Position numbers and translations under genes: made by a program | Source of the DNA: Hyphomicrobiales bacterium | Lineage (GTDB): Bacteria > Pseudomonadota > Alphaproteobacteria > Rhizobiales > Xanthobacteraceae | NCBI GenBank assembly: GCA_017305715.1 | Contig: JAFKKG010000030.1 | Coordinates: 3,728 to 67,727 of the forward strand | Length of the DNA: 64,000 nucleotides | Reading direction: 5' to 3' | In this document: in pieces, positions 1 through 64,000 of the stretch | How positions within the stretch are numbered: position 1 is the stretch's first letter | Layout of the letters: every line of letters begins with the position of its first letter | The notes under the pieces: model-generated | What the model was told of the DNA's origin: nothing | The model's input: the letters and a program-made list of their open reading frames with translations, nothing else | Databases searched by the model: none

Positions 1-17
1 GAAGGCAACAGGGGGAT

Positions 18-1196
18 ATGATGAAGAAGAAACTTTTCGCGGCGGCGCTGGCGATGTCGACGTCGATCGTGGCCGCGCAGGCGGCCGATGGTCCGGTCAA
101 AATCGGTTTCGTCAACACGTTCAGCGGTCCGAACGCCGCACTGGGCAATGACGAGCGGGACGGATTCGAACTCGCGCTCGATCATCTCGGCCGCAAGATG
201 GGCGGTCTGCCGGTGGAGGTCATCTACGAGGACGACCAGATGAAGCCCGACGTCGGCAAGCAGGCCACGGAAAGGCTGGTGCTGTCGCGCAAGGTCGATT
301 TCATCACCGGCTTCAACTGGTCCAACGTGCTGCTGGCCTCGCTGAAGCCGGCCGTCGACGGCAAGACGTTTCTGATCAGCGGCAATGCCGGGCCTTCGCA
401 GATCGCCGGCGAGCAATGTTCGCCGTATTTCTTCTCGACCTCATGGCAGAACGACCAGACGCCGATGGCGCTCGGCGAGACCCTGAACAATCGCGGCGTC
501 AAGCGTTTGTTCATCCTGGCGCCGAACTACGCCGCCGGCAAGGACATGGCCGCCGGCGTCAAGAAAACGTTCAAGGGCGAGGTGGTCGGCGAAGAGTATA
601 CCGGCTGGCCGGCCCAACTCGATTTCTCGGCGGAGTTGACAAAAATCCGTTCGGTCAAGCCCGATGCGGTCTGGGTGTTCTATCCCGGACAGGCCGGCGC
701 GCAGTTCATGCAGCAATATGCCCAGGCCGGGCTCAAGGGGACCTTGCCGATCTACAGCGTGTTCACGGTCGACGCGCTGACGCTGCCCCAGATCAAGGAG
801 CAGGCGCTGGGCCACCTCAGCACCCAGCAATGGGTGCAGGACCTCGACAATGAGGTGAACAAGCGTTTTGTCAGTGACTTCCGCAAGAAATACGGCCGCT
901 ACCCGTCCTATTATTCGGCGCAGCATTACGATGCCGGGATGCTGATCAACAGCGCGGTCGTCGCGTTGAAGGGCGATCTGAGCAACAAGGACGCGGTGCG
1001 GGACGCCTTGCGCAAGGCCGACTTCAAATCGGTGCGCGGATCATTCCGATACAATCACAATCATTTCCCGATCCAGAATTTCTATCTGCAGGAAGTCGTC
1101 AAGGACGAGGCCGGCGAGTTCACCATGAAGAGCCTCGGCCTGGTCCTGAAGGACAGTGCCGATCCCTATGCCGAGAAATGCGCGATGAAGTGGTAA
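18..1196 (+). CDS. ABC transporter substrate-binding protein, branched-chain amino acid/aromatic acid (LivK-like) family
   Basis: Signal peptide followed by VKIGFVNTFSGP...EDDQMKPDVG and AGPSQIAGEQCSPYFF, typical of PBP type 1 aromatic-binding proteins; GGGGA RBS. Confidence 0.9.
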   Translation: MMKKKLFAAALAMSTSIVAAQAADGPVKIGFVNTFSGPNAALGNDERDGFELALDHLGRKMGGLPVEVIYEDDQMKPDVGKQATERLVLSRKVDFITGFNWSNVLLASLKPAVDGKTFLISGNAGPSQIAGEQCSPYFFSTSWQNDQTPMALGETLNNRGVKRLFILAPNYAAGKDMAAGVKKTFKGEVVGEEYTGWPAQLDFSAELTKIRSVKPDAVWVFYPGQAGAQFMQQYAQAGLKGTLPIYSVFTVDALTLPQIKEQALGHLSTQQWVQDLDNEVNKRFVSDFRKKYGRYPSYYSAQHYDAGMLINSAVVALKGDLSNKDAVRDALRKADFKSVRGSFRYNHNHFPIQNFYLQEVVKDEAGEFTMKSLGLVLKDSADPYAEKCAMKW

Positions 1197-1209
1197 CGGC
1201 GGCAGTTCG

Positions 1210-1230
1210 AGCCCGTAAAGTCAACGGGCT
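1210..1230 (+). terminator. Short hairpin downstream of the binding-protein gene (possible terminator)
   Basis: AGCCCGT-N7-ACGGGCT, 14 bp after the stop; no clear U-tract. Confidence 0.3.
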
Positions 1231-1248
1231 ATGCTGACCGGCTTTGCC

Positions 1249-1331
1249 GTCATTGCGAGGAGCGTCAGCGACGAAGCAATCCATTCCTGCGCTTGGCGGG
1301 ATATGGATTGCTTCGCTTCGCTCGCAATGAC
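1249..1331. repeat. REP-like palindromic intergenic element (GTCATTGCGAG...GCAATCCA / TGGATTGC...CTCGCAATGAC type)
   Basis: Imperfect inverted arms GTCATTGCGAG-GAAGCAATCCA and TGGATTGCTTC-CTCGCAATGAC between convergent genes; a widespread rhizobial repeat type. Confidence 0.85.
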
Positions 1332-1341
1332 GACGTAGCCG

Positions 1342-1656
1342 TCAGCCGACGACGACTTCGCTGATCTGCATCACCGGCGCGATGTCGGTGTAGTTCGGGA
1401 TGTCGCCCATGATCTCCTTGGCGTGCGGGCCGAAGCCGGCCTGGAATGCCTCGACCGAGTCGGCGAAGATGTGGCACATCCCGACATAGGTCGCGGGCGC
1501 GCCGGGCGCGCCGCCGCCGAGGCCCTTGTCCACCGTGTAGGACTTGCAGGCGTCGCCCATCCGCGCCTTCACCAGCGGCATGTGCTTGTTCTTGTAATAA
1601 TCGTGGTCGAAGCGCGCCCCCGGTGTGTTTGGATACATAACGCTTACCTTGATCAT
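1342..1656 (-). CDS. EthD family reductase/dimeric alpha-beta barrel protein
   Basis: MIKVSVMYP...FDHDYYKNKHMPLV...IMGDIPNYTD; GAGGGA RBS before ATG 1656. Confidence 0.85.
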   Translation of the reverse strand: MIKVSVMYPNTPGARFDHDYYKNKHMPLVKARMGDACKSYTVDKGLGGGAPGAPATYVGMCHIFADSVEAFQAGFGPHAKEIMGDIPNYTDIAPVMQISEVVVG

Positions 1657-1807
1657 GGCGTGCTCCCTCAATGTGACAGGCGCGGGTCGATTTCCGGCGC
1701 AGGGCCAAACTCTGCGTCAGTTTTTCCGATCCTGCAACTCGGGAATCATCAGTGTGTCGCACGTCACACCGATTTGGCGTAGGCTACGGGCAGCGAGAGG
1801 AACTGTG

Positions 1808-2806
1808 ATGCAATTGCGGGATTTCGGGCGCACGGGAATGCGGCTCTCGGTGCTGGGCTTTGGGTGCGGCGCCGTCGGCGGGATCATGGTGCGTGGCGAG
1901 CGCGCCGACCAGGAACGGCTGGTGGCGCGGGCGCTCGAGGTCGGCGTCAATTATTTCGACACCGCGGTGCTCTATGGCGACGGTGAATCGGAAAGGAATC
2001 TCGGCCGCGTTCTGCAACGGCTGAAGCCGGCGGGCGCGATCGTCGGCACCAAGGTTCGGGTGCCGCCGGCCGAGTTCGGCCGCATGGCCGATGCCATCAC
2101 GACATCGCTCGAAGGCAGCCTGGCGCGGCTGGGCCTCGATCACGTCGACATCTTTCATTTGCACAATCCGATCACGACGAGCGGCGGCGGATCGACGCTG
2201 GGTGCGGGGCAGGTGCTCGAAGAAGTGGTGCCGGCGTTCGAACGGCTGCGCCAGCAGGGCAAGATTCGATATCTCGGAATTTCGGCGGTCGGCGATACCG
2301 CGGCTTTGCATCAGGTGATCGATTCAGGCCGCTTCGACAGCGCGCAGATCGTCTACAACATGCTCAATCCATCCGCCGCGGAAGAATTGCCGCCCAACTA
2401 TCCGGCGCAGGATTACCGGCGCCTGTTCGATCATACGCGCGACGCCGGTGTCGGCGTCGTCGGCATCCGCGTGCTGGCTGGTGGCGCATTGTCGGGCTCG
2501 GCGGCGCGGCATCCGATCGCCAGCCCGGCGCCGGAGCCGATCGGCTCGGCCATGCGCTACGACGCCGATATCGAGCGCGCGCGCCGCCTGATGCCGCTGG
2601 TGCAGGAAGGGTTTGCCAGCAGTTTGACCGAAGCCGCCACCCGGTTTGCGCTGTCGCATCCGGCGATGGGGACCATCCTGGTCGGCATGGCAACGCCGCA
2701 GGAGTTCGAGGGCGCCTTCGCCGCGGTCGAAAAAGGCCCGCTGCCGCAGGCGGCACTCGACCGGCTGTCGGCGCTGCGGCAGGCCTTTTCCGGCGAGGCG
2801 CGCTGA
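1808..2806 (+). CDS. Aldo/keto reductase
   Basis: FGRTGMRLSVLGFGCG, NYFDTAVLYGDGESE, VDIFHLH; GAGAGG RBS before ATG 1808. Confidence 0.9.
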   Translation: MQLRDFGRTGMRLSVLGFGCGAVGGIMVRGERADQERLVARALEVGVNYFDTAVLYGDGESERNLGRVLQRLKPAGAIVGTKVRVPPAEFGRMADAITTSLEGSLARLGLDHVDIFHLHNPITTSGGGSTLGAGQVLEEVVPAFERLRQQGKIRYLGISAVGDTAALHQVIDSGRFDSAQIVYNMLNPSAAEELPPNYPAQDYRRLFDHTRDAGVGVVGIRVLAGGALSGSAARHPIASPAPEPIGSAMRYDADIERARRLMPLVQEGFASSLTEAATRFALSHPAMGTILVGMATPQEFEGAFAAVEKGPLPQAALDRLSALRQAFSGEAR

Positions 2807-2813
2807 ACGTCCT

Positions 2814-3389
2814 CTACCGTCCCGGGCTGGAAATCAGCGGCGGGGCGGTGGCGCCGGCGGCGAGCGAGCGCTGCACCATGACGGTGTCCGACCAGCGGCC
2901 ATAGCGATAGGCGACGCCAGGCAAGAGGCCCGCCCGCGCAAACCCGAATCGCTCATGCAGCGCGAGCGAGGCGGTGTTGTCGGAATCGATATAGCCGATC
3001 ATCTGCCGAAAGCCGGCCGCCGCGCACACATCGATCAGTTCCCGCAGCAGCAGCCGTCCGACGCCGCGTCCCTGATGTTCGCGGTGGACATAGATCGAAT
3101 GCTTGACGGCGTAGCGATAGGCCGGCCGCTTGCGGAACAGCACGACATAGGCATAGCCCACCACCTCGCCGCCGCAGACCGCCACCAGATGCGGCAGGCG
3201 CTGGCTGCGCAGATTCTTGCGCCGGTCGCGCAGATCGTCCGGCTCCGGCGTGCCGCTGTCATCGACGCCTTCCTCGATGCCGCGGCGGATGTGGTGGCGG
3301 TAGATCGCCAGCATCGCCTCGACATCGCCGTCGCGCGAGGCTCGCACCAGCACCGGCGCCTCGTTGGTTGTTTCGATCGGCCGGTTCAT
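2814..3389 (-). CDS. GNAT N-acetyltransferase, phosphinothricin acetyltransferase (Pat/YncA)-like
   Basis: GYAYVVLFRKRPAYRYAVKHSIYV...QGRGVGRLLL; NTASLALHERFGF; ATGA overlap with the upstream stop. Confidence 0.9.
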   Translation of the reverse strand: MNRPIETTNEAPVLVRASRDGDVEAMLAIYRHHIRRGIEEGVDDSGTPEPDDLRDRRKNLRSQRLPHLVAVCGGEVVGYAYVVLFRKRPAYRYAVKHSIYVHREHQGRGVGRLLLRELIDVCAAAGFRQMIGYIDSDNTASLALHERFGFARAGLLPGVAYRYGRWSDTVMVQRSLAAGATAPPLISSPGR

Positions 3390-5743
3390 TCGCAGACCAC
3401 GTAAGTGTAAAGCCGGATGCGGCCGGACGCGTCGACTTCCTTGTAGACGCCCTGGATCTCGACGTCGAAGCCGGGGAAGCTGTTGAAGCAGGTTTCGAAC
3501 ATTTTGAGGTAGTCGATCATCGGCTGCGCCCGCTCGCTCAATCGCTCGCCCGGCACGATGGTGGCGATCCCGGGCGGATAGACGACAAAGGGCGTCGTGG
3601 CAATGCGGCCGCCGATGGCGTCGATGGCGAGATAGTCGACGTCGTTGCGCACGAGGTAACGCGCGGCATCGCGCGGCGACATTGCGATGTCCGGCAAATG
3701 CTCGGCGAGGAACTGCCTGGCCTGCAGCGTGCTGACGCCGGCGTCGCGGAAGAAGCGATGCATGTCGCCGCAGAGATCGCGCAGGCGCACGCCGGCATAG
3801 CGCTTCGGCCGGCGCTGGAAAAATTCCGGGATCACGTCTTCCAGCAGCGCGTTGTCGTCGTGCAGCTTCTTGAAGGCGACGAGGCCGCTGATCAACGTGC
3901 CGGCCTTGCTGGCCTCGACGCCGGGGGTCAGCAGGAACAGCAGCGAGTTGAGGTCGTTCTTCTCCGCCACGATACGGTTTTCGCGCAGATATTGCGCGAC
4001 GATGGGCGCGGGGATGCCGTGGTCGGCATAGCGGCCGGTGGCGTGGTCGAAACCGGGGGTCAGCACGGTGAGCTTGTTCGGGTCGGTCATGGCAAAGCCC
4101 GCGGTCAGGCCGGGAAAGCCGTGCCACAGCGAGTCCGGCGAAAGCTGCCAATAGCCGGGATCGGTGACCAGCAGGTCGGTCGAGATGCTCTCCCAGGCCA
4201 CATTGTGCACGGCGCCCTCGCGCGAGGCGTCCGGGATCGCGACGCGGTCGGGCACGAACGGCTCGAAGAACCAGCGGCGCTCGGGGCGGGTTTCCTTTTC
4301 CTCGAATTCGCGGCGGACCGCGCGCATCTTCTTGCGCAGTTCGATGCCGAGCCGGATGGTGTCGTCCCACAGCACTTCGCCGGAGCGGCCTTTCATCATC
4401 TGCGCGCCGACGTCGAGGGAAGCAAAGATCGGATAGAACGGCGAGGTCGAGGCGTGCTGCATGAAGCTTTCGTTGAAGCGGCGGTGCTCGATGCGGCGCT
4501 TCTGGCCGGTGATGTGGCGATCCTTGATGTGGATTTGCGAAGCCTGCGAAAAACTCGCCAGCTGCTTGTGGGTCGACTGGGTCGCGATGATGCCGGGCGC
4601 CTCGGGACCGAGATTCCCGAGCCCCATCGCGAAACGTCCGGCATAAAGCGGATGAAACTTCATGAAGCCGGCCCAGGCCTCGTCGAACAGGATGTAATCG
4701 CAGAGATGGCCGATCGCCTTGATGATCATCTCGGCATTGTGGATGGTGCCGTCATAGGTGCACTGCTCGATCACCGCCACCCGAAAAGGGCGCGGCTTGC
4801 GCCAGGCTTCCGGGTCCTTGACCAGCGGATGGCTGCGGATGCGTTCGCGCAAACTGGTCTCGTCGATCGCATCCCAGCGCATCGGGCCGATCAACCCCCA
4901 GGCGTTGCGGACCGTCGGGATATAGACCGGGATGCCGCCGGCCATCATCAGCGCGCCATGATGGGCCGCCTTGTGGTTGTTGCGGTCGAACAGCACGAGG
5001 TCGCCGTCGGTGACCAGCGCGCCCAGCACCACCTTGTTGGAGGTCGAGGTGCCGTTGAGCACGAAATAGGTCTTTTCCGCGCCGAAGATCTGCGCGGCTT
5101 CCTTTTGCGCCTTCAGCGCCGGGCCCTCATGGGTCAGGAGATCGCCGAGGTCGAGCACGGAATTGTCGAGGTCGTCGCGGAACACCGCTTCGCCGAGATG
5201 TTCGACGAACACCCGGCCGATCGGGCTGCGGCTGTAGAACACGCCGCCATTATGGCCCGGGCAGGTCCATAGCTGGTTGCCCTCTTCGGCATAGTCGACC
5301 AGCGCGCCGAAGAACGGCGTCTTCAGGGTCTCGGCATATTGCTTCAGCCGGCTGATCAAATTCTTGGCGATGAAGGGCGGCGTTTCCTCGGACAGGAAGA
5401 CGTAACCGTCGATGAAATCCAGCACTTCCACCGGCAAATCCTCGAACCGCTTGCGGCGGATCAACAGGATGATCGGGAAGTCGAGGCCGCGCCGCCGCAT
5501 CAGGTTGATCAGGGCCATGGTCTTGCCTTCGAGGCCCTTCTTGCCCCAGTCGACCACCATGCAGCCGATCGCCGCGTCGGTCTGGACCTGGATTTCCGCA
5601 TCCTCGAGCTTGCGCGCCCGGACCACTTCAAAGCCGGAACGCTCGATCTCGGTGATGATCTGGTTGAAACGCAGCCCCTCGAGATCGTCATTATCGAACA
5701 CGGGCGCGGCGAACAGAAAGGTGAAGCGTCGGAAATAGTCCAT
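3386..5743 (-). CDS. Orn/Lys/Arg decarboxylase (PLP-dependent, with N-terminal wing domain)
   Basis: TCPGHNGG, YFVLNGTSTSNK, FDEAW, TQSTHKQLAS (PLP lysine), YPPG; 785 aa from MDYFRRF. Confidence 0.92.
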   Translation of the reverse strand: MDYFRRFTFLFAAPVFDNDDLEGLRFNQIITEIERSGFEVVRARKLEDAEIQVQTDAAIGCMVVDWGKKGLEGKTMALINLMRRRGLDFPIILLIRRKRFEDLPVEVLDFIDGYVFLSEETPPFIAKNLISRLKQYAETLKTPFFGALVDYAEEGNQLWTCPGHNGGVFYSRSPIGRVFVEHLGEAVFRDDLDNSVLDLGDLLTHEGPALKAQKEAAQIFGAEKTYFVLNGTSTSNKVVLGALVTDGDLVLFDRNNHKAAHHGALMMAGGIPVYIPTVRNAWGLIGPMRWDAIDETSLRERIRSHPLVKDPEAWRKPRPFRVAVIEQCTYDGTIHNAEMIIKAIGHLCDYILFDEAWAGFMKFHPLYAGRFAMGLGNLGPEAPGIIATQSTHKQLASFSQASQIHIKDRHITGQKRRIEHRRFNESFMQHASTSPFYPIFASLDVGAQMMKGRSGEVLWDDTIRLGIELRKKMRAVRREFEEKETRPERRWFFEPFVPDRVAIPDASREGAVHNVAWESISTDLLVTDPGYWQLSPDSLWHGFPGLTAGFAMTDPNKLTVLTPGFDHATGRYADHGIPAPIVAQYLRENRIVAEKNDLNSLLFLLTPGVEASKAGTLISGLVAFKKLHDDNALLEDVIPEFFQRRPKRYAGVRLRDLCGDMHRFFRDAGVSTLQARQFLAEHLPDIAMSPRDAARYLVRNDVDYLAIDAIGGRIATTPFVVYPPGIATIVPGERLSERAQPMIDYLKMFETCFNSFPGFDVEIQGVYKEVDASGRIRLYTYVVCE

Positions 5744-5895
5744 CGGGTTCCTCGATTGTGTGCCGGACAAGCTGTTGGGGCATTCGATGACATCTGGATG
5801 ACAGTAGTTCCACAGCTCCGGAACGGCGCCAAGCGGCTCACCTCGGCGCCGTGGAGCCACGCGGCGGCCTCCTGTCTGTGAAGTGAGGGCCGCTT

Positions 5896-5921
5896 GGAAC
5901 ATCCGGGGAGGCTTCGTGGTT
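5896..5921 (+). promoter_or_regulatory. Putative sigma-EcfG (general stress) promoter of paoABC
   Basis: GGAAC-N17-GGTT, ending 24 bp before the paoA ATG; matches the alphaproteobacterial EcfG/RpoE2 consensus GGAAC-N16/17-[CG]GTT. Confidence 0.5.
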
Positions 5922-5944
5922 GGGATGCAGCAGTGGAGAACAGC

Positions 5945-6607
5945 ATGCCCAACCCGGCCGATTTGAAATTCTCCCGGCGCGACCTCTTGATCGTTGGCGC
6001 CGCCTCGCTGGCGGCGCCTGCCGCCGCGGTGACGACGTCTCCCTTCGTGGCGAAGGCCGAGGTGACCCTGAAGCCCGCGCTTGCCGAGGCCCCCGTGATG
6101 TCCAAAGTTTCGTTCAGCGTGAACGGCAAAACGCGCGAGCTCATGGTCGATACGCGAACCACGCTGCTCGACGCCCTGCGCGAGAATCTGCATTTCACCG
6201 GAACGAAAAAAGGCTGCGATCACGGCCAGTGCGGCGCATGCACGGTGATTGTCGACGGGCGCCGGATCAATTCCTGCCTCACGCTCGCCGTGATGCACGA
6301 GGGCGACAGCGTCACCACCATCGAGGGGTTGGGGACGCCCGAAAACATGCATCCGATGCAGGCGGCGTTCGTCAAGCATGACGGCTATCAATGCGGCTAC
6401 TGCACGCCCGGGCAGATCTGCTCGGCGGTGGCGGTGCTCGACGAGATCAAGGCGGGCATCCCGAGCCACGTCAGTGCCGACCTGAACGCGGCCCCGCAAT
6501 TTTCCGCCGCTGAACTCCGCGAACGGATGAGCGGCAATATCTGCCGCTGCGCAGCCTATTCCAACATCGTCGATGCGGTCACCGAGGTTGCCGGGAGCAA
6601 GGCATGA
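5945..6607 (+). CDS. paoA: Aldehyde oxidoreductase 2Fe-2S subunit, Tat-exported
   Basis: SRRDLL Tat motif; [16 protein letters not shown] and QCGYCTPGQ...NICRC clusters. Confidence 0.9.
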
Positions 6608-7554
6608 AATCCGTCAGCTACGAGCGCGCCAATTCGCCCGCCGAGGCGGCCGCCGCTGCCGCGCGCACCCCGCGCGCCAAGTTTATCGCGGGCGGTACCA
6701 ATCTGCTCGATTTGATGAAACTCGAAATCGAGACGCCGTCCCATCTGATCGACGTCAATCGCCTCGACCTTGCCAAGATCGAGCCGACGTCGGACGGCGG
6801 CCTGCGGATCGGCGCGCTGGTGCGCAATACCGATCTTGCTGCCGACCCGCGGGTGCGGAGGGATTACGGCGTGCTGGCACGCGCGCTGCTCGCCGGCGCC
6901 TCCGGTCAGCTGCGCAACAAGGCGACCACCGCGGGCAATCTGCTGCAACGGACCCGTTGCCCCTATTTCTACGACACCGACCAGCCCTGCAACAAACGCC
7001 GGCCCGGCGCCGGCTGCGCGGCGATCGGCGGATTCAGCCGTCAGCATGCGGTGATCGGCGCCAGCGACGCCTGCATCGCGACCCATCCGAGCGATATGGC
7101 GGTAGCGATGCGGGCACTCGATGCTACCGTGGAGACAATTCGACCCGATGGCGCCACGCGAAACGTTCCGATTGCGGAGTTCTACCGGCTGCCGGGCGAG
7201 ACGCCCGAGATCGAGACCACACTGGCGCCGGATGAATTGATCACGGCGGTGACGCTGCCGAAGCCCGTCGGTGGCAAGCAGATTTATCGCAAGGTGCGCG
7301 ACCGCGCATCCTATGCGTTCGCGCTGGTTTCCGTCGCCGCCATCGTGCAGCGCGACGGAAGCGGAAGCGTTGCGCTTGGTGGCGTCGCGCACAAGCCGTG
7401 GCGCCTCGAAGCGGCCGACGCCGAACTGCCGCGCGGCGCACGGGCGACGACCGCGCTGTTGCTTGGCGACGCCAAGCCGACACGGGAAAACGCATTCAAG
7501 CTGACGCTGGCCGAGCGCACGCTCGGCGCGGTGCTGGCCGCGGCGAAGGGATAG
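6604..7554 (+). CDS. paoB: Aldehyde oxidoreductase FAD-binding subunit
   Basis: [31 protein letters not shown]...CNKR...[24 protein letters not shown]. Confidence 0.9.
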
Positions 7555-7557
7555 ATC

Positions 7558-9762
7558 ATGAAATTCGATTCCCCGGCTACCACGAATGCGATCGACCAGC
7601 TCAAGGTGATCGGCCAACCCGTCAGCCGCATCGACGGTCCGCGCAAAACCACGGGGACAGCGCCTTACGCCTTTGAACGGCACGACGCCGTGCCCGACCC
7701 GGCCTATGGTTACGTCGTTGGTTCGGCTATTTCCAAAGGCCGCATCGATGCGATCGACCTGACCGCGGCCAAGACCGCGCCCGGGGTGCTTGCCGTCGTC
7801 ACGGCTGACAATGCCGGTAAACTGGCCAAGGGCAGCCGCAATTTCGCTGCGCTGCTCGGCGGGCCGGACATCGAGCATTATCATCAGGCCATCGCCGTGG
7901 TGGTTGCCGAAACGTTTGAGCAGGCGAGGGCCGCCGCGCAATTGGTGAAGGTCGATTACAGCAGGGCCGAGGGAGTGTTCGAACTTGCTGCGGTAGCGGA
8001 TGCAGGCAATCCCGCCGAAGGCAACAGCGGTCCGGCCGATACCCAGGTCGGCGATTTTTCCGGCGCGTTTGCGGCCGCGCCCGTCAAGCTCGACGCGACC
8101 TACACCACGCCCGACGAAGCGCATGCGATGATGGAGCCGCATGCCTCCACGGCTGCCTGGAACGGGGAGACGCTCACGGTTTGGACCTCGAACCAGATGA
8201 TCGACTGGGGCGCTACCGACCTTGCCGAGACCCTGGGCATCGCCAGAGAGAAGGTTCGGCTGATATCTCCATTCATCGGCGGCGGGTTTGGCGGCAAGCT
8301 GTTCCTGCGCGCCGACGCGCTGCTTGCCGCACTCGGCGCGCGCGCGGCTGGACGGCCCGTGAAGGTGGCGCTGCACCGGCCCTTGATGTTCAACAACACC
8401 ACGCACCGTCCCGCGACAATCCAGCGCATTCGCCTCGGCGCGACCAAGGATGGCAAGATCACCGCGATCGGTCATGAGTGCTGGTCCGGCAATCTGCCGG
8501 GCGGCAAGCCCGAGGCGGCGGTGGAGCAGACCCGCTTGCTTTATGCCGGGGCCAACCGGATGACCAACATAAGGCTGTCGGCGCTCGATTTGCCCGAAGG
8601 CAATGCGATGCGGGCGCCGGGTGAGGCGTCCGGCATGATGGCGCTCGAGATTGCCATTGACGAGATGGCCGAGAAGCTCGGGCTCGATCCGGTCGAATTT
8701 CGTATCCTCAACGATACGCAGGTCGACCCGGAAAAGCCGCAGCGGCCGTTCTCCCTGCGCCGCTTCACCGAATGCTTCGAAACCGGCGCCGCGCGCTTCG
8801 GCTGGAGCAAGCGCAACGCCCAGCCTGGCAAGGTCCGTGATGGCAACTGGCTGGTTGGTCTCGGGACAGCCGCCGCCTTCCGGAACAATCTTTTGACCAA
8901 ATCGGCCGCGCGCGTCCGGCTCGACGGCCGCGGGGTCGTCACGGTCGAAACCGACATGACCGATATCGGTACCGGCAGCTATACGATCATCGCGCAGACT
9001 GCCGCCGAGATGATGGGTGTCCCGCTGGAGAAGGTCGTGGTGCATCTGGGCGACTCGACCTTCCCGGTGTCGGCAGGTTCAGGCGGGCAATGGGGCGGTA
9101 ACAATTCGACAGCCGGTGTCTATGCCGCCTGTATGAAGCTGCGCGAAGCCGTCGCGCAAAGGCTGGGCTTCAACTCTGCCGAAGCCGATTTCATCGACGG
9201 GCAGGTCCGCTCGGGCACCCGCAGCGTCCCGCTCGTGCAGGCCGCGGGCGACATCGAGCTCGTTGCCGAAGACGGCATTGAATATGGCGACCTCGGCAAG
9301 ATGGTTCAGCAGTCGACGTTCGGCGCGCACTTCGTCGAGGTTGGCGTCGATACCGCGACCGCAGAAATCCGCGTGCGGCGAATGCTGGCGGTGTGCTCCG
9401 CCGGCCGCATCCTCAATCCGAAGACGGCGCGCAGCCAGGTCATCGGGGCGATGACCATGGGGGTCGGTGCGGCGCTGATGGAAGAGCTCGTGGTCGACAA
9501 GCGCCATGGCTTCTTCGTTAATCACGATCTCGCCGGTTACGAGGTGCCGGTTCACGCCGATATTCCGCATCAGGATGTGATCTTCCTCGACGAAACCGAT
9601 CCGATGTCGTCGCCGATGAAGGCCAAGGGCATCGCCGAACTCGGCATTTGCGGGGTCGCCGCGGCGGTCGCCAACGCGATCTACAATGCGACAGGGGTGC
9701 GGGTGCGGGACTATCCGATCACGCTCGACAAGCTCTTGCCGCGGCTTCCGGAAGTCGGGTGA
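7558..9762 (+). CDS. paoC: Aldehyde oxidoreductase molybdenum-binding subunit
   Basis: IGGGFGGKL, AMRAPGEA, TDIGTGSYT, SAGSGGQ, KGIAELGICG. Confidence 0.9.
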   Translation: MKFDSPATTNAIDQLKVIGQPVSRIDGPRKTTGTAPYAFERHDAVPDPAYGYVVGSAISKGRIDAIDLTAAKTAPGVLAVVTADNAGKLAKGSRNFAALLGGPDIEHYHQAIAVVVAETFEQARAAAQLVKVDYSRAEGVFELAAVADAGNPAEGNSGPADTQVGDFSGAFAAAPVKLDATYTTPDEAHAMMEPHASTAAWNGETLTVWTSNQMIDWGATDLAETLGIAREKVRLISPFIGGGFGGKLFLRADALLAALGARAAGRPVKVALHRPLMFNNTTHRPATIQRIRLGATKDGKITAIGHECWSGNLPGGKPEAAVEQTRLLYAGANRMTNIRLSALDLPEGNAMRAPGEASGMMALEIAIDEMAEKLGLDPVEFRILNDTQVDPEKPQRPFSLRRFTECFETGAARFGWSKRNAQPGKVRDGNWLVGLGTAAAFRNNLLTKSAARVRLDGRGVVTVETDMTDIGTGSYTIIAQTAAEMMGVPLEKVVVHLGDSTFPVSAGSGGQWGGNNSTAGVYAACMKLREAVAQRLGFNSAEADFIDGQVRSGTRSVPLVQAAGDIELVAEDGIEYGDLGKMVQQSTFGAHFVEVGVDTATAEIRVRRMLAVCSAGRILNPKTARSQVIGAMTMGVGAALMEELVVDKRHGFFVNHDLAGYEVPVHADIPHQDVIFLDETDPMSSPMKAKGIAELGICGVAAAVANAIYNATGVRVRDYPITLDKLLPRLPEVG

Positions 9763-9923
9763 GCGGTTCCCCCGGCCGCAACCTCTCCATGGTACTGCCT
9801 TGCTTTGGTCAAACCGGAATGGGGTAACGGGCAGGAAGCCATGGCAGGTGAAACCTCGGGCTTCTGCGTCAATTCTGCCCGTCGCCCTCAGTCAGGGGAC
9901 ATTGGACCGAGTACGGAGCCCCG

Positions 9924-10922
9924 ATGCAACCCATGTCGAACCCGAAACCGAGCGATGATCCGCACGACATCGTCGTGGTCGCACCCGATGCCATCAGGGT
10001 GGTGCCCGCGGATGAAGAGATCGAGAGCCTGCTGAAGGAAAAAGTACGCGCGCCTTCGGAGCCGCAGCCACCTTCTGAACCGCATTTGCACGTGGAGCCG
10101 CAGCTTCGCGTCGCACCGGAGGTCGAAGCGAGTGCGCCTGTGCCGCCGGTCGATACCACGTTTCGCGCCACCGCCGTCAACGAGATCCTGAACAAGGGCC
10201 GCCGCCGATCTATGGCGGGGCGGCTGCTGCGCGGCGTCGCGGCGTTGTTGCTGGCGGCGTGCATCGGTGGCGCGGCGATGGCCTGGCGCTATCACGGCGA
10301 TGCCGCCCAGCAGATGATTGCGGATTGGCTGCCGCTATTCGCCGGGAAGTCATCACAGTCACCGGAAAAGACCGCGCTTGCCGCGCCGCCGGTCCTGGCC
10401 GCCGCCGAGGTGAATGCCGCGAATGCGTCACCGGCGCCGCCCGCCGAAACGGGTGCCCCGCCAGCCACTGCCGAAGCTGCTGCGGCCCCCGCGGTCGCCG
10501 CCTCGGCTGCCGAGCCGCAGTCGCTCGAGACGATGGCGCGCGATCTGGCCAACGCAAGCCAGCAGATCGAGCAACTCAAGGCCAGCGTCGAGCAGCTCAA
10601 AGCCAGCCAGCAGCAACTGGTTGCCATGGTCGCCGAGAAGGAGAAGGCTGCCGCCCTGCGTCCGAAAAAGCCGGCGCAAGCGGCGCCGCCGCCGCGACCC
10701 GTCGCCGCCCTGACGCCCGCGCGCACGACGGCACCGCCGCCGCCATTGCCGCCGCGTCCGTACCGGCCGGCCGCAGCGCCGATCATGCCGTCGTCGGCGG
10801 CAGCGCCATTGCCACCGCCAGCGCCGGCCTACGTGCCGCGCCAGGTCGAGCCGCAATCGGCGGAAACGCTGAACGATCCGGAACTGACGTCGGTGCCGCG
10901 GCCGCCTATGCCGCTGCGGTAG
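9924..10922 (+). CDS. Hypothetical single-pass membrane protein with coiled coil and Pro/Ala-rich regions
   Basis: One hydrophobic segment (GVAALLLAACIGGAAMAW), heptad-like MARDLANASQQIEQLKASVEQLKASQQQL, Pro-rich tail; GGAG RBS. Confidence 0.7.
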   Translation: MQPMSNPKPSDDPHDIVVVAPDAIRVVPADEEIESLLKEKVRAPSEPQPPSEPHLHVEPQLRVAPEVEASAPVPPVDTTFRATAVNEILNKGRRRSMAGRLLRGVAALLLAACIGGAAMAWRYHGDAAQQMIADWLPLFAGKSSQSPEKTALAAPPVLAAAEVNAANASPAPPAETGAPPATAEAAAAPAVAASAAEPQSLETMARDLANASQQIEQLKASVEQLKASQQQLVAMVAEKEKAAALRPKKPAQAAPPPRPVAALTPARTTAPPPPLPPRPYRPAAAPIMPSSAAAPLPPPAPAYVPRQVEPQSAETLNDPELTSVPRPPMPLR

Positions 10923-10938
10923 CGGCGATTGGCTGACC

Positions 10939-10977
10939 AAAGCGCGATGAGATTAGGTTTAACCGTCATCGCGCTTT
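10939..10977. repeat. Palindromic intergenic element
   Basis: Perfect 12-bp arms AAAGCGCGATGA-N15-TCATCGCGCTTT between convergent genes. Confidence 0.8.
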
Positions 10978-10983
10978 AGATCT

Positions 10984-11040
10984 TGTTTGAGCATGATCTG
11001 TTCGGAAAACCGCTCCCCGCTTTTCCGGGTCATGCTCTAG
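10984..11040. repeat. Nested palindromic intergenic repeat, copy 1 (GAGCATGATC...GGAAAA...TTTTCC...GTCATGCTCTAG)
   Basis: Nested inverted repeat; homologous copy at 14274-14331; its right end overlaps the stop codon of the PatB-like gene. Confidence 0.8.
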
Positions 11041-12218
11041 CTTCGGATGTCTCGAAAGGCGTCATCGAGCCGATCGAGCGCCTCGTTCAGAATCGGACGT
11101 GGCGTTGCGAAGTTGAAGCGTAGCCAGGTTTCGCCGCCGGGGCCGAACTGCTCGCCGGGGCTGGCAAAGATGCGCGCGCGGTCTTTTACCCGCGCGGCGA
11201 CGTCCGCTGCCGGCAATCGGGTGCCGGAGAAATCGATCCAGCCGAGATAGGTCGCATCGAGCCGCATCGCGCGCGCGCCGGGCGCGGCACGCTCGATCCG
11301 CGTATTGAGCGTATCGTGATTGCCGGCGAGATAGGGCAGCAGCGCATCGAGCCAGGCCTCGCCGGTGCGCCAGGCCGCCTCGGTCGCGATCATGCCGAAG
11401 GCGTTGTAGGAGGCGAGCCCGCTCGCTGCGATCCGCGCGTCGATGCGCTGCTTGAACGCCGCATTCGACGTGAAGCAGGCGCCGACATGGGCGCCGGCGA
11501 GATTGAAGGTCTTGGTCGCGGCGACGCAGGTGATCAGCCGATCGGCGATCTCGGGCGCGGCGTTGAGGGTCGGCGTGTGCCTGACGCCGCCCAGCAGCAG
11601 GTCGCAATGGATCTCGTCGGACACCAAAATCAGATCATGTTCGGCGCAGAAGCCGGCGAGGCTGCGGATTTCCTCCGCGGACCACACCGTGCCACCCGGA
11701 TTGTGCGGGCTGCAGAAGAATACGATCTTGGTGCGGGGCGTCAGTTTTTTTGCCAGCGCTTCGAGGTCCATCTCGTAGCGGCCCTGACGCTGGACCGGTT
11801 GCGCGTCGAGGATTTTGCGGTCATTGCCGACGATGATCCTGCGGAAGGCATGATAGGCTGGCGGAAACACCACGACCTCGTCGCCCGCTTCGGTGACGGC
11901 TTGCAGGATCAGGCCGAGACCGGAGACCACGCCGGGCGTCGGGCTGACCCATGCCGGATCGATCTTGAGTTTGTGCCGGCGCGCCATCCATTCGGCAAGT
12001 GCGGCCGCCCAACTGCCGGTATCGGCATAATAGCCGTGGACGCCGCGGGTGACGACCTCGGACAGCGCCTCGGTGACGCCAGGAGGCGCCGCGAAATCCA
12101 TATCGGCGACCCACATCGGAATGCCGTCCGCTGCGGTGATGCCGGAATTCTTGGCCATCATATCCCATTTCGACGCGTGGGTGCCGCGGCGGTTAATGAC
12201 GCGATCGAAGTCAAACAT
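11037..12218 (-). CDS. PLP-dependent cystathionine beta-lyase, PatB/MalY family
   Basis: IPMWVADMDFA, FCSPHNPGG, VSDEIHCDL, AATKTFNLAG, ATYLGWID, LRFNFATPR. Confidence 0.9.
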   Translation of the reverse strand: MFDFDRVINRRGTHASKWDMMAKNSGITAADGIPMWVADMDFAAPPGVTEALSEVVTRGVHGYYADTGSWAAALAEWMARRHKLKIDPAWVSPTPGVVSGLGLILQAVTEAGDEVVVFPPAYHAFRRIIVGNDRKILDAQPVQRQGRYEMDLEALAKKLTPRTKIVFFCSPHNPGGTVWSAEEIRSLAGFCAEHDLILVSDEIHCDLLLGGVRHTPTLNAAPEIADRLITCVAATKTFNLAGAHVGACFTSNAAFKQRIDARIAASGLASYNAFGMIATEAAWRTGEAWLDALLPYLAGNHDTLNTRIERAAPGARAMRLDATYLGWIDFSGTRLPAADVAARVKDRARIFASPGEQFGPGGETWLRFNFATPRPILNEALDRLDDAFRDIRS

Positions 12219-12278
12219 CGGAACGGTGGCTCCTTTTTGGGATTTTTCTTGGCAAACGTTGCGACGTCACGGATCGTG

Positions 12279-14063
12279 TCAAGCCAGCAGCACCGCGTCC
12301 GCGCCGTTGACCGCGTCGGCGCTGTCGATGACGGTCTTTTCCAGCGAGGTCGCCTGCACCGAAACGTTCTCGGCGAAGAATCGCGCCAGCGTCACATAGC
12401 GCTGCGGGTCGCCACCGGCATCGCCGTTGCTCTTGGCGGCGAGGGCTTCACCGGCCAGCATGCAGCCGCCGAGCGTCGAGCCGAACAGCCGCAGATAGGG
12501 CGTCGCACCGGCCAGTGCATCGTTCGGCTTCGAGGTGACCCGCTCCAGCAGCCATTTGCTGGAACGTTCGAGCGAGCCGAGCGCGTCGCGCAGTTTTGCC
12601 CCCGTGGTGCCGAAGGCCGGATCGTTCGAGGCTTCGACCTGCTTGACGATGCCGTTGAGTTCATCGATCAGGGCCCACACCGACGCGCCGCCATTGGCCG
12701 CGAGTTTGCGCGTCACAAGGTCAATCGACTGGATGCCGTTGGTGCCTTCATAGATCGAGGTGATGCGGGCGTCGCGATAATGCTGGGCGGCACCGGTCTC
12801 CTCGATGAAACCCATGCCGCCATGGATTTGCACGCCGAGATAGGCGACCTCATTGCCGATGTCGGTGGAGAAGGCCTTTGCGATCGGCGTCAGCAGCGCG
12901 CCGCGGGCGGCGGCGTCGCTGCGCACCTTGGCGTCCTTGGCGCGCACTGAAATATCGAGCGCAACGGCGGTGGCGTAGCAGATGGTGCGGGCGGCCGCCG
13001 TCATGCTGCGCATCTGCAGCAGCATGCGCTTGACGTCGGGGTGCACGATGATCGCGTCCATGCCGTCGCCCTTGGACCCGACGGCGCGGCCCTGGCGGCG
13101 CTCCTGCGCGTAGGCCAGCGCCTGCTGATAGGCGCGGTCGGCAATGCCGACGCCTTCGAGGCCAACGCCGAGGCGGGCCTGGTTCATCATCGTGAACATG
13201 CAGGCCATGCCCTTGTTTTCCTCGCCGACGAGGTAGCCGATCGCGCCGCCCTTGTCGCCCATCGTCATGGTGCAGGTGGGGGAGGCGTGCATGCCGAGCT
13301 TGTGCTCGACGCCGCTCGGATAGATGTCGTTCTGCGCGCCGATCGAGCCGTCGGCATTGACCAGGAATTTGGGAACAAGGAAGAGCGAGATGCCCTTGGT
13401 GCCCGCGGGCGCATCGGGCAGGCGGGCCAGCACGAAATGCACGATGTTCTCGGTCATGTCGTGGTCGCCATAGGTGATGAAGATTTTTGAACCCTTGATG
13501 CGATAGGACCCGTCGGAAGCGCGTTCGGCGCGGGTGCGCAGCGCGCCGACATCGGAGCCGGCCTGCGGCTCGGTGAGCTGCATGGTGCCGGTCCATTCGC
13601 CGGAGATCAGTTTCTCCAGATAGATCTTTTTCAGTTCCTCGCTGCCATGGGCGTCGAGCGCCTCGATGGCGGACAGCGTCAGCAGCGGGCAGAGGCCGAA
13701 GGCGATGTTCGACGCGCTCCAGATTTCGGTGCAGGCGGCGTTGATCGCCAGCGGCAGGCCCTGGCCGCCAAAGGCTTCCGGACCCGACACTGCGTTCCAG
13801 CCCGCCGCCGTCCAGCGCTGATACGCATCGGGCCAGCCGGGCGCTGTCGTCACCTTGTTGTCGGCGAGCTTGATGCCGTGCTCGTCGCCGACAACGTTCA
13901 GGGGCGCCAGCACGTCACCGGCGAATTTGCCGGCTTCCTCCAGCACGGCGGCGGTGATATCGGCGTCGAAATCGCCGTAATGACCGGCCTCGACGGCGGC
14001 CTTGAGGCCGGCGCCATGGTTGAGGGCCAGCAGGATGTCGTTGATCGGCGCGCGGTAGGTCAT
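12279..14063 (-). CDS. Acyl-CoA dehydrogenase (about 595 aa, DmdC/FadE-like long form)
   Basis: MTYRAP start, GTMQLTEPQAGSDVG, GSKIFIT, EHKLGMHASPT, QIHGGMGFIEE, IYEGTNGIQ. Confidence 0.9.
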   Translation of the reverse strand: MTYRAPINDILLALNHGAGLKAAVEAGHYGDFDADITAAVLEEAGKFAGDVLAPLNVVGDEHGIKLADNKVTTAPGWPDAYQRWTAAGWNAVSGPEAFGGQGLPLAINAACTEIWSASNIAFGLCPLLTLSAIEALDAHGSEELKKIYLEKLISGEWTGTMQLTEPQAGSDVGALRTRAERASDGSYRIKGSKIFITYGDHDMTENIVHFVLARLPDAPAGTKGISLFLVPKFLVNADGSIGAQNDIYPSGVEHKLGMHASPTCTMTMGDKGGAIGYLVGEENKGMACMFTMMNQARLGVGLEGVGIADRAYQQALAYAQERRQGRAVGSKGDGMDAIIVHPDVKRMLLQMRSMTAAARTICYATAVALDISVRAKDAKVRSDAAARGALLTPIAKAFSTDIGNEVAYLGVQIHGGMGFIEETGAAQHYRDARITSIYEGTNGIQSIDLVTRKLAANGGASVWALIDELNGIVKQVEASNDPAFGTTGAKLRDALGSLERSSKWLLERVTSKPNDALAGATPYLRLFGSTLGGCMLAGEALAAKSNGDAGGDPQRYVTLARFFAENVSVQATSLEKTVIDSADAVNGADAVLLA

Positions 14064-14273
14064 GACGGTTACTCGCCCAAGCCTGAGAATAGCGGGCTGC
14101 CGTCTTCCCACGAAACCGGCGTTCTCTCAACTCTCCGAAGGGACCGCCGGGGAGGAGCGTCGGAGCGGCCGGCCATGGCAGGCCGGGCGCCCGAAATGGT
14201 CGAACATCCGGCGCCCATTATAAAGGGTGGTGTTTCCGGGCCTGATTTGGGGCCCAATCCGACCCTATCCTTC

Positions 14274-14331
14274 TGTTTGCGCATGATCTTTTAAGGAAAA
14301 CCGGCGTCCGTTATTCCGGATCGCGCTCTAG
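14274..14331. repeat. Nested palindromic intergenic repeat, copy 2 (diverged)
   Basis: TGTTTGCGCATGATCTT...GGAAAACC...TTCCGGATCGCGCTCTAG aligns by eye to 10984-11040. Confidence 0.75.
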
Positions 14332-14421
14332 CCGGTTGAAATGGCCCACCGCTCTCTATAGACCGGCGGTGCCGGAAGGGAATCCGGGCGGGTTTCCTGC
14401 CCGCGTTCCCGATCCGCCTGT

Positions 14422-14496
14422 TGGGGCGTAGCCAAGCGGTAAGGCAGCGGATTTTGATTCCGCCATTCGGAGGTTCGATCCCTCCCGCCCCAGCCA
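14422..14496 (+). tRNA. tRNA-Gln (TTG)
   Basis: Acceptor stem TGGGGCG/CGCCCCA, D-loop AGCCAAGCGGTAAGGC, anticodon arm GCGGA-TTTTGAT-TCCGC, T-arm GGAGGTTCGATCCCTCC, encoded CCA. Confidence 0.97.
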
Positions 14497-15001
14497 GGCA
14501 GCCGCTCAACCGGAGAGGGTGGGCATCTGCCACGTGAAAGCCAGATAATTTACAGGCATTTTTCGCGTTCGCGCCGAGTTTCCGGTTTTTCGAAAAATAA
14601 CAACTCTAACGTTGCGAACGGCTCGTGCTTTGGCCGAGCTGAGGTTGTTCCACAGCTCGTGCCGCCGTGCACATTTTCGCTACGGTTCGGCTGCGGCGCA
14701 ACGCAATGAAAAGACATCTCAACAAATTCTGCGATCCATGCGCGCCTGAATGATCTGCGGATGGTTCGTGCTGCGGTCCATCCTTGGGGTCCGGCATCGC
14801 TCATCGTTCCCATTCCGCTTTTCGAGGGGTGGCGTGGTGGGCTGGTCTGGTCGCCGTGGAGGCGGCTGGAGATCGCTGCCCAACAGCATCGGTTTGATAG
14901 ATGAAATTCTCAGCAGCTTCTGCAAAGGACCAAAAAAAGGGCAAAAAATTCCTGGCGCCCGGTGTCATCATTCGGCTCGTTCAACAACCACAGAGCCTGT
15001 C

Positions 15002-15748
15002 TTGTCCTCATCCAGCACCTTGCCGTATCGAACCGCCGTCGTCACCGGAGCGTCCAGTGGCATCGGGCATGCCACCGTGGAAAAGCTTGCTGCGGCGGGC
15101 GTGGAAGTCCATGCCATCGCGCGGCGCGCCGATCGGCTGAAGGAGTTGAGCCGACGAACTGGCTGCATCGCGCATGCTATCGATGTGACCAATCTTGAAT
15201 CCTGCCGCCGGGCGCTCGACGGCCTCGAGGTGGATGTGCTGGTCAACAATGCCGGCGTGTCCCACAACGACCGTCTGTATGATTTTCCGGTCGAGAAGAT
15301 CGACCAGATCATCGACCTGAACCTGCGCGCGGTACTTCACCTGACGCGATTCGTACTGCCCGGCATGATGGCCCGAAACAACGGCCATGTGGTGATCGTC
15401 AGCTCGATGGCCGGCCATTACCCGATGCTGGGATCGGCGCCGTATTCCGCGACCAAGGCGGCCGTCTCGCAATTCCTCGACGTCATGAGGCTCGATACCA
15501 ACGGCTCGCGGATCCGCTGGACCGAGATCATGCCAGGCCGGGTCGCCACCGAAGTGTTCGAAATCGCCATGGGCGGTGATCGCAAGGCCGCGCAGGAGAA
15601 GTTTCTCGATGGCAAGGATCCGCTGCAGGCCGGGGACCTTGCCGACATGATCATGTTCGCCTTGTCCGCGCCCGCGCATGTCAACATCAGCCGGATCGAT
15701 GCCTACCCGACGCGCCAGGCGTCCGGCGGCTTCGTCTATGCCGGGTAA
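15002..15748 (+). CDS. SDR oxidoreductase, YdfG/3-hydroxy acid dehydrogenase-like (start uncertain, TTG 15002 or 15020)
   Basis: VVTGASSGIG, LVNNAG, YSATK, WTEIMPGRVATE, HVNI. Confidence 0.85.
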   Translation: MSSSSTLPYRTAVVTGASSGIGHATVEKLAAAGVEVHAIARRADRLKELSRRTGCIAHAIDVTNLESCRRALDGLEVDVLVNNAGVSHNDRLYDFPVEKIDQIIDLNLRAVLHLTRFVLPGMMARNNGHVVIVSSMAGHYPMLGSAPYSATKAAVSQFLDVMRLDTNGSRIRWTEIMPGRVATEVFEIAMGGDRKAAQEKFLDGKDPLQAGDLADMIMFALSAPAHVNISRIDAYPTRQASGGFVYAG

Positions 15749-15765
15749 CTCCATTACATAGGTCC

Positions 15766-17394
15766 ATGCTGAAAGGTACTTCGATGGGTTCCACGCGACG
15801 TGACGTTATTGCCGGCTTCGCGGCAGCCGGCCTTTCAGCCGCCATGCCGCACGGCCTGATTTCGCAAGGCATGGCGCAGACCGGCAAACCCAGGAAGGGT
15901 GGCATGCTGAAAATGTGGCTTGCCGAGCCGGTGATGCTGACGGGCGCTTTCAACTCTACCGGCCAGATCTTCCAGATCTCGGGAAAGATGTTCGACGGCC
16001 TGGTGAGCTATGATTTCGATCTCAATCCAAAACCGCAGCTCGCCACCTCGTGGGAGGTGTCGCCCGACGGCAAGTCGATCACGTTCAAGCTGCGGTCCGG
16101 CGTGAAATGGCACGACGGCCAGCCCTTCACTGCTGCTGATGTCCAGTTTTCGGCGACCAAGGTCTGGAAGGCGCTGCATCCGCGCGGTCGTTCGACCTAT
16201 CGCTATCTCTCCGACGTCGAAGCGCCTGATGCGCTCACCGCCATATTCCGTTTCGAGCGGCCATCGCCCTATGTGATGAACTCGCTTGCCGGAATGGAAT
16301 CGCAGATTCTGCCGCGTCATCTGTACGAGGGTAAGGATATCCTGACCAATCCGGCCAACCTGCGGCCGGTTGGAACCGGCCCGTTCAAGTTCAAGGAATG
16401 GCAGCGCGGCCAGTACATCCTGCTCGAACGCAACCCGGATTATTGGGATGCACCGAAACCGTATCTGGACGGTATCGTGATGGTCATCATGCCCGATTCC
16501 GCTTCGCGGGCGGTCGCGCTCGAATCCTCCGAGCTCGATATCGCCGGAGCGATCCCGGTTTCACTCGCCGATGCTCGTCGCCTGGAAAAAATCCCGACAT
16601 TGACGATCCCGCAGCGCGGCAGCGAAGCGATCGCCTATCAGGCGTTCATGGAGCTCAATCTGCGGCGACCTTATTTCCAGGACGTGCGCGTCCGCCAGGC
16701 AATGTATCACGCCATCGATCGCGCGTTCATCGTCAAGAACATCTATTTCGATTTCGGCAAGCCGGCGACGGGACCGATCTCGTACGAAAATACCAAATAC
16801 TATTCCGGTAGCGTGCCACGATACGAATTCAGCATCGCCAGGGCCAATGCGCTGCTCGACGAGGCCGGCATGAAGCGCCAGAGCGACGGGCTTCGTTTCA
16901 GGATCACCCAGGACCCGTTGCCGTTTGGCGATCACTATTTGCGCTCGGCCGACTACTTCAAGCAGCAGATGGCGCTGGTCGGTATCGCGGTCGATATCCG
17001 AAACCAGGATTTCCCCACTTATTACAAGCGGGTCTATACCGACTACGACTTCGACACCACGACCACCGGCGCGTTTGGCCTGACCGACCCTACCGTGGGT
17101 ATCCAGCGATTCTACTGGTCGAAGAACATCACGCCGGGCGTCTCGTTTTCCAATGGCAGCGGTTACAACAGCCCCGCCGCCGACGCTGCGCTGGAGGCAG
17201 CCCAGATCGAGGTCGATCCGGTCAAGCGGGCCGCCTTGTTTCATGACTTTCAGAACATCGTCATGAACGATCTGCCGATCTTTCCGATCGCGGATGCCCA
17301 ATACGTCACGATCAAGAACAAGGCCGTCACCAATACCGAGGTGGATCCATTCGGCATCCATGGCAATTTTGCCGAGGTCTACCTCAACCGATGA
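15766..17394 (+). CDS. ABC transporter substrate-binding protein, family 5 (peptide/nickel), Tat signal
   Basis: STRRDVIAG, PQLATSWEVSPDGKSITFKLRSGVKWHDGQPFTAADV, GTGPFKF; start may be ATG 15784. Confidence 0.9.
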   Translation: MLKGTSMGSTRRDVIAGFAAAGLSAAMPHGLISQGMAQTGKPRKGGMLKMWLAEPVMLTGAFNSTGQIFQISGKMFDGLVSYDFDLNPKPQLATSWEVSPDGKSITFKLRSGVKWHDGQPFTAADVQFSATKVWKALHPRGRSTYRYLSDVEAPDALTAIFRFERPSPYVMNSLAGMESQILPRHLYEGKDILTNPANLRPVGTGPFKFKEWQRGQYILLERNPDYWDAPKPYLDGIVMVIMPDSASRAVALESSELDIAGAIPVSLADARRLEKIPTLTIPQRGSEAIAYQAFMELNLRRPYFQDVRVRQAMYHAIDRAFIVKNIYFDFGKPATGPISYENTKYYSGSVPRYEFSIARANALLDEAGMKRQSDGLRFRITQDPLPFGDHYLRSADYFKQQMALVGIAVDIRNQDFPTYYKRVYTDYDFDTTTTGAFGLTDPTVGIQRFYWSKNITPGVSFSNGSGYNSPAADAALEAAQIEVDPVKRAALFHDFQNIVMNDLPIFPIADAQYVTIKNKAVTNTEVDPFGIHGNFAEVYLNR

Positions 17395-17410
17395 TGGGGA
17401 GCTCGCGCCG

Positions 17411-18391
17411 TTGACCCGCTATGCTGCGTTTCTGATCCGCCGGCTGATGCAGGCATGCATCATCGTCGTCGGCATCGTCTGTGTGAACTTCGTGGTGGTT
17501 CATCTGGCGCCGGGCAACCTCGCGGAGGTAATGGCGGGGCAGGGCGGCGGCGCGGATGCGGGCTATATCGCGGCTCTGAAGGAGCGCTTCGGCCTCGATC
17601 AATCCCTTTGGGTGCAGTTCGGTCGCTATGTCTGGAATTTGCTTCAGTTCGACCTCGGCTATTCGTTCCGCGAAAGCATGCCGGTCTCGGTGCTGATCGC
17701 TGACAAGCTCGCGGCGACGCTGATCCTGATGGTGTCATCGCTGGCCATCGCCTTCATGCTGGGCGTGAGCCTCGGCATGCTGGCGGCGATGCGTCCCAAT
17801 GCGATCTCGGACGTCGTCATCTCGCTGCTGGCGCTGATCGGCTACGCCACGCCGCTGTTCTGGCTCGGGTTGCTGCTGATTCTCCTTTTCACGGTAAAGC
17901 TTGGCTGGCTGCCATCCGGCGGCATGCGAACCATCGGCGTCCCCTCCACGGGGCTTGCCGGTATCCTCGACATCGCCCGTCATGCCATCTTGCCGGTCGT
18001 GACGCTCACGGTGTTCTACATGGCCGTGTTCATCCGCTTGATGCGCGCGTCGGTGCTCAACGTCGCTTCGCTGGATTTCGTCAAGACTGCCTACGCCAAG
18101 GGCATGAGTTTTCGCCAGGTCTATGCCCATCACGTGCTTGGCAACGCGCTGTTGCCGATGGTCACGATGCTCGGCGTCAATGTCGGCGGCATCCTCGGCG
18201 GCTCGGTCGTGGTCGAAACGGTGTTCGGCTGGCCCGGCCTCGGACGGCTGACGTTCGACGCGATCTTCTCGCGCGACATCAATCTGCTGTTGGGCATCCT
18301 GTTCTTTTCGTCGCTGCTGGTGGTCGTGACCAACCTGGTCACCGATCTCGTTTCGGCATGGATCGACCCGCGTATCGAGGTGTCGAAATGA
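17411..18391 (+). CDS. ABC permease, OppB/DppB-like
   Basis: VHLAPG, FDLGYSF, LMRASVL...FVKTAYAKG EAA loop, VVETVFGWPGLG; TTG start after GGGGAG. Confidence 0.9.
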   Translation: MTRYAAFLIRRLMQACIIVVGIVCVNFVVVHLAPGNLAEVMAGQGGGADAGYIAALKERFGLDQSLWVQFGRYVWNLLQFDLGYSFRESMPVSVLIADKLAATLILMVSSLAIAFMLGVSLGMLAAMRPNAISDVVISLLALIGYATPLFWLGLLLILLFTVKLGWLPSGGMRTIGVPSTGLAGILDIARHAILPVVTLTVFYMAVFIRLMRASVLNVASLDFVKTAYAKGMSFRQVYAHHVLGNALLPMVTMLGVNVGGILGGSVVVETVFGWPGLGRLTFDAIFSRDINLLLGILFFSSLLVVVTNLVTDLVSAWIDPRIEVSK

Positions 18392-19230
18392 GTGCGCGTG
18401 GCATGAGAGGCCGGACGCCGTGGCTTCGTCCGTCGGCGCTCACCGGAGCCCTTATCCTGCTCGTCGTCCTGATCGGGGCGGTGGTGGCGCCGGTTCTGTT
18501 TCCTGCGGGACCCTGGCCAGCGGTCGGTGTTCCCTACACGCCGCCCTTCGGGAGCCTCGCGCAGCCTTTCGGCACGGATACGCTGGGGCGCGACGTGGCT
18601 GCGGGCCTGTTCTATGGTGCGCGGGTGTCGCTGACGATCGCGATCGTCGCCACCGTCGCGGCGCTTTCGATCGGCGTACTTGTGGGCGCAACGGCGGGCT
18701 ATGTGCCGGGCTGGTGCGATGACGTATTGATGCGGGTCACCGAGATTTTCCAGACCATCCCGAATTTCATCTTCGTGATCGTGCTGGTGGTGATCTTCCA
18801 GCCATCGATCGTCGCCATCATCAGCGCCATCGCGATTGTCTCATGGCCTCCGATCGCCCGCCTGGTCCGCGCCGAGTTCATGTCGTTGCGTAACCGTGAA
18901 TTCGTGTTGTCCTGCAAGCTGGTGGGCGTTCCGCCTCTGAAAATCATCTTCACCGAAATCCTCCCGAACTGCCTGTCGCCCGTCATCGTCACCAGTTCGA
19001 TCATGGTGGCGACGGCGGTCTTGCTGGAGGCGGGACTGTCGTTTCTCGGGCTTGGCGATCCCAACGTGATTTCCTGGGGGACTATGGTGGCCATCGGCCG
19101 CCCGGCGCTGCGCACCGCGCCCTATCTGTCGATCTTTCCGGGCATCGCGATCTTCCTCACGGTGGTGGCCATCAATCTCGTCGGTGAAGCGCTGAATGAA
19201 GCTCTCGATCCGAGGCGCAACCGTGGCTGA
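18388..19230 (+). CDS. ABC permease, OppC/DppC-like
   Basis: FGTDTLGRDV, ARLVRAEFMSLRNREFV, EAGLSFLGLG. Confidence 0.9.
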   Translation: MSARGMRGRTPWLRPSALTGALILLVVLIGAVVAPVLFPAGPWPAVGVPYTPPFGSLAQPFGTDTLGRDVAAGLFYGARVSLTIAIVATVAALSIGVLVGATAGYVPGWCDDVLMRVTEIFQTIPNFIFVIVLVVIFQPSIVAIISAIAIVSWPPIARLVRAEFMSLRNREFVLSCKLVGVPPLKIIFTEILPNCLSPVIVTSSIMVATAVLLEAGLSFLGLGDPNVISWGTMVAIGRPALRTAPYLSIFPGIAIFLTVVAINLVGEALNEALDPRRNRG

Positions 19231-19266
19231 AACATCTTCTCTGCGCATGTTCGACTGGATACCGAG

Positions 19267-20697
19267 ATGAGCAGGTCGCTCCAGACACTGGAATTGGCGC
19301 TGACGCGCGAAATGGAAATGTTCGCCTATCCGCCGAGGATCTGGCCGCGCGCAACGCAGAGCGCAGACGGCACGCAGGTCTACGACGTCGTCATCATCGG
19401 TGCCGGCCAAGCCGGCATCTCCCTGGCGTTCGGGCTGTTGCGGGAGCGGATCACCAACATCCTGCTGATCGATCGCAGCGGCGCCGGCGAAGAAGGTCCC
19501 TGGGTCACCTGGGCGCGCATGCTGACGCTGCGGACGATCAAGGAACTGACGGGGCCGGACAATGGGCTGCCGTCTGCATCGTTCCGCTCGTGGTACGAGG
19601 CGCAGCATGGCGAGCAGGCGTGGCGAGACCTTGTCCGCATTCCCAAGGCGGAATGGATGGATTATCTGGTATGGCTGCGCCGGTTCCTGCAGCTCCCGGT
19701 CGAGAACGATGCGGCCGTGAGCGCGGTGACGACGGAAGGAGACAGGCTGCGCGTTACGCTACGCGGATCCACCGGCGATCGCACCGTCCAGGCGCGCAAG
19801 GTGGTGGTCGCGACCGGCATAGACGGTTCCGGAGGTCCGCAGGTGCCGGCTTTCGCGCAAGGTCTGCCCAAGACGCTGTGTGCCCACAGTTCCGAGCCAA
19901 TTGATTTCAGCGCCTTGGCCGGCAAGCGCGTCGCCGTGCTTGGCGCGGGAGCTTCGGCCTTCGACAATGCTGCCACGGCACTCGAGGCCGGTGCCCGCGA
20001 GGTGACGCAGTATATGCGTCGTCCGGCGCTCCCCGAAGTCAATGCGCTGAGATTTCTCGAATTCAGCGGATTCTTCCGAAATTTTCGCGCGCTGGACGAT
20101 GTCCGCAAGCTCCGCTTCATGCGCCGCTACCTGTCGCTTCCTACTCCCCCGCCGGCCGACACGCTGCAGCGCTGCCGCAAGCATTCCAACTTCTCGCTGA
20201 AACCCGGCCAGGGCTGGACCGGAATGCGGGCCACCCGGACTGCACTCGAGATCGCCACGCCGGCCGGCGCTGTCGAGGCGGACTTCGCGATACTGGGTAC
20301 CGGATTCAAGATTGATCTCGCCAGCGCGCCGTTTCTGAGGGCGCTGGTGCCCGACATTCTGTTCTGGAACGAGCGCGTCACGCTGACCGGGGAGCGCGTG
20401 GACAGCCTGATCGGAAACTACCCCTATCTGGGATCGGCGATGCAGGCGGTCGGGCGAACGCCTCAGGCCGACCGCGCGTTGCGCAACCTGCATTTCTTCA
20501 ACAGTTCGGGCCTGGTGAGTATCGGCCCGATCTGCAGCGGCATCAACGGCATGCCCTGGGGGGTCGCCGCACTGGTCGCGGGGATTTCCCGCGACCTGTT
20601 CTGCGCGGACGCCGACGCCTTCTATGAGGACTTCGCGGGCTACGACGAGTCGGACGCGAACGAGGCCTACAGGACCGCTACCGCTGCGGCAAACTGA
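19267..20697 (+). CDS. FAD/NAD(P)H-dependent flavoprotein monooxygenase, HpyO (urate hydroxylase)-like family
   Basis: DVVIIGAGQAG, EGPWVTWARMLTLRT.KELTGP, VAVLGAGASAFD, ILGTGF; the N-terminal LE..L..E...YP...WP pattern recalls HpyO homologues. Confidence 0.75.
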   Translation: MSRSLQTLELALTREMEMFAYPPRIWPRATQSADGTQVYDVVIIGAGQAGISLAFGLLRERITNILLIDRSGAGEEGPWVTWARMLTLRTIKELTGPDNGLPSASFRSWYEAQHGEQAWRDLVRIPKAEWMDYLVWLRRFLQLPVENDAAVSAVTTEGDRLRVTLRGSTGDRTVQARKVVVATGIDGSGGPQVPAFAQGLPKTLCAHSSEPIDFSALAGKRVAVLGAGASAFDNAATALEAGAREVTQYMRRPALPEVNALRFLEFSGFFRNFRALDDVRKLRFMRRYLSLPTPPPADTLQRCRKHSNFSLKPGQGWTGMRATRTALEIATPAGAVEADFAILGTGFKIDLASAPFLRALVPDILFWNERVTLTGERVDSLIGNYPYLGSAMQAVGRTPQADRALRNLHFFNSSGLVSIGPICSGINGMPWGVAALVAGISRDLFCADADAFYEDFAGYDESDANEAYRTATAAAN

Positions 20698-20711
20698 AAC
20701 GTCTTGTTGCG

Positions 20712-21230
20712 TCACACCGCGGCGATCGCGTGCCGTGAGGTTTGGGCGGCGCCACGCCCGTTTTGCGCCGATGCGTAGACCAGCGGCAGTTCCGTCGTCG
20801 ACTTGATCTGTTCCATCGCGAACATCGACGACACGTCGTAGAGATCAATTTTCGCGATCAGTCGCTGGTAGAGTTCATCATAGGCGCGGATGTCCGGTAC
20901 CACGGCGCGGATCAGATAATCGACGTCACCACTCAACCGGAAAAAATCCACGACCTCCGGAAAGCCGGTCACGATCTTCCTGAATCGATCGACCCATTCG
21001 GCATTATGCTGGTTGGTCTTCACGGCGATGAACACGCTGACGCCGACATTCAGCTTCTCGGCGTTGAGCAGCGCTACGCGCCCGCGGATATAGCCCAGAC
21101 TCTCCAGCTTCTGGATTCGCCGCCAGCACGGTGTCGAACTCAAGCCGACCCGATCAGCGACTTCCTGGACCGAAAGGCTGCTGTCCACTTGAAGCGTCGC
21201 CAGGATCTTGCGGTCAAACTCGTCGAGCAC
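20712..21230 (-). CDS. Lrp/AsnC family regulator, DecR(YbaO)-like
   Basis: DEFDRKILATLQ, VGLSSTPCWRRIQKLE, RLSGDVDYLIR, SSMFAMEQIKSTTELP; divergent from a cysteine desulfhydrase. Confidence 0.85.
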   Translation of the reverse strand: MLDEFDRKILATLQVDSSLSVQEVADRVGLSSTPCWRRIQKLESLGYIRGRVALLNAEKLNVGVSVFIAVKTNQHNAEWVDRFRKIVTGFPEVVDFFRLSGDVDYLIRAVVPDIRAYDELYQRLIAKIDLYDVSSMFAMEQIKSTTELPLVYASAQNGRGAAQTSRHAIAAV

Positions 21231-21436
21231 GTTGGTCTCCAGTTCAGGTGAAAATGAGATGACTCTCTTTGCCTCTAACGATGTTCATGCAAGTTTATTG
21301 CCAGATTTCAGCTATCGCGAGCATGAATATCTGTCACCGCGCTCAAACTTGCGGCAACAAGCAAGCAAACTGCGGACACTTTCCGTTAGGCTTCAACGTA
21401 TCGGCCGGAGCGATGCGGGCCGCGAAAGGTGATTTG

Positions 21437-22579
21437 ATGACGCGCCCTTGCCGCGAGTGGGTGAACGCCTCGATCCGCCGGATCGAAATGGAGCGCATGC
21501 GCTCCGCCGAAACCCATTTGCTCAGGATCGATCTGCCGGCTCTGCCGGGGCTCACGCTTTATCTGAAAGACGAAACGACCCATTTGACCGGCAGCCTCAA
21601 GCACCGTCTCGCGCGCTCGCTGTTTCTCTACGCGCTGTGCAATGACCGGATCGGGCCGAACTCGACGCTTGTCGAGGCCTCGAGTGGTTCGACCGCCGTC
21701 TCCGAAGCCTATTTCGCGCGGCTGCTGGGGCTACGCTTCGTCGCGGTGATGCCGCGAACCACGACGACGGAGAAGCAGGCGGAGATCGTGGCGAACGGCG
21801 GCGAGATCCATCTCGTCGACGATCCCGGAGCGATCTACGCAACGGCGCGACGCCTCGCGGATGAAACCGGCGGCTGCTATCTGGATCAATTTACCTTCGC
21901 AGAACGCGCGGTCGACTGGCGCTGCGACAATATCGCCGATTCGATTTTCTCACAGATGGCGGCTGAAGAGCATCGGGTCCCGACGTGGCTGGTGTGTGGA
22001 GCAGGCACCGGCGGAACCTCGGCGACGATCGGCCGGTATGTCCGCCATCGTGGACTGCCGACGAGGCTTTGCCTGGCCGATCCCCTTGAGTCCGTCTACC
22101 ACCGGCATATGGCCGATCCCCGAATCCGGATATGGCCGAACGGCCGCTCGGTCATCGAGGGCATCGGCCGTCCGCAGGTCGAGGCCTCCTTTGTTCCCGA
22201 ACTGATTGACCGGACAATTGCGGTGCCGGATGCGGCGAGCATCGCCGCGGCCCGCGTCCTGTCACAGTTTCTCGGGCGGCGCTGCGGCGGTTCGACGGGC
22301 ACCAACCTGTGGGCGTCCCTTGCGATCCTGAAGGAGATGGCGGCAGCGGGCGAGAAGGGATCGCTGGTGACGATATTGTGCGATTCCGGCGATCGCTATC
22401 GCAGCACGCTGTTCGACGACGGGTGGCTGGCGGAGCAGGGACTGTCGTGTGCCGGCTACATGGCGCAGCTGGAGCAACTGCTGGCGCCGACTCCGGCAAC
22501 GGCAAGAACCGGCAGGAACGATGCGGCGTACGGCCGTCCCGTCAGTGAACTGGCGGCCACGCTCGCTCAGGGCCGATAG
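21437..22579 (+). CDS. PLP-dependent cysteine synthase-family protein, Cds1-type L-cysteine desulfhydrase
   Basis: [70 protein letters not shown]. Confidence 0.85.
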
Positions 22580-22624
22580 GCACGAACGCCGGCGTGACGC
22601 TTGTTACATGGAGGTGCAACCTGA

Positions 22625-22990
22625 ATGTCAGAGCTTCTCTTTTCACCCGATCATGCATGGGTGCTTCGTGACGGCGATCATGCGACGGTCGGAATCAGCG
22701 ATCACGCTCAGGATTCGCTCGGGCCTCTCGTCCATGTCGACCTGCCGTCGATCGACACGATCCTCGTCAGCGGAGCCTCTTGCGGCTTGGTGGAAAGCAT
22801 GAAGACGGCCTCCGATGTGATCGCGCCGCTCGCCGGCAGGGTGGTGGAGATCAACAAAGCGGTTCTGGACGATCCATCCCTCATCAATCGTGCGGCGGAG
22901 ACCGATGGCTGGCTTTTCCGGCTTGCCGTTACCGACGGCATAGCTGCAAGCCGGTTGATGGCGCGGGCGGCCTATATCGCGGGTCTCTAG
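22625..22990 (+). CDS. gcvH: Glycine cleavage H-like lipoyl carrier protein (orphan)
   Basis: DHAWV, ATVGISDHAQDSLG, VESMKTASDVIAP (lipoyl Lys), GWLF; GGAGG RBS. Confidence 0.85.
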   Translation: MSELLFSPDHAWVLRDGDHATVGISDHAQDSLGPLVHVDLPSIDTILVSGASCGLVESMKTASDVIAPLAGRVVEINKAVLDDPSLINRAAETDGWLFRLAVTDGIAASRLMARAAYIAGL

Positions 22991-23041
22991 AAGGTTCGAG
23001 CAGACGGCTTCTTCTTCAAGACGAGACGGATTGAGAATCTC

Positions 23042-24754
23042 ATGCTGGACAGCCCGGAAACATCAGTCGTGACGCCCTCGGCACGTCGTGCTCAAATTGA
23101 GCCGTGCTTGCCGGAAAGCGGTGCCATGCTGCTGCAACTCGACGATCTGACCTTGCAGCTGCCGCCGGGGGCTGACCGCACTTTCGCGACCGAAGGCGTA
23201 TCGCTCTCGGTCAAGCCCGGCGAGATCGTTTGCATCGTGGGTGAAAGCGGTTCGGGCAAATCGATGACGGCCAGCGCCGTCATGCGGCTGTTGCCCCCCG
23301 GTGCGGCCATCGCGCGCGGCAGCATCCGGCTCGACGGGCGCGACCTTGCGGTGCTGCCGGAAGCTCAGATACGAAAAATCCGGGGTGCGGAGATCGGTAT
23401 GATCTTCCAGGACCCGATGAGCGCGCTCAACCCGATCCGGCGGGTCGGCGATCAGATCGCGGAGGTATTTCGGCTTCACACCGATCTTGGCAAGGCGGAA
23501 ATCCGTACACGGATCCTGGCGCTGCTCCATGATGTCCACATCCGCGATCCCGAGCGTACGCTGCGCTCCTATCCGCACCAGCTCTCCGGTGGTCAGCGCC
23601 AGCGCGCGATGATCGCCATGGCGCTGGCGCTGGAGCCACGCGTTCTCATTGCCGACGAGCCGACCACCGCGCTCGACGTGACGACGCAGGCCCAGATCCT
23701 CAAATTGATCCGCGAGCTTCAACGCAAGATCGGCACCGGGGTGTTGTTCATCACGCATGATTTCGGTGTGGTGGCCGATATCGCCGACCGGATCATTGTC
23801 ATGCAGTCGGGCCGTGTCGTCGAACAAGGACCCGCCGAGCAGATCCTCAACGCGCCGCAGCACCCCTATACCCAGAAGCTGATCGCCGCCGTTCCCAAGC
23901 TTACGGCGCCGGACCCGGCAGATGTGTCATCCGATCATGTCCTCGTCCTCGACCGGCTGTCGAAGACCTACGGGTCGTACGGCCTGTTCGGCTTCGGTCG
24001 CAAGCTGACCCATGCCGTCAAGGCGGTAAGCCTGGAACTTCCGCGCGGCGCATCGCTCGGCATCGTGGGCGAAAGCGGATCGGGCAAATCGACACTTGCC
24101 CGATGCATCGTGCGCCTGCTCGATCCCGATGAAGGCAGCATATGGCTCGACGGTATCGACTACACTTCGCTCGGGCCACGTGAGCTGAGGAAACGTTCGC
24201 AGGCCATGCAGATGGTGTTTCAGGACCCGTTTGCGTCGTTGAACCCGCGCCGAAAAGCGGGCGAACTGGTGGCGCAAGGGCTGCGGGAATTGGGTGTCAA
24301 GAAAGCGGCAGCTCGCGAGCGCGCCGTCGAATTGTTCACGCTCGTGGGTCTCGATCCCGCTTCTCTCGATCGCTATCCTCACGAATTCTCGGGCGGGCAG
24401 CGACAGCGCATCGGGCTGGCGCGGGCGCTTGCGCTGCAGCCGAAGGTGCTGATCGCGGATGAACCGGTCTCGGCGCTCGATGTGCTGGTCCAGGCACAAG
24501 TGCTCGAGCTGTTGGCCGATCTGCGACGTCGTCTTGGCATTTCACTGGTGTTCATCACGCACGATCTGCGGGTCACATCCCAGATATGCGATCGAGTGGC
24601 GGTGATGCAGAACGGCGAGATCGTCGAGCATGGCCCGACTGCGGCTGTCTTCACGTCGCCACAGCATCCCTACACGCGGCTGCTGCTGGATTCGATCCCC
24701 GGGCGCCGATGGTCTTCGCGCCCGGATAGCGAAAGGCAGGTCGCGAGGGGGTGA
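23042..24754 (+). CDS. ABC ATP-binding protein with two fused domains (OppD/F-like)
   Basis: Two Walker A motifs (GESGSGKS), LSGGQRQR and FSGGQRQR, two HPYT motifs. Confidence 0.92.
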   Translation: MLDSPETSVVTPSARRAQIEPCLPESGAMLLQLDDLTLQLPPGADRTFATEGVSLSVKPGEIVCIVGESGSGKSMTASAVMRLLPPGAAIARGSIRLDGRDLAVLPEAQIRKIRGAEIGMIFQDPMSALNPIRRVGDQIAEVFRLHTDLGKAEIRTRILALLHDVHIRDPERTLRSYPHQLSGGQRQRAMIAMALALEPRVLIADEPTTALDVTTQAQILKLIRELQRKIGTGVLFITHDFGVVADIADRIIVMQSGRVVEQGPAEQILNAPQHPYTQKLIAAVPKLTAPDPADVSSDHVLVLDRLSKTYGSYGLFGFGRKLTHAVKAVSLELPRGASLGIVGESGSGKSTLARCIVRLLDPDEGSIWLDGIDYTSLGPRELRKRSQAMQMVFQDPFASLNPRRKAGELVAQGLRELGVKKAAARERAVELFTLVGLDPASLDRYPHEFSGGQRQRIGLARALALQPKVLIADEPVSALDVLVQAQVLELLADLRRRLGISLVFITHDLRVTSQICDRVAVMQNGEIVEHGPTAAVFTSPQHPYTRLLLDSIPGRRWSSRPDSERQVARG

Positions 24755-24763
24755 ACCGGCGCG

Positions 24764-24777
24764 TTGACCCTGGTCAA
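24764..24777. promoter_or_regulatory. Putative FNR/FixK2-type box
   Basis: Perfect palindrome TTGAC-CCTG-GTCAA fitting TTG(A/C)-N6-(T/G)CAA, centred about 59 bp before ATG 24830. Confidence 0.45.
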
Positions 24778-24829
24778 TCGCTTCGGTCGCACATGCTGGT
24801 CCAGGGACGTAAACGGAGGGTGAGAGCAC

Positions 24830-25246
24830 ATGAGTTCAACTCATTTCGATCAGGGCATGGCGCTCAAGCGCAAGGTTCTCGGCGATGATTATGTCGACCG
24901 CGCCTGGGCCGAAGCCCAGAACGACGACTTCGCCAAGGCCATGCAGCAAGTCATGACGGAAGCCGGCTGGGGAACGGTCTGGATTCGCCCGGGGATCGAG
25001 GTCAAGACCCGGCTGATGCTGAATCTGGCGATGCTGACGGCACTCAACAGGCCGCACGAACTGGCGATCCATCTGCGCGGCGCGATCCGCAATGGTGTGA
25101 CCCGCGACCAGGTCCGGGAGATCCTGATCCATACCGGTCCCTATTGTGGTTGGCCCGCCACGCTCGACGCCGTGCGCGTCGCAAGGCGTGTGTTCGCGGA
25201 GATCGAAGCCGGTGAGGCGGGAGAGACGCCGGTGGGGTCCGGATAG
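24830..25246 (+). CDS. Carboxymuconolactone decarboxylase (CMD) family protein
   Basis: GMALKRKVLGDDYVDRA, WGTVWIRPG, ELAIHLRGAIRNG, HTGPYCGWPA. Confidence 0.88.
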   Translation: MSSTHFDQGMALKRKVLGDDYVDRAWAEAQNDDFAKAMQQVMTEAGWGTVWIRPGIEVKTRLMLNLAMLTALNRPHELAIHLRGAIRNGVTRDQVREILIHTGPYCGWPATLDAVRVARRVFAEIEAGEAGETPVGSG

Positions 25247-25397
25247 ACCATTGAGGCACTCCGCCTGCTCGGGCCCGATGGCCTCATGATCCACGCTCAG
25301 GCTTGATTGATTGCCTCGGTTGGTATGTGTCGTACGATGAACAAGAGGCGGCTGGGCCTCGACCTCATATGCTCCTATTCCAGTCCCGAAGGTCCTC

Positions 25398-26423
25398 ATG
25401 AAGCGTTTCGCAAACTTGAAGAGACTAGGCTTTTTCACCCGGCTTCTCGATGACGCGACGCCGGCGGAACGATATCGGCTGGCGGCGGAGCAGATCAGGC
25501 ATGCGGAGAAAGCCGGTCTTGATTCCGCTTGGATCGCGCAGCACCATTTTCACGAAGGCGAGGGCGGCCTGCCGGCTCCTTTCGCTTTCCTCGGTTTCGT
25601 CGCGGCGCAGACCTCCCGCATTCGCCTCGGGACCGGAATCGTCACGCTTCCGCTGGAACATCCGGTGCGAGTGGCGGAGGACGCCGCGGTGCTCGACCTG
25701 TTGTCGAACGGTCGTTTTGAACTCGGCGTCGGGACCGGCGGAAACCCGTCGGCCTTTGCGGCCTTTGGCCTCGATAGCGCGCTGCGTGCGGAAATTTTCG
25801 CGAAGAATCTCGATGTTGTCCGCAACGCCCTGGCGGGCGGACCGCTGGTCGGCGGCGACACGCTCTATCCACCGAGGCCGCAATTGTGCGACCGGATCTG
25901 GCAAGCGACCTTTTCGGTGAGCGGCGGGACGCGGGCGGGCGAGGCGGGCGACGGCCTGCTGTTGTCGCGGACGCAGCCCCGTTCCAGGGAAGCGCCGCGC
26001 GCATCGCTGGCCGAGATCCAGCATCCCATTATCCACGCTTATCTCAAGGCCCTGCCGCCGGGGCGTGAGCCCCGGATCATGGCATCGCGCAACGTCTTCG
26101 TCGCCGACGATCGCGCGGAAGCGTTGCGCCTGGCCGACATCGGACTGCGGCGTGTGCGCGATCACCTGGTCGCGACCGGTCACATCCTGTTGGGAGACAC
26201 GCTGCCCGACATGATCAGGTCGTTTGATATTCATGTCGGGACGCCTGACGATGTCATCGCCTCGCTCCGTGGGGACAGCACGCTGGAGCGGGTGACCGAT
26301 CTGGTCTTTCAGGCCCATTCGATCGATCCCCCGCATCGCTTTATCCTGCGATCGATCGAACTGGTTGCCGAGAAAGTTGCCCCGGCGCTGGGTTGGGTGG
26401 CGGACGCGGCGCGGGTGGATTGA
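25398..26423 (+). CDS. Putative FMN-dependent luciferase-like monooxygenase (KPN_01858-type)
   Basis: RLGFFTRLLD, SAWIAQHHFH, IRLGTGIVTLPLEHPVRVAED, QATFS, GLLLSRTQPR. Confidence 0.85.
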   Translation: MKRFANLKRLGFFTRLLDDATPAERYRLAAEQIRHAEKAGLDSAWIAQHHFHEGEGGLPAPFAFLGFVAAQTSRIRLGTGIVTLPLEHPVRVAEDAAVLDLLSNGRFELGVGTGGNPSAFAAFGLDSALRAEIFAKNLDVVRNALAGGPLVGGDTLYPPRPQLCDRIWQATFSVSGGTRAGEAGDGLLLSRTQPRSREAPRASLAEIQHPIIHAYLKALPPGREPRIMASRNVFVADDRAEALRLADIGLRRVRDHLVATGHILLGDTLPDMIRSFDIHVGTPDDVIASLRGDSTLERVTDLVFQAHSIDPPHRFILRSIELVAEKVAPALGWVADAARVD

Positions 26424-26458
26424 TAGAACATGAAAATCGTCGAACTGAAAGAAACCGA

Positions 26459-27097
26459 ATGATGAGTGCCGAGACAACAGATATCATCGATCTTCTTGCC
26501 GGCATCGAACCCGGCTCCAGCTTGAACGGCATCCGCGCCCGGCGCTTGCAAGCGCGGGAGAACGCCCAGAAGAGCTATATCGCCTTATTTGAACCAGCCG
26601 ATTTCGGAGACGTCACGGCCACGGAACGATATGCCGTCGCGGCTTTCGTCGCCGGCGTCCATCAGGAGCCGGCCACCGCCGCCTTCTATCTGGCCAGGCT
26701 TGCCGAGGCCGCAAACGGATCAGGGCTGGTCGAAGCGCTCAAGGTCGAAATCGGACGGGCCAGAACGGAAGGCCCGTATGGCGCCTTTCCGGCCGGGCCG
26801 CTCTCGGTCGAGGACAAGGCCGGCTTGATCTATCGCATGGCCGGAGACGGCCGAGAGGTCCTTGGCGCAAGACTTGCCGCCGCGCTCGAACATGCGCATC
26901 TGCTGGTCTTCCGTCCACGCGATGCGGCTCCCGCGGCCATGCAGGCGCTACTCGATGCCGGCTGGTCGACCACCGCGATCGTGACATTGTCTCAACTGGT
27001 CTCGTTCCTCTCGTTTCAGATTCGGGTTGTCGCCGGCCTGCGGACGCTTGGCGCGTCTCTCCCGTCTCAGGCCAATGCCGCAGTCAAAGCCAGCTAA
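26459..27097 (+). CDS. CMD-domain protein (Avi_7170-type)
   Basis: DIIDLLAGIEPGS, RLQARENAQKSY.ALF, HAHLLVFRP, IVTLSQLVSFLSFQIR. Confidence 0.75.
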   Translation: MMSAETTDIIDLLAGIEPGSSLNGIRARRLQARENAQKSYIALFEPADFGDVTATERYAVAAFVAGVHQEPATAAFYLARLAEAANGSGLVEALKVEIGRARTEGPYGAFPAGPLSVEDKAGLIYRMAGDGREVLGARLAAALEHAHLLVFRPRDAAPAAMQALLDAGWSTTAIVTLSQLVSFLSFQIRVVAGLRTLGASLPSQANAAVKAS

Positions 27098-27111
27098 GGA
27101 GGCAGGGAATC

Positions 27112-27720
27112 ATGCGTGATTCAATCGTCGTTCAGACCAACGAGAATGAACCGGTCGTTTTCACCCAGGCCGAATTGGGCTGGCTGCCCTGGCTCGAGCC
27201 GTTTCCCGAAGCGGGGTTGACCGAGCGGCACTGGGCCGGCCTGGTCGATCGCTCGCGCGCGAAGTCGGACTACTTTCGTCTGCTGGTGCGCGATCCCGAA
27301 ATCCTGGAAGCCAGGACCAAGACCGACAAGGACATCTTCTACAACATCGCCGACGGCTTGCCGCGGGCCGATCGCGAACTCGCGGCTGCCGCGACATCCC
27401 GCTACAATGGGTGCATCTATTGTGTGTCCGTGCACGCGCGCTTCGCCACGGTCCATTCCAAGCGCCGTGACGATGTTCAGCGTTTGCTCGACGAAGGCGT
27501 CGGTGCCGATCTCGGCGAGCGCTGGAACGCAATCGTCAGGGCCTCGGTTGCGCTGGCCTCGACGCCTGTCGGATTCGGTCAACAGCATATCGAGGAACTG
27601 CGCAGCGTCGGTCTCGATGACGCCGAAATCGTCGATGTGATCAACAGCGCGGCATTCTTCAACTGGGCCAACCGATTGATGCTTTCCCTGGGCGAGCCGA
27701 CGATGGCGGGCGAGGCGTGA
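27112..27720 (+). CDS. Alkylhydroperoxidase AhpD-domain protein (Avi_7169-type)
   Basis: FTQAELGWLPWL, RTKTDKDIFY, SRYNGCIYCVSVHAR (CxxC), AFFNWANRLMLSLGEP. Confidence 0.82.
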   Translation: MRDSIVVQTNENEPVVFTQAELGWLPWLEPFPEAGLTERHWAGLVDRSRAKSDYFRLLVRDPEILEARTKTDKDIFYNIADGLPRADRELAAAATSRYNGCIYCVSVHARFATVHSKRRDDVQRLLDEGVGADLGERWNAIVRASVALASTPVGFGQQHIEELRSVGLDDAEIVDVINSAAFFNWANRLMLSLGEPTMAGEA

Positions 27721-27907
27721 TCGCATCGGCCGCTCGCACGTTCTGCATCTTGCAAGCGGAACGCGAGGGTTGCGAATTCTGCTGCGATCTTGAACCGCAC
27801 GATGATATGGCGGGAAGGTCGCCCAGCAGCCAGCGGTGCCGGGACCGCTGCCGGATCAGAACAACGTCGACGATGTGCTGTTCTTCGGAGTGATTGGATA
27901 TCAATCG

Positions 27908-28825
27908 TCAGCCCAGGGCAACCCGTGCTTCGGTTGAACATCCCTGCCGGACAATTCGTTCGAATGCGTTTGCTGCGGGGATGTCGATCCTTCCAGGCGC
28001 CTTCAGCTGCCACAGCGTGCGTTCGATGGCCAGATCACGCATCGGCACGACCTTCAATCGCTCCAGTTTGAGCTGGTCCTCAATCGTCGCCGTTGAAACG
28101 ATGGAGACACCGAGCCCCGCGGCGACGACCTGCTTGATGGCTTCGGTACTGCCGACTTCGAGTGTCCGTCGAGGCTCTACCCCCTGCGATGCCAGGGCCT
28201 GGGCCACGACTTCCCGGGATCCCGAACCCGGCTCTCGAATGATCAGGATTTCTTCCGCCAGAGCCGCGGACTCAATGGCGTCACCGGCTAGCGCGAACGG
28301 ATGACGGGGATTGACGATAAGGTGCATTTCATCCGTCAGCCAAGGCTCGCTGACCAGATGGTCATCCTCCACCGGACCTTCGACGAGGGCGACTTCAATA
28401 TCGTGCCCCGCCATCAGATCGGCGATATCGCGTGTGTTGGCGCTGACCAAATGCAGGTCTATCCCGGGGTAGGCGCGGTGGAAGTTTCCCAGATATTCGG
28501 CGATCATATAGGTGGCGATGGTGGTGCTGGCTCCAATGCGAAGTGAGCCGCTGCTGAGATTGTGCAGAGAGGCCAGTTCATCTTCAGCTGCGCGTTCAGC
28601 CGCAAACAGGGCATCGGCGTGCCTCACCAGCAAATGTCCTTCGCGGGTTGGGCGGACGCCCTTGGGGGTCCGATCCAGCAGTCGACATCCAACCTGCAAT
28701 TCGAAGTCCCGCACGCCCTTGGAGATCGCGGGCTGGCTGATGTGGAGAAGGTCCGCAGCCCGCGAAAAACTCCCGGCTCGCACCACTGTGGCGAACAGGC
28801 GAAACAAATGAAGGTTTAGAGGCAT
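27908..28825 (-). CDS. LysR family regulator, YeiE/CysL-like
   Basis: SFSRAADLLHISQPAISK, LRIGASTTIATY, ALVEGP, IIREPGSGSRE, GSTEAIKQ; divergent from a YeiH-like gene. Confidence 0.88.
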   Translation of the reverse strand: MPLNLHLFRLFATVVRAGSFSRAADLLHISQPAISKGVRDFELQVGCRLLDRTPKGVRPTREGHLLVRHADALFAAERAAEDELASLHNLSSGSLRIGASTTIATYMIAEYLGNFHRAYPGIDLHLVSANTRDIADLMAGHDIEVALVEGPVEDDHLVSEPWLTDEMHLIVNPRHPFALAGDAIESAALAEEILIIREPGSGSREVVAQALASQGVEPRRTLEVGSTEAIKQVVAAGLGVSIVSTATIEDQLKLERLKVVPMRDLAIERTLWQLKAPGRIDIPAANAFERIVRQGCSTEARVALG

Positions 28826-28838
28826 AACTTCTCTCTAT
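28824..28838. promoter_or_regulatory. Putative LysR binding site (T-N11-A core)
   Basis: ATA-N9-TAT overlapping the LysR start codon in the short divergent spacer. Confidence 0.4.
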
Positions 28839-28903
28839 TGGCCCAGACAGAAAATATACTAACACCTGGGCGCTTGTTGGCGCATAGAACTTTCCAATGT
28901 CTG

Positions 28904-29983
28904 GTGAATTCTGTGCCGCTCGATAGAAAATCTCCACCGCCAAAGGGGCGCCTGGCCTCGCTGGTCGGCTACCCCGTCAAATTGTTGCCCGGCGTGTTGC
29001 TTTGCATTCTCGTCGCCGCGATCTCGTTTGGATTGGAAGGCCTCGAGCTGCGTCTGTTCGAGCATCCCTATGTCGAAGCGCTCGTGATGGCGATCCTGCT
29101 CGGAATGTGCATTCGAGGCTTCTGGACGCCGCCCGAACGGTGGCGGTACGGGATAGCCTTCAGCGCAAAGCAGTTGCTGGAAGTTGCGGTGATGCTGCTG
29201 GGCGCCTCCATAAGCTTTGCGATGATCGCAGCCTCCGGCCCGTTGCTGCTGGGCATCATTGTCCTGGCCGTCCTCATCACCCTGGCGGCCAGCTTCGCGC
29301 TTGGCAGGATGCTGGGCCTGCCGCTGAAACTCTCGATTCTGATTGCGTGCGGCAATTCGATCTGCGGAAACTCGGCCATTGCAGCCGTTGCGCCCGTGAT
29401 CGGAGCCGATGCTGACGACATCGCATCATCAATTTCGTTCACCGCGATACTTGGTGTTTTGATGGTGCTGGGCTTGCCGCTGCTCATTCCGCTATTGCAG
29501 TTGTCGGCCACCCAGTACGGGATTCTGGTCGGACTCACTGTCTACGCGGTGCCGCAGGTGCTTGCTGCCACGGTGCCGGCCGGTTTGGTCAGCACGCAGA
29601 TCGGCACGCTCGTGAAGCTGGTCCGCGTGCTGATGCTGGGACCAGTCGTGGTGGGACTGTCGCTGGCGGCTTCGCGCCGGCGCGGTGATTCCAGAATCGG
29701 GGCGGGGAAAAAGCGGTTCGACCTGTTCAAGTTCGTGCCGTGGTTCATCCTCGGATTTCTGGTACTCGCCGCCCTGCGCTCGTTCGACGCCATACCCGGT
29801 GACCTGGCAGGCCCCATCAGAACGCTAACGGTCTACCTCACGGTCGTTTCGATGGCGGCGCTCGGACTTGGCGTCGACGTGAGGGTTTTGGCAAAGGTCG
29901 GAGGACGGGTGACGGCGGCCGTTGCGTTGTCGTTGCTGCTGCTGCTTGCCATGAGCATTGGGCTCATACGTCTATTTCCCTAG
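28904..29983 (+). CDS. yeiH: YeiH family membrane protein (putative sulfite/sulfate exporter); start uncertain
   Basis: AKQLLEVAVMLLG, CGNSICGNSAIAAVAPVI, VYAVPQVLA, KLVRVLMLGP, VPWFILGF, MAALGL. Confidence 0.82.
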   Translation: MNSVPLDRKSPPPKGRLASLVGYPVKLLPGVLLCILVAAISFGLEGLELRLFEHPYVEALVMAILLGMCIRGFWTPPERWRYGIAFSAKQLLEVAVMLLGASISFAMIAASGPLLLGIIVLAVLITLAASFALGRMLGLPLKLSILIACGNSICGNSAIAAVAPVIGADADDIASSISFTAILGVLMVLGLPLLIPLLQLSATQYGILVGLTVYAVPQVLAATVPAGLVSTQIGTLVKLVRVLMLGPVVVGLSLAASRRRGDSRIGAGKKRFDLFKFVPWFILGFLVLAALRSFDAIPGDLAGPIRTLTVYLTVVSMAALGLGVDVRVLAKVGGRVTAAVALSLLLLLAMSIGLIRLFP

Positions 29984-30082
29984 AGCCTTCCGCTCCGATG
30001 GAATCGGAACGGGGCTCCGCATTGATCCCGGCTTCCTTGCGCCGCCAAACCGGTCCATGCCGGCGGGAGGGGATACTGACCA

Positions 30083-30433
30083 TCACGCCGGTGAAAGGGG
30101 AAATCGTTCAGCGGCTTCGTGGATGGCCTGGAGCAATCCCGATGGATGTTCCAACTTCACTTCGCAGAGCGATACGGTCTGCGAACCGAGCAGATGCGGG
30201 CGGATCGCGACGATCGATCGCGCATATTGCTCGGAGGATTCCCAGGCCTGGATCGCGGCTTCGTCCTCCCACAGCGTCACCGTGATGACGCAGTCGGGAT
30301 CATTGGTGTCCCGGGTGACCCAACGCGCGAGGCGGCCCTGCACGTTCGTCTTGCTGAAATCGCGGCGGTAGAGATCGTGCACGGCCTCCCATGCACCCGG
30401 CTGGAGGCGGCTCCAGTATAGACGAAGAAACAT
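30083..30433 (-). CDS. Antibiotic biosynthesis monooxygenase (ABM)-like protein
   Basis: About 116 aa; ITVTLWEDEAAIQAWESS; AAGGAG RBS. Confidence 0.65.
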   Translation of the reverse strand: MFLRLYWSRLQPGAWEAVHDLYRRDFSKTNVQGRLARWVTRDTNDPDCVITVTLWEDEAAIQAWESSEQYARSIVAIRPHLLGSQTVSLCEVKLEHPSGLLQAIHEAAERFPLSPA

Positions 30434-30532
30434 CGCTCTCTCCTTCAAGTCGGCATCGGGCAGGTGGATGATCCACGAAACATCGCCTGGCCCGGCCCAT
30501 CCTTATTACCCGCTGCGTCCGGGCCGCACGCT

Positions 30533-31135
30533 CTACCGGACGATTTCCCGTTCGAGGCGGCTCATTGCTTCAGACATCCGCGAAAAGCGCACGACTTGTT
30601 GTCCTACCGTTTCGAGCTGGAAACGAGAAGACAAATCGGTGCACTGACCGGAATCATCGAACAGTTTCGCCGAGGTGTTGAGCGCCGCGCCCAGGGGGGT
30701 CGGCCAGCCCCGCAGCGAATGCGCAATGGATCGCAGGGCTGCGAGCGTCTGTCCGGTCGCCTGCCATCCGGCGGCGCAGGCGATCAGCCCGATTGCGACG
30801 CCGTCGAAATAGACGCGCTCGGACGAGCGCAGTTCCTCGGCGTAGTCGAGTGCGTTCTTCACGAGACCGGACAGCGAACCGTGGTAGGCCGGCGAGGCGA
30901 TCACGATGCCGTCGCAACGGCGATAGAGGTCGATCAGCCGTTCCGCCTCGGGCGTATTCGGCGTCTGACCCGGATTGTACATCGGGAGCATCAGGTCGGG
31001 GCCGCTGATCATCACGGTTTCGGCACCCTCCGCGGCGGCGGCCGCCAGACATACGGCCAAGGCGCGTTCCGTGGAGGACCCGCTGCGCGGTGTCCCGCCG
31101 ACCCCAAGGATAAGCGGTCGTTTGTTCTCACCCAT
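30533..31135 (-). CDS. NAD(P)H-dependent FMN reductase (SsuE/MsuE-like fold)
   Basis: ILGVGGTPRSGSSTE, DGIVIASPAYHGSLSGLVKNALDY. Confidence 0.88.
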   Translation of the reverse strand: MGENKRPLILGVGGTPRSGSSTERALAVCLAAAAAEGAETVMISGPDLMLPMYNPGQTPNTPEAERLIDLYRRCDGIVIASPAYHGSLSGLVKNALDYAEELRSSERVYFDGVAIGLIACAAGWQATGQTLAALRSIAHSLRGWPTPLGAALNTSAKLFDDSGQCTDLSSRFQLETVGQQVVRFSRMSEAMSRLEREIVR

Positions 31136-31592
31136 GCCGTTCTCCCCCGAAATGTTGACGAGCCTGTTCCTGGTCCGGCCACACAACCGTCGCCTTGCCT
31201 TCGGCGACCTGCCGATCGCCCACGAAGGCGGCAAGGTCGCAATCGATGCCGGGCTGGGCGCTGTCGTCCCTGCGCGAACTCACGGTCACGATCGTCGTGA
31301 CGGTATCGCCCGGCCGGACCGGCGACAGGAACCGCGCCGCGACGCGGCTGACGCTGCCGCGCGGGCCGGCGCGATCGGTCAGCGCGCGGCACATGAAGGC
31401 CATCGTCAGCATGCCATGTGCGATCACCCCGCCGAGCTTGGCGTCGACCGCATAGTGATGATCGTAGTGGATCCGGTTGAAGTCGCCCGAAGCGCCGGCA
31501 TAACGGACGAGCTGCGTGGTCGTGACGGGACCGCAGGCCGCCTCGAACCGCGAGCCGACTTCGAAGGTGGCGAGATCGGGCAGGGAAATCAT
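31128..31592 (-). CDS. MaoC-like (R)-hydratase, catalytic subunit
   Basis: YAGASGDFNRIHYD, IAHGMLTM, RFLSPVRPGD. Confidence 0.88.
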   Translation of the reverse strand: MISLPDLATFEVGSRFEAACGPVTTTQLVRYAGASGDFNRIHYDHHYAVDAKLGGVIAHGMLTMAFMCRALTDRAGPRGSVSRVAARFLSPVRPGDTVTTIVTVSSRRDDSAQPGIDCDLAAFVGDRQVAEGKATVVWPDQEQARQHFGGERHG

Positions 31593-32047
31593 GCGAGGCT
31601 CTGTTCTGCCGGTCGATAGACCGTCGTGCGGCTCGAGACGAATACGATGTCCCCGTTCGCGTCGCTGCCTTCGAGGTCCTGATGCAGGAGCTGCATCTGC
31701 CCCTTGCGGCCGCCCTTGTCTTCGACGGCGCGCAGCTTCATCCGGCAGGTCAGCACCATGCCGGCCGTGATTGGGCGAACGATCGCAAAGGAGGTCTCGC
31801 CGGCCATGATCCGGCGTCGATCGAGATTGGCGATCCAGGGCGGGTCCATCGGCAGGCGGAAGGAGGTCGCGAAGGTCGGTGGCGCGACGAGATCGGCATA
31901 GCCTTGCTGCTTTGCCGCCGCCGGATCGTTGAAGATCGGATTATTGTCCCCGATCGCTTCGGCGAAGCGGCGGATCGCGCCGCGTTCGACCTCGACGGTG
32001 AAGGGGGCGGTCTCCGTCCCGACCAGGTTGCGGTCGACCTCGCTCAC
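31589..32047 (-). CDS. MaoC N-terminal/FAS1-like dehydratase domain protein (partner subunit)
   Basis: VERGAIRRFAEAIGDNNPIF, APPTF; GTGA overlap with the thiolase stop. Confidence 0.82.
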   Translation of the reverse strand: MSEVDRNLVGTETAPFTVEVERGAIRRFAEAIGDNNPIFNDPAAAKQQGYADLVAPPTFATSFRLPMDPPWIANLDRRRIMAGETSFAIVRPITAGMVLTCRMKLRAVEDKGGRKGQMQLLHQDLEGSDANGDIVFVSSRTTVYRPAEQSLA

Positions 32048-33213
32048 TGCAACGCCTCGACGATGGTCGCGGTGCCGAGACCGCCGCCGCAGCACATCGA
32101 TTGCAGCCCGTAGCGGCCACCGCGGCGTTCCAGTTCGTCGATCATGATCGTCATCAGCCTCGCGCCGGTCGATCCGAGCGGGTGACCGATCGCCATCGAG
32201 CCGCCATTGACGTTGACGCGGTCGAGATCCGGCTCGATCTCCTTGAGCCAGGAGCCGAGGATCGGCGCGAAGGCTTCGTTGATCTCGAACAGATCGATCT
32301 CGGACAGCCGGAGGCCTGAGCGCTTCAGGATATTCTGCGTCGCCGGAATCGGGCCGGTCAGCATCAGTTCGGGATCGACGCCGACGACGAGCTGCGCCTT
32401 GAGCCTGGCGCGGGGCCGGAGCGAGAATTCGCGCGCCGCACGCGCGCTCATGACGAGAATAGCCGACGCTCCGTCCGAAACCTGGCTGGCATTTCCGGCG
32501 GTGACGCGGCCGTTCTCGCGAAAGGCCGTTTTCAGGGAAGCGAGCTTTTCGCGCGAGGCATCGGCCCGGATGCCCTCGTCCCGCGTAAGCGTGGATCCGT
32601 CGGCCGCGGCGACGGGGACGATCTGCCGATCGAAACGACCCTCTTGCGTCGCTTCGGCCGCGAGTGCGTGGCTGCGCAGCGCCAGATCGTCCATATAGGC
32701 GCGATCAAGCTGCCAGTGGTCAGCGATCCGCTCGGCGGCCTCGCCCATCGAGGGCATCGAAAAGCGGCGCACCAGCTCTTCCGGATGGCGACGGCCATAT
32801 TTGGTATCTTCGTTGCCGCCCTGCGTCTTCGACATCAGCTCGACGCCGCAGGCGATCACGATTTCCGCGACGCCGCTCCGGATCATGTTGTCGGCGACAT
32901 GCACGGCCTGCTGAGAGGAGCCGCACGCACGCTGTACGGTCATGCCCGGTACGGTGACGGGGAGGCCGGCCATGAGAAGCGCCGTGCGTCCGACATTTCC
33001 GGCCTGCTCGCCGACCTGGGTCGCGCAACCCGCCACGACATCGTCGATCCGCGTGGCCGGCACGCCGCTACGGGCCACGATCGCCTTCAAGGTCTCCGCA
33101 AGGAGCGCCGCCGCATGCCATTCCCGCAGGGCTCCGCCGCGCCGTCCGACCGCCGTTCTGACGGCTTCCACGATGACGGGCTCGCGGTCCTCCAATTGGC
33201 TTACTTTCGTCAT
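32044..33213 (-). CDS. Thiolase (acetyl-CoA C-acyltransferase)
   Basis: QRACGSSQQA (Cys), FEINEAFA, GHPLGSTG (His), MCCGGGLG (Cys). Confidence 0.92.
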   Translation of the reverse strand: MTKVSQLEDREPVIVEAVRTAVGRRGGALREWHAAALLAETLKAIVARSGVPATRIDDVVAGCATQVGEQAGNVGRTALLMAGLPVTVPGMTVQRACGSSQQAVHVADNMIRSGVAEIVIACGVELMSKTQGGNEDTKYGRRHPEELVRRFSMPSMGEAAERIADHWQLDRAYMDDLALRSHALAAEATQEGRFDRQIVPVAAADGSTLTRDEGIRADASREKLASLKTAFRENGRVTAGNASQVSDGASAILVMSARAAREFSLRPRARLKAQLVVGVDPELMLTGPIPATQNILKRSGLRLSEIDLFEINEAFAPILGSWLKEIEPDLDRVNVNGGSMAIGHPLGSTGARLMTIMIDELERRGGRYGLQSMCCGGGLGTATIVEALQ

Positions 33214-33223
33214 CGGTGTCTCC

Positions 33224-34573
33224 TCAGTTGGCGATTTCGGCCGCAAGACCGGTATGAATCGCGCCCGCCCGGAAAGGATCGTGGCGAAGCGCGCGCAGGA
33301 TGAACGGGATATTGGTCTTCACGCCCTGGACCTCGAAATCCGCCAGAGCCGCCGCGAGAGTGTCGAGCGCCTCGTCGCGCGTGGCGCCATGCGCGATGAC
33401 CTTGGCCAGCATCGGGTCGTAGAAGGGCGTAACCTCGCAGCCCGTGGCATAGCCGGTCTCGACCCTCAATCCCGGTTTCGGCGAACAGGGCCGGAACTGC
33501 TCGAGCCGCCCGGGCGAGGGCATGAAGCTTTGCGGGTCTTCGGCGTAGATGCGGGCTTCAACGGCATGGCCGTCGAGGGAGATCTCCTTGGGCAGGACAT
33601 CGGAGATCGCCGTGCCGGCGGCGAGACGGAGCTGCGCCTTCACGATGTCGACGCCGGTGACCATCTCGGTGACGGCATGCTCGACCTGAAGACGGGTATT
33701 CATCTCGAGAAAGGAGAAGCTGCCGTCATCGGCCCGCAGCATCTCGACCGTGCCGATATTATCGTAGCCGAGCCCGGCCAGGATGCCCGTCGCGATATCG
33801 GCGATGGCGCGGAGCGGATCGCGGGGAAGCGCCGGGGCGGGCGCCTCCTCGACGACCTTCTGATGCCGGCGCTGGAGCGAGCAATCCCGCTCGAAGAGAT
33901 GGCGCGCTGCACCGTATTTGTCGGCGAGCAGCTGGAACTCGATGTGACGCGGCCGCGCGAGATAGCGTTCGAGATAGACCTGGCCGTTGCCGAAGCTGCG
34001 GGTTGCGAGGGAACGTGCACGCTCGACGCCGCGGGACAGGCTGGCCTCGTCCTGGGCGACGATCATCCCGATGCCGCCACCGCCGAGGGCCGGCTTCACG
34101 AGGACGGGATAACCGATCTGCCGGGCGGCGGCGGCGAAGTCGCCTCCTTCCTGCAACAGCTCCGAGCCGGCCGCCACGGGCATGCCGTGGCGGCGCATCA
34201 GATCGCGCGCCTCGGTCTTGTGGCCCATCGCCTCGATCCATCGCGGCGATGGACCGATGAACGTCATTCCGGCGTCCGCGACCGCTTGCGCGAAGGCGGC
34301 GTTCTCCGACAGGAAGCCGTAGCCGGGATGGATGGCATCGGCGCCGCTCTCGCGGGCGATGGCGATGATCTTGTCGGCCCGCAAATAGCTTTCGCGCGCG
34401 GGTGCGGCGCCGACGCCAAAAGCCTGGGTCGCCGCCTGCAGATACGGCGCCTTCGCGTCGGCTTCCGAGAATATCGCCACGGATGCAATGTCGAGCTCGC
34501 CGAGCGCGCGGATGATCCGGGATGCGGCGGCGCCGCGATTGGCGACCAGTACCTTGTGGAACGGCCGTTTCAT
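33224..34573 (-). CDS. Biotin carboxylase subunit (stand-alone, no fused BCCP)
   Basis: VLVANRG, IHPGYGFLSENA, GGGGIGM, RDCSLQRRHQKVVEEAP, EMNTRLQVEH, YDPMLAK. Confidence 0.92.
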   Translation of the reverse strand: MKRPFHKVLVANRGAAASRIIRALGELDIASVAIFSEADAKAPYLQAATQAFGVGAAPARESYLRADKIIAIARESGADAIHPGYGFLSENAAFAQAVADAGMTFIGPSPRWIEAMGHKTEARDLMRRHGMPVAAGSELLQEGGDFAAAARQIGYPVLVKPALGGGGIGMIVAQDEASLSRGVERARSLATRSFGNGQVYLERYLARPRHIEFQLLADKYGAARHLFERDCSLQRRHQKVVEEAPAPALPRDPLRAIADIATGILAGLGYDNIGTVEMLRADDGSFSFLEMNTRLQVEHAVTEMVTGVDIVKAQLRLAAGTAISDVLPKEISLDGHAVEARIYAEDPQSFMPSPGRLEQFRPCSPKPGLRVETGYATGCEVTPFYDPMLAKVIAHGATRDEALDTLAAALADFEVQGVKTNIPFILRALRHDPFRAGAIHTGLAAEIAN

Positions 34574-35295
34574 GTGGTCGCTCCGGCGAGACGCTGCAGC
34601 TTTCCGCTGACGTTGGTGTCCTTCGCGATCGCGGCCGCGGCAAGCATGTCGGCGTCCGAGATATCGCGCAGCAGCTCCTTCAGCGAACGGAGGATTGTCC
34701 CGGAGGCGGCGAGCGCGTCGGCCAAGGCCGTCGTCTCGGCGCGGAGCGTCGCCTGCGGCACCGCCTTCACGAGGCCGAGCCGCATCGCGTCGTCTGCCGA
34801 GACCGGCTTGGCAGTGGCCAGGATCTCGAAGGCGCGCGCGTACCCGACGCGGCGCAGCAGGGGAGGTGCCACGAGAGCCGGTATCATGCCGTGGCGGATT
34901 TCGGGGAAGGACAGGATCGCGTCATCCGCGCACAGCGCCATGTCGCAAGCGAGAGTCAGGCCGAAGCCTGCTCCAAGCGCAAAACCATGGACCTCGGCGA
35001 TGACGGGCTTGCGGAGTTGCCACGGCGCGAGCAGCAGGCGCGACATCAACTCCGCATGATGGCCGATCGCCCCGGCATCCTTGAGGCCGCTTGCTTCGCG
35101 CAGGTCGGCTCCGGCCGAGAAGCCGGCGCCGGTGCCCGCGAGGACGACGACGTTGACCGTCTCGTCTCTTTCAGCCCGCTCGAATTCGCTTAGCAGGGCT
35201 TCGATCGTACGGTGATTCAGCGCGTTCCGTTTGTCCGGCCGGTTCAGCACCAATCGGCGCACCGCGCCGCTGTCATCGACGAGCAGCTCAGGCAC
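34570..35295 (-). CDS. Enoyl-CoA hydratase/isomerase family protein
   Basis: LNRPDKRNAL, FSAGADL, VHGFALGAG, FPEIRHG. Confidence 0.88.
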   Translation of the reverse strand: MPELLVDDSGAVRRLVLNRPDKRNALNHRTIEALLSEFERAERDETVNVVVLAGTGAGFSAGADLREASGLKDAGAIGHHAELMSRLLLAPWQLRKPVIAEVHGFALGAGFGLTLACDMALCADDAILSFPEIRHGMIPALVAPPLLRRVGYARAFEILATAKPVSADDAMRLGLVKAVPQATLRAETTALADALAASGTILRSLKELLRDISDADMLAAAAIAKDTNVSGKLQRLAGATT

Positions 35296-36859
35296 CGATC
35301 GGCTCCCGGCCTGCGGCCTCGCGGCCGGCAATGCGGCCGCCGATCATGCACTCGGCGAGATTGCCGCCGCTGAGATAGAGATGGCCGAAGACCGATCCCA
35401 ATTCGCCGGCGGCGTAGAGGCCGGGGATCGCCTCGCCGAACGGGTTGAGGACTTCTTGCCGGACGTTGTGGACCGGCCCGCCTTGTGTGTTGATGACGAG
35501 CGGCCAGACCTGTCCGACATAGAAGGGCGGCGTATCGAGCGGCACCATGGTGTCGGGACGCCGGCCAAAGCCTTCGTCGTCGCCGGCGGTGCAGGCCCGA
35601 TTCCAGGTCGCGATCTCCTGGTTCAGGATCTCGGGATCGACTCCGATGCCTTGCGCCAACGCGTCCCAACTGTCGAACCGCCGGAAGAATCCGAGTTCGA
35701 TCTCCCGGGAATTATCGGCACTCCATTCGTACCAGCCGTCACGCCCGTTGATCGCGCAGCGTCCGAGCGGATACATCCGGCGACCCTTCTCGTCGAAGAC
35801 GATATGAGCGGGGATGCGGGGGAAGTCCTGGATCTTCGAATCGTAGAGATCGAGCGGACGAACGCCGAAATCGCCGGGGTAGGGCGGATATTCGTCCATG
35901 AAGCGGCGGCCGGTCTTGTCGAGAAGAATCCAGGCGAGCCGCGGGAGTTGCTTGCCTCCGGCCGGACGTCCCTGCTGGTCGACGACGCCGAGATCCGAGG
36001 TGCTCTCCGGATGTCCGGGATGCCACATCGGAATCGCCTTGAGATACAAACCATAGGGATAGGACGGATCCGGGTGACGGAAGCCGTAAGGTCCGTGATA
36101 GTGCCACATGTGCCAGAGCGCGGCCCCGACCTCCTGGGCCATCGCGATACCGTCGCCCGTATTGCCGAGGAACGAAGCCGGGATCACGGGATCGGCCTGC
36201 AGGAAATTCTGCTTCATTTCGGAATTCGCCTCGAAGCCGCCACAGGCGAGAATGACGCCGCGTCGCGCGCGAACGCGGCGCTGCTGTCCGTCCGCTTCGA
36301 CCACGACGCCGCAGACCCTGGCTCCCTCGCGGATCAGGCGCCGGACCGGGTGTCCCAGGTGGACGGCAATGGCGCGGGTCTGCATATTGTCTTCGAGGAC
36401 CTTGAACAGTCGGCATCCCGGCCGAATTCCGCGCACCGCGTGGAAGGAGGACGCGCCTTCGATCGCCGGGACCTCCGCCACCTCGCAGTAACCGAGCGCT
36501 TCCGAACCCGGCAGCGGATAATTGCCTCTTGCCGGCGTGACCTTCACGGTGGCACCGCTCACCTCGGCAAGCGTGCGCACCCAGTCGGAGACTTCTGTCA
36601 TGCCGTCCGCAAGGACGCGCAGCAGGTCATCCGGCGTCCGTCCGCCGCAGGTCGCCTTGAGATAGTCGAAAGCGGCATCGGCCTCGAATGCGATACGGAT
36701 TCCGCCGGCCGACACGATCGAGAGACCGCCGGGATCGGGCATCTTCTCAAAGACGGCGACCTGCGCTCCGGCATCGTGCGCCGCGATGGCAGCAGCCGCT
36801 CCCGCGGCGCCGAGGCCGACCACGACGACATCGACTTCCAGCTCCGTCATGTCTGTCAC
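35288..36859 (-). CDS. FAD-dependent oxidoreductase, FAD_binding_2 family (3-ketosteroid dehydrogenase/fumarate reductase flavoprotein-like)
   Basis: DVVVVGLGAAG, VILACGGFEAN, NTGDGIAMA, NTQGGP, IPGLYAAGE, GGNLAECM. Confidence 0.85.
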   Translation of the reverse strand: MTDMTELEVDVVVVGLGAAGAAAAIAAHDAGAQVAVFEKMPDPGGLSIVSAGGIRIAFEADAAFDYLKATCGGRTPDDLLRVLADGMTEVSDWVRTLAEVSGATVKVTPARGNYPLPGSEALGYCEVAEVPAIEGASSFHAVRGIRPGCRLFKVLEDNMQTRAIAVHLGHPVRRLIREGARVCGVVVEADGQQRRVRARRGVILACGGFEANSEMKQNFLQADPVIPASFLGNTGDGIAMAQEVGAALWHMWHYHGPYGFRHPDPSYPYGLYLKAIPMWHPGHPESTSDLGVVDQQGRPAGGKQLPRLAWILLDKTGRRFMDEYPPYPGDFGVRPLDLYDSKIQDFPRIPAHIVFDEKGRRMYPLGRCAINGRDGWYEWSADNSREIELGFFRRFDSWDALAQGIGVDPEILNQEIATWNRACTAGDDEGFGRRPDTMVPLDTPPFYVGQVWPLVINTQGGPVHNVRQEVLNPFGEAIPGLYAAGELGSVFGHLYLSGGNLAECMIGGRIAGREAAGREPIGA

Positions 36860-38391
36860 GGCATGATCCGTCGCTTGAAGCCGGGCACGACGCGATCGGC
36901 CGTGCAGTCCAGGGTATGAATGATGACCTGGCGCGTTTCGGCCGGATGGATGACGTCGTCGATCAGTGCCATCTCGGCGGCGAGATAGGCGGAGGATTCC
37001 GCTTCGACTTTCTTGAGAATCTCGGCGCGCTTGGCGGCCGGATCGGCCGCTCTGGCGATCTCCTTGCCGTGGACGAGTTCGACGCCGGCTGCGGTGCCCA
37101 TCACGTCGAACCGCGCCGTCGGCCAGGCCACGATGCGGTCCGGCTTGGTCGATTTGCCGCCGAGCGCGATGTAGGCGAGCCCGATCGCCTTGCGCAGGAT
37201 GATGGTGACTTTCGGTGCGGTCGCGCTGACGATCGAATTCAGCAGTTGCGAGGCCAGCACGACCATGCGCCGATCCTCGATATCCGGGCCGACCAGGAAG
37301 CCGGGACAATCGACCAATGAAATAATCGGGATGTGGAAAGCGTCGCAGATGTCGATGAACCGACGCGCCTTGACCGCTGCCTTCTCGTCGAGCGCGCCGG
37401 CGAGCTGCATCGGCTGGTTCGCCACGAGGCCAACCGATCGGCCCCCGATCCGAGCCCAGGCCGTGATCAGATTCGGGCCGTAGTTCTCCTTGTATGGCGT
37501 GAGCTTGCCGTCATCGACGATGAGGCGCAGGAGCTTGCGCATGTCGTAGGCGCGCCGATGATTGTCAGACACGAGCGCGGTGATCTCGCGCCGTCCTTCT
37601 TCGGTGTCGATGGGCGCGGGGCTCGATGGCCGGATCGGCGGAAACTCGTCGCTGCTCGACGGAAAATAGGACAAAACCTCGCGGATCGCGGCGATGCTGT
37701 CGGCATCCGTCTCACCGAGATGGTCGGCGAGGCCGCGCTCGGTCGCCACCTTGTCGGCGCCGCCGATCTCTTCGGCACTGACCTCGAGGCCGATGCCGAC
37801 GCGCACCACGGCGGGACCCGACATTCCCATGAAGCCGGTTCGTGTGATGGTGACGAAATCGGATTGCGCTGCCGTGAAGGACGGTCCGCCGAAACAGGCG
37901 CCCATCAGGCCCGCCACCTGCGGCACCACGCCCGAGAGCAGAAAATGTTCGCGGAAGCGGACGCCCATGCCCGCGGCGACCGCGCCGTTGTTCTCCTGGA
38001 AACGCCCGGCGCCAGCCTCCTGCAACGCGATGAAGGGCTTGCGATGCGCAAGGGCGAGTTCGCGAATCCGCGCAATCTTTGCTTCCGCCACCCGTCCGCG
38101 GGTGCCGGCGAGAACGGTGGCATCCTCGGACACCACGTAGACGATCCGTCCGTCGATCCGCCCCGAACCTGCCACGAGACCGTCCGCCGGGGTCCGGTCG
38201 CGCAGGCCAGGATGCTGACTGCGACCCTGGACACCGATTTCCTGGAAGCTCCCGTTATCGAGGAGCAAATCGAGACGCTCCCGCGCGCTGAGCTTTCCCG
38301 CGGCGTGCAGACGTTCGAGAGCCTCCGGGCCGCCCATGAGTCGGGCCACCCTTCTTCTCTCGGCAAGTTCCTCCTCGGTCGCTTTATCCAT
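36856..38391 (-). CDS. Acyl-CoA carboxylase carboxyltransferase subunit (PccB/LiuB-like)
   Basis: GKLSARERLDLLLD, PADGLVAG, AGTRG, VANQP, DCPGFLVG, IDDVIHPAETR. Confidence 0.9.
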   Translation of the reverse strand: MDKATEEELAERRRVARLMGGPEALERLHAAGKLSARERLDLLLDNGSFQEIGVQGRSQHPGLRDRTPADGLVAGSGRIDGRIVYVVSEDATVLAGTRGRVAEAKIARIRELALAHRKPFIALQEAGAGRFQENNGAVAAGMGVRFREHFLLSGVVPQVAGLMGACFGGPSFTAAQSDFVTITRTGFMGMSGPAVVRVGIGLEVSAEEIGGADKVATERGLADHLGETDADSIAAIREVLSYFPSSSDEFPPIRPSSPAPIDTEEGRREITALVSDNHRRAYDMRKLLRLIVDDGKLTPYKENYGPNLITAWARIGGRSVGLVANQPMQLAGALDEKAAVKARRFIDICDAFHIPIISLVDCPGFLVGPDIEDRRMVVLASQLLNSIVSATAPKVTIILRKAIGLAYIALGGKSTKPDRIVAWPTARFDVMGTAAGVELVHGKEIARAADPAAKRAEILKKVEAESSAYLAAEMALIDDVIHPAETRQVIIHTLDCTADRVVPGFKRRIMP

Positions 38392-38424
38392 GCGATCCCC
38401 TCACTGTGGGTGCAATACTACAGG

Positions 38425-38450
38425 ATTGTGTGTATATCAAGGGACACAAT
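38425..38450. promoter_or_regulatory. Putative operator in divergent promoter region (MocR-motif site A)
   Basis: ATTGTGTG-N10-GACACAAT inverted repeat in an AT-rich 134-bp spacer. Confidence 0.55.
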
Positions 38451-38525
38451 TTGGGGAATATGATCTAGACAAAGATCGAAATTGTTAGCTAGTGATGGAG
38501 ACAGGCGTGACCCAGGGGAGCAATT

Positions 38526-38744
38526 GTGTCGACAGAGATTAAGGCAGAGATCGCCGGCATCGTCTTCGAGATTCTCGTTGAGCAAGGCGCTCGTATCTCG
38601 GCCGGCGGGACAATTCTGGTGATCGAATCGATGAAAATGGAAATCCCGGTGGATAGCCCGGGTGAGGGCGTCGTCGCCGAACTTTGCGTCTCCGCCGGCG
38701 ACGTCGTCGCTGTCGGCCAGGTTCTGGCGCGGATCAAGGAGTGA
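38526..38744 (+). CDS. Biotin carboxyl carrier protein (stand-alone)
   Basis: IESMKMEIPV biotinylation motif; 72 aa; GTG start after GGGGAG. Confidence 0.9.
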   Translation: MSTEIKAEIAGIVFEILVEQGARISAGGTILVIESMKMEIPVDSPGEGVVAELCVSAGDVVAVGQVLARIKE

Positions 38745-38747
38745 TTC

Positions 38748-39914
38748 ATGGACTTTCAATTCACCGATCGGCAGCGCGAACTCATCGATCACGCCGGTGA
38801 GCACTATCAACGGTCGCTCAAGCAACTGGCTTCCGATCACAGCCGCGAGGGTATCGCGCGGTTGCGCGGCAAGATGGCCGAGGCGGGGCTGCTCGGTCTC
38901 AATATGCCGGAGGAGTATGGCGGGGCCGGCCTGCCTCTTCTCGATACGCTCCTCGTCATCCAGAAGCTGCAATCCTGCGCCTCGATCGTCGGCGCTCTGG
39001 CGCATCGCAGTTCGACCGGGGCGATCGGGGCCATCCTCGAACTTGGGACACCGCAGCAAAAGTCTTTCTTCGTCGGCGGCGTCTGCCGCGGCGAGTTCGG
39101 CGTGAGCATCGGCATCACGGAGCCGGAAGCCGGGTCGGCTGCGACGGCGATGAAAACCGCTGCGCGTCACGACGGCAACGATACCGTCGTGCTGAACGGC
39201 AAGAAGCAGTTCGTCAGCTTCGTCGACCACAACAGCTTCACGCTCACCTATTGCCGTTTCGGCAGCACGGGAAAGCCCGCCGATATCGGAGCGGTGATCG
39301 TGCCGCATGATGCGCCGGGCTTCTCGCACAGCCAGGGCGGGATCAACATGGCGGATGAGAGGCTGTTCGAGCTGTTTTTCGATGACTGCCGCGTGCCCGC
39401 CCAGAATGTGCTTCTGAACGGCAATGCCTTCGGGCGGCTGATCAGCGTCTATAACGCCGAACGACTCGGGAGCATCGCGCGGATGCTCGGATCGGCGCAA
39501 GCCTCGTTCGAACTCGCCGTCGACTACGCGAAAGAGCGGCGTCAGTTCGGCCGCGAGATCGCGGACTTCCAGGGCGTGCAATGGATGCTGGCCGACATGA
39601 AGGTGAAGCTCGAGGCCGCCCAGCTGCTGACCTATCGGGCGGCGTCGAATGCCGGCCACGGCCTGCCGAGCCGCAGCGAGGTCTCGATCGCGAAGGTCTA
39701 TACCGCGCAGGCGGCTCGCGAGATCTGCGACGATGCGCTCCAGATCCATGGCGCCAATGGCTACATGAAGGAATTCCCGCTCGCCCAACGCTACGCCGAA
39801 GTCCGTGGCGGCTCGATCTATGGTGGGACGATCCAGATCCACAAGAACATGATCGCGGGCGATCTGCTGGGCCGCTCGAACAACCAATGGAAGCGCGCCG
39901 AGAAGGCGGGCTGA
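38748..39914 (+). CDS. Acyl-CoA dehydrogenase family protein (motifs resemble the 3-sulfinopropionyl-CoA desulfinase clade)
   Basis: ITEPEAGSAA, RRQFGREIADFQGVQWMLADM, LQIHGANGY; SSTGAIGAI and YNAERLG; IYGGT rather than IYEGT. Confidence 0.85.
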   Translation: MDFQFTDRQRELIDHAGEHYQRSLKQLASDHSREGIARLRGKMAEAGLLGLNMPEEYGGAGLPLLDTLLVIQKLQSCASIVGALAHRSSTGAIGAILELGTPQQKSFFVGGVCRGEFGVSIGITEPEAGSAATAMKTAARHDGNDTVVLNGKKQFVSFVDHNSFTLTYCRFGSTGKPADIGAVIVPHDAPGFSHSQGGINMADERLFELFFDDCRVPAQNVLLNGNAFGRLISVYNAERLGSIARMLGSAQASFELAVDYAKERRQFGREIADFQGVQWMLADMKVKLEAAQLLTYRAASNAGHGLPSRSEVSIAKVYTAQAAREICDDALQIHGANGYMKEFPLAQRYAEVRGGSIYGGTIQIHKNMIAGDLLGRSNNQWKRAEKAG

Positions 39915-39918
39915 CGCC

Positions 39919-41466
39919 GTGGCCGGCGATATCGATGTCGGTGCGCTTGCAGGATTGATGGCGCAGCGTCCGCGTTCGCTCGCTGTTTTCGACATCCGCG
40001 AGGCAGGCGAAGCCGAGCAGGGGCATCTGCCGTTTGCGACCTTCCTGCCGCGCCGACTGATCGAATGGCGGATCGGAGAACTCGTTCCGTCCACCGCACA
40101 GGACATCGTCGTCTATGATGACGGCGCGGGGGACGGACGTGCGGCGCTTGCCGCCGCAACGCTCGGCGAATTCGGCTATCGCGCTGTCCGTATCCTCACC
40201 GGTGGCCTCGGCGCCTGGAGGGCTGCGGGCCGTCCCGTCGCAACCGGCGTGAACGTTCCCAGCAAGCGTTTCGGGGAAGAGATCCTCGAACATGACGGCG
40301 TGAAGTCGATCGATGCCGATCGTCTCGCGCAGATGCAAGCCGCCGGCGAGACCTTCGAGCAATGGGATGTGCGCACGCCGGCCGAGTTCGGCCGCGCTAC
40401 GCTGCCCGGCAGCCGCAATGTTCCAGGCGTCGAGATCGCCGGCCGGGCGGCGGAGGCGGCGCGCGACGGCCGGCTGGTCGTGGTTCACTGCGCGGGGCGG
40501 ACGCGTGGGGTGATCGCCGCCGCGACCCTCGCGCTGCTTGGCGTTGAGCGGGTCGTCACGCTGGAGAACGGCACGATGGGCTGGCGCCTTTCCGGCCGCA
40601 GCCTCGTGCCGGGAGAACGCAGCGGGGCGTCGTCCGATGGCGACGCCGCCGTCGATGGTGCCGTCGCCAATGCCTTGGCGGATGCGAGTGGCGTGTTGCG
40701 TCTCGCGCCCGCTGAAGTCCGGCACCGGGCCAGCCGGCAAGCGTCGGAGCCTGTCATCCTCGTGGATGTGCGGAGCGAGGAAGCCTATTTGGCGGGGCAT
40801 ATCGCGTCCTCCTGCTCGCGGCCCGGCGGGCAGCTCATTCAGTGCACGGACGAAGTTCTCGCGGTTGAAGCGGTACCCGTCATTCTCGTCGACGACGGTA
40901 ACGGGCGCGCGGTCATGGCCGCCCATTGGCTGCGCCGGATGGGATTTCCGGAGGTCGCATTGCTCGAAGGAGGTATTCCGGCCTGGCGCGCCGCGGGCCT
41001 TCCACTCGCAAGAGGTCCGGCCGCGATCCCGACATGGCTCATCGGCCTGCGCGACAGGGTCCCTTCGATGGCACCGAACCGCCTCGACGGGACGTCCCGC
41101 ATCGTGCTCGACGTCGGCACGAGCCGCGACTTCAAGAAGGGTCACATTCCCGGCGCGCGCTGGCTGCCCCGGGGTTGGCTCGAGGCGCGGCTCGGCGAGA
41201 TCGAGCATCACGATCGCGAGATGGTTGTGACGGCCGCGGATGAAAGCCAAGCTATCCTGGCGGCCGCGACGCTGCTCCGGCTCGGACACCGCGCCAGTTG
41301 GCTCGCGGGCGGAAATGCCGGCTGGGTCGCGCAGGGCGGGACCCTGGAGTCGACCGAAGATCTTGCTCTCGATCTGCCGCCGGATGTCGTCGATCCGCCC
41401 TATCTGAAGGGAGAGGCGGGGATGCGGGCCTATCTCGAATGGGAGATCGCCCTGACGGAGCGATAA
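39919..41466 (+). CDS. Four-domain rhodanese-type sulfurtransferase (PA2603-like)
   Basis: Four repeats of D[IV]R/DVG...GH[LI]P; VNVPSKRFGE; HCAGRTR active-site loop in domain 2. Confidence 0.85.
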   Translation: MAGDIDVGALAGLMAQRPRSLAVFDIREAGEAEQGHLPFATFLPRRLIEWRIGELVPSTAQDIVVYDDGAGDGRAALAAATLGEFGYRAVRILTGGLGAWRAAGRPVATGVNVPSKRFGEEILEHDGVKSIDADRLAQMQAAGETFEQWDVRTPAEFGRATLPGSRNVPGVEIAGRAAEAARDGRLVVVHCAGRTRGVIAAATLALLGVERVVTLENGTMGWRLSGRSLVPGERSGASSDGDAAVDGAVANALADASGVLRLAPAEVRHRASRQASEPVILVDVRSEEAYLAGHIASSCSRPGGQLIQCTDEVLAVEAVPVILVDDGNGRAVMAAHWLRRMGFPEVALLEGGIPAWRAAGLPLARGPAAIPTWLIGLRDRVPSMAPNRLDGTSRIVLDVGTSRDFKKGHIPGARWLPRGWLEARLGEIEHHDREMVVTAADESQAILAAATLLRLGHRASWLAGGNAGWVAQGGTLESTEDLALDLPPDVVDPPYLKGEAGMRAYLEWEIALTER

Positions 41467-41473
41467 TGCAAAC

Positions 41474-42856
41474 TCAGATGATGGTCGCCGACATGATCGG
41501 CCGGCTGTCGAGCATGCCCTTCAGTGTGATCAGGCCCCGATGCAGCAGGTTATCCCCGGCGCCTGGACTGAGTGACAGCCGTACCGCGCCAGGCGGGCGT
41601 ACGCCGTCGGTTGCGAAATTGTCGGCGGCGACCACGGCCACGCCCTTTCGGCGCGCGGCCGCCTCGAAATCCAGTGGCCGCCATTCCGGCGGCAGGCTCA
41701 ACCACATATGGACCGAAGCCGGATGAGAGCGAACCCGATCGGGTCCGAGAAAGTCGACCGCGAAGGCGACACGCTCGGCGATGATCTCGCGCATTCGCGC
41801 GATCACCCGGTCAAGTTCGGGATGGCTGAGGATGCTCGATACCATCTCGCCGACGAACGGCGTGGGGCCGAGCGTCATCGCGTGGAGCGTGTTTGACAGG
41901 GCCTCGTTGAGCGCGGGCGGGCAGACGATAAACCCGGTCCGGAAAGCCGGGCTCAGCCCCTTGGCGAGGCCGGTCGAATAGACGGTTCTCTCGGGCGCGA
42001 GCGCAGCGAGCGGTGCCGGGCGCTCCGCCAAAATTGCGGCCTGGGCGTCGTCCTCGAACAGCGTGAGCCTGAGCTCTTCGGCGACATCCGCGATCGCCTG
42101 CCGGCGTTCGAGGCTCATCGTGGCGATCGTCGGATTGTGCAGGGTTGTTTGAAGCGCGACGACGCTGGCGCCGGTTCGCGCGACGGCTTCGCGCAACGCC
42201 TCCGGACGCATGCCCTCCCGGTCCATGCCGACGCCGACGAGGCGCAGTCCCTGCAGTCCCGCAAGCGCCTTCAGGCCCGGATAGGTCAGTTCATCCGTCA
42301 GGATTGTGTCGCCGGGCCCGGCGAGTGTCGCCAGCGTGACATGGATCGCCTGCTGTACGCCGGCGCAGATCAAGACGTCTTCCGCACGCACCGAGAGCCC
42401 CAGCCGGCCAAGCCATTCGGCTGCGACGGCGCGATGGGCCGGGAGCCCGGCCGCGGGCGGATATTTCTGGAGCGGCAGAAGGGCTGCGCGCTGGGCCAAG
42501 GTCGTCAACGACGCCGAGACGAGATCGCCAAGGCCTGCGATTGGCGCGCGGTAGCAGGAAAAATCGACCGTACGCTCGAGTGCGGCAGGCCGGAATTCCA
42601 GTCGCTGTCCGACATTCCGTCCCGCTTTCACGAAGGTGCCACGACCGACCTCGCCTGTGACGAGATTCTTCTCGCTGGCCAGCGCATAGGCGCGCGTCAC
42701 CGTTCCGACCGTGACACCCAGACTTTCGGCCAGATCCCGTTGGGGCGGCAGCTGAGTGCCAGGAGGCAATTCGCCATTGTCGATCGCTTGCGCGATCGCA
42801 GTCGCGATCACGATGTAGCGGGGGCCTTCGAGATCGCGGATATCAGGTGTCCACAT
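41474..42856 (-). CDS. MocR/GabR family regulator (GntR wHTH plus PLP aminotransferase-like domain)
   Basis: GPRYIVIA, LPPQRDLAESLGVTVGTVTRAY, GEVGRGTFV, TLHNPT, FEDD, GLAKGLSPAFRTG. Confidence 0.92.
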   Translation of the reverse strand: MWTPDIRDLEGPRYIVIATAIAQAIDNGELPPGTQLPPQRDLAESLGVTVGTVTRAYALASEKNLVTGEVGRGTFVKAGRNVGQRLEFRPAALERTVDFSCYRAPIAGLGDLVSASLTTLAQRAALLPLQKYPPAAGLPAHRAVAAEWLGRLGLSVRAEDVLICAGVQQAIHVTLATLAGPGDTILTDELTYPGLKALAGLQGLRLVGVGMDREGMRPEALREAVARTGASVVALQTTLHNPTIATMSLERRQAIADVAEELRLTLFEDDAQAAILAERPAPLAALAPERTVYSTGLAKGLSPAFRTGFIVCPPALNEALSNTLHAMTLGPTPFVGEMVSSILSHPELDRVIARMREIIAERVAFAVDFLGPDRVRSHPASVHMWLSLPPEWRPLDFEAAARRKGVAVVAADNFATDGVRPPGAVRLSLSPGAGDNLLHRGLITLKGMLDSRPIMSATII

Positions 42857-42937
42857 GGGTATGTCCGTCGCCGTGCCTCTGAGAGAAAAATCTGGCGCAT
42901 AGGGAATGCATCTTAGCATATAATGACATTGACGTCG

Positions 42938-42968
42938 ATTGTATCCATGTCCTAATCTTGGATGTATC
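42938..42968. promoter_or_regulatory. Putative MocR operator (site B) between divergent mocR and CoA ligase genes
   Basis: ATTGTATC at 42938 and a second TGTATC 23 bp downstream. Confidence 0.5.
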
Positions 42969-43013
42969 GATCCAGCCTCGGGGGGCTGGGAGGGACAGTA
43001 CGACGGATTGTGG

Positions 43014-44660
43014 ATGGCGGCACCAGGAAATCCCTTTGTCGGCGCAACCTACGGCTCGGCCTTGAGGTGGCTCGCGGATCAATTCGGCCCGCGCGAGGCG
43101 TTGGTCTTCGGAGGCGAGAGATACACGTTTGCCGAGGTGAAACGTCGGGTCGACGAGGCCTCCCGCCGCTTCGAGGCGCTCGGTTTGCGGCCCGGCGATC
43201 GCGTGGCGTTGTGGCTGCCCAATCGGCCGGAATTCCTCTGGTGCTGGCTGGGTGCATCGCAAATCGGCTTGATCACCGTCGTGCTTAATACGCGCCTCAA
43301 GCTGCCGGAGGTCCGCTATCAGCTCGCGCAATCCGATAGTAATGCGCTGATCATTCCGGGTCGCGGTTCATTTCGCGATTTCCCCGCCGAAATTGCCGAA
43401 TTGTGCCCGGAGGTGCGGGTACAGTCGGCGCAAGCTCTGGCGACGGCCGAATTACCCGGACTTCGGCGTATCGTGACGCTCGATACCGGGCTCGGCTGGC
43501 CGGGACTGGTCGAATGGTCGCCATTCGGCCGCGCGACAGAGGCGGCGGCGCCCCCTGCCTATGCGGAAAATCCCAACGAGCCCGCCCTGATTTCCTATAG
43601 CTCCGGGACCACGGCGCTTCCGAAGGGGGCGTTGATTACACATTGCGTGTGGCGCAAGGCTTTCGACATCGGCGAGCGCGCTGATCTCACCTCCGAAGAT
43701 CGCCTTTATCTCTGCATCCCGCTGTTCGGTTCGATGGCGATGATGAATGGTGTCCTGCCGTTTTGGGCCCGCGGTGCGTCGGTCGTTCTCGCGGAACGGT
43801 TCGAGGTGCGCGAATTCCTGCGGGGCGTTTCGCAAGAGCGCTGCACAGCGACGCATTTCCTGCCGCCGATGGTCGAATCGCTCGTCGCCTCGTCCGAGCG
43901 CGCCGATTTCGACCTGTCGCGCCTGCGACTTGGCTGGGTGCTCAGCAGTGAGCGCCGAATTTTGGAATTGGTCGCGCACGATCTTGCCGTTCCCGGCATG
44001 ATGACCGGATACGGCCTCACGGAAACGACGACCGTTCTGACGCGCAACCGGTGGGATGATCCACTCGAGACGCGGATCACGACGCAGGGCTATGCGCTGC
44101 CGGACGTCGAACTGCGTGTCGTCGATCCCGAATCGGGCCGCGATGTCGCGACGGGCGACACAGGGGAGATCTGGGCCCGCGGCTATTGCATCACGCCCGG
44201 CTATTTCAGGAAGCCTGAAGAGAGCAGCAAGGCGCTAACGCCGGACGGATGGTTCAAGACGGGCGATGGCGGCTCGCTGGATGAGACGGGGCGGCTGACG
44301 TTTCGCGGGCGCCTTGGCGACGGTTACAAAAGCCGCGGTTTCAACGTCTCGCCGGCCGAGATCGAAGCCGTGCTCCTCGAGCACGCCGACGTCGAGGCGG
44401 CTGCCGTGGTCGGCGTCGCGCATCCGCGTTGGGGGCAGGTGGGCATCGCCTTCGTGGTCCCAGTCGAAGGCCGCGCTGCGGATCCGGCGGAACTCGCCAA
44501 ATATCTCAAGCCGCGCCTGTCGTCGTTCAAGCTTCCGGAACTGATCACGTGCGTGTCCGAACTCCCGCTGACGGCCGGGACCGGAAAAATCCAGAAATTC
44601 GTTTTGCGGGCGGAGGGAGAGCGTCTGCTCGCCGGCCGGCTGGCCGTCTCGCCGGGATGA
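43014..44660 (+). CDS. Acyl-CoA synthetase (AMP-forming)
   Basis: YSSGTTALPKG, GYGLTET, GEIWARG, WFKTGDGG, GFNVSPAEIE, KIQK. Confidence 0.9.
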   Translation: MAAPGNPFVGATYGSALRWLADQFGPREALVFGGERYTFAEVKRRVDEASRRFEALGLRPGDRVALWLPNRPEFLWCWLGASQIGLITVVLNTRLKLPEVRYQLAQSDSNALIIPGRGSFRDFPAEIAELCPEVRVQSAQALATAELPGLRRIVTLDTGLGWPGLVEWSPFGRATEAAAPPAYAENPNEPALISYSSGTTALPKGALITHCVWRKAFDIGERADLTSEDRLYLCIPLFGSMAMMNGVLPFWARGASVVLAERFEVREFLRGVSQERCTATHFLPPMVESLVASSERADFDLSRLRLGWVLSSERRILELVAHDLAVPGMMTGYGLTETTTVLTRNRWDDPLETRITTQGYALPDVELRVVDPESGRDVATGDTGEIWARGYCITPGYFRKPEESSKALTPDGWFKTGDGGSLDETGRLTFRGRLGDGYKSRGFNVSPAEIEAVLLEHADVEAAAVVGVAHPRWGQVGIAFVVPVEGRAADPAELAKYLKPRLSSFKLPELITCVSELPLTAGTGKIQKFVLRAEGERLLAGRLAVSPG

Positions 44661-44741
44661 GCGAGAAGGCCGAGTTCAACCGAATCGACCGCAGTGTCGG
44701 GAAAAAGCAAACCGGGGCGTAACGCTCGCAAGGAGGGAAGA

Positions 44742-46283
44742 ATGTTCAGTCGCCGCGATTTCGGAGCTGCGATCGGTGCGGCCGCAGTTCTTGGAACGAT
44801 TGGCAGGGCCAATGCGCAATCCAGCCCCAAGCCTGCCGTCGACAAGGACACCCTTGTTATCGCGCTGGAGAAGGAGATTCAGAGTCTCGACGCCCTGGTG
44901 ACAGCCAGCGGCGATTCGCAGCGCTATGCGCTCCAACTGTTCGATTCGCTCTACGGATTCGATCTCAAGGGCCGGACGGTCCCCCGCATGGCGACGGAGG
45001 TGAAGGTCTCCGACGACGGGCTCAGCTATACCTACAAGCTTCGTCCCGGCATTCGCTTTCACAATGGCGATCCGCTGACCTCCGAGGACGTCAAGTTCAC
45101 GATGGAGCGGGTGATCGATCCCGCCGCCAAGAGCACGCGACGGCCGTTCTTCGCGCCGATCATCGCCGGCGTCGAGACGCCCGACCCGTTGACGGTCGTC
45201 TTCAAGCTCAAGCAGTCCGACGGCGCCTTCCTCAACAAGATCGCCGGCTTTCTGTTCATCGTCCCGAAGGCCTACACCAGCGGGTTGCCCAACACGGATG
45301 CCTTTGCCTCTGCGCCTATCGGCTCGGGTCCCTACAAGTTGAAGCGCCACAATATCGGTCAGACGCTCGAGCTGGAGCGGTTCGAGGATTTCTATGGCGA
45401 GAAGCCGGGCGTCAAAAACCTCATCATGAAGATGATCCCCGAGGGATCGACACGCGTGAATGCGCTGCTGACGGGGGAGGTCGATCTCGTCGTGCAGGCG
45501 CCGCTCAACGAAAAGGAACGGCTCAGCAAGACGCCGGGGCTGAAGACGCTGACCAACCCGGTCTCCGCCCCGATGCATGTCAGGCTCTATTCAGACGATG
45601 CCTCCTTGCCGGTCTCCAAGCGCGACGTGCGTCTCGCCCTGAACCACGCTCTTGATTCCAAAGCGATCATCCGCTCGGTTTATTACGGGGTCGGTCAGCC
45701 GATGGGAACGTTCATCTCGGCATTTTACCCTTACGGGTCAGATCCCGACACCAAGCCCTATGCGTACGATCCCAAGAAGGCCCGCGAGCTTCTCAAGAAG
45801 GCGGGCTATCCGGATGGTTTCCAGCTCAAGCTCTACAGCGCCAACGACCATCCCAAGGAATTGGCGGAAGCCATCGCCGCCTATTGGGGCCAGGTCGGCG
45901 TGAAGACCGAAATCCTGCGCATCGACTACGCCGCCTGGAGCCGGCTCAACAATACCCACAAGAGCGGCCCGGCGACGATCACGCAATTCACCAATGCCAT
46001 CTACGATCCGATCCACCCGGTGGCCGGCTCTTTCTCGAAGAACGGGACCTGGTCCAACTACTACAATCCGGAAGTCGAAGCGCTGATCGCGAAGCTTGAT
46101 TCCACGGTCGGTGCCGAGAAACGCGGCGCCGTCTTCCGCGAAATCGGGCGGCTGCTTCACGACGATGCGGCGGCGGTCTTCATCACCGAGCTGTTTCACC
46201 TGTTCAGCCACAAGAATGGGCTGCAATGGAGCATGCAGGAGGGGTCCGGATTCCTGAACCTCCGGCAAGTGTCCTGGTCGTGA
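44742..46283 (+). CDS. ABC substrate-binding protein, family 5, paralog 1 (Tat-like SRRDF signal)
   Basis: FHNGDPLTSEDVKF, IGSGPYK, RLNNTHKSGP; AGGAGG RBS. Confidence 0.9.
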   Translation: MFSRRDFGAAIGAAAVLGTIGRANAQSSPKPAVDKDTLVIALEKEIQSLDALVTASGDSQRYALQLFDSLYGFDLKGRTVPRMATEVKVSDDGLSYTYKLRPGIRFHNGDPLTSEDVKFTMERVIDPAAKSTRRPFFAPIIAGVETPDPLTVVFKLKQSDGAFLNKIAGFLFIVPKAYTSGLPNTDAFASAPIGSGPYKLKRHNIGQTLELERFEDFYGEKPGVKNLIMKMIPEGSTRVNALLTGEVDLVVQAPLNEKERLSKTPGLKTLTNPVSAPMHVRLYSDDASLPVSKRDVRLALNHALDSKAIIRSVYYGVGQPMGTFISAFYPYGSDPDTKPYAYDPKKARELLKKAGYPDGFQLKLYSANDHPKELAEAIAAYWGQVGVKTEILRIDYAAWSRLNNTHKSGPATITQFTNAIYDPIHPVAGSFSKNGTWSNYYNPEVEALIAKLDSTVGAEKRGAVFREIGRLLHDDAAAVFITELFHLFSHKNGLQWSMQEGSGFLNLRQVSWS

Positions 46284-46298
46284 TGCGTTTTGCGCCAA

Positions 46299-46344
46299 AT
46301 TGTCACTAGCATTGTATCGATAAGCTAGATACAATTGACACAAT
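46299..46344. promoter_or_regulatory. Putative MocR operator array (site C)
   Basis: Perfect ATTGTATC-N9-GATACAAT (46311-46335) flanked by ATTGTCAC (46299) and GACACAAT (46337). Confidence 0.65.
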
Positions 46345-46356
46345 CAGAGAGCCAAA

Positions 46357-47160
46357 ATGGCTCTCCAATCGGATGAGACAATGTCAGGGCGGAAACACGG
46401 GCGCGTCGCGCTCATCACCGGTGGCGCCGGTGGCATCGGTTTCGCGACAGCCGAGCGGCTGGCGCGCGACGGCGCCGCAATCGCGATTTGCGATCTCGAC
46501 GGCGCGGCGGCGCAGGAAGCCGCCGCCCGGATCAATGCGAGCCATGGCGTGCCGGCGCGGGGCTATCAGGCCAATGTCGGCGAGCCCGATGCGGTCGAAC
46601 AACTCGTCGCGGAGGTGGTGCGGGAGCTCGGATCGCTCGATATCCTCGTGAACAATGCGGGGGTCACCCGCGACAACCTCGTCCACAAGATGAGCCTGCA
46701 GAACTGGGACGACATCATGTTCGTCCATCTGCGCGGGGCGTTCCTGTGCAGCAGCGCCGCGCAGCGGGTTATGGTGGAGCGCGGCTGGGGGCGGATCGTG
46801 AATCTGTCCTCGACGTCCGCGCTCGGCAATCGCGGTCAGGTCAACTACTCGACGGCCAAGGCGGGCTTGCAGGGCTTCACGCGATCGCTCGCGCTCGAAC
46901 TCGGCCGCTTCGGCGTTACGGTGAACTGCGTCGCACCGGGCTTCATCGACACGGAAATGACACGCAAGACGGCGACGAGGCTCGGAAAAGATCCGGAGGC
47001 CTACAAGGCGGAGCGCGCGAAGGGCATCGCGGTCGGGCGTGTCGGGGTGCCGGCCGACGTCGCCGCCGTGATCGCTTTCCTGGCCGACGACGAGGCGTCC
47101 TACGTGTCCGGCCAGGTCATCTATGTCAGCGGCGGGCCGGAAACCCGTCGCGGCGGCTGA
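46357..47160 (+). CDS. SDR oxidoreductase, FabG-like 3-oxoacyl-CoA/ACP reductase
   Basis: ITGGAGGIG, LVNNAG, NYSTAK, VAPGFIDT; start may be 46381. Confidence 0.88.
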   Translation: MALQSDETMSGRKHGRVALITGGAGGIGFATAERLARDGAAIAICDLDGAAAQEAAARINASHGVPARGYQANVGEPDAVEQLVAEVVRELGSLDILVNNAGVTRDNLVHKMSLQNWDDIMFVHLRGAFLCSSAAQRVMVERGWGRIVNLSSTSALGNRGQVNYSTAKAGLQGFTRSLALELGRFGVTVNCVAPGFIDTEMTRKTATRLGKDPEAYKAERAKGIAVGRVGVPADVAAVIAFLADDEASYVSGQVIYVSGGPETRRGG

Positions 47161-47171
47161 GAGGGGACATC

Positions 47172-48713
47172 ATGACAACCGGCATCGCGCGGCATCTTCG
47201 GACGCTCTCTCTTGTGAGCGTGCTCCTCGCCCCTGTTCCGGCGGCCGCAATCGGCGGCAAGCCGGCCGTCGACCGGGACACGGTCGTCATGGCGGTCAGC
47301 AAGGAGATATTCAATCTCGATGGGCAGGTCACCGCCAGCGGCGATTCCCAACGCTACGGCTGGCAACTCTACGACACGCTCTACGCGCTCGACCGCAACG
47401 GCGACATCGTGCCGAGGCTGGCGGCGGGCATGACCCGGTCCGAGGACGGTCTCACCTATACGTTCACGCTGCGGACCGACGTGAAGTTTCACAATGGCGA
47501 GTTGATGACGGCCGAGGATGTGGCCTACTCGATGGATCGGATTCTCGATCCAGCCGTGAAAAGCACCCGCCGTCCCGCCTTCGCGCCCGTCGTCGCCAAA
47601 TCGGAAGCCAAGGACGCGAAGACGGTCGTCTTCACGCTCAAGGAGCCGGACGGGGCGTTCCTCAACAAGATCGCCGGCTATCTCTTCATCGTGCCCAAGG
47701 CCTATACGCAATCGCTCGGAAGCCCCGAGGCGTTTGCGCGCGCGCCCATCGGCACCGGCCCGTATCGTTTCGTCGAGCAGAAGATCGGCCAGTTCGTCAC
47801 ATTCGAACGCTTCGATGACTACTTTGGTCCGAAACCCGGCATCAAGCGCCTGATCATGCGCCTGATCGAGGAACCCTCGAGCCGGGTGAATGCGCTCCTG
47901 ACAGGCGAAGTCGATCTGAGCGACGGCATTCCGACCGCCGAGATCGAGCGGCTCAAGAAGACGCCCGGCCTCACGGTCCATTCCGTCCCGATCGGGAGCC
48001 CGCTCGGGGTTCGCCTCTACGCCAACGATCCGTCGCTGCCGATCTCGAAGGCGAAGGTGCGGCTTGCCTTCAACTACGCCATCGACGCCAACGCCTTGAT
48101 CAAGAACGTGCTGCACGGCGCCGGGGCGCCGCTCACGAGCTATATCTCGTCCTACTATTCCTATGGCGTGAACCGCGACCTCAAGCCCTACGGCTACAAT
48201 CCCGGCAAGGCGAAACAACTGCTGAAAGAGGCCGGCTATCCCAACGGCTTCGAGATCTCGATCTATTCGTCGAGTGATTGGCCGAAGGAGATCGCCGAGA
48301 CATTGGCCGCCTATTGGTCCCAGGTCGGCGTCAAGGCGAAGATTCAAAGGATCGACTACGCGGCCTGGAGCCGGCTCAACAACACCCACAAGAGCGGGCC
48401 GATGACCTTGATGCAGATGTCGAACGCCATCTTCGACCCGATCCATCCGGTGACGGGTGGGGCGAGCAAGGCCGGCACCTGGTCCGACTACTCGAATCCC
48501 GAGATCGAAGAGCTCATCCTCGAGGCGAACAAGACCGCCGACCGGTCCGAACGCGATCGGGTCTTCAAGCGGATCGGCGCGATCCTGCACGAGGATGCGC
48601 AGGCCGTGCTGATCACCGAGATATTCTATGTCTACGGCGCCGACAGCGCGTTGGATTGGGCGCCCCAGCCGGGCATCGCCTGGTACGACCTGCGCACGAT
48701 CCGCTGGAAGTGA
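47172..48713 (+). CDS. ABC substrate-binding protein, family 5, paralog 2
   Basis: FHNGELMTAEDV, IGTGPYRF, RLNNTHKSGP; GAGGGG RBS. Confidence 0.9.
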   Translation: MTTGIARHLRTLSLVSVLLAPVPAAAIGGKPAVDRDTVVMAVSKEIFNLDGQVTASGDSQRYGWQLYDTLYALDRNGDIVPRLAAGMTRSEDGLTYTFTLRTDVKFHNGELMTAEDVAYSMDRILDPAVKSTRRPAFAPVVAKSEAKDAKTVVFTLKEPDGAFLNKIAGYLFIVPKAYTQSLGSPEAFARAPIGTGPYRFVEQKIGQFVTFERFDDYFGPKPGIKRLIMRLIEEPSSRVNALLTGEVDLSDGIPTAEIERLKKTPGLTVHSVPIGSPLGVRLYANDPSLPISKAKVRLAFNYAIDANALIKNVLHGAGAPLTSYISSYYSYGVNRDLKPYGYNPGKAKQLLKEAGYPNGFEISIYSSSDWPKEIAETLAAYWSQVGVKAKIQRIDYAAWSRLNNTHKSGPMTLMQMSNAIFDPIHPVTGGASKAGTWSDYSNPEIEELILEANKTADRSERDRVFKRIGAILHEDAQAVLITEIFYVYGADSALDWAPQPGIAWYDLRTIRWK

Positions 48714-48738
48714 TGGGTATCGAAGGCGAGATGCGGCC

Positions 48739-49656
48739 ATGCTCCGCTACCTGACACTCCGGATCGCGCAGTCGATCGTGACGGTGCTGCTGGTCACGAT
48801 GATCATCTTCGTGATCATCCGCCTGATCGGCGATCCGACCCATCTGATGCTGCCTCCCGAGGCGACGGAGGCGGATCGTGAGTTGCTGCGCCAGCAGATG
48901 GGCCTCTCCGATCCGGTCGCGGTCCAGTACTGGCGCTATCTGCTGCAATTGCTCCACGGCGATATGGGGATGTCCTATCGCTTCAGCCTGCCGGCGCTCG
49001 ATGTCGTGCTGGGGCGGATCGGTCCGACGCTTCTGCTCACGTGCACCTCGCTCGCGATCGGAATCCTGGTCGGCGTGCCGCTGGGTGTCGCCTCGGCCGT
49101 TCGCCCCGACGGCTGGATCGATTTTGTCGCCAAGGCGATCGCCCTGTTCGGACAGGCGGCGCCGCCCTTCTTCTTCGGGCTGATCTTCGTGCTTGTCTTC
49201 GCCGTTCAGCTCCGCTGGCTGCCGACGAGCGGCTATGGCGGTCCGCAATATCTCATTATGCCGGCGATCGCGCTCGGATGGTATTCCGCCGCCGGTCTGA
49301 TGCGGCTGACGCGTTCCAACATGATGGAGGTGCTCACCTCCGAATACGTCAGGATGGCCCGCATCAAGGGCGTGCCCGAGCGGGTCGTCGTATACAAGCA
49401 CGCGCTCAAGAACGCGGCGCTCCCGGTTCTCACCTTCGCCTCGCTCCAGTTCGGCATCCTGATGGGCGGCGCGGTATCGATCGAGTCCGTTTTCGCCTGG
49501 CCGGGAATGGGCAAGCTCATCCTCGATTCGATCGCCAATCTCGATTACGCGGTCGTTCAGGCGGCGGTGACCGTTTCCGCCCTGATGTTCACCGCGATCA
49601 ATCTCGCGGTGGATCTCCTCTACGCCTATATCGACCCGCGTATCCGCTATGCGTGA
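48739..49656 (+). CDS. ABC permease, DppB-like
   Basis: IGDPT, RLTRSNMMEVL..EYVRMARIKG, ESVFAWPGMG. Confidence 0.9.
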   Translation: MLRYLTLRIAQSIVTVLLVTMIIFVIIRLIGDPTHLMLPPEATEADRELLRQQMGLSDPVAVQYWRYLLQLLHGDMGMSYRFSLPALDVVLGRIGPTLLLTCTSLAIGILVGVPLGVASAVRPDGWIDFVAKAIALFGQAAPPFFFGLIFVLVFAVQLRWLPTSGYGGPQYLIMPAIALGWYSAAGLMRLTRSNMMEVLTSEYVRMARIKGVPERVVVYKHALKNAALPVLTFASLQFGILMGGAVSIESVFAWPGMGKLILDSIANLDYAVVQAAVTVSALMFTAINLAVDLLYAYIDPRIRYA

Positions 49657-50560
49657 CGCCCCCTCGCCAGACCGACCGGTCCTGCAGCGGACGGGCGCGA
49701 AGGATCGCACGCTTGCGGCGAGCGCGTCGGAGCGCTCCTCGCGCTGGCTCGCATCGCTGCAGATCTGGGTCGCAATCATCCTCCTTGCCATCGTCTTCGG
49801 CTCAGCATTGCTGGCCGCCTTCGTGACGCCTTACGATCCGAACGAGATCGGCCTCGACAAGGCCCTTCAGGCTCCCTCCGTGCAGCATTGGTTCGGGACC
49901 GATCAACTCGGACGCGATGTCCTGTCGCGGGTGATCTGGGGCGGACAGGTCTCGCTGTTCCTTGCCGCCTGCGCGGTCGCGCTCGCGGGAGCTTTCGGCA
50001 CGCTTCTCGGCCTCGTCGCGGGCTATTTCGGCGGTGCCGTCGACAGGGCGGTGATGTGGATCGCCGACGTGCAGTTTTCGCTGCCGGCCGTCATTCTTGC
50101 GCTCGTCCTGGTCGGCGCCGTCGGCCCGAGTTTCACCAACATCGTCGTTGTCCTCAGCCTCGCCAACTGGGCGCGTTTCGCGCGCGTCATCCGCTCCGAA
50201 GCGCTCTCGCTCAAGAGCCGCGATTTCGTGTTGTTGGCCAAGCTCGGAGGGGCATCGCCGCTCAGGATCATCGCCTATCACATCCTGCCGAACGTGCTCG
50301 GCACCTTCATCGTCCTTGCGACGCTGGATGTCGGCCTGATCATTATCCTGGAAGCCACGCTGTCCTTCCTCGGGCTCGGCGTGCAGCCGCCCGATCCCTC
50401 CTGGGGCACCATGATCGCAGACGGTCGCGGCTATCTCGAAAGAGCCTGGTGGATTTCCGTGTTCCCCGGTCTTGCACTCATGGCGACCGTGCTGTCCGGC
50501 AATCTGCTGGGCGATGCGCTGCGCGACAGGCTCAATCCCAGCCAAAGGCGGAGATGGTAG
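49649..50560 (+). CDS. ABC permease, DppC-like
   Basis: HWFGTDQLGRDVLSR, EATLSFLGLG, WGTMIADGR. Confidence 0.9.
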   Translation: MRDAPSPDRPVLQRTGAKDRTLAASASERSSRWLASLQIWVAIILLAIVFGSALLAAFVTPYDPNEIGLDKALQAPSVQHWFGTDQLGRDVLSRVIWGGQVSLFLAACAVALAGAFGTLLGLVAGYFGGAVDRAVMWIADVQFSLPAVILALVLVGAVGPSFTNIVVVLSLANWARFARVIRSEALSLKSRDFVLLAKLGGASPLRIIAYHILPNVLGTFIVLATLDVGLIIILEATLSFLGLGVQPPDPSWGTMIADGRGYLERAWWISVFPGLALMATVLSGNLLGDALRDRLNPSQRRRW

Positions 50561-50562
50561 GA

Positions 50563-51543
50563 ATGAGCGATCTCCTCCGCGTCGAGAATCTGACCACCTG
50601 GCTCGCCACCGAGTCCGGCATCATCACGGCTGTCGACGATGTGAGTTTCTCCGTTCGGCCCGGCCGCGCATTGGCGCTTGTCGGCGAATCCGGCTCCGGC
50701 AAGAGCATGACCTGCTCTTCCATCATGCGTCTTTTGCCCGCCAGTGGGCATATCGCCGGCGGCCGCGTGCTGTTCGAGGGGGAGGATCTCCTGGCCAAGA
50801 GCCCGGCCGAGATGGAGGCCATTCGCGGCCGCAAGATCGGCATGATCGTGCAGGATCCGATGACCTCGCTCAACCCGCTCTTTGACGTCGAGGATCAGGT
50901 CGGAGAGGTCTTCAGATATCACCTTGGCGATCGCTCGCGTCGCGCCCGACGGCCGAAGGTCCTGGACGTGCTGTCGCGTGTGCAGATTCCGGCCGCGGAG
51001 AAGCGCCTCGGATCCTATCCGCACGAATTTTCGGGCGGCATGCGCCAGCGCGTCGCGATTGCGCTCAACATCGCCTGCGCGCCGAAACTCCTGATCGCGG
51101 ACGAGCCGACGACTGCGCTCGACGTGACGGTGCAGCAGCAGATTTTGGCCCTGCTTCGCGATCTCCAGCGCGAGACCGGGATGGCGATCATTCTCGTGAC
51201 GCACGACCTGCACACGGTGCAACGCTTCTGCGACGAGGTCGCGATCATGTATGCCGGCCGGATCGTCGAGCAGGGGCCGGTGGCCGAGATCTTCGCGCGG
51301 CCGGCCCATCCTTATACGGAGGGACTTCTGCGAGCGCTGCCTCAGCTCGGGGGGCAGGAAGATCGCCTGCCGTTGATCCCCGGCCAGCCTCCGTCGCTGG
51401 CGTCGCTTCCTGCCGGGTGCAGGTTCGCGCCTCGCTGCCGGCGCGCGACCGATTTGTGCCGGACGGAATACCCCGACTGGATGGCAACGGCCGGCGAGAC
51501 ACGCCGCTCGGCCTGCTGGTACGCCGATGAGGTGCTCGGATGA
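50563..51543 (+). CDS. ABC ATP-binding protein, DppD-like
   Basis: GESGSGKS, FSGGMRQR, HPYT, GCRFAPRC. Confidence 0.92.
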   Translation: MSDLLRVENLTTWLATESGIITAVDDVSFSVRPGRALALVGESGSGKSMTCSSIMRLLPASGHIAGGRVLFEGEDLLAKSPAEMEAIRGRKIGMIVQDPMTSLNPLFDVEDQVGEVFRYHLGDRSRRARRPKVLDVLSRVQIPAAEKRLGSYPHEFSGGMRQRVAIALNIACAPKLLIADEPTTALDVTVQQQILALLRDLQRETGMAIILVTHDLHTVQRFCDEVAIMYAGRIVEQGPVAEIFARPAHPYTEGLLRALPQLGGQEDRLPLIPGQPPSLASLPAGCRFAPRCRRATDLCRTEYPDWMATAGETRRSACWYADEVLG

Positions 51544-52517
51544 GCGCTTTTCTCTCGGTACGGGACTTACGAAAGACGTTTCCGGTCTCCCGCGGCCTGT
51601 TCGGGAAGCCGGAGCTCTTGCACGCTGTCGCCGGGGTTTCGTTCGACGTGCCCGCCGGAACGACCTTCGGTCTCGTCGGCGAATCCGGTTCCGGCAAGAC
51701 CACGATCGCGAAAATGGTCATGGCAGCCGACGAGCCGACGTCGGGCGGGATCGTCATCGACGGCAGCGACATCGCCACGCACGGCAAGGCCGAACGTTTC
51801 GCCTTCCGGCGTCTCCTGCAGCCGGTGCTCCAGGATCCCTACAGCGCGCTCAGTCCGCGCATGCGAGTCGATCGCATCATCGACGAGCCGCTGCGGATTC
51901 ATCGCACCTATTCGAGCAAGGCGGCGCGCGCCGAACGGGTCGCCTACCTGCTCGACGCGGTCGGGCTGCCAGCGAGTGCGGCGCAGCGCTATCCGAACGA
52001 GATGTCGGGTGGGCAGCGCCAGCGCGTGGCGATCGCTCGGGCTCTCGCGCTTGAACCACGCCTTCTTGTTCTGGACGAACCGGTTTCGGCGCTCGACGTG
52101 TCGATTCAGGCCCAGATCCTGAACCTGCTTCGCGACCTGCAGGACCGGCTCGGTCTGACCTTCCTGCTGATTTCGCACGATCTCGCCGTCATCGGCTTCA
52201 TGAGCACGCAGGTTGGCGTGCTCTATCTGGGAAGATTCGTCGAAGTCGGCTCGAAAGAGACGATCCTTTCCGACGCGCGGCATCCCTACACCCTGGCTCT
52301 GATTGCCTCCGCCGTGCCCGAAGCCGACGCCGCCCCGGTTACCGGGGAGATACCCTCGCCTTTGTCCCCGCCATCGGGCTGCGTGTTTCACACCCGCTGT
52401 CCCGTTGCCACCGATCGCTGCCGCCAGGAGGTGCCATCCCTGCGCCAGTTGAAGCCCAACCACCTCGTTGCCTGCCATTTCGCGGAAACAACCCGCAAGG
52501 AGACCCGTAATGCTTGA
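51540..52517 (+). CDS. ABC ATP-binding protein, DppF-like
   Basis: GESGSGKT, MSGGQRQR, HPYT, GCVFHTRC. Confidence 0.92.
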   Translation: MSAFLSVRDLRKTFPVSRGLFGKPELLHAVAGVSFDVPAGTTFGLVGESGSGKTTIAKMVMAADEPTSGGIVIDGSDIATHGKAERFAFRRLLQPVLQDPYSALSPRMRVDRIIDEPLRIHRTYSSKAARAERVAYLLDAVGLPASAAQRYPNEMSGGQRQRVAIARALALEPRLLVLDEPVSALDVSIQAQILNLLRDLQDRLGLTFLLISHDLAVIGFMSTQVGVLYLGRFVEVGSKETILSDARHPYTLALIASAVPEADAAPVTGEIPSPLSPPSGCVFHTRCPVATDRCRQEVPSLRQLKPNHLVACHFAETTRKETRNA

Positions 52518-53703
52518 AAGGAATCGACTCATGGAACGCCCGATTGATCCGGAAGCAGCCCTGCATACCGCGGACATGAAGGCGCTGCGCGAACTCGCGA
52601 TCACCAAGTTTCGCGAACGCGGGCGCGGCTACGATGCCAATTGCGACATGCCGGTCGAGAACATCGAGGAGCTTCACCGGGGCGGATGGCTGCGCACCAC
52701 GCTGTCGAAGGAGCGCGGAGGTCGCGGCAGCAATCTCGATACCGACGATCCGGCGACATATCTGCAGGCTCAGCGTAGCATTGCGCAGGGTTGTCCCGGC
52801 ACCGCACATTGTTATCAGGTGACCAACCACACCGCCTGGTGTCTGGAAGCCATCGGCACAAAGAGCCAGAAGGAGCGCTACCTTGACCCGATGCGGGAGC
52901 GCTCGTTCCTGGGTTCGTTCGTTGGCAGCGAAGCCAAGCGCAAGCACATGTACATGATGAATACGACCGCCAAGAAGGTCGATGGCGGATGGGTCATCAA
53001 CGGCGAGAAGAACTACGCCACCAATGCGCCGACGATGGCCTTCGCGATCATCTTCGTCGCCCTCGAAGGAACCGAGGACTACAACCAAAATCACCAGATG
53101 ATCATCATCGAGCCCGGTATGAAGGGCGTCTCGATGGATCACACCTGGTATCGGCCGAACGGGATGCGGGCGACGCCATCCTCGATCATCACGCTCGACA
53201 ACGTATTTGTGACGGAAGACCAACTCCTCGGCGAGCCGGGCGCCTATCCGCGTCAGCGCTGGCAGGGGAAATTCCATCTCGGTTTCGCGGCGACCTATCT
53301 GGGCGCGACCGAGGGCATGTACGAATGGTACCTCGATTACGTTCGCAAGCGCGGCCGTGGCCGGGACGGCATCGTCCAGATGCGAACCGGCGAAATGAAG
53401 ATTCAGCTCGAAGCGGCGCGGGCGATTTTTCATCACGCCATCACGTGCTGGAAGACGAAACCGGTCGTTGAGGCGGAGCTTGCGTCCATGGCGGCCAAAT
53501 CGACGATTGCGCATGTCGCCTTCGAGCTCTCCCACAAGATCATCCACGCCGCCGGATCGACCGCGCTGTTCGACGAGTTCCCGCTCAGCCGCTATCTGCG
53601 CGATTTGGAAACCCACGTGCTGCACGCGGGACACGACCGGACGTCGCAAATCATAGGGCTGTCGGAGCTGGGAGAAAGCTTCGATTCGACCCTGCAGCGC
53701 TGA
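52510..53703 (+). CDS. Acyl-CoA dehydrogenase-fold protein, probably a DszC/SfnB-like flavin-dependent monooxygenase
   Basis: NGEKNYATNA, W...GMRATPS, GSTAL, LSRYLRD..THVLH; lacks the QF(G)...FQ and GGxG CoA/FAD motifs of true dehydrogenases; start may be 52531. Confidence 0.7.
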   Translation: MLERNRLMERPIDPEAALHTADMKALRELAITKFRERGRGYDANCDMPVENIEELHRGGWLRTTLSKERGGRGSNLDTDDPATYLQAQRSIAQGCPGTAHCYQVTNHTAWCLEAIGTKSQKERYLDPMRERSFLGSFVGSEAKRKHMYMMNTTAKKVDGGWVINGEKNYATNAPTMAFAIIFVALEGTEDYNQNHQMIIIEPGMKGVSMDHTWYRPNGMRATPSSIITLDNVFVTEDQLLGEPGAYPRQRWQGKFHLGFAATYLGATEGMYEWYLDYVRKRGRGRDGIVQMRTGEMKIQLEAARAIFHHAITCWKTKPVVEAELASMAAKSTIAHVAFELSHKIIHAAGSTALFDEFPLSRYLRDLETHVLHAGHDRTSQIIGLSELGESFDSTLQR

Positions 53704-53712
53704 CCACGTCGA

Positions 53713-53738
53713 GCGGAGGCGGATCACGCCGCCTCCGC
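53713..53738. other. Intercistronic GC-rich hairpin
   Basis: Perfect 10-bp stem GCGGAGGCGG-N6-CCGCCTCCGC with no U-tract. Confidence 0.55.
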
Positions 53739-53822
53739 AACATCCGCTGCAACTGAAAGGCTCGGCACCGCGACGATCGTCGCGGATTCGCCGGGTGGTC
53801 CATCGGGGAGGTTTGCCGGAAG

Positions 53823-54881
53823 ATGCGAAAACTCGAACTGGGCTGGTTCATTCCCACGCAAGGCGATACGACGGCTTACGGCGATCCGGGTGCATCCGTG
53901 CCGCCATCGATCGATGCTTTCGACCGCGTGTCGCTCAGTGCGGAGCGCGCTGGTTTCGAGTACCTGCTGATTCCGGTCAACGTCCATTGCTGGGAAGCCT
54001 GGATCACAGGCGCGATGATGGCGGCCCGAACCAAATCGATCAAGCCGCTCATCGCGGCCCGGCCCGGCTACATCAATCCCGTGCTGCTGGCAAAGATGAT
54101 CTCGACATTCGATCAACTCACCGGCGGACGGATCTGCATCAATCTGATCGCCGGTCTGAGCGACGAGCAATATGCCGCCGACGGGCTGCCCTACAGCAAA
54201 AACGACCGCTATCTGCTGATGGATGAGGAAGTCAGCATCCTCAAGGCCCTATGGAAGGCCGACGGGCCAATCGACTACAACGGTCAATTCTACAAGCTCA
54301 AGGGCGTTCAGGTCATCCCGCCGGTCCTTCAGAAGCCGTATCCGAAATTCTATCTGGGAGGCGGCTCGAAGGAAGCTTGGGAGATCTCGGCCAAGCATGC
54401 GGACGTCCATCTCTTCTGGGGCGACCACCCGGATCGGGTGGCCGAGAATATGAGCCAGATTCGACAACGCGCGGCAACGTACGGGCGGGCCGCCGAGATC
54501 GGCTTCGGCATGCGCCTGCAGATCATCTGCCGCGAGCGCGAGGAGGACGCCTGGGCGGCCGCCGACCAACTCATTCGTCACGCGGATGCGGAATTCCGCA
54601 AGGATGTCGCCGGCCGTTTCCAGAATTCGGTGGCGAACAGCCGGATGCAGGAACTCTCCAGCCAGGACCTTATCATCCCCCATCTGTGGACCGGCATCAC
54701 CAAAGTGCGTCCCGGTGCAGGCATCGCAGTCGTCGGCGATCCCCGGCAGTGCGCCGACACGCTGCAGAAGTTCATCGACATCGGCTGCCATTCATTCTGC
54801 CTGTCGGGCTATCTCCACGACGAGGAGGCGGAGCGCTTTGGCCGCATGGTGCTGCCGCTGCTGAGGGCGAAGAACGCATAG
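53823..54881 (+). CDS. Luciferase-like monooxygenase, SsuD (alkanesulfonate monooxygenase)-like
   Basis: WFIPTQGD, LIP...CWEAW, RPG, YLGGGS, LWTGITKVRPGAGIAVVG, LSGY.HDEEA all parallel SsuD motifs. Confidence 0.82.
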   Translation: MRKLELGWFIPTQGDTTAYGDPGASVPPSIDAFDRVSLSAERAGFEYLLIPVNVHCWEAWITGAMMAARTKSIKPLIAARPGYINPVLLAKMISTFDQLTGGRICINLIAGLSDEQYAADGLPYSKNDRYLLMDEEVSILKALWKADGPIDYNGQFYKLKGVQVIPPVLQKPYPKFYLGGGSKEAWEISAKHADVHLFWGDHPDRVAENMSQIRQRAATYGRAAEIGFGMRLQIICREREEDAWAAADQLIRHADAEFRKDVAGRFQNSVANSRMQELSSQDLIIPHLWTGITKVRPGAGIAVVGDPRQCADTLQKFIDIGCHSFCLSGYLHDEEAERFGRMVLPLLRAKNA

Positions 54882-54931
54882 TCATTTTGTCGGCGAGAAT
54901 TCAAGCCAACCGCAGTATGTGAGGAACGACG

Positions 54932-56482
54932 ATGTGGGTGAATAAACATGGACCGCGCGTCGCGATCGCTGCGCTCGCTCTCGTCTGTGCCATGCTCGGC
55001 GCTACGCCGTCGATCGCGATTGGCGGGAAGCCGGCAGCCGACAAGGGCACCATCATCATCGCTATCGGCCGAGATATCGCGATGCTCGACGCACAGGTCG
55101 ACAATACCGGGAATTCCGACCGCTATGCCTGGCAGATGTTCGATAATCTCTACACGTTCGACAAGCAGGGCAAGCTGATCCCTCAGGTCGCCAGGGATGT
55201 GAAGGTTTCCGACGACGGTCTCGACTATCGATTTTCCATCCGGCAGGACGTCATCTTTCACAACGGCGCCAAATTGACGGCCGAAGACGTGAAGTTCTCC
55301 TTCGACCGAATCCTGGACCCGGCAACCAAGAGCACGCGGCGGCCTTATTTTTCCGACATCATCGACCGGGTCGAGGTCATTGATCCCGCGACCGTCAACG
55401 TCAAGCTCAGGCAGCGCGACGTGGTCTTCATGAACAAGGTGGCGGCTTTCGTCGCCCTGGTGCCGAAGGCGTATGTGGAGTCGCTGCCGTCCGCCGAGGC
55501 TTTCGCCAGGGCGCCGGTCGGCGCTGGGCCCTACAAGCTTGTCTCGCACAAGATTGGACAATCTCTCGAACTCGAGCGTCACGACGCCTATTACGGCGCC
55601 AAGCCGGCGATCAAGCGTTTGGTTTTTCGGTACATCCCCGACGCATCAAGCCGCCTCAACGCGATGCGTGCCGGCGAGGTCGATATGGCCGACATGATCG
55701 CACCGAGCGACGTGAAGCAGATCAAAGAATCGGCCGGGGTATCGGTTGTGCTCGTACCGGCCGGGAGTCCGCTGCACATTCGTCTCTATTCGAGCGTGCC
55801 GAACACGCCGCTGGCCGACAAACGCGTGCGCCTTGCGTTGAACTACGCGATTGACGTCGATGCCATCATCAAGCATGTGCAACATGGCATCGGCAAGCCT
55901 CTGACGTCCTTCATCTCGGCCTACTATCCGGTGGGCGTCGATCCCGATCTGAAGCCCTATCCATTCGATCCGAAGCTGGCGCGTAAGCTTCTCGCCGACG
56001 CGGGCTATCCACGCGGCTTCGAGACCGAACTGCTGAGCCCGAATTCCTATCCGAAGGATGTCACCGACGCGGTCGCCGGCTACTGGCAGGCCATCGGCGT
56101 GCGGGCAAAGACCAAAGTGCTGGACTATCCAGCGTGGAATCGGCTCAACAACACGCACGCGTCCGGGCCGATGACCGTTATGCAATATTCGAACGCGATC
56201 TATGATCCGATCACCGCGATCTTCGGTACCGCAGCCAAGAAGGGCACCTGGTCGGACTATAGCAATCCCGAAGTCGATGCGCTGATCGAACAGACCAACT
56301 CGGTCGAGGATCCGGCCGAGCGCGACAAGCTGTTCCGCAAGATCGCACGCATCATGCGCGATGACGGGCATGCCGTTCTGATTTCGGAGCTGTTCTCCGT
56401 TTTTGCGATGGACAGCCAGATCGAATGGGTGCCTCAACAGGGTTACGCGTTCTACGACCTGCGCACCATCCATTGGAAATGA
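54932..56482 (+). CDS. ABC substrate-binding protein, family 5, paralog 3
   Basis: FHNGAKLTAEDVKF, VGAGPYK, RLNNTHASGP. Confidence 0.9.
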   Translation: MWVNKHGPRVAIAALALVCAMLGATPSIAIGGKPAADKGTIIIAIGRDIAMLDAQVDNTGNSDRYAWQMFDNLYTFDKQGKLIPQVARDVKVSDDGLDYRFSIRQDVIFHNGAKLTAEDVKFSFDRILDPATKSTRRPYFSDIIDRVEVIDPATVNVKLRQRDVVFMNKVAAFVALVPKAYVESLPSAEAFARAPVGAGPYKLVSHKIGQSLELERHDAYYGAKPAIKRLVFRYIPDASSRLNAMRAGEVDMADMIAPSDVKQIKESAGVSVVLVPAGSPLHIRLYSSVPNTPLADKRVRLALNYAIDVDAIIKHVQHGIGKPLTSFISAYYPVGVDPDLKPYPFDPKLARKLLADAGYPRGFETELLSPNSYPKDVTDAVAGYWQAIGVRAKTKVLDYPAWNRLNNTHASGPMTVMQYSNAIYDPITAIFGTAAKKGTWSDYSNPEVDALIEQTNSVEDPAERDKLFRKIARIMRDDGHAVLISELFSVFAMDSQIEWVPQQGYAFYDLRTIHWK

Positions 56483-56516
56483 TGTCCATCAGCCGAATGG
56501 TCGGCCGTTTCCCATG

Positions 56517-56600
56517 GACCGGCGGCGCCAGGGAAAATCCAGGTAGGCTTGCTGCCGCGTTCCCGATCCGCCTGTTGGGAGCGTAACCAAGCGGTAAGGC
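56517..56600 (+). pseudogene. Decayed copy of the tRNA-Gln leader and 5' half (att-like direct repeat of 14361-14445)
   Basis: Core 56555-56600 equals 14401-14445 apart from one inserted A and one G>A; weaker similarity extends upstream to GACCGGCGG at 56517/14361. Confidence 0.88.
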
Positions 56601-56608
56601 TGCGAAGG

Positions 56609-58270
56609 TCATCCAGCCGCTACAGAATTGTCCCGTACGAGAGCCGATATCCACGACCCCAATGCCGCGGCGATTTCCAGGCGTGACCGCTCGGTATCAT
56701 CGGCAACAGTCCTGGCAACGTGGCCGTCCGGGCGGACCAGCATGGCGCCGCTTCCGGACAGGCCGCATGTCTTCAACCAGTCCGTTTCGAAAACGTAACC
56801 ATCGTTCAGATTGACGAATTTTACCCCATAGGGAGCGACGACGTCCCCTTGCCAGCGCGAAGCTTCCGTGCGGGTGAACAGCGTGAACGACACTGGATCG
56901 ACCAGGTCGAGCGTTGATATTCGGCGACCGCGATGGGTCACCCAGGCATGGGGCATGCGATCCCCCGGGTTCGCCGACGGATCGTACCGCGTAGGTTCGG
57001 CAGGCCCGCGAACGGGAGGACCGTACGAATAACCGAGCTGCAGTCCGGGGCTGAGAAAATGCTCGCGGTGTGTCGAGATTTCGGAACCAAGTGCGGTCCG
57101 GCCAGCATCGCTCACCGTTCCCCCGATGATCGATTGCTCGGCCAGACGAAACAGGTCTGGCAGCCGGTTCGAATTGTGCAAACTCTGCCGACAGTTGTTC
57201 TCGGCGATGGGTCGGCGTTCTTCGTCATAGCTGTCGAGTATGGCTGATGCTGCTGCGTTGCGCAGCGCCAAGGCCATCTTCCAGGCGAGGTTATGCGCGT
57301 CAGCAATCCCGGTATTGAGTCCCAGGCCACCGGTCGGTGGAAAGCGATGCGCGGCGTCGCCGACCAGAAAGCAGTTGCCCCGGCGATACGCAGTAGCAAC
57401 CTGGGCCGCCATCATCCAGGGCACGACATGCTTGACCTGAAGCTCAACGTCGCGGACGCCAATGGCGTTTCGGATCAGCGTTGCGCAATGTTCATCGGTG
57501 TAGACCGCCCGGTCGAATATTTGCGGCATTGCCCGCGGCGTGTAGACCCACGTGCGGTCGATATCATAGGCGATGAAGGTGCCTGCAACCGACGGGTCGA
57601 GTATCCAGTACAGGATGGCCGGTCGGTCCCGGAGCAACGCACGAAGGTTTGCTTCGAAATGAATGGTAATGCGCGGCCGTACTGACGGATTGCCGTCGAG
57701 CGGAATGGCGAGGAATTCCCGCACCGCGCTATTCGCGCCATCCGCGGCTATCAGGAAGGTGCTCTTGATCTGATATTTCGAGCCATGCGACTGAATTGTC
57801 GATATGGCTCCGCCGTCTTCGAGACGACATCCGACCCAGTCATGTTCGGTCCGAAGTTCGATTGCCGCATTCTTCTCGGCCGCGGCGCGCAGGATGGCCT
57901 CGAATTTCGGTTGCGCCAGGTTCAGTAGCGGTGTTGGAGTGGCCTGGACCGCACTGGCTTCGGGCGTATCCAGCGGTATCTTGCCAAGTTCGATCCCCGC
58001 CAGGGTCGTCATGAAGCGCGAATACTCCTGGTCGCCGCGAGGGGGGCCGGCTGACCGCATCATGTCGACATCGATATCGAGCGATCGCAGGATCTCGAGC
58101 GAGCGCGGATTCACGACGTGCGCCTTTGGCGCGCTGTCGGCTCTCGTTGGCCGCCGTTCCACGACGACCGAAGGAATGTTCTGTCGCGCCAGCAACAGCG
58201 CCATTGTCAGCCCGACCGGACCGCCGCCAACGATCAGAACGGGGATATCGGCCTGCTGATCAAATATCAT
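56609..58270 (-). CDS. FAD-dependent monooxygenase (TfdB/2,4-dichlorophenol hydroxylase- or RdmE-like group A)
   Basis: IVGGGPVGL, LIAADGANS, LVGDAAHRFPPTGGLGLNTGIADAHNLAWK, PGDRMPH, LVRPDGHV. Confidence 0.88.
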   Translation of the reverse strand: MIFDQQADIPVLIVGGGPVGLTMALLLARQNIPSVVVERRPTRADSAPKAHVVNPRSLEILRSLDIDVDMMRSAGPPRGDQEYSRFMTTLAGIELGKIPLDTPEASAVQATPTPLLNLAQPKFEAILRAAAEKNAAIELRTEHDWVGCRLEDGGAISTIQSHGSKYQIKSTFLIAADGANSAVREFLAIPLDGNPSVRPRITIHFEANLRALLRDRPAILYWILDPSVAGTFIAYDIDRTWVYTPRAMPQIFDRAVYTDEHCATLIRNAIGVRDVELQVKHVVPWMMAAQVATAYRRGNCFLVGDAAHRFPPTGGLGLNTGIADAHNLAWKMALALRNAAASAILDSYDEERRPIAENNCRQSLHNSNRLPDLFRLAEQSIIGGTVSDAGRTALGSEISTHREHFLSPGLQLGYSYGPPVRGPAEPTRYDPSANPGDRMPHAWVTHRGRRISTLDLVDPVSFTLFTRTEASRWQGDVVAPYGVKFVNLNDGYVFETDWLKTCGLSGSGAMLVRPDGHVARTVADDTERSRLEIAAALGSWISALVRDNSVAAG

Positions 58271-58318
58271 ATCACGCTCGCAACGGTATTTCTTGTGGTG
58301 TTCCCGTACTTGCCGGGA

Positions 58319-59518
58319 CTACATAATCGAGCCGAAATACACCCACCGCGTGCCATCGAATCGCATCAGCTTCATTTGCTTGATTGGGCTGTAGTCGGTC
58401 CGAGAGGTCGTGACCTCAATGCCCGGCAGCAGCAGATCGTAGTCGATCTTCTTCAGGTTGCGGGCCTGCTCCATGATGTTCTCGCGGGTCAGGTTGTCTC
58501 CGCATTGCCGGAGCACCTGGACCAGGCTTTGCGCGACGCTGTAGGCGTAGGCAGAGAAAAACGCGTTGCTCAAGTCACCTTCGGGGTAATAATCGGCCAT
58601 GAACTTGCGCCAGGTCTTGACGCCGGCATCGTTTTCCCACGCTGGATCGGTCGGATCCTTCATGAAGTTCGACGACACCACGCCGACTGAGTTTTCGAGT
58701 CCCGCCGGCTTCAATACGCCGCCAACCGAGATGGAAGCGAAGGCGAGTATATTGATCGAGGGTTTCCAGCCCGTCTCCGCCAAACGGCGGATCGCCTGCG
58801 CTGCCGTGCGCGGCGTGGCAAAATTCATGAAGGCGTCGGCTCCGGATTGCCGGAGGGTGGCGATTTGCGAGTCGATGGTGGGGTCGGACGGATCATATCC
58901 CGCTTCGGCGACGATCATGTCGGACTTGTTGCCAAGACCCTCTTTGAGGCCTTTCAGCATGTTTTTTCCAAAATCGTCTTTTTGAAACAGAACCGCGATC
59001 TTGGCGGAAGGGTTCTCGGTCAGGATGTATCTAGCGTAGAGGCGGCCCTCCATTTCAGCTTGCGGAAACCAGGCCATTGTCCACGGCGCGTGCTCCGGAT
59101 CGTTAAATCGTGCGTCGCCGGAAGAGAGAAACAGCTGCGGGACCTGCTTGCGGTTCATGTAGGCGACGATGGCGGCGTTCGTGGGCGTGCCGGCCGAAGC
59201 GAAAATCATCGACACCTCGTCACCCTCGACCAATCGACGCGCCTGCTCTGCGGTCTTGGGCGGGGAGTAGTTGTCGTCATACGATATGTAACGGATCTTT
59301 CGTCCATTGATGCCGCCACGATCGTTGATCATCCGGAAAAACGCTGCCTGTGTTTTTCCGATCGTCGAGACAAGCGAAACCGGTCCGCTGTAGGGAACGA
59401 TGTTGCCGATCACAATTTCCGTGTCGCTCGTGCCCGGCCCGTATTGGGGCGCCGCAACCACGGCCGTGCCGTAAACGATGGTCCCCAAGGCCATCGCGAC
59501 CGTTAGACCTGTCCGCAT
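58319..59518 (-). CDS. ABC substrate-binding protein, branched-chain amino acid/aromatic (PBP1) family
   Basis: YGPGTSDTEIVIG, GGINGRKI, DDNYSPPKT, YMNRKQVPQLF. Confidence 0.88.
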   Translation of the reverse strand: MRTGLTVAMALGTIVYGTAVVAAPQYGPGTSDTEIVIGNIVPYSGPVSLVSTIGKTQAAFFRMINDRGGINGRKIRYISYDDNYSPPKTAEQARRLVEGDEVSMIFASAGTPTNAAIVAYMNRKQVPQLFLSSGDARFNDPEHAPWTMAWFPQAEMEGRLYARYILTENPSAKIAVLFQKDDFGKNMLKGLKEGLGNKSDMIVAEAGYDPSDPTIDSQIATLRQSGADAFMNFATPRTAAQAIRRLAETGWKPSINILAFASISVGGVLKPAGLENSVGVVSSNFMKDPTDPAWENDAGVKTWRKFMADYYPEGDLSNAFFSAYAYSVAQSLVQVLRQCGDNLTRENIMEQARNLKKIDYDLLLPGIEVTTSRTDYSPIKQMKLMRFDGTRWVYFGSIM

Positions 59519-59559
59519 GATACTCTCTCCGTCACTGTTCAGAGTTGTTCTTATGCACA

Positions 59560-59967
59560 CTATGAGGCGGCAAATATCGGCAGGATCTGCCGCGACCGTA
59601 TCTTCCAGGTCCCCGCGTCATGCTGCATGGTGTCGTTGACGTCGCCGATCAATGCAGGGGTCGGCGGCCTACTCGAATCGTCCGAGCGATACAGGGTCAA
59701 TATCCAGCGGACACTGATCGAGGATTGGGTCACTTCCAAAAGATGGAGGTTCGAAACGACGTGTCGCGACGTGCGGCCGGTCATGTCACGTCGCCTGCGA
59801 AGCCCGTCCCTGATCGCGTCAATTCCACGCGTCGTTACTCCGGCGATGTTCTGCTCGGCATCGTCCGTGTAGAAACGGGCCGCTTCGTCCGCTCGGCCGT
59901 GATCGATCAGCCAGGCCCATTCCGCCAGCAGCTGTTCAATGTCCGCGCGGATTGATTGATGGTTCAT
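59560..59967 (-). CDS. NTF2/SnoaL-like fold protein
   Basis: IEQLLAEWAWLIDHG, SRHVVSNL, WKIRSRQI. Confidence 0.8.
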   Translation of the reverse strand: MNHQSIRADIEQLLAEWAWLIDHGRADEAARFYTDDAEQNIAGVTTRGIDAIRDGLRRRRDMTGRTSRHVVSNLHLLEVTQSSISVRWILTLYRSDDSSRPPTPALIGDVNDTMQHDAGTWKIRSRQILPIFAAS

Positions 59968-60055
59968 GAACCTGGCTCTTGGGCAAATAAAGCGTGAGGG
60001 ACCGGCGGCCGCGGATGGCCGTGATTGACCGCATGGCGGTCGCCGGCGGTACGAG

Positions 60056-60646
60056 TTAGGTTCGCGAAGGCAGACCGCGCGGGCCGATGTTTTTGCGCTT
60101 CTTCAATTCGGCCTCCGGGACGCCGCTGCGGAATTGCGCCAGCAATTCTTCGGGTTCGAAGTCAACACCGATCGGATTCTCGGCGAACGCGGGTGAATTG
60201 ATCCAGGCATCCGCTTCGGCATTCGTTGGGAAATTGTCGATCTGCAGTTCGACGGCATTTCCGTCCGGATCCTTGTAGTACATCGACGTGGTGGGCCCGT
60301 GATTGACGCAGTGCGACGGCACGATGGAGATGTCGCGCAGCCGTTCGTAGTTCGACAGCAGGTCGTCAAATGTCGCATAGGTGAAGGCGATATGATGAAG
60401 CCCTGCCGACCGGTCGGCGTCATGATTCAGCGTGGGGATCTGGATCGCAGCGATACGATGATGTTCGTCATCGTAGGTAAGAAAGCCGATGAAGCTGTTT
60501 TCAAAAACGATGTGCGCATTCAGGACTTTGCAGTACCAGTCGAGGAGCCTGCTCTTGTCAGTTGTCTTGAAGACGATATGGGCCAGTCGGTCCGGCACGA
60601 TCCGCCGGGTGGAACTGTGGCTCGCGATGGCTGCCGTATCAGTCAT
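60056..60646 (-). CDS. VOC family protein (small extradiol dioxygenase BphC-III-related)
   Basis: HIVFKT, TYDDEHHRIA, GLHHIAF, NHGPTTSMYYKDPDGNAVELQID; metal ligands His/His/Glu present. Confidence 0.85.
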   Translation of the reverse strand: MTDTAAIASHSSTRRIVPDRLAHIVFKTTDKSRLLDWYCKVLNAHIVFENSFIGFLTYDDEHHRIAAIQIPTLNHDADRSAGLHHIAFTYATFDDLLSNYERLRDISIVPSHCVNHGPTTSMYYKDPDGNAVELQIDNFPTNAEADAWINSPAFAENPIGVDFEPEELLAQFRSGVPEAELKKRKNIGPRGLPSRT

Positions 60647-60670
60647 GTCAGTGGCTCCGTTGCAGGGTGT

Positions 60671-61555
60671 CTAGTGAATGAACGAACCGGCACGGTCCGG
60701 CGCGATGCGTGCTTCGATATGGCCAATGCGCTCGATCTCGATGCGAACCAAATCATCGACCTTTAGCCAGGCTTTGTCCGGGCGAAACGCGGCGACGCCG
60801 GCCGGCGTGCCCGTCGCAATCACGTCGCCGACTTCCAGCGTGAAAACCGTCGACAGTGCCTCGATCAGAGCGGCGCAATCGAAGATCAGGTTGCGGGTAT
60901 TCGACGATTGCCGGACCTCGCCATTCACGTAGGTCCTGATATCGAGCTCGACCGGATCGGGAATTTCGTCGGGTGTGACGATCACCGGTCCCATGGGGCA
61001 GTGCGTGTCCCAGGACTTTCCCATGATGGCTGTCGGCGCCATGCGCTGCCAGTCGCGCACCGACACATCGTTCAGGATGGTGTATCCGGCGATGACCTGA
61101 GATGCCTGCGCCGACTTGACCCGCCGGCAGCGGCGGCCAATAACGATCGCGAGTTCTGCCTCGTAGTCGAGTTGATCCGACTCCGGCGGCAGCAAAACAG
61201 TGGCGTAGGGGGCACGCGCCGACGTCGACTGCTTGTTGAAGAAAACCGGTCGCTCCGGCATCTTGGCATTGGCACCGCCGACTTCGATGGCGTGGTCGCG
61301 GTAGTTCATGCCGGTCGCCAGGATTTTTGGCGGACGCAGGATCGGGCTTTCGATCGTTACTTGCGACCTCGAGATCGCGGGTCCTCCCCGAGTGAGAGCG
61401 CTCCTGGCCTCCGCCATCGCCACCTCGCCCTTCGTCAGGAAAGCGATCATTTCACGGGGGAGGGCGGGTGCCGCTACGCTCAGATCGAGGATATCGTTGC
61501 CTCGCATGACGCCGATACGGGTGCCGTGGTCGTCGGTAAAGGTCAAAAGTCGCAT
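60671..61555 (-). CDS. Fumarylacetoacetate hydrolase family protein
   Basis: GMNYRDHA, LDYEAEL, NDVSVRDWQ, GKSWDT, GDVIATGTPAGV. Confidence 0.92.
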   Translation of the reverse strand: MRLLTFTDDHGTRIGVMRGNDILDLSVAAPALPREMIAFLTKGEVAMAEARSALTRGGPAISRSQVTIESPILRPPKILATGMNYRDHAIEVGGANAKMPERPVFFNKQSTSARAPYATVLLPPESDQLDYEAELAIVIGRRCRRVKSAQASQVIAGYTILNDVSVRDWQRMAPTAIMGKSWDTHCPMGPVIVTPDEIPDPVELDIRTYVNGEVRQSSNTRNLIFDCAALIEALSTVFTLEVGDVIATGTPAGVAAFRPDKAWLKVDDLVRIEIERIGHIEARIAPDRAGSFIH

Positions 61556-61740
61556 GGTCTCCCCGCCATCGCCGTGAGCGTTTTATTCTTTTTGCGCTGC
61601 GATATGCCGCCTTTCGGCAGCGTAGCATCGCGGTCAGGGGCGGGGTAATAGAAAGACCTGATAACGTTATGTTGGTGGAACGCGCCCGGAAACTTCTATC
61701 CGGCCTCCACCCGTTCCGACCTGAAGGCAAGTGCGTCACA

Positions 61741-62673
61741 ATGTCCAAGCTTCCAAATAGCCATAGCATGATGGCGTTTCTGGCCGTGGCCGAGGAGGGA
61801 AGCATCAACGCCGCAGCCGAAAAACTCCATGTTTCTCAACCCGCATTGACACGCACGATCCGGGAGTTGGAAGAGCAAGTCGGCACGCAATTGTTCGATC
61901 GCAATCCCAAGGGCGTGACCTTGACCCCCTTCGGGCAATTGCTGGTGGGGCATGCGCGGCGGTTGCGTTCAGAGTTGGAAGCCCTGGCGCGGAATGCGCG
62001 CTCCTATCGGGCGAATCGACGTGGTCATTTGGCGATCGGAGCGGTGCCGGTGCATCCGGTCTTGCTCGTTGCCAAGGCCATCGCCGACATTCAGAAGCGC
62101 GACAATCTCGAGGTCAGCGTCGTTGTCGGCTCTCAGCTAGAGATGATCGCTCTACTGCGAGCGGGCAAGGTCGAATTGGTGCTGGGGCCGTTGCTGGCTG
62201 ATGCCGAGATCGCGGGATTGCATCAGGAATTGATCAATCAGGAAGGAACCGAGTTTTATTGCCGACCAGATCATCCGCTTGCGGCGAAATCACCGGCCGT
62301 AACCACCGATCTCGGCACCGCACAGTGGGTCCTCGCAGGTCGCGGCAACACACTTCGTACCCGGATTGACGAACACTTCATGCGGGCCGGTCTCGTTCTT
62401 GACGTTCCCATTGAGACCGAGGACGTGAATTTGCGGCGTTCAATCGTCGCGCAATCGGATCTGATTTCCGCGTTTCCGAGCCATCACGTGTTTAACGAAG
62501 TTAGAACCGGCACTCTGTTCAGGATCGACTATGCCGGGCTTCAGGAGCAACAGGCGATCGGATGCATCCGAATGCTCGAACATACACCGATTTCACGCGG
62601 GTTCATCGATGCGCTTCGAATGAACTTCGAAACTGCAGGGCTGTTGCCTCGCTTGCCGATCGATCAGCGATAA
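61741..62673 (+). CDS. LysR family regulator
   Basis: GSINAAAEKLHVSQPALTRTIRELEEQVG, LFDRNPKGVTLTPFG; divergent from the FAH operon. Confidence 0.9.
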   Translation: MSKLPNSHSMMAFLAVAEEGSINAAAEKLHVSQPALTRTIRELEEQVGTQLFDRNPKGVTLTPFGQLLVGHARRLRSELEALARNARSYRANRRGHLAIGAVPVHPVLLVAKAIADIQKRDNLEVSVVVGSQLEMIALLRAGKVELVLGPLLADAEIAGLHQELINQEGTEFYCRPDHPLAAKSPAVTTDLGTAQWVLAGRGNTLRTRIDEHFMRAGLVLDVPIETEDVNLRRSIVAQSDLISAFPSHHVFNEVRTGTLFRIDYAGLQEQQAIGCIRMLEHTPISRGFIDALRMNFETAGLLPRLPIDQR

Positions 62674-62700
62674 TCCGAGGACGCCGGGCACGCAGGCAGG

Positions 62701-63399
62701 CTAGAGCGTCGAGCCCGTCGCCAGAATGCGCTTTCGCAGTGATTCGATGTGGCCCTTCATCGCCTCCGCGGCGGCGCTGGCGTCGTGCCGTTCAAACGCC
62801 TTGAGCAATTCGTGATGTTCCGTACTGGTCATATCGTAGTCCGCGAATTGCCAGTGCGGCATGAACCACAATCGTGACATGCGCTCGTGAATAGGCCGAA
62901 GCACTTCAACGATGAGCTTGTTGCCGGCCACGCGCGCAATCGTGGTGTGGAAGCGGCGATCGAGCTCCATCAGCCGAATCGAATCGGACTTCTCTCTCAG
63001 TTTCTCAAACTCGTTCAGGATGTTCTTCAGCTCGGCGATATCGGCGAGCGTTGCGCGTTCGGCGCATTGCGAGGCGCAGTACGGCTCGATCAATGCGCGC
63101 ACTTCGAGCGCCGTGAAGATCTCGGAAAGCGACTCGACCTTGATGAAGATGCCCTTGCGCGGAATGATCTCGAGCAGTCCCTCCTGCTGGAGCTGATGCA
63201 GCGCTTGGTGCACGGGCGTGCGACCAAGCTTCAGATCATCGCAAATCGTGCTTTCCTGCAGAAACTGACCAGGGATGTAGCGGGCTGAAACCAGCCGCTC
63301 CTTGATCAGATCGTAGGCGAGCGCCTGAAGGGTCTTGCCAGCGCCCTTCGGCGCCGAACGCGAGGAGGGGCTGGTTTTCGCGCGCGCGTTCCGCGCCAT
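62701..63399 (-). CDS. GntR family regulator (FadR/VanR, FCD domain)
   Basis: AYDLIKERL, LGRTPVHQAL, IIPRKG, DRRFH, EHHELL. Confidence 0.9.
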   Translation of the reverse strand: MARNARAKTSPSSRSAPKGAGKTLQALAYDLIKERLVSARYIPGQFLQESTICDDLKLGRTPVHQALHQLQQEGLLEIIPRKGIFIKVESLSEIFTALEVRALIEPYCASQCAERATLADIAELKNILNEFEKLREKSDSIRLMELDRRFHTTIARVAGNKLIVEVLRPIHERMSRLWFMPHWQFADYDMTSTEHHELLKAFERHDASAAAEAMKGHIESLRKRILATGSTL

Positions 63400-63436
63400 G
63401 AGAAAACTCCAGAATGAGAATCAATGGAGATACGCT

Positions 63437-63446
63437 TAATATATCA
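63437..63446. promoter_or_regulatory. Possible GntR autoregulatory site
   Basis: Near-palindrome TGATATATTA on the minus strand in an AT-rich spacer about 40 bp upstream of gntR. Confidence 0.35.
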
Positions 63447-63488
63447 ATAGCGGGCAGCCTTCAACGAAGGCCGCCCGCATGGATTGCG

Positions 63489-63890
63489 TTAGCGGCGGCC
63501 GGCCCCCAGATGGGCGATGCCTTCGATTTCCACCAGGATTTCCGGCGAAGCGAGGTTGGAGACCTCGACGAGGGCGGAGGCCGGAAAATCCCCCGTGAAG
63601 AACTCCTTCCGCGCCTTCCAGACCTGCTGCCGATTCTCGATGCGGGTGACAAAGACGTTGATCTTGACGATATCCGCCATGGCGCCGCCGGCAGCCTCGA
63701 CGAGGGCCTTGAATTTCTCGAAGATTGCCCTGGTTTGCTCATACTCGTCCGCGCCGACAATGGTCTTGCCGTCCGCTCCACGCGCCGTCAGTCCGGAAAA
63801 ATAGGCGATCTCGCCCACGACGAGACAATTCGACCAGAGCCCGGGCTCGGCCTCGGCGACGGAGGGAGATGTGACGCGACGGATTTTCAT
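63489..63890 (-). CDS. RidA/YjgF family protein
   Basis: IVKINVFV, RKEFF.GDFPASALVEV..LA.PEILVEIEG. Confidence 0.88.
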   Translation of the reverse strand: MKIRRVTSPSVAEAEPGLWSNCLVVGEIAYFSGLTARGADGKTIVGADEYEQTRAIFEKFKALVEAAGGAMADIVKINVFVTRIENRQQVWKARKEFFTGDFPASALVEVSNLASPEILVEIEGIAHLGAGRR

Positions 63891-64000
63891 GGAGAGCTCC
63901 TTTCAAAATATCAGGATGGTGTTTCGTTCAGCCGTTGGATCGCCCGCGCGATCGCACGGGGAATGAGGTGGGCGCGATAGTTCGCACTCGCATGCAGGTC

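Follow-up and report, generated by a model that had tools for sequence, protein, structure and literature searches.

A divergent H-protein paralog encoded with a flavin hydroxylase and AhpD-like proteins as a candidate lipoyl carrier outside glycine cleavage

Lipoyl proteins were once thought to be limited to the 2-oxoacid dehydrogenases and the glycine cleavage system. The H-protein fold has already been reused by LbpA, which acts in sulfur oxidation, and by GcvH-L, which acts in redox defence; the clade described here is a further candidate. In the H protein of Escherichia coli, cavity residues Glu-12, His-13, Glu-14, Ser-67, Asp-68, and Tyr-70 lock the aminomethyl-lipoyl arm (PMC7733448). 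[quoted passage not shown] A lipoyl protein that reduces AhpD has a precedent in the AhpC-AhpD-DlaT-Lpd relay of Mycobacterium tuberculosis, in which DlaT, an E2 protein, serves as the lipoyl donor (Bryk et al. 2002, as cited in PMC12440151). The TIGR04027/TIGR04029/TIGR04030 cassette comprises a luciferase-like FMN monooxygenase (LLM) and a CMD pair; its described form has no H-protein gene and uses the LLM rather than an HpyO-family flavoprotein.

Here, we analyse a gene for an H-protein paralog, to which we give the working label "GcvH-L type 3", in a 64,000-nt stretch of DNA from a Hyphomicrobiales bacterium (hereafter, the window). The gene is part of a cluster with the following features, annotated in part through contig L007, which is ~99% identical to the window:

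14750-15748, + strand: short-chain dehydrogenase (SDR), first gene of the cluster; adh_short/KR at the same position in L007
15766-17394, + strand: ABC substrate-binding protein, peptide/nickel-type (Opp/Dpp/Gsi family); Opp4A/NikA/GsiB-type NCBIfam matches, all below cut-offs; PF00496 in L007
17423-19230, + strand: two ABC permease genes (about 17411/17423-18391 and 18358-19230; start codons uncertain); NCBIfam Opp2B/Opp4B and Opp4C
19267-20697, + strand: two-Rossmann flavoprotein hydroxylase of the HpyO family, FAD/NAD(P)H type (FMO); matches to Pfam Pyr_redox_3, Lys_Orn_oxgnase, and NAD_binding_9
20712-21230, - strand: Lrp/AsnC-type regulator, divergent from the PLP enzyme gene; Pfam HTH_AsnC-type and AsnC_trans_reg
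21437-22579, + strand: Cds1-like fold-type II PLP enzyme (putative cysteine desulfhydrase), 380 aa; PLP lysine Lys55 in SLKHR
22610-22614, + strand: Shine-Dalgarno sequence GGAGG, read directly from the sequence, 10 nt 5′ of the paralog ATG
22625-22990, + strand: H-protein paralog, 121 aa, frame intact; Pfam GCV_H, 102 bits (cut-off 22.2 bits)
23042-24754, + strand: fused double ABC ATPase (DppD/F-GsiA type) of the importer; Pfam ABC_tran (two copies) and oligo_HPY; GsiA/YejF-type NCBIfam matches below cut-off
24830-25246, + strand: PcaC-like CMD-family protein, 138 aa; Pfam CMD; TIGR02425, 136 bits (cut-off 155.7)
25398-26423, + strand: LLM; TIGR04027, 539 bits (cut-off 412.9); PDB 8k74, 2.6e-119
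26459-27097, + strand: CMD-domain protein without Cys, first member of the type A pair; TIGR04029, 220 bits (cut-off 100.75)
27112-27720, + strand: AhpD-like alkylhydroperoxidase-domain protein; TIGR04030, 295 bits (cut-off 233); CIYCVSVH (CxxCxxxH) at 27412-27435
27908-28825, - strand: LysR-family regulator bounding the cluster; Pfam HTH_1 and LysR_substrate

The paralog gene starts exactly 45 bp after the Cds1-like stop codon and ends 51 bp before the ABC ATPase gene. The protein scores above the cut-off of the looser NCBIfam subfamily model PRK01202 (121.6; cut-off 117) and below that of the equivalog model TIGR00527 (101 bits; cut-off 115.85), and it carries the lipoyl-lysine motif VESMKTAS, with the Lys60 codon at 22802-22804. 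An earlier, sequence-only reading of this DNA had reported both open reading frames, the intact motif, the 45-bp spacing after cds1 with a strong RBS, and a window free of gcvT, gcvP, and lipoate ligase genes, and our analysis bears out each of these points. Specifically, a tblastn search of the window with GcvT and GcvP of the same genome as queries revealed no homologue of either, and the genome's single LplA/LipB-type gene and single lipA are both located on other contigs, indicating that no ligase is dedicated to the paralog. The same reading had called the gene an orphan GcvH, which is correct for the window but not for the genome, where a canonical gcvT-gcvH-gcvP operon is present on contig C44. 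The window gene is a second, divergent H-protein copy, 40% identical to the genome's own GcvH.

Phylogenetic analysis, named in the sequence-only reading as a check, places the paralog outside the canonical GcvH clade of its genus, in a clade of its own that comprises six known sequences (support 99/89). The clade is absent from 36 same-genus genomes and from 400 other alphaproteobacterial genomes, and a scan of metagenome contigs revealed no further member. A recent within-genus duplication is excluded by the absence from all 36 same-genus genomes and by the position outside the genus's canonical clade. Three of the members were missed by a single-sequence word search and were found by a profile search. 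The flanks of all six members are free of gcvT and gcvP; among 64 metagenome loci fetched by the clade's motif patterns, which encode canonical-type GcvH, 49 have gcvT nearby. The six members occur in five cluster architectures that all derive from one ancestral cluster, so their shared synteny amounts to few independent observations.

The residues of the window paralog equivalent to the E. coli cavity residues are Asp9, His10, Ala11, Ser63, Asp64, and Ile66. In particular, the Glu-14 equivalent is Ala, Thr, Val, or Ser and the Tyr-70 equivalent is Ile in all six clade members; in 186 other family members, the first of these columns is Glu in 85% of cases and the second is Tyr or Phe in 78%. 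The Asp of the LGD motif is likewise replaced, by Pro or Leu. The clade signature is H-[ATVS]-W, LG-[PL]-LV, ES-[MA]-KTASD-[VI]-IAP, and its clade-specific residues in the window are Ala11 (22655-22657), Pro34 (22724-22726), and Ile66 (22820-22822). The proposal of a role outside glycine cleavage thus gains from the separate clade, from the loss of the cavity residues, and from the consistent separation from gcvT and gcvP. The paralog nonetheless resembles canonical GcvH in length, in the hairpin ES-x-K-x-A-S-D, in its acidic pI (4.63 and 4.17 for the two closest clade members; 4.49 for the genome's own GcvH), and in fold, with an AF2 model (pLDDT 93.4) that matches the solved H proteins 1zko, 3klr, and 3ab9 with TM scores of 0.92–0.95. 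Lys60, Glu57, Ser58, Asp64, and four of the five acidic LplA-contact residues (taken from 10.64898/2026.10.01.755906) are retained in the clade, all six members of which also have an acidic surface, and the paralog is probably lipoylated by the same LipB/LipA machinery as canonical GcvH. The paralog gene has a dN/dS of 0.19, indicating purifying selection, and this value, together with the intact frame, excludes a pseudogene. The sole Cys of the window paralog, Cys53, occupies position K-7, where E. coli GcvH and 23% of the other family members compared likewise have Cys. The ESMK motif and the K-7 Cys are excluded as marks of a special function; proteins with the sequence CGLVESMKASS adjoin gcvT.

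The sequence-only reading had offered LbpA and GcvH-L as analogies, and the defining features of both are absent. The paralog shares with LbpA a probable role outside glycine cleavage and a sulfur-related gene context; unlike LbpA, it has a single Cys and an acidic pI, in a genome with one LplA/LipB-type gene, and no hdr-like genes are among its neighbours (ABC importer, FMO, Lrp, PLP enzyme, CMD/AhpD, and LLM). Like GcvH-L, it would be a second H-protein-like carrier with a link to redox chemistry or oxidative stress; no SirTM sirtuin, macrodomain, or LplA2 gene is among its neighbours, and the structure of GcvH-L (5a35) is a more distant match than canonical GcvH (E-value 1.7e-8 versus 1e-31; TM 0.80 versus 0.95). 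Membership in either group is excluded on these features.

The constant neighbours of the paralog are the FMO and an AhpD-like protein, not the desulfhydrase, which suggests a new job for the lipoyl carrier. The FMO gene is 5′ of the paralog in all six clade members. In four contigs, a homologue of 36–39% identity is directly upstream, with a 4-nt overlap between the FMO stop and the paralog start in L176, L180, and L181, and a separation of 5 nt in L111. In the window and in contig L006, a two-gene Lrp/Cds1-like unit sits between the FMO gene and the paralog, and the adjacency of the Cds1-like gene and the H-protein gene in the window results from the position of this unit. Both dinucleotide motifs of the FMO are conserved; it has no conserved Cys, which makes it an unlikely Lpd-like disulfide reductase of the lipoyl arm.

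An AhpD-like protein with a CxxCxxxH motif is encoded directly 3′ of the paralog in L006, L176, L180, and L181; in the window and L111, it is encoded elsewhere in the cluster. This conserved synteny backs the link to AhpD/CMD proteins that the sequence-only reading had drawn. The AhpD-like protein is usually paired with a CMD-fold partner that lacks the CxxCxxxH motif, and two paralogous kinds of pair, 31–43% identical, can be distinguished: type A (TIGR04029/TIGR04030), and type B, with the AhpD-like motif CVFCASVH or CEYCTSVH (L176, L180, and L006). The type B pair is present in L006 and missing from the window and L007; in the window, the paralog would therefore have to partner the type A pair, which lies 4 kb downstream, in a TIGR04027/TIGR04029/TIGR04030 cassette that is intact and starts 2.4 kb downstream of the paralog. 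A peptide-type ABC importer is present in the cluster wherever the flanks of the clade members reach, and no peroxiredoxin (AhpC-like) gene is present in the clusters of the window or the related loci. The same CMD pairs and the same FMO family are widespread without any H-protein paralog, indicating that a relay is not obligatory for them.

Taken together, these features point, tentatively and with somewhat less than even confidence, to a lipoylatable protein that has left glycine cleavage and whose most probable job is to supply the AhpD-like protein as a dedicated lipoyl dithiol relay. In such a relay, housekeeping LipB and LipA would lipoylate Lys60, and dihydrolipoamide dehydrogenase and NADH would hold the arm reduced. 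The dihydrolipoyl arm would then reduce the CxxC motif in the AhpD-like protein, a step modelled on the reduction of AhpD by DlaT in M. tuberculosis, and the AhpD-like protein would in turn reduce an oxidised species (a peroxide, sulfenate, or disulfide) that could arise from the cluster's flavin monooxygenases acting on an imported, probably sulfur-containing, substrate. The parallel with M. tuberculosis lies in the joint encoding of a lipoyl protein and an AhpD-fold CxxCxxxH protein, the pairing needed for electron flow from NADH through Lpd and the lipoyl group to AhpD. The differences are that the lipoyl donor would be an H-protein paralog rather than an E2 protein, that the paralog clusters have no AhpC-type peroxiredoxin, and that the AhpD-like proteins, which belong to the TIGR04030/TIGR01926 type and are paired with a CMD protein without CxxC, are not orthologues of M. 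tuberculosis AhpD. The latter was not identified among the PDB matches at E ≤ 0.01, judging from molecule names and entry codes; the PDB relatives of the TIGR04030 protein are AhpD or peroxidase-related proteins. The missing type B pair in the window, the missing AhpC-like gene, and the elevated dN/dS count against the relay, and the tight coupling to the FMO suits a direct FMO-partner role equally well.

That direct role, which we consider unlikely, would have the paralog act as a swinging-arm partner of the FMO, the arm carrying a substrate or sulfur atom to or from the enzyme or resolving an S-oxygenated product, with the AhpD-like pair acting afterwards; its model is the shuttling of the H protein among the P, T, and L proteins. 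Overlapping-gene coupling is typical for proteins made in a fixed ratio, and the 4-nt FMO/paralog overlap in three contigs and the 5-nt spacing in a fourth fit this idea, as does the remodelling of the aminomethyl cavity to smaller or hydrophobic residues in all members, as for a different cargo. An FMO with its own NAD(P)H site and no conserved Cys would also have no need of an electron donor. However, FMO homologues of 35–48% identity are present in 18 other alphaproteobacterial genomes without the paralog, including a 46% homologue between OHCU decarboxylase and HIUase genes in a plain urate-degradation context (L204); no flavin hydroxylase class is known to use a lipoyl protein; and the two window genes are 1.9 kb apart with an opposite-strand gene between them. 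Less probable still is the model of the sequence-only reading, in which the Cds1-like enzyme releases sulfide or persulfide from cysteine and the lipoyl protein takes it up and hands it on. The enzyme matches Pfam PALP (150.9 bits, 1e-44) and scores 495.4 bits with the NCBIfam Cds1 model NF052478 (next best family, 157 bits), and is Cds1-like rather than a certified equivalog, since the cut-off of that model is 600 bits. The 45-bp gap, with no terminator, suggests that the two genes are co-transcribed in the window, L006 has the same gene order, and a Cds1-like gene is present in three of the five architectures. Against the model, our genome search found GcvH within 6 kb of a Cds1-family gene in 0 of 80 loci, and the closest homologues of the enzyme also lack it, so that the adjacency is excluded as a general rule. 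Homologues of the enzyme with 63–90% identity are common. In L017, the closest of them (90% identical) is followed directly by LLM, CMD, and AhpD genes, without GcvH. Moreover, the recovered flanks of L176 and L180, which encode clade members P0323 and P0315, contain no Cds1-like gene, L111 has the FMO gene between the Cds1-like gene and the paralog, and the paralog has no counterpart of the two Cys residues, N- and C-terminal, of the sulfur-handling LbpA. Persulfide transfer from the Cds1-like enzyme may occur in this lineage, but nothing observed favours it.

Two further readings deny the gene a new function in this genome, and we consider each of them very improbable. The gene could encode a spare canonical H protein, either a reserve shuttle for glycine cleavage or a lipoyl relay serving 2-oxoacid dehydrogenases, that is a chance passenger on an accessory island. 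Canonical GcvH provides the best PDB and family matches, the PRK01202 cut-off is passed, the surface is acidic as in GcvH, and the ESMK motif and K-7 Cys also occur in canonical GcvH genes adjoining gcvT. But the TIGR00527 score is below the equivalog cut-off, the Glu-14 and Tyr-70 equivalents are gone in all six members, and these form a distinct clade with conserved FMO and AhpD-like synteny that never adjoins gcvT or gcvP, in contrast to the 49 of 64 canonical-type metagenome loci with gcvT nearby. Alternatively, the gene could be a relic in this genome, an operon passenger whose cognate type B CMD/AhpD pair was lost when the cluster was rebuilt. The window and L007 indeed lack the type B pair of L006, with 51 bp from the paralog to the ATPase gene, and the dN/dS of the paralog is about twice that of the adjoining genes. 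Yet the gene has an intact frame, a strong RBS, and every lipoylation residue, its dN/dS of 0.19 still indicates purifying selection, and a type A AhpD-like pair is present inside the same cluster.

With a clear sequence signature and fixed partner genes, the clade is a small, testable candidate for reuse of the H-protein fold. If the paralog is a relay to the AhpD-like protein, it could offer an initial way into the function of the widespread TIGR04029/TIGR04030 pairs by identifying their reductant. For annotation, "glycine cleavage system protein GcvH" is most likely a misnomer for the clade genes. More speculatively, and with considerable doubt, the H-protein fold may have been recruited away from glycine cleavage independently for a third time in this clade, after LbpA/sHdr and GcvH-L/SirTM; a carrier physically coupled to an HpyO-family hydroxylase and an AhpD-like oxidoreductase would then form a new lipoyl-dependent oxidation/desulfurisation module for an imported organosulfur or peptide-like compound. 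The literature searched contains no description of this gene set or of the function of the TIGR04027-30 cassette, and the closest LLM structure, PDB 8k74, is treated there only as a poly(acrylic acid) monooxygenase.

Several neighbouring genes also recur. The SDR gene is present in the L006 and L176 clusters, and the PcaC-like CMD protein has an 88% homologue in L006. The paralog gene itself has zero nucleotide differences among ten near-identical contigs. The divergent pair of an Lrp gene and a Cds1-family gene recurs in L017-L019, L047, L058, L065, L075, L076, and L103.

The window carries a Cds1-like gene followed, after 45 bp, by an open reading frame for an H-protein paralog, as the sequence-only reading had described:

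21437–22579, plus strand: Cds1-like fold-type II PLP enzyme, 380 aa (Pfam PALP, 6.4e-44)
22625–22990, plus strand: H-protein paralog, 121 aa (Pfam GCV_H, 102 bits)

The paralog ATG is preceded by GGAGG at 10 nt, and the paralog contains the motif VESMKTAS (Lys60 at 22802–22804). The top NCBIfam family for the PLP enzyme is Cds1; its 495 bits fall short of the 600-bit equivalog cut-off, and the next family scores 157 bits. In order along the window, the cluster comprises an SDR, a substrate-binding protein, two permeases, a two-Rossmann flavoprotein of 476 aa (FMO), Lrp/AsnC (minus strand), Cds1-like enzyme, paralog, fused ABC ATPase, PcaC-like CMD protein, luciferase-like monooxygenase (LLM, TIGR04027), Cys-less CMD protein (TIGR04029), AhpD-like protein with CIYCVSVH (TIGR04030), and LysR (minus strand). 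The ABC importer (15766–24754) is thus split, with its binding protein and permeases upstream of the FMO/Lrp/PLP/H-protein block and its sole ATPase gene downstream. No terminator-like site was found on the plus strand from the PLP gene through the paralog to the ATPase gene, and the ATPase gene therefore probably shares a transcript with those two genes. For the LLM (25398–26423), a closely related structure has been solved (PDB 8k74, 2.6e-119); the literature searched treats it solely as a monooxygenase that degrades poly(acrylic acid).

A scan of the genome (7.45 Mb, 51 contigs) identified three GCV_H matches. The top match (145 bits) is the canonical GcvH on contig C44, flanked by a 381-aa gcvT and a 961-aa gcvP in a normal gcvT-H-P operon; the window paralog ranks second and is 40% identical to it. 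The third match is weak (22.9 bits, 77-aa open frame, contig C35:320770–320931) and could have arisen by chance or represent a lipoyl/biotinyl-like fragment. The earlier statement that the window lacks gcvT, gcvP, and lipoate ligase genes is borne out: tblastn with the genome's own GcvT and GcvP found neither in the window, and the sole LplA/LipB-type gene and sole lipA sit on other contigs.

The paralog is rare. Among 5.8 billion proteins searched with a word index, a single relative reached 69% identity (P0002) and the rest stayed at ≤50%; HMMER, run exhaustively against 1.84 billion cluster representatives, returned nothing at E ≤ 1e-30 (top identity, 52%). The paralog was found in 0/36 same-genus species, whose single matches are canonical copies with 39–46% identity. 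Against the window's genome the clade profile scores 205 bits; in the 400 further genomes of the class that were scanned, it reaches ≤146 bits, and does so on canonical copies. P0167 (46%) was the sister in the first tree, and a profile search added P0315, P0317, and P0323 (49–57%). The resulting clade (n = 6 sequences, all derived from a single ancestral cluster) stands apart from the genus's canonical clade with support of 99/89.

Clade columns were compared with 186 other family members, and all six members were then aligned. The Glu of H-E-W, present in 85% of the family, is A, T, V, or S in 6/6 members; the Asp of L-G-D (Asp or Glu in 96%) is Pro or Leu; and Ile replaces the Tyr located three positions beyond the ASD aspartate, a site that is Tyr or Phe in 78% of the family. 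In E. coli H protein, Glu-14 and Tyr-70, with Glu-12, His-13, Ser-67, and Asp-68, hold and release the aminomethyl-lipoyl arm (PMC7733448). The H-E-W Glu corresponds to Glu-14 and the post-ASD Tyr to Tyr-70, and so two cargo-binding residues are lost in the clade. Lipoylation features are retained (Lys60, Glu57, Ser58, Asp64), as are 4/5 acidic LplA-contact residues (residue list from 10.64898/2026.10.01.755906); the pI is acidic (4.2–4.6; genome's own GcvH, 4.5). The AlphaFold model is confident (pLDDT 93.4) and matches solved H proteins with TM 0.92–0.95, and S. pyogenes GcvH-L with TM 0.80. Neither ESMK nor the Cys at K-7 marks a non-canonical role: in dozens of metagenome contigs (among L112–L175), proteins with E-C-G-L-V-E-S-M-K-A-S-S lie directly after gcvT, and these canonical H proteins have both the Met preceding the lipoyl-lysine and the K-7 Cys.

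Five paralog-cluster architectures were compared.

Architectures of paralog clusters (identity of the paralog in parentheses)
Window and related locus L007: FMO, [Lrp (minus strand), PLP enzyme], paralog, ATPase, 138-aa CMD, LLM, type A CMD pair
L006 (69%): as the window up to the paralog, then 168-aa CMD-like protein, 190-aa AhpD-like protein (CEYCTSVH), ATPase, 135-aa CMD; no LLM
L111 (46%): AsnC (minus strand), PLP enzyme, FMO, paralog (5-nt gap), two binding proteins, two permeases, ATPase, type A pair
L176/L177 (49%) and L180 (57%): IclR (minus strand), FMO, paralog (4-nt overlap), CMD-like protein, AhpD-like protein (CVFCASVH), binding protein, permeases, ATPase
L181 (54%, 1.9-kb contig): FMO, paralog (4-nt overlap), AhpD-family gene (1-nt overlap)

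The FMO accompanies the paralog in 6/6 cases, directly upstream except where the Lrp/PLP unit intervenes; an AhpD-like CxxCxxxH protein does so in 6/6, directly downstream in four; and a peptide-type ABC importer is present wherever the paralog flanks reach. These three are therefore the constant partners. L176 has three additions, namely an LLM, an SDR, and a type A pair. The CMD pairs fall into two paralogous kinds: type A (TIGR04029/TIGR04030) follows the LLM, and type B, 31–43% identical to type A, follows the H-protein paralog.

In the FMO both motifs for dinucleotide binding are retained and no Cys is conserved; it is therefore not an Lpd-like disulfide reductase. Homologues with 35–48% identity occur in 18/400 other alphaproteobacterial genomes, most in unrelated contexts; the paralog is present in 0 of these 18. 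At one such locus (L204:8423–11748, genome G288, contig C3), the gene for a 46% homologue overlaps both its neighbours, which encode an OHCU decarboxylase (upstream) and an HIUase/transthyretin protein (downstream), and a PuuE-type polysaccharide deacetylase is encoded next to them. Judged by gene context, this set looks like an operon for the FAD/NAD(P)H urate hydroxylase HpyO, whose family is described in PMC4562309; the window FMO is therefore best described as a member of the HpyO hydroxylase family. The finding is better put as a small, undescribed clade of H-protein paralogs that is linked to AhpD-like proteins and a hydroxylase of the HpyO family; the literature searched contained no account of this gene set.

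AhpD CxxC is reduced by a protein-bound dihydrolipoyl group, regenerated by Lpd and NADH (Bryk et al. 2002, as cited in PMC12440151). The fixed pairing of the paralog with an AhpD-like CxxCxxxH protein makes an AhpD-type relay the simplest reading, and we infer its whole mechanism tentatively: the paralog's dihydrolipoyl arm would reduce the AhpD-like protein, and Lpd and NADH would re-reduce the arm. Because the genome lacks a dedicated ligase, the housekeeping LipB/LipA would modify the paralog. A monooxygenase recurs together with a CMD pair, the LLM with type A and the FMO with type B; this suggests a role for the pair in handling an oxidised product of the cluster's flavin monooxygenase, and the Cds1-like enzyme and Lrp regulator, among other grounds, suggest that the imported substrate could be sulfur-containing. 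The paralog may work in the same way as the DlaT-AhpD relay, but its cluster has no AhpC partner and its lipoyl carrier is of another kind. The close coupling of the paralog to the FMO gene would also fit a role of the paralog as a direct FMO partner, which we consider unlikely.

The sequence-only reading had proposed a carrier accepting sulfide or persulfide from Cds1 and passing reductant to the AhpD/CMD proteins. Its link to AhpD-like proteins stands on synteny; its Cds1-GcvH pairing is not conserved. The Cds1-like family is large (at least 8,000 scored matches; >599 stretches in the genome scan), and 0/80 genome loci with Cds1-like genes of 53–66% identity have a GcvH-like ORF within 6 kb. 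The closest Cds1-like homologue among the matches listed (L017, 90%) is arranged as Lrp (minus strand), PLP enzyme, LLM, CMD, and AhpD-like, and the H protein, FMO, and peptide importer are all absent; L018 (75%) resembles it, and L019 (68%) keeps the Lrp partner only. The divergent Lrp/PLP-enzyme pair recurs across many lineages, behaving as a two-gene unit. Among paralog clusters, the Cds1-like enzyme occurs in 3/5 architectures, at two different positions, with none in the recovered flanks of L176/L177 and L180. Persulfide transfer from Cds1 to the paralog is thus improbable. Slightly less probable still is a spare canonical H protein: the paralog belongs to the H-protein superfamily and lacks three of the four testable features of canonical GcvH. 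Just as improbable is a relic left over in this genome; dN/dS between the window and L006 is 0.19 for the paralog versus 0.07–0.11 for neighbouring genes, indicating a gene under constraint, though a looser one than its neighbours. Identity with LbpA was rejected (Cys pair, basic surface with own ligase, and hdr context all lacking), as was identity with GcvH-L/SirTM, whose operon arrangement was not found.

The type B pair is lost from the window, which carries type A instead. Only 51 bp (22990–23042) separate the paralog from the ATPase gene, where L006 has a type B pair (L006:10366–11558); the LLM and type A pair lie farther downstream, as in the Cds1-like locus L017. The window cluster thus looks like a hybrid. 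An rve_3 integrase-core fragment (L176:438–935) closely precedes the IclR-FMO-paralog cluster in L176 and L177, a hint of mobility that is in keeping with the cluster's patchy distribution.

Follow-up and report, generated by a model that had tools for sequence, protein, structure and literature searches.

The 26-kb cluster at positions 30083-56482 of the window (the whole 64,000-nucleotide stretch of DNA that was analysed), located in a 7.45-Mb Bradyrhizobium genome, is an import-and-breakdown route without a match among the described pathways. We put at about even the chances that it serves, under MocR control, to break down a small anionic organosulfur acid along a CoA-dependent route that no described pathway covers. 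What we demonstrate is the gene set (Table 1), its local operator, its conservation in three layouts and its conserved catalytic residues; the mechanism is what we infer. All gene families named in a preliminary description of this DNA were recovered by Pfam scans, each where it had been placed. None of the enzymes of the cluster reached an NCBIfam equivalog cut-off, and therefore all pathway steps are assigned at the family level only. Literature searches also found no description of the cluster, which agrees with the earlier view that it cannot be matched to a characterised pathway.

Table 1. Features of the cluster (positions in the window; SBP, binding protein)
Feature	Position	Strand	Evidence and remarks
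ABM-domain protein (121 aa) at the end of the putative minus-strand operon	30083-30448	-	PF03992, 36.4 bits
NAD(P)H-dependent FMN reductase	30533-31234	-	PF03358 (FMN_red), 84 bits; start probably near 31135
MaoC hydratase, catalytic half	31128-31592	-	PF01575 (MaoC_dehydratas), 83.5 bits; GDFNRIHYDHH
MaoC-like N-type hot-dog half, non-catalytic	31589-32095	-	PF13452 (FAS1_DH_region), 97 bits; start probably at 32047
Thiolase (AtoB/FadA type)	32044-33246	-	Thiolase_N, 231 bits; Thiolase_C, 141 bits
Biotin carboxylase subunit, no fused BCCP	33224-34573	-	CPSase_L_D2, Biotin_carb_N, Biotin_carb_C
Crotonase-fold (ECH) protein	34570-35331	-	ECH_1, 150 bits
Cytoplasmic FAD flavoprotein, fumarate-reductase/KstD/urocanate-reductase family	35288-36850	-	FAD_binding_2
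Carboxyltransferase subunit, PCC/ACC type	36856-38391	-	Carboxyl_trans, 386 bits
Divergent promoter region	38392-38525	.	Operator ATTGTGT-N12-ACACAAT (38425-38450), another ATTGTGT at 38523; kept in L005, L001, L002, L003
Small biotin carboxyl carrier protein (BCCP), 72 aa	38526-38744	+	ESMKME, read from the sequence and translated
Acyl-CoA dehydrogenase (ACAD)	38748-39914	+	Four ACAD domains
Four-domain rhodanese	39919-41466	+	PF00581 x4
MocR-type regulator	41474-42919	-	GntR wHTH and aminotransferase-fold domain (PF00392, PF00155); start probably at 42856
MocR/CoA-ligase divergent region	42857-43013	.	GACATTGAC-N5-ATTGTATCC ... GGATGTATCGAT; kept in L005 and L001, partly in L002 and L003
Acyl-CoA ligase	42939-44660	+	AMP-binding, 242 bits; AMP-binding_C; start probably at 43014
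SBP1 (SBP_bac_5)	44694-46283	+	PF00496, 290 bits
Promoter region	46284-46356	.	Nested palindrome ATTGTCAC-N4-ATTGTATC-N9-GATACAAT-TGACACAAT; kept in L005 and L001
FabG-like short-chain dehydrogenase (SDR)	46357-47160	+	adh_short_C2, 210 bits
SBP2 (SBP_bac_5)	47172-48713	+	PF00496
Two Dpp-type permeases	48628-50560 (48739-49656, 49649-50560)	+	BPD_transp_1
Two ABC ATPases, oligo_HPY tails	50557-52517 (50557-51543, 51540-52517)	+	ABC_tran, oligo_HPY
ACAD-fold SfnB-like protein	52531-53703	+	Pfam matches
GC-rich hairpin between SfnB-like and SsuD-like genes	53712-53738	+	Read from sequence
SsuD-like luciferase-family monooxygenase	53823-54881	+	PF00296
SBP3 (SBP_bac_5)	54932-56482	+	PF00496, 281 bits

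Conservation and regulation of the gene set

The search for conservation elsewhere found the gene set kept as a unit in three layouts (types 1 to 3) across Alpha- and Betaproteobacteria. Because the set recurs together in other genomes, the view that its genes make up one functional unit is supported. The conserved core consists of the KstD/fumarate-reductase-like flavoprotein, the SDR, the Acd-related ACAD, the heteromeric MaoC hydratase, the thiolase, the ACAD-fold oxygenase and the flavin reductase, with the Dpp-type importer and the four-domain rhodanese as usual companions. The set is found together in Enterovirga, Xanthobacter, a Hyphomicrobiales MAG and Bradyrhizobium lablabi, and it is present in full in the loci L001, L002, L003 and L005; a rearranged set occurs in Pandoraea, Paraburkholderia, Pusillimonas, Ferrovibrio and Azospirillum. 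In the betaproteobacterial genomes it forms a single operon, which begins with an SBP, the flavoprotein, the SDR, a second SBP, the ligase, the permeases and the ATPases and continues with the SfnB-like gene, ACAD, thiolase, MaoC_N, MaoC_C and flavin reductase. The third layout is that of Ferrovibrio, Azospirillum and L070. Within the genus, the ACAD orthologue is found in 2 of 151 genomes. A repeat of the 5' half of tRNA-Gln flanks the region on both sides, and a resolvase gene adjoins the cluster in Enterovirga. The cluster is rare, probably mobile and, in our best reading, horizontally acquired.

The window holds 11 copies of the heptamer ATTGTRT where 4.3 are expected, a count that none of 100 shuffles attained; seven of these copies lie in three intergenic regions (38425-38529, 42938 and 46311-46344). 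In the 7.45-Mb genome there are 289 copies of the heptamer and two of the inverted repeat ATTGTRT-N(6-16)-AYACAAT, both of which lie in promoter regions of the cluster. In the orthologous clusters L005, L001, L002 and L003, the corresponding intergenic regions retain the ATTGT/ACAAT arrangement, and we regard the case for an operator as strong. Four transcription units had been proposed to share it. With units defined by strand and spacing only, the motif is present in three intergenic regions but was not found upstream of the SsuD-like gene. The SsuD-like protein scores 288.7 bits against SsuD, below the cut-off of 518; its gene follows the SfnB-like gene elsewhere only in B. lablabi and has a 65% paralogue elsewhere in the genome. 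Since the SsuD-like gene and SBP3 were found only in Bradyrhizobium and the operator is absent, both are add-ons rather than core. The SsuD-like gene is present as described, but as a lineage-specific addition to the cluster, and the two proteins would form a Bradyrhizobium-specific extension. The hairpin that separates the SsuD-like gene from the SfnB-like gene has no T tract and was not called in the terminator scan.

The PLP lysine of MocR is intact and, in an alignment with LysN, matches the lysine of SFSK. From the sequence, MocR is predicted to bind the ATTGT/ACAAT repeats in the three promoter regions. The sensor suggests an amine ligand, and the effector is probably the substrate or an intermediate in an amine-bearing form. 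Given this hint, the finding that no deaminating enzyme is encoded in the cluster counts against our best reading.

Enzymes and their proposed roles

Uptake would proceed via a Dpp/Gsi-like ABC importer supplied by paralogous binding proteins. The three SBP_bac_5 proteins are 49-57% identical to one another (SBP1 and SBP2, 57%; SBP3 to these two, 49-51%), and the nearest solved relatives of SBP2 are HbpA (190 bits), the YliB/GsiB type (168 bits) and DppA (157 bits). The CoA ligase, which reached no equivalog cut-off, would activate the imported compound. The CoA ester may then undergo one beta-oxidation-like turn, with dehydrogenation by the ACAD (Acd-related, yet redox-competent, with an IVD-type Glu), hydration by the heteromeric MaoC (R)-hydratase, oxidation of the hydrated product by the SDR and cleavage by the thiolase. 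Type 1 and type 2 loci both retain the catalytic MaoC half, which in all three type 3 loci examined (L084-L086) adjoins the SfnB-like gene. The N-type half, with the motif GDNNPIF and without the His, adjoins ACAD in type 3 loci. Orthologues of the thiolase are 68-96% identical. For the SDR the range is 58-94% among type 1 and type 2 loci, and the orthologue of one type 3 locus (L084) has 67% identity.

The best NCBIfam match of the ACAD is SulpropCoADesulf (279 bits, below the cut-off of 600). Its PDB matches are 5ol2 and 5af7; the latter, a desulfinase, is among the top neighbours (193 bits) and shares the SxGAIGAI and EPxAGSAA stretches with it. Both butyryl-CoA dehydrogenases and the desulfinase Acd are relatives of the ACAD. 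In its orthologues YN(A/V/I)ERLG, IYGGT and AHR(S/T)STG are invariant; the IVD-type Glu and, close to the position of Acd Arg84, a His-Arg pair are invariant too. At both desulfinase-defining residues that were tested the ACAD fails, and we therefore do not predict that it releases sulfite, a point against our best reading.

The label "DszC/SfnB-like" held in part: the ACAD-fold gene is present, but the match to the SfnB model is weak, at 91.7 bits where the cut-off is 430.9. Its two ACAD base positions, whose meaning was taken from PMC9293079, are His249 and Ala366, with no Glu at either. The structure model (pLDDT 87) gives TM values of 0.81-0.88 to ACADs and 0.83 to DszC. By sequence and fold the protein is equally close to true acyl-CoA dehydrogenases and DszC. 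The fold search leaves oxygenase and dehydrogenase unseparated, and this and the weak SfnB likeness are counted against our best reading. A flavin reductase accompanies the gene in all three layouts, and these reductases are non-orthologous (FMN_red in type 1, Flavin_Reduct in types 2 and 3). The one in our cluster scores under the cut-offs for SsuE and ArsH and has counterparts at 70-92% in L001, L002, L003 and L005; for the ABM protein, orthologues turned up only in L001, L002 and L005. The SfnB-like protein is probably the oxygenase component of a two-component flavin monooxygenase. With reduced flavin from the cluster reductase, it would oxygenate either the substrate or some released fragment, with sulfur as the most plausible site.

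Orthology to a known sulfur-free pathway, such as Atu/Liu or steroid side-chain degradation, had been named as a possible refutation of the earlier proposal. The carboxyltransferase scores 355 bits as PCC beta against 183 as MCC beta and 176 as GCC beta, and this PCC/ACC type refutes Atu/Liu orthology. Its motif KAIGLAY(I/L) is invariant; the biotin carboxylase scores 522 bits against the AccC-type model (cut-off 597), and BCCP orthologues are 45-88% identical. None of the steroid-pathway models reaches its cut-off. Neither comparison refutes the earlier proposal, and nor does the search for conservation of the gene set elsewhere.

The PDB matches of the flavoprotein are urocanate reductase, KstD and flavocytochrome c, and all its NCBIfam matches are under cut-off. 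In L007 and L016 an orthologue (57-60%) immediately precedes the beta-type operon, and an orthologue was present in each of the six type 2 genomes searched. The enzyme might desaturate or reduce a C=C bond adjoining a carboxyl or carbonyl group. The best PDB match of the crotonase-fold protein is 3-hydroxypropionyl-CoA dehydratase (117 bits); in all its orthologues the first catalytic Glu is replaced by Gly or Ala and the second is kept. The carboxylase and ECH were seen only in alphaproteobacterial-labelled loci and are absent from the betaproteobacterial operons; the carboxylase also occurs in one MAG labelled only Proteobacteria. Carboxylase-bearing genomes are without a high-scoring PrpD, and the betaproteobacterial genomes have one. 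In the alphaproteobacterial layouts, the three-subunit carboxylase and the one-Glu crotonase-fold enzyme could process a short acyl-CoA end product, perhaps propionyl- or acetyl-CoA. The roles given to the flavoprotein, ECH and carboxylase are guesses.

The indirect sulfur link and the probable substrate

The link to sulfur is indirect, with the rhodanese and the kinship of ACAD with the desulfinase Acd (3-sulfinopropionyl-CoA desulfinase) as its main supports, beside the weak SfnB likeness. The rhodanese has the four domains described, but the active-site Cys is in domain 2 only (HCAGRTRG), with CAGRTR invariant in the orthologues; this single Cys may handle the sulfur product. Four-domain rhodanese paralogues also occur in organosulfur clusters. 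Those of Pandoraea adjoin a Cys/Met PLP enzyme with an amino-acid ABC system, and also CDO_I, an ACAD-like gene, an LLM and an NMT1-type binding protein, a neighbourhood that matches the published one of mercaptosuccinate dioxygenase. Counted against our best reading are the lack of a rhodanese within the Pandoraea operons themselves, of a thiol dioxygenase in the genome, and of a sulfite oxidase or exporter conserved with the cluster; a YeiH-type gene adjoins the cluster here and is absent from the B. lablabi locus.

The first proposal, side-chain beta-oxidation coupled to S-oxygenation and desulfurisation, is supported in part, and its sulfur chemistry stays at the level of inference. The substrate is most probably a small, hydrophilic, anionic carboxylic acid carrying sulfur, such as a short acid with thia-, sulfino-, sulfo- or mercapto-substitution. 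Long-chain and heterocycle-valerate substrates (biotin, lipoate) we neither favour nor reject. The TDP pathway of V. paradoxus involves TDP-CoA, and its cluster has ACAD homologues. Like our cluster with its heteromeric MaoC, this pathway needs two enoyl-CoA hydratases, which are suspected to act as a heteromer of the kind seen in the MaoC-like hydratase of M. tuberculosis; we count the resemblance towards the sulfur link.

Gene content and layouts

The gene inventory of the preliminary description was reproduced by a GC3-guided ORF call and Pfam scans, and the units are collected in the table below together with the other features discussed here. Distant paralogues aside, the cluster proteins are single-copy in the genome. 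Ten key proteins were scored against the NCBIfam models and none of them reached a curated cut-off, so all the assignments are at the family level. The nearest solved relatives of the three SBP_bac_5 binding proteins (SBP1-3) are HbpA and YliB/GsiB-type proteins, followed by DppA and opine binders, with modest scores; these proteins belong to the peptide/opine/nickel family.

Coordinates of the cluster, its predicted transcription units and related features. Positions without a locus or genome label are those of the window. CT, BC and BCCP: carboxylase subunits; ACAD: acyl-CoA dehydrogenase; LLM: luciferase-like monooxygenase.
Feature	Position	Strand	Content or remark
Cluster	30083-56482		
Minus-strand operon	38391 down to 30083	-	CT, FAD_binding_2 flavoprotein, crotonase-fold protein, BC, thiolase, two MaoC halves, FMN reductase, ABM
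Flavoprotein	35288-36850	-	
Unit divergent from minus-strand operon		+	72-aa BCCP (ESMKME), ACAD, four-domain rhodanese
ACAD	38748-39914	+	
MocR regulator			divergent from CoA ligase and SBP1
Long plus-strand unit		+	SDR, SBP2, two permeases, two ATPases, SfnB-like ACAD-fold protein
SfnB-like protein	52531-53703	+	
SsuD-like protein	53823-54881	+	luciferase-family monooxygenase, 3' of a GC-rich hairpin; SBP3 lies beyond it
Inverted repeats	38425; 46311		ATTGTRT-N6-16-AYACAAT
tRNA-Gln(ttg) gene	14422-14496		
tRNA-Gln repeat pair	14360-14496; 56517-56600		about 42 kb apart; core with long identical runs
Second Dpp-type importer and neighbours	14750-27720		SBP_bac_5, two permeases, fused double ATPase; SDR, flavin-containing monooxygenase-like protein, AsnC regulator, PALP-family enzyme, LLM
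Genes abutting the ABM end of the cluster	27908-29983		LysR regulator divergent from YeiH-type (Cons_hypoth698) membrane protein
Genes just beyond the repeat	56609-59560	-	PHBH-type aromatic hydroxylase (FAD_binding_3 + Rng_hyd_C), Peripla_BP_6 binding protein
Bradyrhizobium lablabi gene	L005:751-2160		Pyr_redox_2/Pyr_redox_dim, disulfide-reductase-like
Enterovirga recombinase gene	L082:3315-3947		resolvase/HTH_7, directly 3' of SfnB-like gene
Further rhodaneses of Pandoraea captiosa	L097:7120-10899 / L098:7986-13899		two neighbourhoods
Second ACAD-fold gene, some beta-type clusters	L017:16534-18227; L013:16647-17813		3' of rhodanese; in L017 a flavin reductase follows immediately
MmgE/PrpD-family genes, Ferrovibrio and Azospirillum	G007:C1:2375369-2376079; G005:C21:47789-48499		inside or beside type 3 clusters

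An ACAD scan of the species-representative genomes gave 19 loci at 62-96% identity, and the next match fell to 43%. All cluster proteins were then compared by tblastn with these ACAD-bearing loci and their extensions. Three layouts were defined in this way, in which the gene set is conserved as a unit. Type 1 is the full window arrangement, found in Bradyrhizobium, Enterovirga, Xanthobacter and one Hyphomicrobiales MAG. In type 2, the genes form a single operon (SBP, flavoprotein, SDR, SBP, ligase, permeases, ATPases, SfnB-like gene, ACAD, thiolase, MaoC_N, MaoC_C and flavin reductase) with a divergent IclR gene; its hosts are Pandoraea, Paraburkholderia, Pusillimonas, further beta MAGs and one MAG labelled Beijerinckiaceae, and in some members the operon is followed by a ligase gene, the rhodanese gene and a second gene for an ACAD-fold protein. 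Type 3, from Ferrovibrio, Azospirillum and two MAGs, consists of flavoprotein-CT, BC-BCCP, a class III CoA-transferase, ACAD-MaoC_N, rhodanese, a KASIII-DUF35 fusion, an SCPx thiolase and MocR, with SDR-SfnB-like-MaoC_C nearby. MmgE/PrpD-family genes occur at the type 3 clusters listed in the table, and none is present in the window's cluster. The recurrent "unknown" ORFs of the related loci are mostly antisense shadow ORFs of high-GC genes.

From the comparison of the three layouts, the conserved core consists of the flavoprotein, the SDR, the ACAD, both MaoC halves, a thiolase and the SfnB-like protein, together with a flavin reductase and an enzyme for CoA activation. The carboxylase and the enoyl-CoA hydratase (ECH) occur in types 1 and 3 only. 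The SsuD-like gene lies 3' of the SfnB-like gene in B. lablabi only, and not in Enterovirga or Xanthobacter. Loci of types 1 and 3, and several of type 2, have a four-domain rhodanese with an invariant active Cys within the cluster or close to it; the Pandoraea operons have no in-cluster rhodanese. Among the related loci compared, no sulfite-handling gene is conserved with the cluster.

Enzyme assignments and regulation

The closest solved relatives of the cluster ACAD are butyryl-CoA dehydrogenases (C4, short-chain) and the 3-sulfinopropionyl-CoA desulfinase Acd, whose structure 5af7 is the second-best PDB match. Both the cluster ACAD and Acd have Gly at the MCAD-type base position. At the IVD-type position, the cluster ACAD has Glu (YNAERLG) where 5af7 has Gln (YNAQRVG); this Glu is invariant in the 19 orthologues, and the lack of a catalytic glutamate that marks Acd is not seen here. 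The residue aligned with Arg84 of Acd, reportedly the sulfinate-binding residue, is Ala or Gly in the cluster ACAD and its orthologues, and an invariant His-Arg is found 3-4 residues further on. With the NCBIfam Acd equivalog the score is 278.8 bits, under the cut-off of 600. According to a published rule on the two base positions, a desulfinase has Gln at the IVD-type position and no Glu at the MCAD-type position (PMC9293079). Applied to the IVD-type Glu, the rule predicts that the cluster ACAD is active as a dehydrogenase and does not act as a desulfinase.

The SfnB-like protein has the ACAD fold without the dehydrogenase catalytic Glu, since the two base positions are occupied by His249, which is invariant, and Ala366. 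Its structure model (pLDDT 87) has a TM of 0.83 to DszC, and true ACADs are equally close, so the fold search is non-discriminating. True ACADs also score equally well in the PDB searches, and the matches to PigA, HsaA and HpaH-type oxygenases are of similar size. Its scores to SfnB (91.7 bits, cut-off 430.9) and DszC (68.4 bits, cut-off 850) are both low. The best evidence for a role as an oxygenase comes from the gene neighbourhood: a flavin reductase is encoded along with the SfnB-like protein in all layouts, from the FMN_red family in type 1 and from the Flavin_Reduct family in types 2 and 3. We also considered a ChsE-type partner subunit of the ACAD, as the genes form adjacent ACAD/MaoC_N and SfnB-like/MaoC_C pairs, and gave it low weight because the SfnB-like gene always comes with a flavin reductase, and these reductases are not orthologous. 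The SsuD-like protein scores 288.7 bits, below the SsuD cut-off of 518.2, and the cluster FMN reductase scores 28.9 bits to SsuE (cut-off 164). The SsuD-like gene is not set in an ssuE/ssuABC-type context, the ABC system there being Dpp-type.

For the remaining enzymes, the PF01575-type catalytic MaoC half carries GDFNRIH and its partner half is non-catalytic. The crotonase-fold protein has lost the first catalytic Glu in every orthologue, and its best solved match is 3-hydroxypropionyl-CoA dehydratase. In the rhodanese, a CAGRTR active-site loop is found only in domain 2 of the four, and the loop is invariant among orthologues. Two further four-domain rhodaneses with about 36% identity to the cluster rhodanese exist in the Pandoraea captiosa genome. 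One has CDO_I as a neighbour, along with a gene of the ACAD fold, an LLM, a class II aldolase and an NMT1-type binding protein, and this neighbourhood is an organosulfur cluster in its own right, without an assigned pathway. The other lies with LysR, an amino-acid ABC system, a faint cupin and a Cys/Met PLP enzyme, which matches the published mercaptosuccinate dioxygenase neighbourhood of V. paradoxus B4 and A. mimigardefordensis (LysR, Msdo, cystathionine beta-lyase, rhodanese and amino-acid ABC; PMC5373536). That dioxygenase route, however, has no CoA chemistry, and only the rhodanese family is common to it and our cluster. Other sulfur-type genes around the cluster are the SsuD-like gene and, upstream, those of the PALP enzyme and LLM. 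The link of the cluster to sulfur is indirect; the TDP pathway described below also belongs to it. It is opposed by the lack of a thiol dioxygenase (Mdo/CDO) in the genome, by the Pandoraea operons without their own rhodanese and by the lack of a co-conserved sulfite-handling gene. An Mdo-type step was rejected on account of the missing thiol dioxygenase.

The preliminary description had assigned one operator motif to all transcription units of the cluster. This was upheld for three promoter regions, which hold 7 of the 11 copies of ATTGTRT in the window (4.3 expected, and no shuffle gets to 11); no motif lies 5' of the SsuD-like gene. The inverted repeat listed in the table has only these two occurrences in the whole 7.45-Mb genome. 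The orthologous clusters of B. lablabi, Enterovirga, Xanthobacter and the Hyphomicrobiales MAG have ATTGT/ACAAT elements in the same arrangement between the corresponding genes. Like GabR, TauR, PdxR and EnuR, the regulator combines a GntR winged helix (PF00392) with a fold-type I aminotransferase domain (PF00155) in which the PLP lysine is kept, aligned with SFSK of 2egy, and it has repeats in its own divergent promoter and in the putative target promoters. Operator enrichment, the cluster-only inverted repeat, the footprint in orthologous loci and the PLP lysine together make a local MocR regulon well supported on sequence grounds. To our knowledge, the described MocR systems do not include the ATTGT/ACAAT operator, the effector or the regulated pathway of this cluster. 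A promoter and terminator scan gave 1 promoter-like site (3.4 expected) and a terminator count at chance level.

Candidate pathway and its alternatives

Our leading reading, held at about even odds, is that the cluster serves to degrade a small organosulfur acid. The compound would be imported, activated with CoA and passed through one beta-oxidation-like turn; oxygenation with reduced flavin would take place, and the sulfur product would then be handled by the rhodanese. The alphaproteobacteria would carboxylate the short acyl-CoA end product. PrpD-family scores start at 318 bits in the beta genomes and do not exceed 242 bits in the alpha ones. These values would fit carboxylation in place of the methylcitrate cycle in alphaproteobacteria, but as the family is broad they are no more than suggestive. 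Of all the assigned roles, we are least sure of those given to the flavoprotein and the one-Glu crotonase. A more specific proposal, a CoA-dependent desulfurisation route not previously described, has five parts: an Acd-cousin redox ACAD would dehydrogenate a 3-thia-, sulfino- or sulfo- short acyl-CoA; hydration by the heteromeric MaoC would expel the sulfur group; a new family of ACAD-fold two-component monooxygenases would oxygenate the released sulfur species, which would go to the one-Cys four-domain rhodanese; the cluster's own three-subunit carboxylase would capture the C3/C2 acyl-CoA remainder; and MocR with a new ATTGT-N-ACAAT operator would control the set. That all five hold together is tentative and rather doubtful.

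No published description of the gene set was found in the literature on related organosulfur, ACAD, MaoC and rhodanese systems. The cluster falls outside the Acd, SfnB/DszC, SsuD, Atu/Liu and steroid enzyme families. It would be a combination, not found described, of known enzyme families, and in its working it would come closest to the TDP/DTDP and DMSP-demethylation routes with a Dsz/Msu-type oxygenase added. Catabolism of 3,3'-thiodipropionate and 3,3'-dithiodipropionate (TDP/DTDP) in Variovorax paradoxus TBEA6 and Advenella mimigardefordensis DPN7 (Act, AcdA, Mdo, Ech-20/Ech-30) is also a CoA-dependent breakdown of short thia-acids with propionyl-CoA as end product. In strain TBEA6 it involves TDP-CoA and two essential enoyl-CoA hydratases suspected of forming a heteromer, and its gene cluster also encodes ACAD homologues and the Acd desulfinase (PMC6370202). 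The Variovorax genes were compared by description; their ACAD-family enzyme is related to ours through 5af7, and a class III CoA-transferase adjoins the ACAD in L070, a type 3 locus. Our cluster differs in the catalytic Glu and the missing Arg84 counterpart of its ACAD, in the lack of Mdo/CDO in the window genome, in the additional ACAD-fold oxygenase with its reductase, KstD-like flavoprotein, SDR, thiolase, rhodanese and Dpp-type importer, and in having its own carboxylase in the alphaproteobacterial loci. In DMSP demethylation (DmdB, DmdC and DmdD on 3-methylthiopropionate), a CoA ligase is followed by an ACAD that makes a 3-thio-enoyl-CoA, from which a hydratase releases the thiol. The likeness, drawn from description and not from sequence, is confined to this logic of ligase, ACAD and hydratase, whereas the cluster hydratase is of the heteromeric MaoC type and not a crotonase, and an SDR, a thiolase, an oxygenase, a flavoprotein and a rhodanese are present in addition. 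The Bradyrhizobium version resembles the DszC/DszA/DszD, MsuC/MsuD/MsuE and SfnB/SfnG systems in bringing together an ACAD-fold oxygenase, an LLM and an NAD(P)H:flavin reductase. However, its scores are far under every equivalog cut-off, the LLM partner is not kept outside Bradyrhizobium, and the genes sit within a CoA-dependent carbon pathway, predicted to be under MocR, and not in a sulfate-starvation regulon.

The substrate could instead be a sulfur-free small acid, amino-acid or peptide-like compound, with the ACAD-fold oxygenase hydroxylating C or N and the rhodanese being incidental or having another role. MocR sensors such as GabR and TauR generally bind amines, and the binding-protein family, the weak SfnB match with PigA, HsaA, HpaH-type oxygenases and true ACADs alongside, the Pandoraea operons without rhodanese and the lack of a conserved sulfite-handling gene all point the same way. 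Set against them are the active-Cys rhodanese of types 1 and 3 and of several type 2 loci, its paralogues in clearly organosulfur contexts, the sulfinate-binding Acd among the nearest functionally characterised neighbours of the ACAD and the SsuD-like enzyme recruited in the Bradyrhizobium version; we regard a sulfur-free substrate as unlikely, though of real weight. It is improbable that the cluster acts on a carboxyalkyl-substituted sulfur heterocycle (biotin, lipoate, thiophene- or thiolane-carboxylates), whose side chain would be shortened by repeated beta-oxidation before the ring sulfur is oxygenated as in the Dsz 4S pathway. The ACAD groups with C4 short-chain enzymes and Acd, the importer belongs to a hydrophilic peptide type, conservation of the LLM stops at Bradyrhizobium, and no ureido-ring amidohydrolase or DszB-type desulfinase was found among the Pfam-scanned cluster genes, even though such a substrate would account for a complete beta-oxidation set with a DszC-fold oxygenase and reductase, would suit the KstD-like flavoprotein (ring desaturation) and would recall DszA with DszC in the LLM 3' of the oxygenase.

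The SfnB-like, SsuD-like and FMN-reductase genes make up the usual trio of sulfur scavenging by two-component organosulfur monooxygenases (PMC8234197, PMC11588060), and the cluster could serve this purpose under sulfate starvation (ssu, msu, sfn-like) and not carbon catabolism. We rate this improbable too, as there is a dedicated MocR with a local operator and no visible CysB/Cbl/SfnR-type system, a full CoA-dependent carbon route with carboxylase is co-conserved, and the SsuD-like gene was found in Bradyrhizobium alone and is without the operator. There is finally the case, raised earlier as one that would overturn the proposal, of a version of a sulfur-free branched-chain or polycyclic route, namely Atu/Liu (terpenoid or leucine) or steroid side-chain degradation. 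The carboxylase, ECH and ACAD recall Liu and Atu, and the paired ACAD-fold genes, the KstD-like flavoprotein and the heteromeric MaoC architecture, which is common to the cluster and steroid side-chain degradation, recall the igr/Chs genes. All parts of an acyl-CoA carboxylase of the PCC/ACC type are present, with CT (Carboxyl_trans 386 bits), BC and a biotinylatable BCCP. The CT scores 355 bits to PCC beta, compared with 183 to MCC beta and 176 to GCC beta, which places it outside the MCC/GCC clade; where PccB has its functional residue Asp422, it carries Ile or Leu. BC (449 aa) and BCCP are encoded by separate genes on opposite strands and not as a fused BC-BCCP alpha subunit, and no HMG-CoA-type lyase family appears among the Pfam matches of the cluster genes. 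The steroid models are all far under their cut-offs (KstD 166.7, cut-off 789; CasG 222, cut-off 750; FadD3 328.7, cut-off 657; IpdE2 61, cut-off 450), and the second ACAD-fold protein is always paired with a flavin reductase. Orthology to these routes is therefore largely refuted, and we consider it extremely improbable.

The degradation of an organosulfur acid, if correct, would bear on a group of compounds whose routes are genetically detailed in few model strains (thiodipropionate-like antioxidants, mercapto- and sulfino-acids, and plant- or DMSP-derived products). The cluster's combination of CoA chemistry, flavin oxygenase and sulfurtransferase matches none of the known organosulfur routes. 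Three of its enzyme families (SfnB-like oxygenase, Acd-like dehydrogenase, KstD-like flavoprotein) have no assigned reaction, and there are culturable hosts (B. lablabi, Xanthobacter sp. DSM 24535 and the Pandoraea type strains). The compact regulator-operator pair could become a biosensor for the cluster's substrate.

Mobility and neighbouring genes

The ACAD orthologue occurs in 2 of 151 genomes of the genus. The 14.4-56.6-kb segment has the tRNA-Gln gene at one end and a copy of that gene's leader and 5' half at the other, enclosing the whole cluster together with the upstream sulfur-related genes, which suggests a genomic island; no integrase was seen. From these two observations and the resolvase gene in the Enterovirga cluster, the cluster is a patchily distributed and probably mobile module, conserved in members of two proteobacterial classes from soil, the rhizosphere and bioreactors.

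The binding protein of the second Dpp-type importer, in the same bracketed segment, has only about 30% identity to SBP1-3. The YeiH-type gene is not at the equivalent place in B. lablabi, where the disulfide-reductase-like gene is found. The PHBH-type hydroxylase and Peripla_BP_6 genes have no relation to the cluster, and none of the related loci has them. The public sequencing runs containing the window are mostly DNA metagenomes, and from the two that may be RNA only fragments of a related strain were obtained, at low depth. In these two (X13 and X19, "organism C"), short low-depth contigs have 90-99% identity to many cluster genes over window positions 29900-49800, which looks like a related Bradyrhizobium in those samples.

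Follow-up and report, generated by a model that had tools for sequence, protein, structure and literature searches.

Repeated copies of a short box in three intergenic regions of one gene cluster very probably form the operator of the MocR/GabR-type regulator that the cluster itself encodes, and we propose that this protein is a local repressor released by an amine-bearing metabolite; we put the probability of this reading at about 0.8. From sequence comparison, the boxes are almost certainly the binding site of MocR and the control of the cluster an ordinary local on/off switch. The original prediction, that a shared motif marks a probable MocR regulon, is supported: the motif is specific to the locus, lies in three promoter regions of a cluster with a single regulator gene, follows the orthologues of that gene and has the half-site of EhuR-type regulators. 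We infer that MocR binds it, in which direction it regulates and what kind of compound acts as effector.

Putative operator boxes in three intergenic regions

The window, as used here, is the whole stretch of 64,000 nucleotides that was analysed. The boxes in question are the following:

38425-38450: operator A, inverted pair ATTGTGTG-N10-GACACAAT (TTGT-N16-ACAA), between the divergent carboxyltransferase and BCCP operons
42938-42945, + strand: operator B, box B1, ATTGTATC, at 17.3 bits; the leave-out matrix gives it 15.6 bits
42962-42968, + strand: operator B, box B2, ATGTATC, a direct repeat of B1 located 24 bp downstream of it; 12.4 bits
46299-46344: operator C, four boxes, ATTGTCAC (46299-46306), ATTGTATC-N9-GATACAAT (46311-46335) and GACACAAT (46337-46344), between the first binding-protein gene and the SDR gene

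All boxes originally listed are present where they had been placed. The ATTGTATC-N9-GATACAAT pair of operator C is inverted, with N15 between the pentamers, whereas no inverted partner of B1 at N15-16 was found when one was sought in the window. B1 lies 81 bp upstream of the mocR start, in agreement with the earlier claim of a site directly upstream of that gene, and 68 bp upstream of the start of the acyl-CoA ligase gene.

The word ATTGTRTC occurs eight times in the window, versus 1.6 times expected from shuffles, and 7 of its 103 occurrences in the 7.45 Mb genome fall within 7.9 kb of this locus (expected 0.11, P ~3e-11). Both genomic instances of ATTGTRT-N11/12-AYACAAT belong to the present locus, to which the inverted pairs scored with the matrix are also confined in a scan of the same 7.45 Mb. 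The three intergenic regions are AT-rich (40-51% GC) and contain six matches as compared with 0.06 in dinucleotide shuffles, a match density exceeding that of the genome's other AT-rich DNA about 230-fold; the motif is therefore not one that is simply common in AT-rich intergenic sequence, the case that would have refuted the original prediction. With a leave-out matrix trained on no sites from this genome or from its near twin L021, and a threshold of at least 14 bits, the genome yielded 100 matches, five of them within the 361 bp of the three regions (P ~2e-14).

Some further occurrences were set aside. ATTGTGTC at 42303 and ATTGTATC at 1048 are located inside coding sequence and look like chance, as does a third genomic ACACAAT cluster (contig C49:118659), which encodes the peptide DTINTIK of a binding protein. 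The pentamer ATTGT/ACAAT is not exclusive to MocR proteins, as an ATTGT-N6-ACAAT elsewhere in the genome adjoins an IclR-type gene.

The regulator

41474-42856, - strand: mocR, 460 aa, GntR-wHTH and aminotransferase-fold regulator (Pfam GntR and Aminotran_1_2)

The protein combines an N-terminal wHTH (PF00392 GntR, residues 18-77, E = 3e-14) with a C-terminal fold-type-I aminotransferase-like domain (PF00155, residues 128-433, E = 7.5e-23). Its best sequence matches in the PDB are the aminotransferases MppQ and LysN, with whose catalytic "SFSK" lysine the lysine of the "GLAK" motif aligns. In alignment A1, K300, N242, D271 and R307 are invariant, the PLP lysine K300 across both the clade and the true EhuRs, which confirms the earlier reading of this lysine as retained. 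Five of the six residues predicted to contact the inducer in EnuR are conserved in the window regulator. N242, K300, F415, R427 and S429 correspond to EnuR N244, K302, F417, R429 and S431 (PMC8739950) and are invariant between the clade and the EhuRs, as are R41, T53, R56 and the GEvGRG wing of the wHTH.

The best-scoring model is the NCBIfam EhuR model NF052286, at 403.7 bits and thus under its cut-off of 480, which no protein of the genome exceeds. True EhuRs fetched for this study reach 654-701 bits and are 31-37% identical to the window protein. By these sequence measures, the regulator is a member of a sister clade of EhuR/EnuR. An identical 460-aa protein is already on record. The MocR-type protein is the sole regulator encoded by the cluster, both in the window and in seven syntenic loci, and the repeated boxes in three intergenic regions, its own upstream region included, have a MocR/GabR-type operator layout.

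Conservation of the boxes across loci

Orthologous loci were obtained by protein search and exact-sequence look-ups. The cluster occurs in Bradyrhizobium, Enterovirga, Xanthobacter, Azospirillum and relatives; among 24 genomes of the same genus there was no orthologue of the regulator (best match 39% identical), and a metagenome scan returned only regulators at most 37% identical. An unbiased search of 22 intergenic regions, orthologous across eight syntenic loci, ranked ATTGTATC first among the 8-mers, with 20 regions containing it versus a maximum of 11 in shuffles. The box consensus is ATTGTATCnAT, with the core TTGT/ACAA. Conservation is limited to the boxes, 5-11 bp in length, while flanks and spacers diverge between loci.

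Upstream of the carboxyltransferase operon, TTGT-N16-ACAA is found in all seven syntenic loci, down to a regulator identity of 57% and with a variable spacer sequence. In regions B and C a single box each is conserved across genera. B1 is kept in 8/8 loci as [AT]T[TC]GT[AC][TC][CG] (ATCGTATC in L074, ATTGTACG in L076), and region C keeps one box, [AT]TGTATC[TG]AT, in each of the seven loci having that intergenic region. The direct repeat originally noted in region B fared less well: B2 is present in the window, yet beyond it is conserved only in L021, a 93%-identical relative, and is absent from L057 and L074-L078, which suggests a lineage-specific or weak auxiliary box. Unlike this repeat, the upstream box of region B, GACATTGAC, is conserved.

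The matrix was also applied to five held-out loci (L079-L083) with rearranged gene order, other transporters and regulators 46-50% identical. Intergenic DNA makes up 5.5% of these loci and contains 11 of the 13 matches (P ~1e-12). A strong box lies about 25 bp before mocR in L079 and L081, and L080 has TTGT-N16-ACAA beside GTCAATGTC upstream of the gene. The motif tracks the MocR orthologue into rearranged loci of other families, and the region upstream of mocR always has one box.

Position of the boxes relative to putative promoters

38412-38440, - strand: putative promoter of the carboxyltransferase operon; -35 TTGATA at 38440-38435, 17-bp spacer, -10 TATTGC at 38417-38412
42925-42958, + strand: putative ligase promoter and GACATTGAC box; GACATTGAC at 42925-42933, -35 TTGACG at 42929-42934, -10 TAATCT at 42953-42958

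Strict sigma-70 and terminator scans of regions A-C found no promoter, so these hexamers are putative and were assigned solely by their conservation across genera. The pattern TTGnnn-N17-[TA]ATTG[CT] occupies the equivalent place in seven loci, with the -35 TTG kept in six and replaced by TTCACG in L076. Two RNA runs of a relative gave only thin contigs, without usable transcript ends. Operator A would straddle the carboxyltransferase -35, one of its boxes lying inside the spacer, and B1 would sit within the 18-bp spacer of the ligase promoter. GTCAATGT[CA] is present in 8/8 loci, as GTCAATGTC in seven and GTCAATGTA in L078; in L075, L077 and L078 the box is 32 bp from this element and just past a TATAAT-like -10. 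B1 and GACATTGAC lie 10 bp apart (32 bp in those three loci), which suggests that they are paired, but GACATTGAC doubles as the putative -35 and this confounds the reading. Operator C is immediately upstream of the SDR and transporter genes.

Genes of the probable regulon

30083-38391, - strand: leftward operon under operator A (Pfam, ORFs; extent judged from orientation and spacing), with carboxyltransferase, FAD_binding_2 oxidoreductase, enoyl-CoA hydratase, biotin carboxylase, thiolase, MaoC-like dehydratase, FMN reductase and ABM monooxygenase
38526-41466, + strand: rightward operon under operator A, with BCCP, acyl-CoA dehydrogenase-fold protein and four-domain rhodanese
43014-56482, + strand: rightward genes under operators B and C (Pfam, NCBIfam; synteny in L021, L057 and L075-L078), with acyl-CoA ligase and binding protein 1 before operator C and, after it, SDR, binding protein 2, two permeases, two ATPases, SfnB/DszC-like flavoprotein, SsuD-like monooxygenase and binding protein 3

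The regulon appears to be local, covering about 30-56.5 kb of the window, and so wider than the span originally delimited. It probably encodes the uptake and CoA-dependent breakdown of an organic acid, probably a sulfur-containing one. For the acyl-CoA dehydrogenase-fold protein the best NCBIfam model is 3-sulfinopropanoyl-CoA desulfinase, with a score below cut-off, and the ABC system of the cluster is of the peptide type. The clade's link with this set of enzymes is constant, in contrast to the transporter, which may be of the ABC, MFS or TRAP type. Pfam and NCBIfam profile searches of the cluster revealed no aminotransferase, as had been stated for the regulon.

A literature search found no match to this gene combination. 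The main text of Suvorova & Rodionov 2016 (PMC5320631) contains none of the terms "acyl-CoA", "rhodanese" and "Bradyrhizob", so that the orthologous group and its regulon appear to be undescribed. A bolder proposal, which we regard as tentative and give somewhat worse than even odds, is that the MocR clade serves as the dedicated sensor for an undescribed route by which a sulfur-containing organic acid is catabolised, and that the clade's inducer is a new amine-bearing organosulfur metabolite. Besides CoA activation, such a route would involve a desulfinase-like acyl-CoA dehydrogenase, a four-domain rhodanese, a split biotin carboxylase and flavin monooxygenases.

Proposed mechanism and alternatives

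In the mechanism we favour, each wHTH head of the MocR dimer would read a single box (ATTGTATCnAT, core TTGT). As full site the dimer would prefer an inverted pair with N15-16 between pentamers, that is, 20-21 bp from centre to centre or about two helical turns, and the remaining sites would consist of one strong box with weaker direct or inverted partners. The sites are predicted to overlap core promoter elements, A on the -35 and B1 in the ligase spacer or, in other genera, just past the -10. The PLP-loaded regulator would most likely repress four transcription units as well as its own gene. Repression would end once a pathway metabolite with a primary amine reacts at the conserved lysine to give an external aldimine with PLP, a mechanism demonstrated for EnuR. 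We infer repression from weak promoter calls and from analogy with EnuR. None of the cluster's enzymes has an evident role in making or consuming an amine, a point against the proposed effector.

MocR could instead act at the same operator as an effector-dependent activator, in the manner of two characterised activators of the family, namely GabR on gabTD and TauR on the tau genes (PMC5320631). The poor sigma-70 match of the promoters, common where promoters depend on an activator, would fit, as would the region C box of L075, L077 and L078, just upstream of a possible -35, TTGAAT, whose position is putative. We nevertheless consider activation unlikely, given that EnuR/EhuR, the closest relative so far characterised, represses from operators over -35 and -10 (PMC8739950) and that the putative -35 falls at the centre of operator A, one of whose boxes is in the spacer, while B1 is in the spacer or right past the -10; at these positions A and B1 would occlude RNA polymerase.

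Far less probable is that the boxes are bound by another transcription factor encoded elsewhere, for instance one of the IclR, TetR or FadR type for acyl-CoA catabolism, and that MocR reads something else. TTGT...ACAA cores are generic among the GntR family and further regulators, and the ATTGT-N6-ACAAT beside an IclR-type gene lies on a different contig of this genome; but the motif with the spacing described here is restricted to the present locus and travels with the MocR orthologue, whose upstream region is never without a box, a second conserved regulator gene is absent from the loci, and the half-site is that of the regulator's nearest characterised relatives (PMC8739950). Least credible of all, to the point of being nearly negligible, is that the boxes are no protein operator but promoter elements, remnants of small repeats or chance words in AT-rich spacers. 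GATACAAT does contain TACAAT, a near-consensus -10 hexamer, and the regions are indeed AT-rich, at 40-51% GC. Against this stand the roughly 230-fold density over other AT-rich DNA and the six matches versus 0.06 in shuffled sequence. Boxes of 5-11 bp are conserved amid diverging flanks and spacers, unlike a mobile repeat; the inverted geometry, of fixed 26-bp span, surrounds a putative -35, itself conserved separately, as well as a -10 whose sequence is different; and the position of the box relative to the promoter shifts between genera.

The local MocR operator that we favour provides a precise, testable operator and regulon for a sister clade of the ectoine repressor EhuR/EnuR. The ATTGT half-site persists across the wider clade despite changes in box spacing and regulon content, a constancy that bears on how a flexible MocR dimer reads DNA. 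Operator-promoter fragments could serve as reporters to screen for the substrate and inducer of the conserved organosulfur acyl-CoA cluster and, should the sensor proposal be true, operator and regulator would be a ready-made reporter for substrate discovery.

Comparison with known systems

The closest parallels are EnuR, EhuR and EutR of ectoine and hydroxyectoine catabolism in Ruegeria pomeroyi and Sinorhizobium meliloti, which have a domain architecture like that of the window regulator. Their published operator is ATTGT-N6-ACAAT, consensus ATTGTnnnnnnACAAT (PMC8739950, citing Suvorova & Rodionov 2016), and EnuR is a PLP-dependent repressor with operators that overlap -35 and -10 (PMC8739950). 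The systems share the ATTGT/ACAAT half-site, the core TTGT of the window matrix being preceded by A/T; operators over (in the window, putative) core promoter elements; a regulator gene beside the controlled genes with a site in its own upstream region; and the PLP lysine together with the predicted inducer-contact N, F, R and S. They differ in family score (403.7 bits in the window versus the 480 cut-off) and in spacing, as the window pentamers are N15-16 apart (A, N16 in 7/7 loci; C, N15) rather than N6. The true EhuR loci fetched here carry ATTGT/ACAAT boxes too, and an N15 pair occurs in some of them as well. The box is extended by ATC[GT]AT in the window and by CATGA in EhuR. The window regulon is without ehuABCD, eutABCDE and doe genes and in their place has the acyl-CoA ligase, dehydrogenase, carboxylase, rhodanese, SDR, peptide-type ABC system and flavin monooxygenases.

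GabR of Bacillus subtilis, the structural prototype of MocR proteins, likewise joins a GntR wHTH to a fold-type-I aminotransferase domain. It holds PLP on a lysine, forms an external aldimine with its primary-amine effector, and has operator boxes whole helical turns apart (PMC5320631). However, GabR reads direct ATACCA-type repeats and activates gabTD, including an aminotransferase, whereas the window has an inverted pair and no regulated aminotransferase, and repression is likelier there. Among the MocR regulons of Suvorova & Rodionov 2016 (PMC5320631), two inverted boxes account for 20% and two direct plus one inverted box for 32%. The commonest layouts are mixed direct and inverted boxes, in line with the original description of such repeats as typical of MocR operators. 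The present regulon resembles those regulons in the kind of evidence and in motif architecture, and autoregulation and local regulons are typical there.

Gene cluster and intergenic regions

The window (positions 3728-67727 of contig C16) belongs to a genome of 7.45 Mb and 63% GC. Open reading frames and Pfam/NCBIfam models delineate the following features around the MocR-type regulator gene, mocR.

Features of the cluster, in window coordinates
down to about 30083, leftward: remainder of the carboxyltransferase operon (FAD_binding_2 oxidoreductase, enoyl-CoA hydratase, biotin carboxylase, thiolase, MaoC-like dehydratase, FMN reductase, ABM monooxygenase)
36856-38391, leftward: carboxyltransferase, first gene of that operon
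38392-38525: intergenic region A
38526-38741, rightward: biotin carboxyl carrier protein (BCCP), divergent from the carboxyltransferase operon
38748-39914, rightward: acyl-CoA-dehydrogenase-fold protein, BCCP operon
39919-41466, rightward: four-domain rhodanese, BCCP operon
41474-42856, minus strand: mocR
42857-43013: intergenic region B
43014-44660, divergent from mocR: acyl-CoA ligase
44694-46283, same direction as the ligase: family-5 binding protein
46284-46356: intergenic region C
46357-47160: short-chain dehydrogenase/reductase (SDR), 73 bp after the binding protein gene
to 56482: second binding protein, two permeases, two ATPases, SfnB/DszC-like flavoprotein, SsuD-like monooxygenase, third binding protein

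The best regulator match among 24 species of the same genus was only 39% identical, and no orthologue was found there. Fully syntenic loci came from Bradyrhizobium lablabi (L021), whose regulator is 93% identical, an Enterovirga MAG (L057; 75%), Xanthobacter sp. DSM 24535 (L075; 57%) and, at 57-59%, three assemblies made from public sequencing runs (L076-L078). L074, a partial contig, carries a regulator 72% identical. As the Enterovirga MAG and the Xanthobacter strain carry all of the cluster with its gene order preserved and the 24 same-genus species lack an orthologue of the regulator, the roughly 26-kb cluster (32044-56482) appears to be accessory and horizontally mobile.

A conserved motif in three promoter regions

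The original prediction had listed ATTGTRTC-type words in three promoter regions; exactly these are present in A, B and C. When 8-mers were counted without bias across 22 orthologous intergenic regions, allowing one mismatch on either strand, ATTGTATC ranked first, in 20 regions as against a maximum of 11 across 20 shuffles. Iterative refinement gave a 14-column matrix (consensus cgaATTGTATCtAT, about 12 bits of information), whose matches of 12.5 bits or more in the whole 8-21 kb training loci are nearly confined to regions A, B and C.

The enrichment of boxes exceeds chance. ATTGTRTC occurs 103 times in the genome, counting both strands, and seven of these fall in a 7.9-kb stretch of this locus, where 0.11 would be expected (P about 3e-11). 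The inverted form ATTGTRT-N11/12-AYACAAT is found twice in the whole genome, both times at this locus, as are two of the three genomic clusters of at least two ATTGTRT boxes within 45 bp; the third lies in a gene, where it encodes ...DTINTIK..., and was discarded. Regions A-C contain six matrix matches versus 0.06 in dinucleotide shuffles of the same regions, a density of 16.6 per kb as compared with 0.07 per kb in the other AT-rich DNA of the genome. To avoid circularity, a further matrix was built with all sites of this genome and of its 93%-identical relative left out; of its 100 genome-wide matches (14 bits or more), five fall within these 361 bp (P about 2e-14).

In region A, two inverted boxes (TTGT-N16-ACAA, 26-bp span) stand at an identical offset in 7/7 loci. 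The 16 bases between them vary apart from a TTGnnn hexamer (TTG in six of the seven), and 17 bp beyond this lies a [TA]ATTG[CT] hexamer; we read the two as the putative -35 and -10 of the carboxyltransferase promoter, which would place one box upstream of the -35 and the other within the spacer.

Region B has one strong box, [AT]T[TC]GT[AC][TC][CG], in 8/8 loci, and an equally conserved GTCAATGT[CA] block including TTGAC[AG], read as the -35 of the ligase gene. The box lies inside the 18-bp spacer in window-type loci (TTGACR-N18-TAAYYT) and, in L075, L077 and L078, is more distant by 22 bp, immediately beyond a TATAAT-like -10. Since its sequence stays constant while its position shifts relative to the promoter, it behaves like a factor-binding site and not like a promoter element. 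Region C retains one box, [AT]TGTATC[TG]AT, in 7/7 loci, with up to four, including an N15 inverted pair, in the window and L021.

Two further elements were observed near operator A. At 38463-38471 (cf. L076:14520-14540), between the operator and the BCCP gene, a second conserved block reads, on the strand opposite BCCP, TTGTCTAGA or TGTCCAnA, and in L076 forms the perfect palindrome TTGTCTATAGACAA; the block could serve as an auxiliary box or belong to the BCCP promoter. At 38523-38530, ATTGTGTC overlaps the GTG start codon of BCCP; kept in L021 (16.8 bits) and absent from more distant loci, it may represent an additional box of this lineage or a coincidence.

The motif travels with the regulator clade

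Five further loci (L079-L083), with regulators 46-50% identical, were held out of matrix building. Gene order is rearranged in them and MFS or TRAP transporters replace ABC systems; ligase, rhodanese, acyl-CoA dehydrogenases, MaoC, thiolase and biotin carboxylase parts are retained. Matches of 11 bits or more are intergenic in 11 of 13 cases, versus 5.5% intergenic DNA (P about 1e-12), and one of the two 'genic' matches sits 73 bp upstream of where the following gene starts. A box precedes mocR by about 25 bp in both L079 and L081; in L080 (Azospirillum) the spacer between mocR and the ligase gene contains TTGT-N16-ACAA and then GTCAATGTC, and in L083 the SDR-ligase spacer contains TTGT-N15-ACAA. 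No other regulator gene was found in the five loci. With most matches in intergenic DNA, including near mocR, the motif co-travels with this regulator clade.

In these loci and one more, the clade always adjoins an AMP-ligase and a four-domain rhodanese, along with acyl-CoA dehydrogenases, MaoC dehydratases, flavin reductases, biotin carboxylase parts and a thiolase or DUF35 pair; the accompanying transporter alternates among ABC peptide-type, MFS and TRAP/TctC, and RibBA or BioY genes are sometimes present.

The observation behind the original prediction was thus correct and its interpretation largely so: the shared motif and its linkage to the MocR clade stand, whereas the second direct repeat in region B (42962) is conserved only in L021.

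Proposed regulation and pathway

The cis-element is specific, conserved and linked to the regulator clade, and the best-supported model of the cluster is that of a MocR dimer acting as repressor. The dimer would bind boxes overlying core promoter elements; from region A it would repress both divergent operons, from B the ligase unit and probably mocR itself, and from C the SDR-transporter-monooxygenase unit. Given binding, we put repression as the sign of regulation at roughly two chances in three. An amine-bearing intermediate would form an external aldimine and relieve repression. As originally noted, the regulon encodes no aminotransferase; Pfam and NCBIfam also revealed no obvious amine-forming enzyme in the cluster.

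A desulfinase-like protein, the four-domain rhodanese, SfnB-like and SsuD-like monooxygenases, FMN reductase and split biotin carboxylase point to an organosulfur acid processed as a CoA thioester as the probable substrate. The best model for the dehydrogenase-fold protein is 3-sulfinopropanoyl-CoA desulfinase (279 bits, cut-off 600); no NCBIfam model for these enzymes reached its own cut-off, and our literature search found no paper describing this gene combination.

Comparison with EhuR and EnuR

The regulator combines GntR and Aminotran_1_2 domains. Its best NCBIfam model is that of the ectoine regulator EhuR (NF052286), on which it scores 403.7 bits against a cut-off of 480, and its orthologues 427-434, versus 654-701 for the true EhuRs of Shinella, Mesorhizobium, Rhizobium and Aurantimonas. 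Judged by these sub-cut-off scores, it is a member of a sister clade of EhuR and not an EhuR; no protein of the genome exceeds the cut-off. A direct repeat, CTCGGTGCAA-N13-CTCGGTGCAA, closely precedes the start of a second EhuR-like paralogue (368.6 bits; G000 C4:92300-92420) and looks like a different operator for that regulator.

In an 11-sequence alignment, R41, T53, R56 and Y58 of the winged helix-turn-helix and the GE-GRG wing are invariant between both clades, as are N242, K300, F415, R427 and S429, equivalent to N244, K302, F417, R429 and S431, predicted inducer/PLP contacts of EnuR (PMC8739950). The PLP lysine in 'GLAK' is kept, as predicted, and matches the catalytic lysine in alignments with MppQ and LysN, two aminotransferases of solved structure. 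EnuR represses in a PLP-dependent manner; its operators are predicted to overlap -35 and -10, and the primary amine of its inducers reacts with PLP bound to Lys302 (PMC8739950).

Mixed direct and inverted boxes are the commonest MocR operator layouts (PMC5320631), and the EnuR/EhuR/EutR consensus is the inverted repeat ATTGT-N6-ACAAT (PMC8739950, citing Suvorova & Rodionov 2016). That repeat lies directly ahead of the gene in EhuR loci L011 and L060; other EhuR loci have ATTGTCATGA...GACAATTGACATGA arrays with an N15 pair ahead of the ehu operon, so that the wider clade already shows variation in box spacing. Four true-EhuR loci (L039:11400-11450, L048:11410-11460, L024:11410-11460, L058:11425-11475) share an array, ATTGTCATGA-N5-TTTTG[AG]CAATTGACATGAT, located between ehuR and the operon next to it. 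Comprising an N15 inverted pair and a direct box with a TTGACA -35 inside it, this array is wider than the N6 consensus in the literature. The pentamer is not exclusive to MocR regulators, as ATTGTATATGTACAAT (N6) and ATTGTTGTACGGATACAAT (N9), 44 bp apart at G000 C49:14810-14915, occupy the spacer separating an AMP-dependent ligase gene from a divergent gene whose translation suggests an IclR-type regulator, and are probably that regulator's operator.

We regard the system as a locally acting MocR regulon of a well-known class, predicted by comparative genomics. The analysis adds that its regulator marks a conserved catabolic cluster without an assigned pathway and that, as a sister of EhuR, it shares the half-site pentamer of EnuR, EhuR and EutR at a different spacing, 9-10 bp longer, or about one helical turn.
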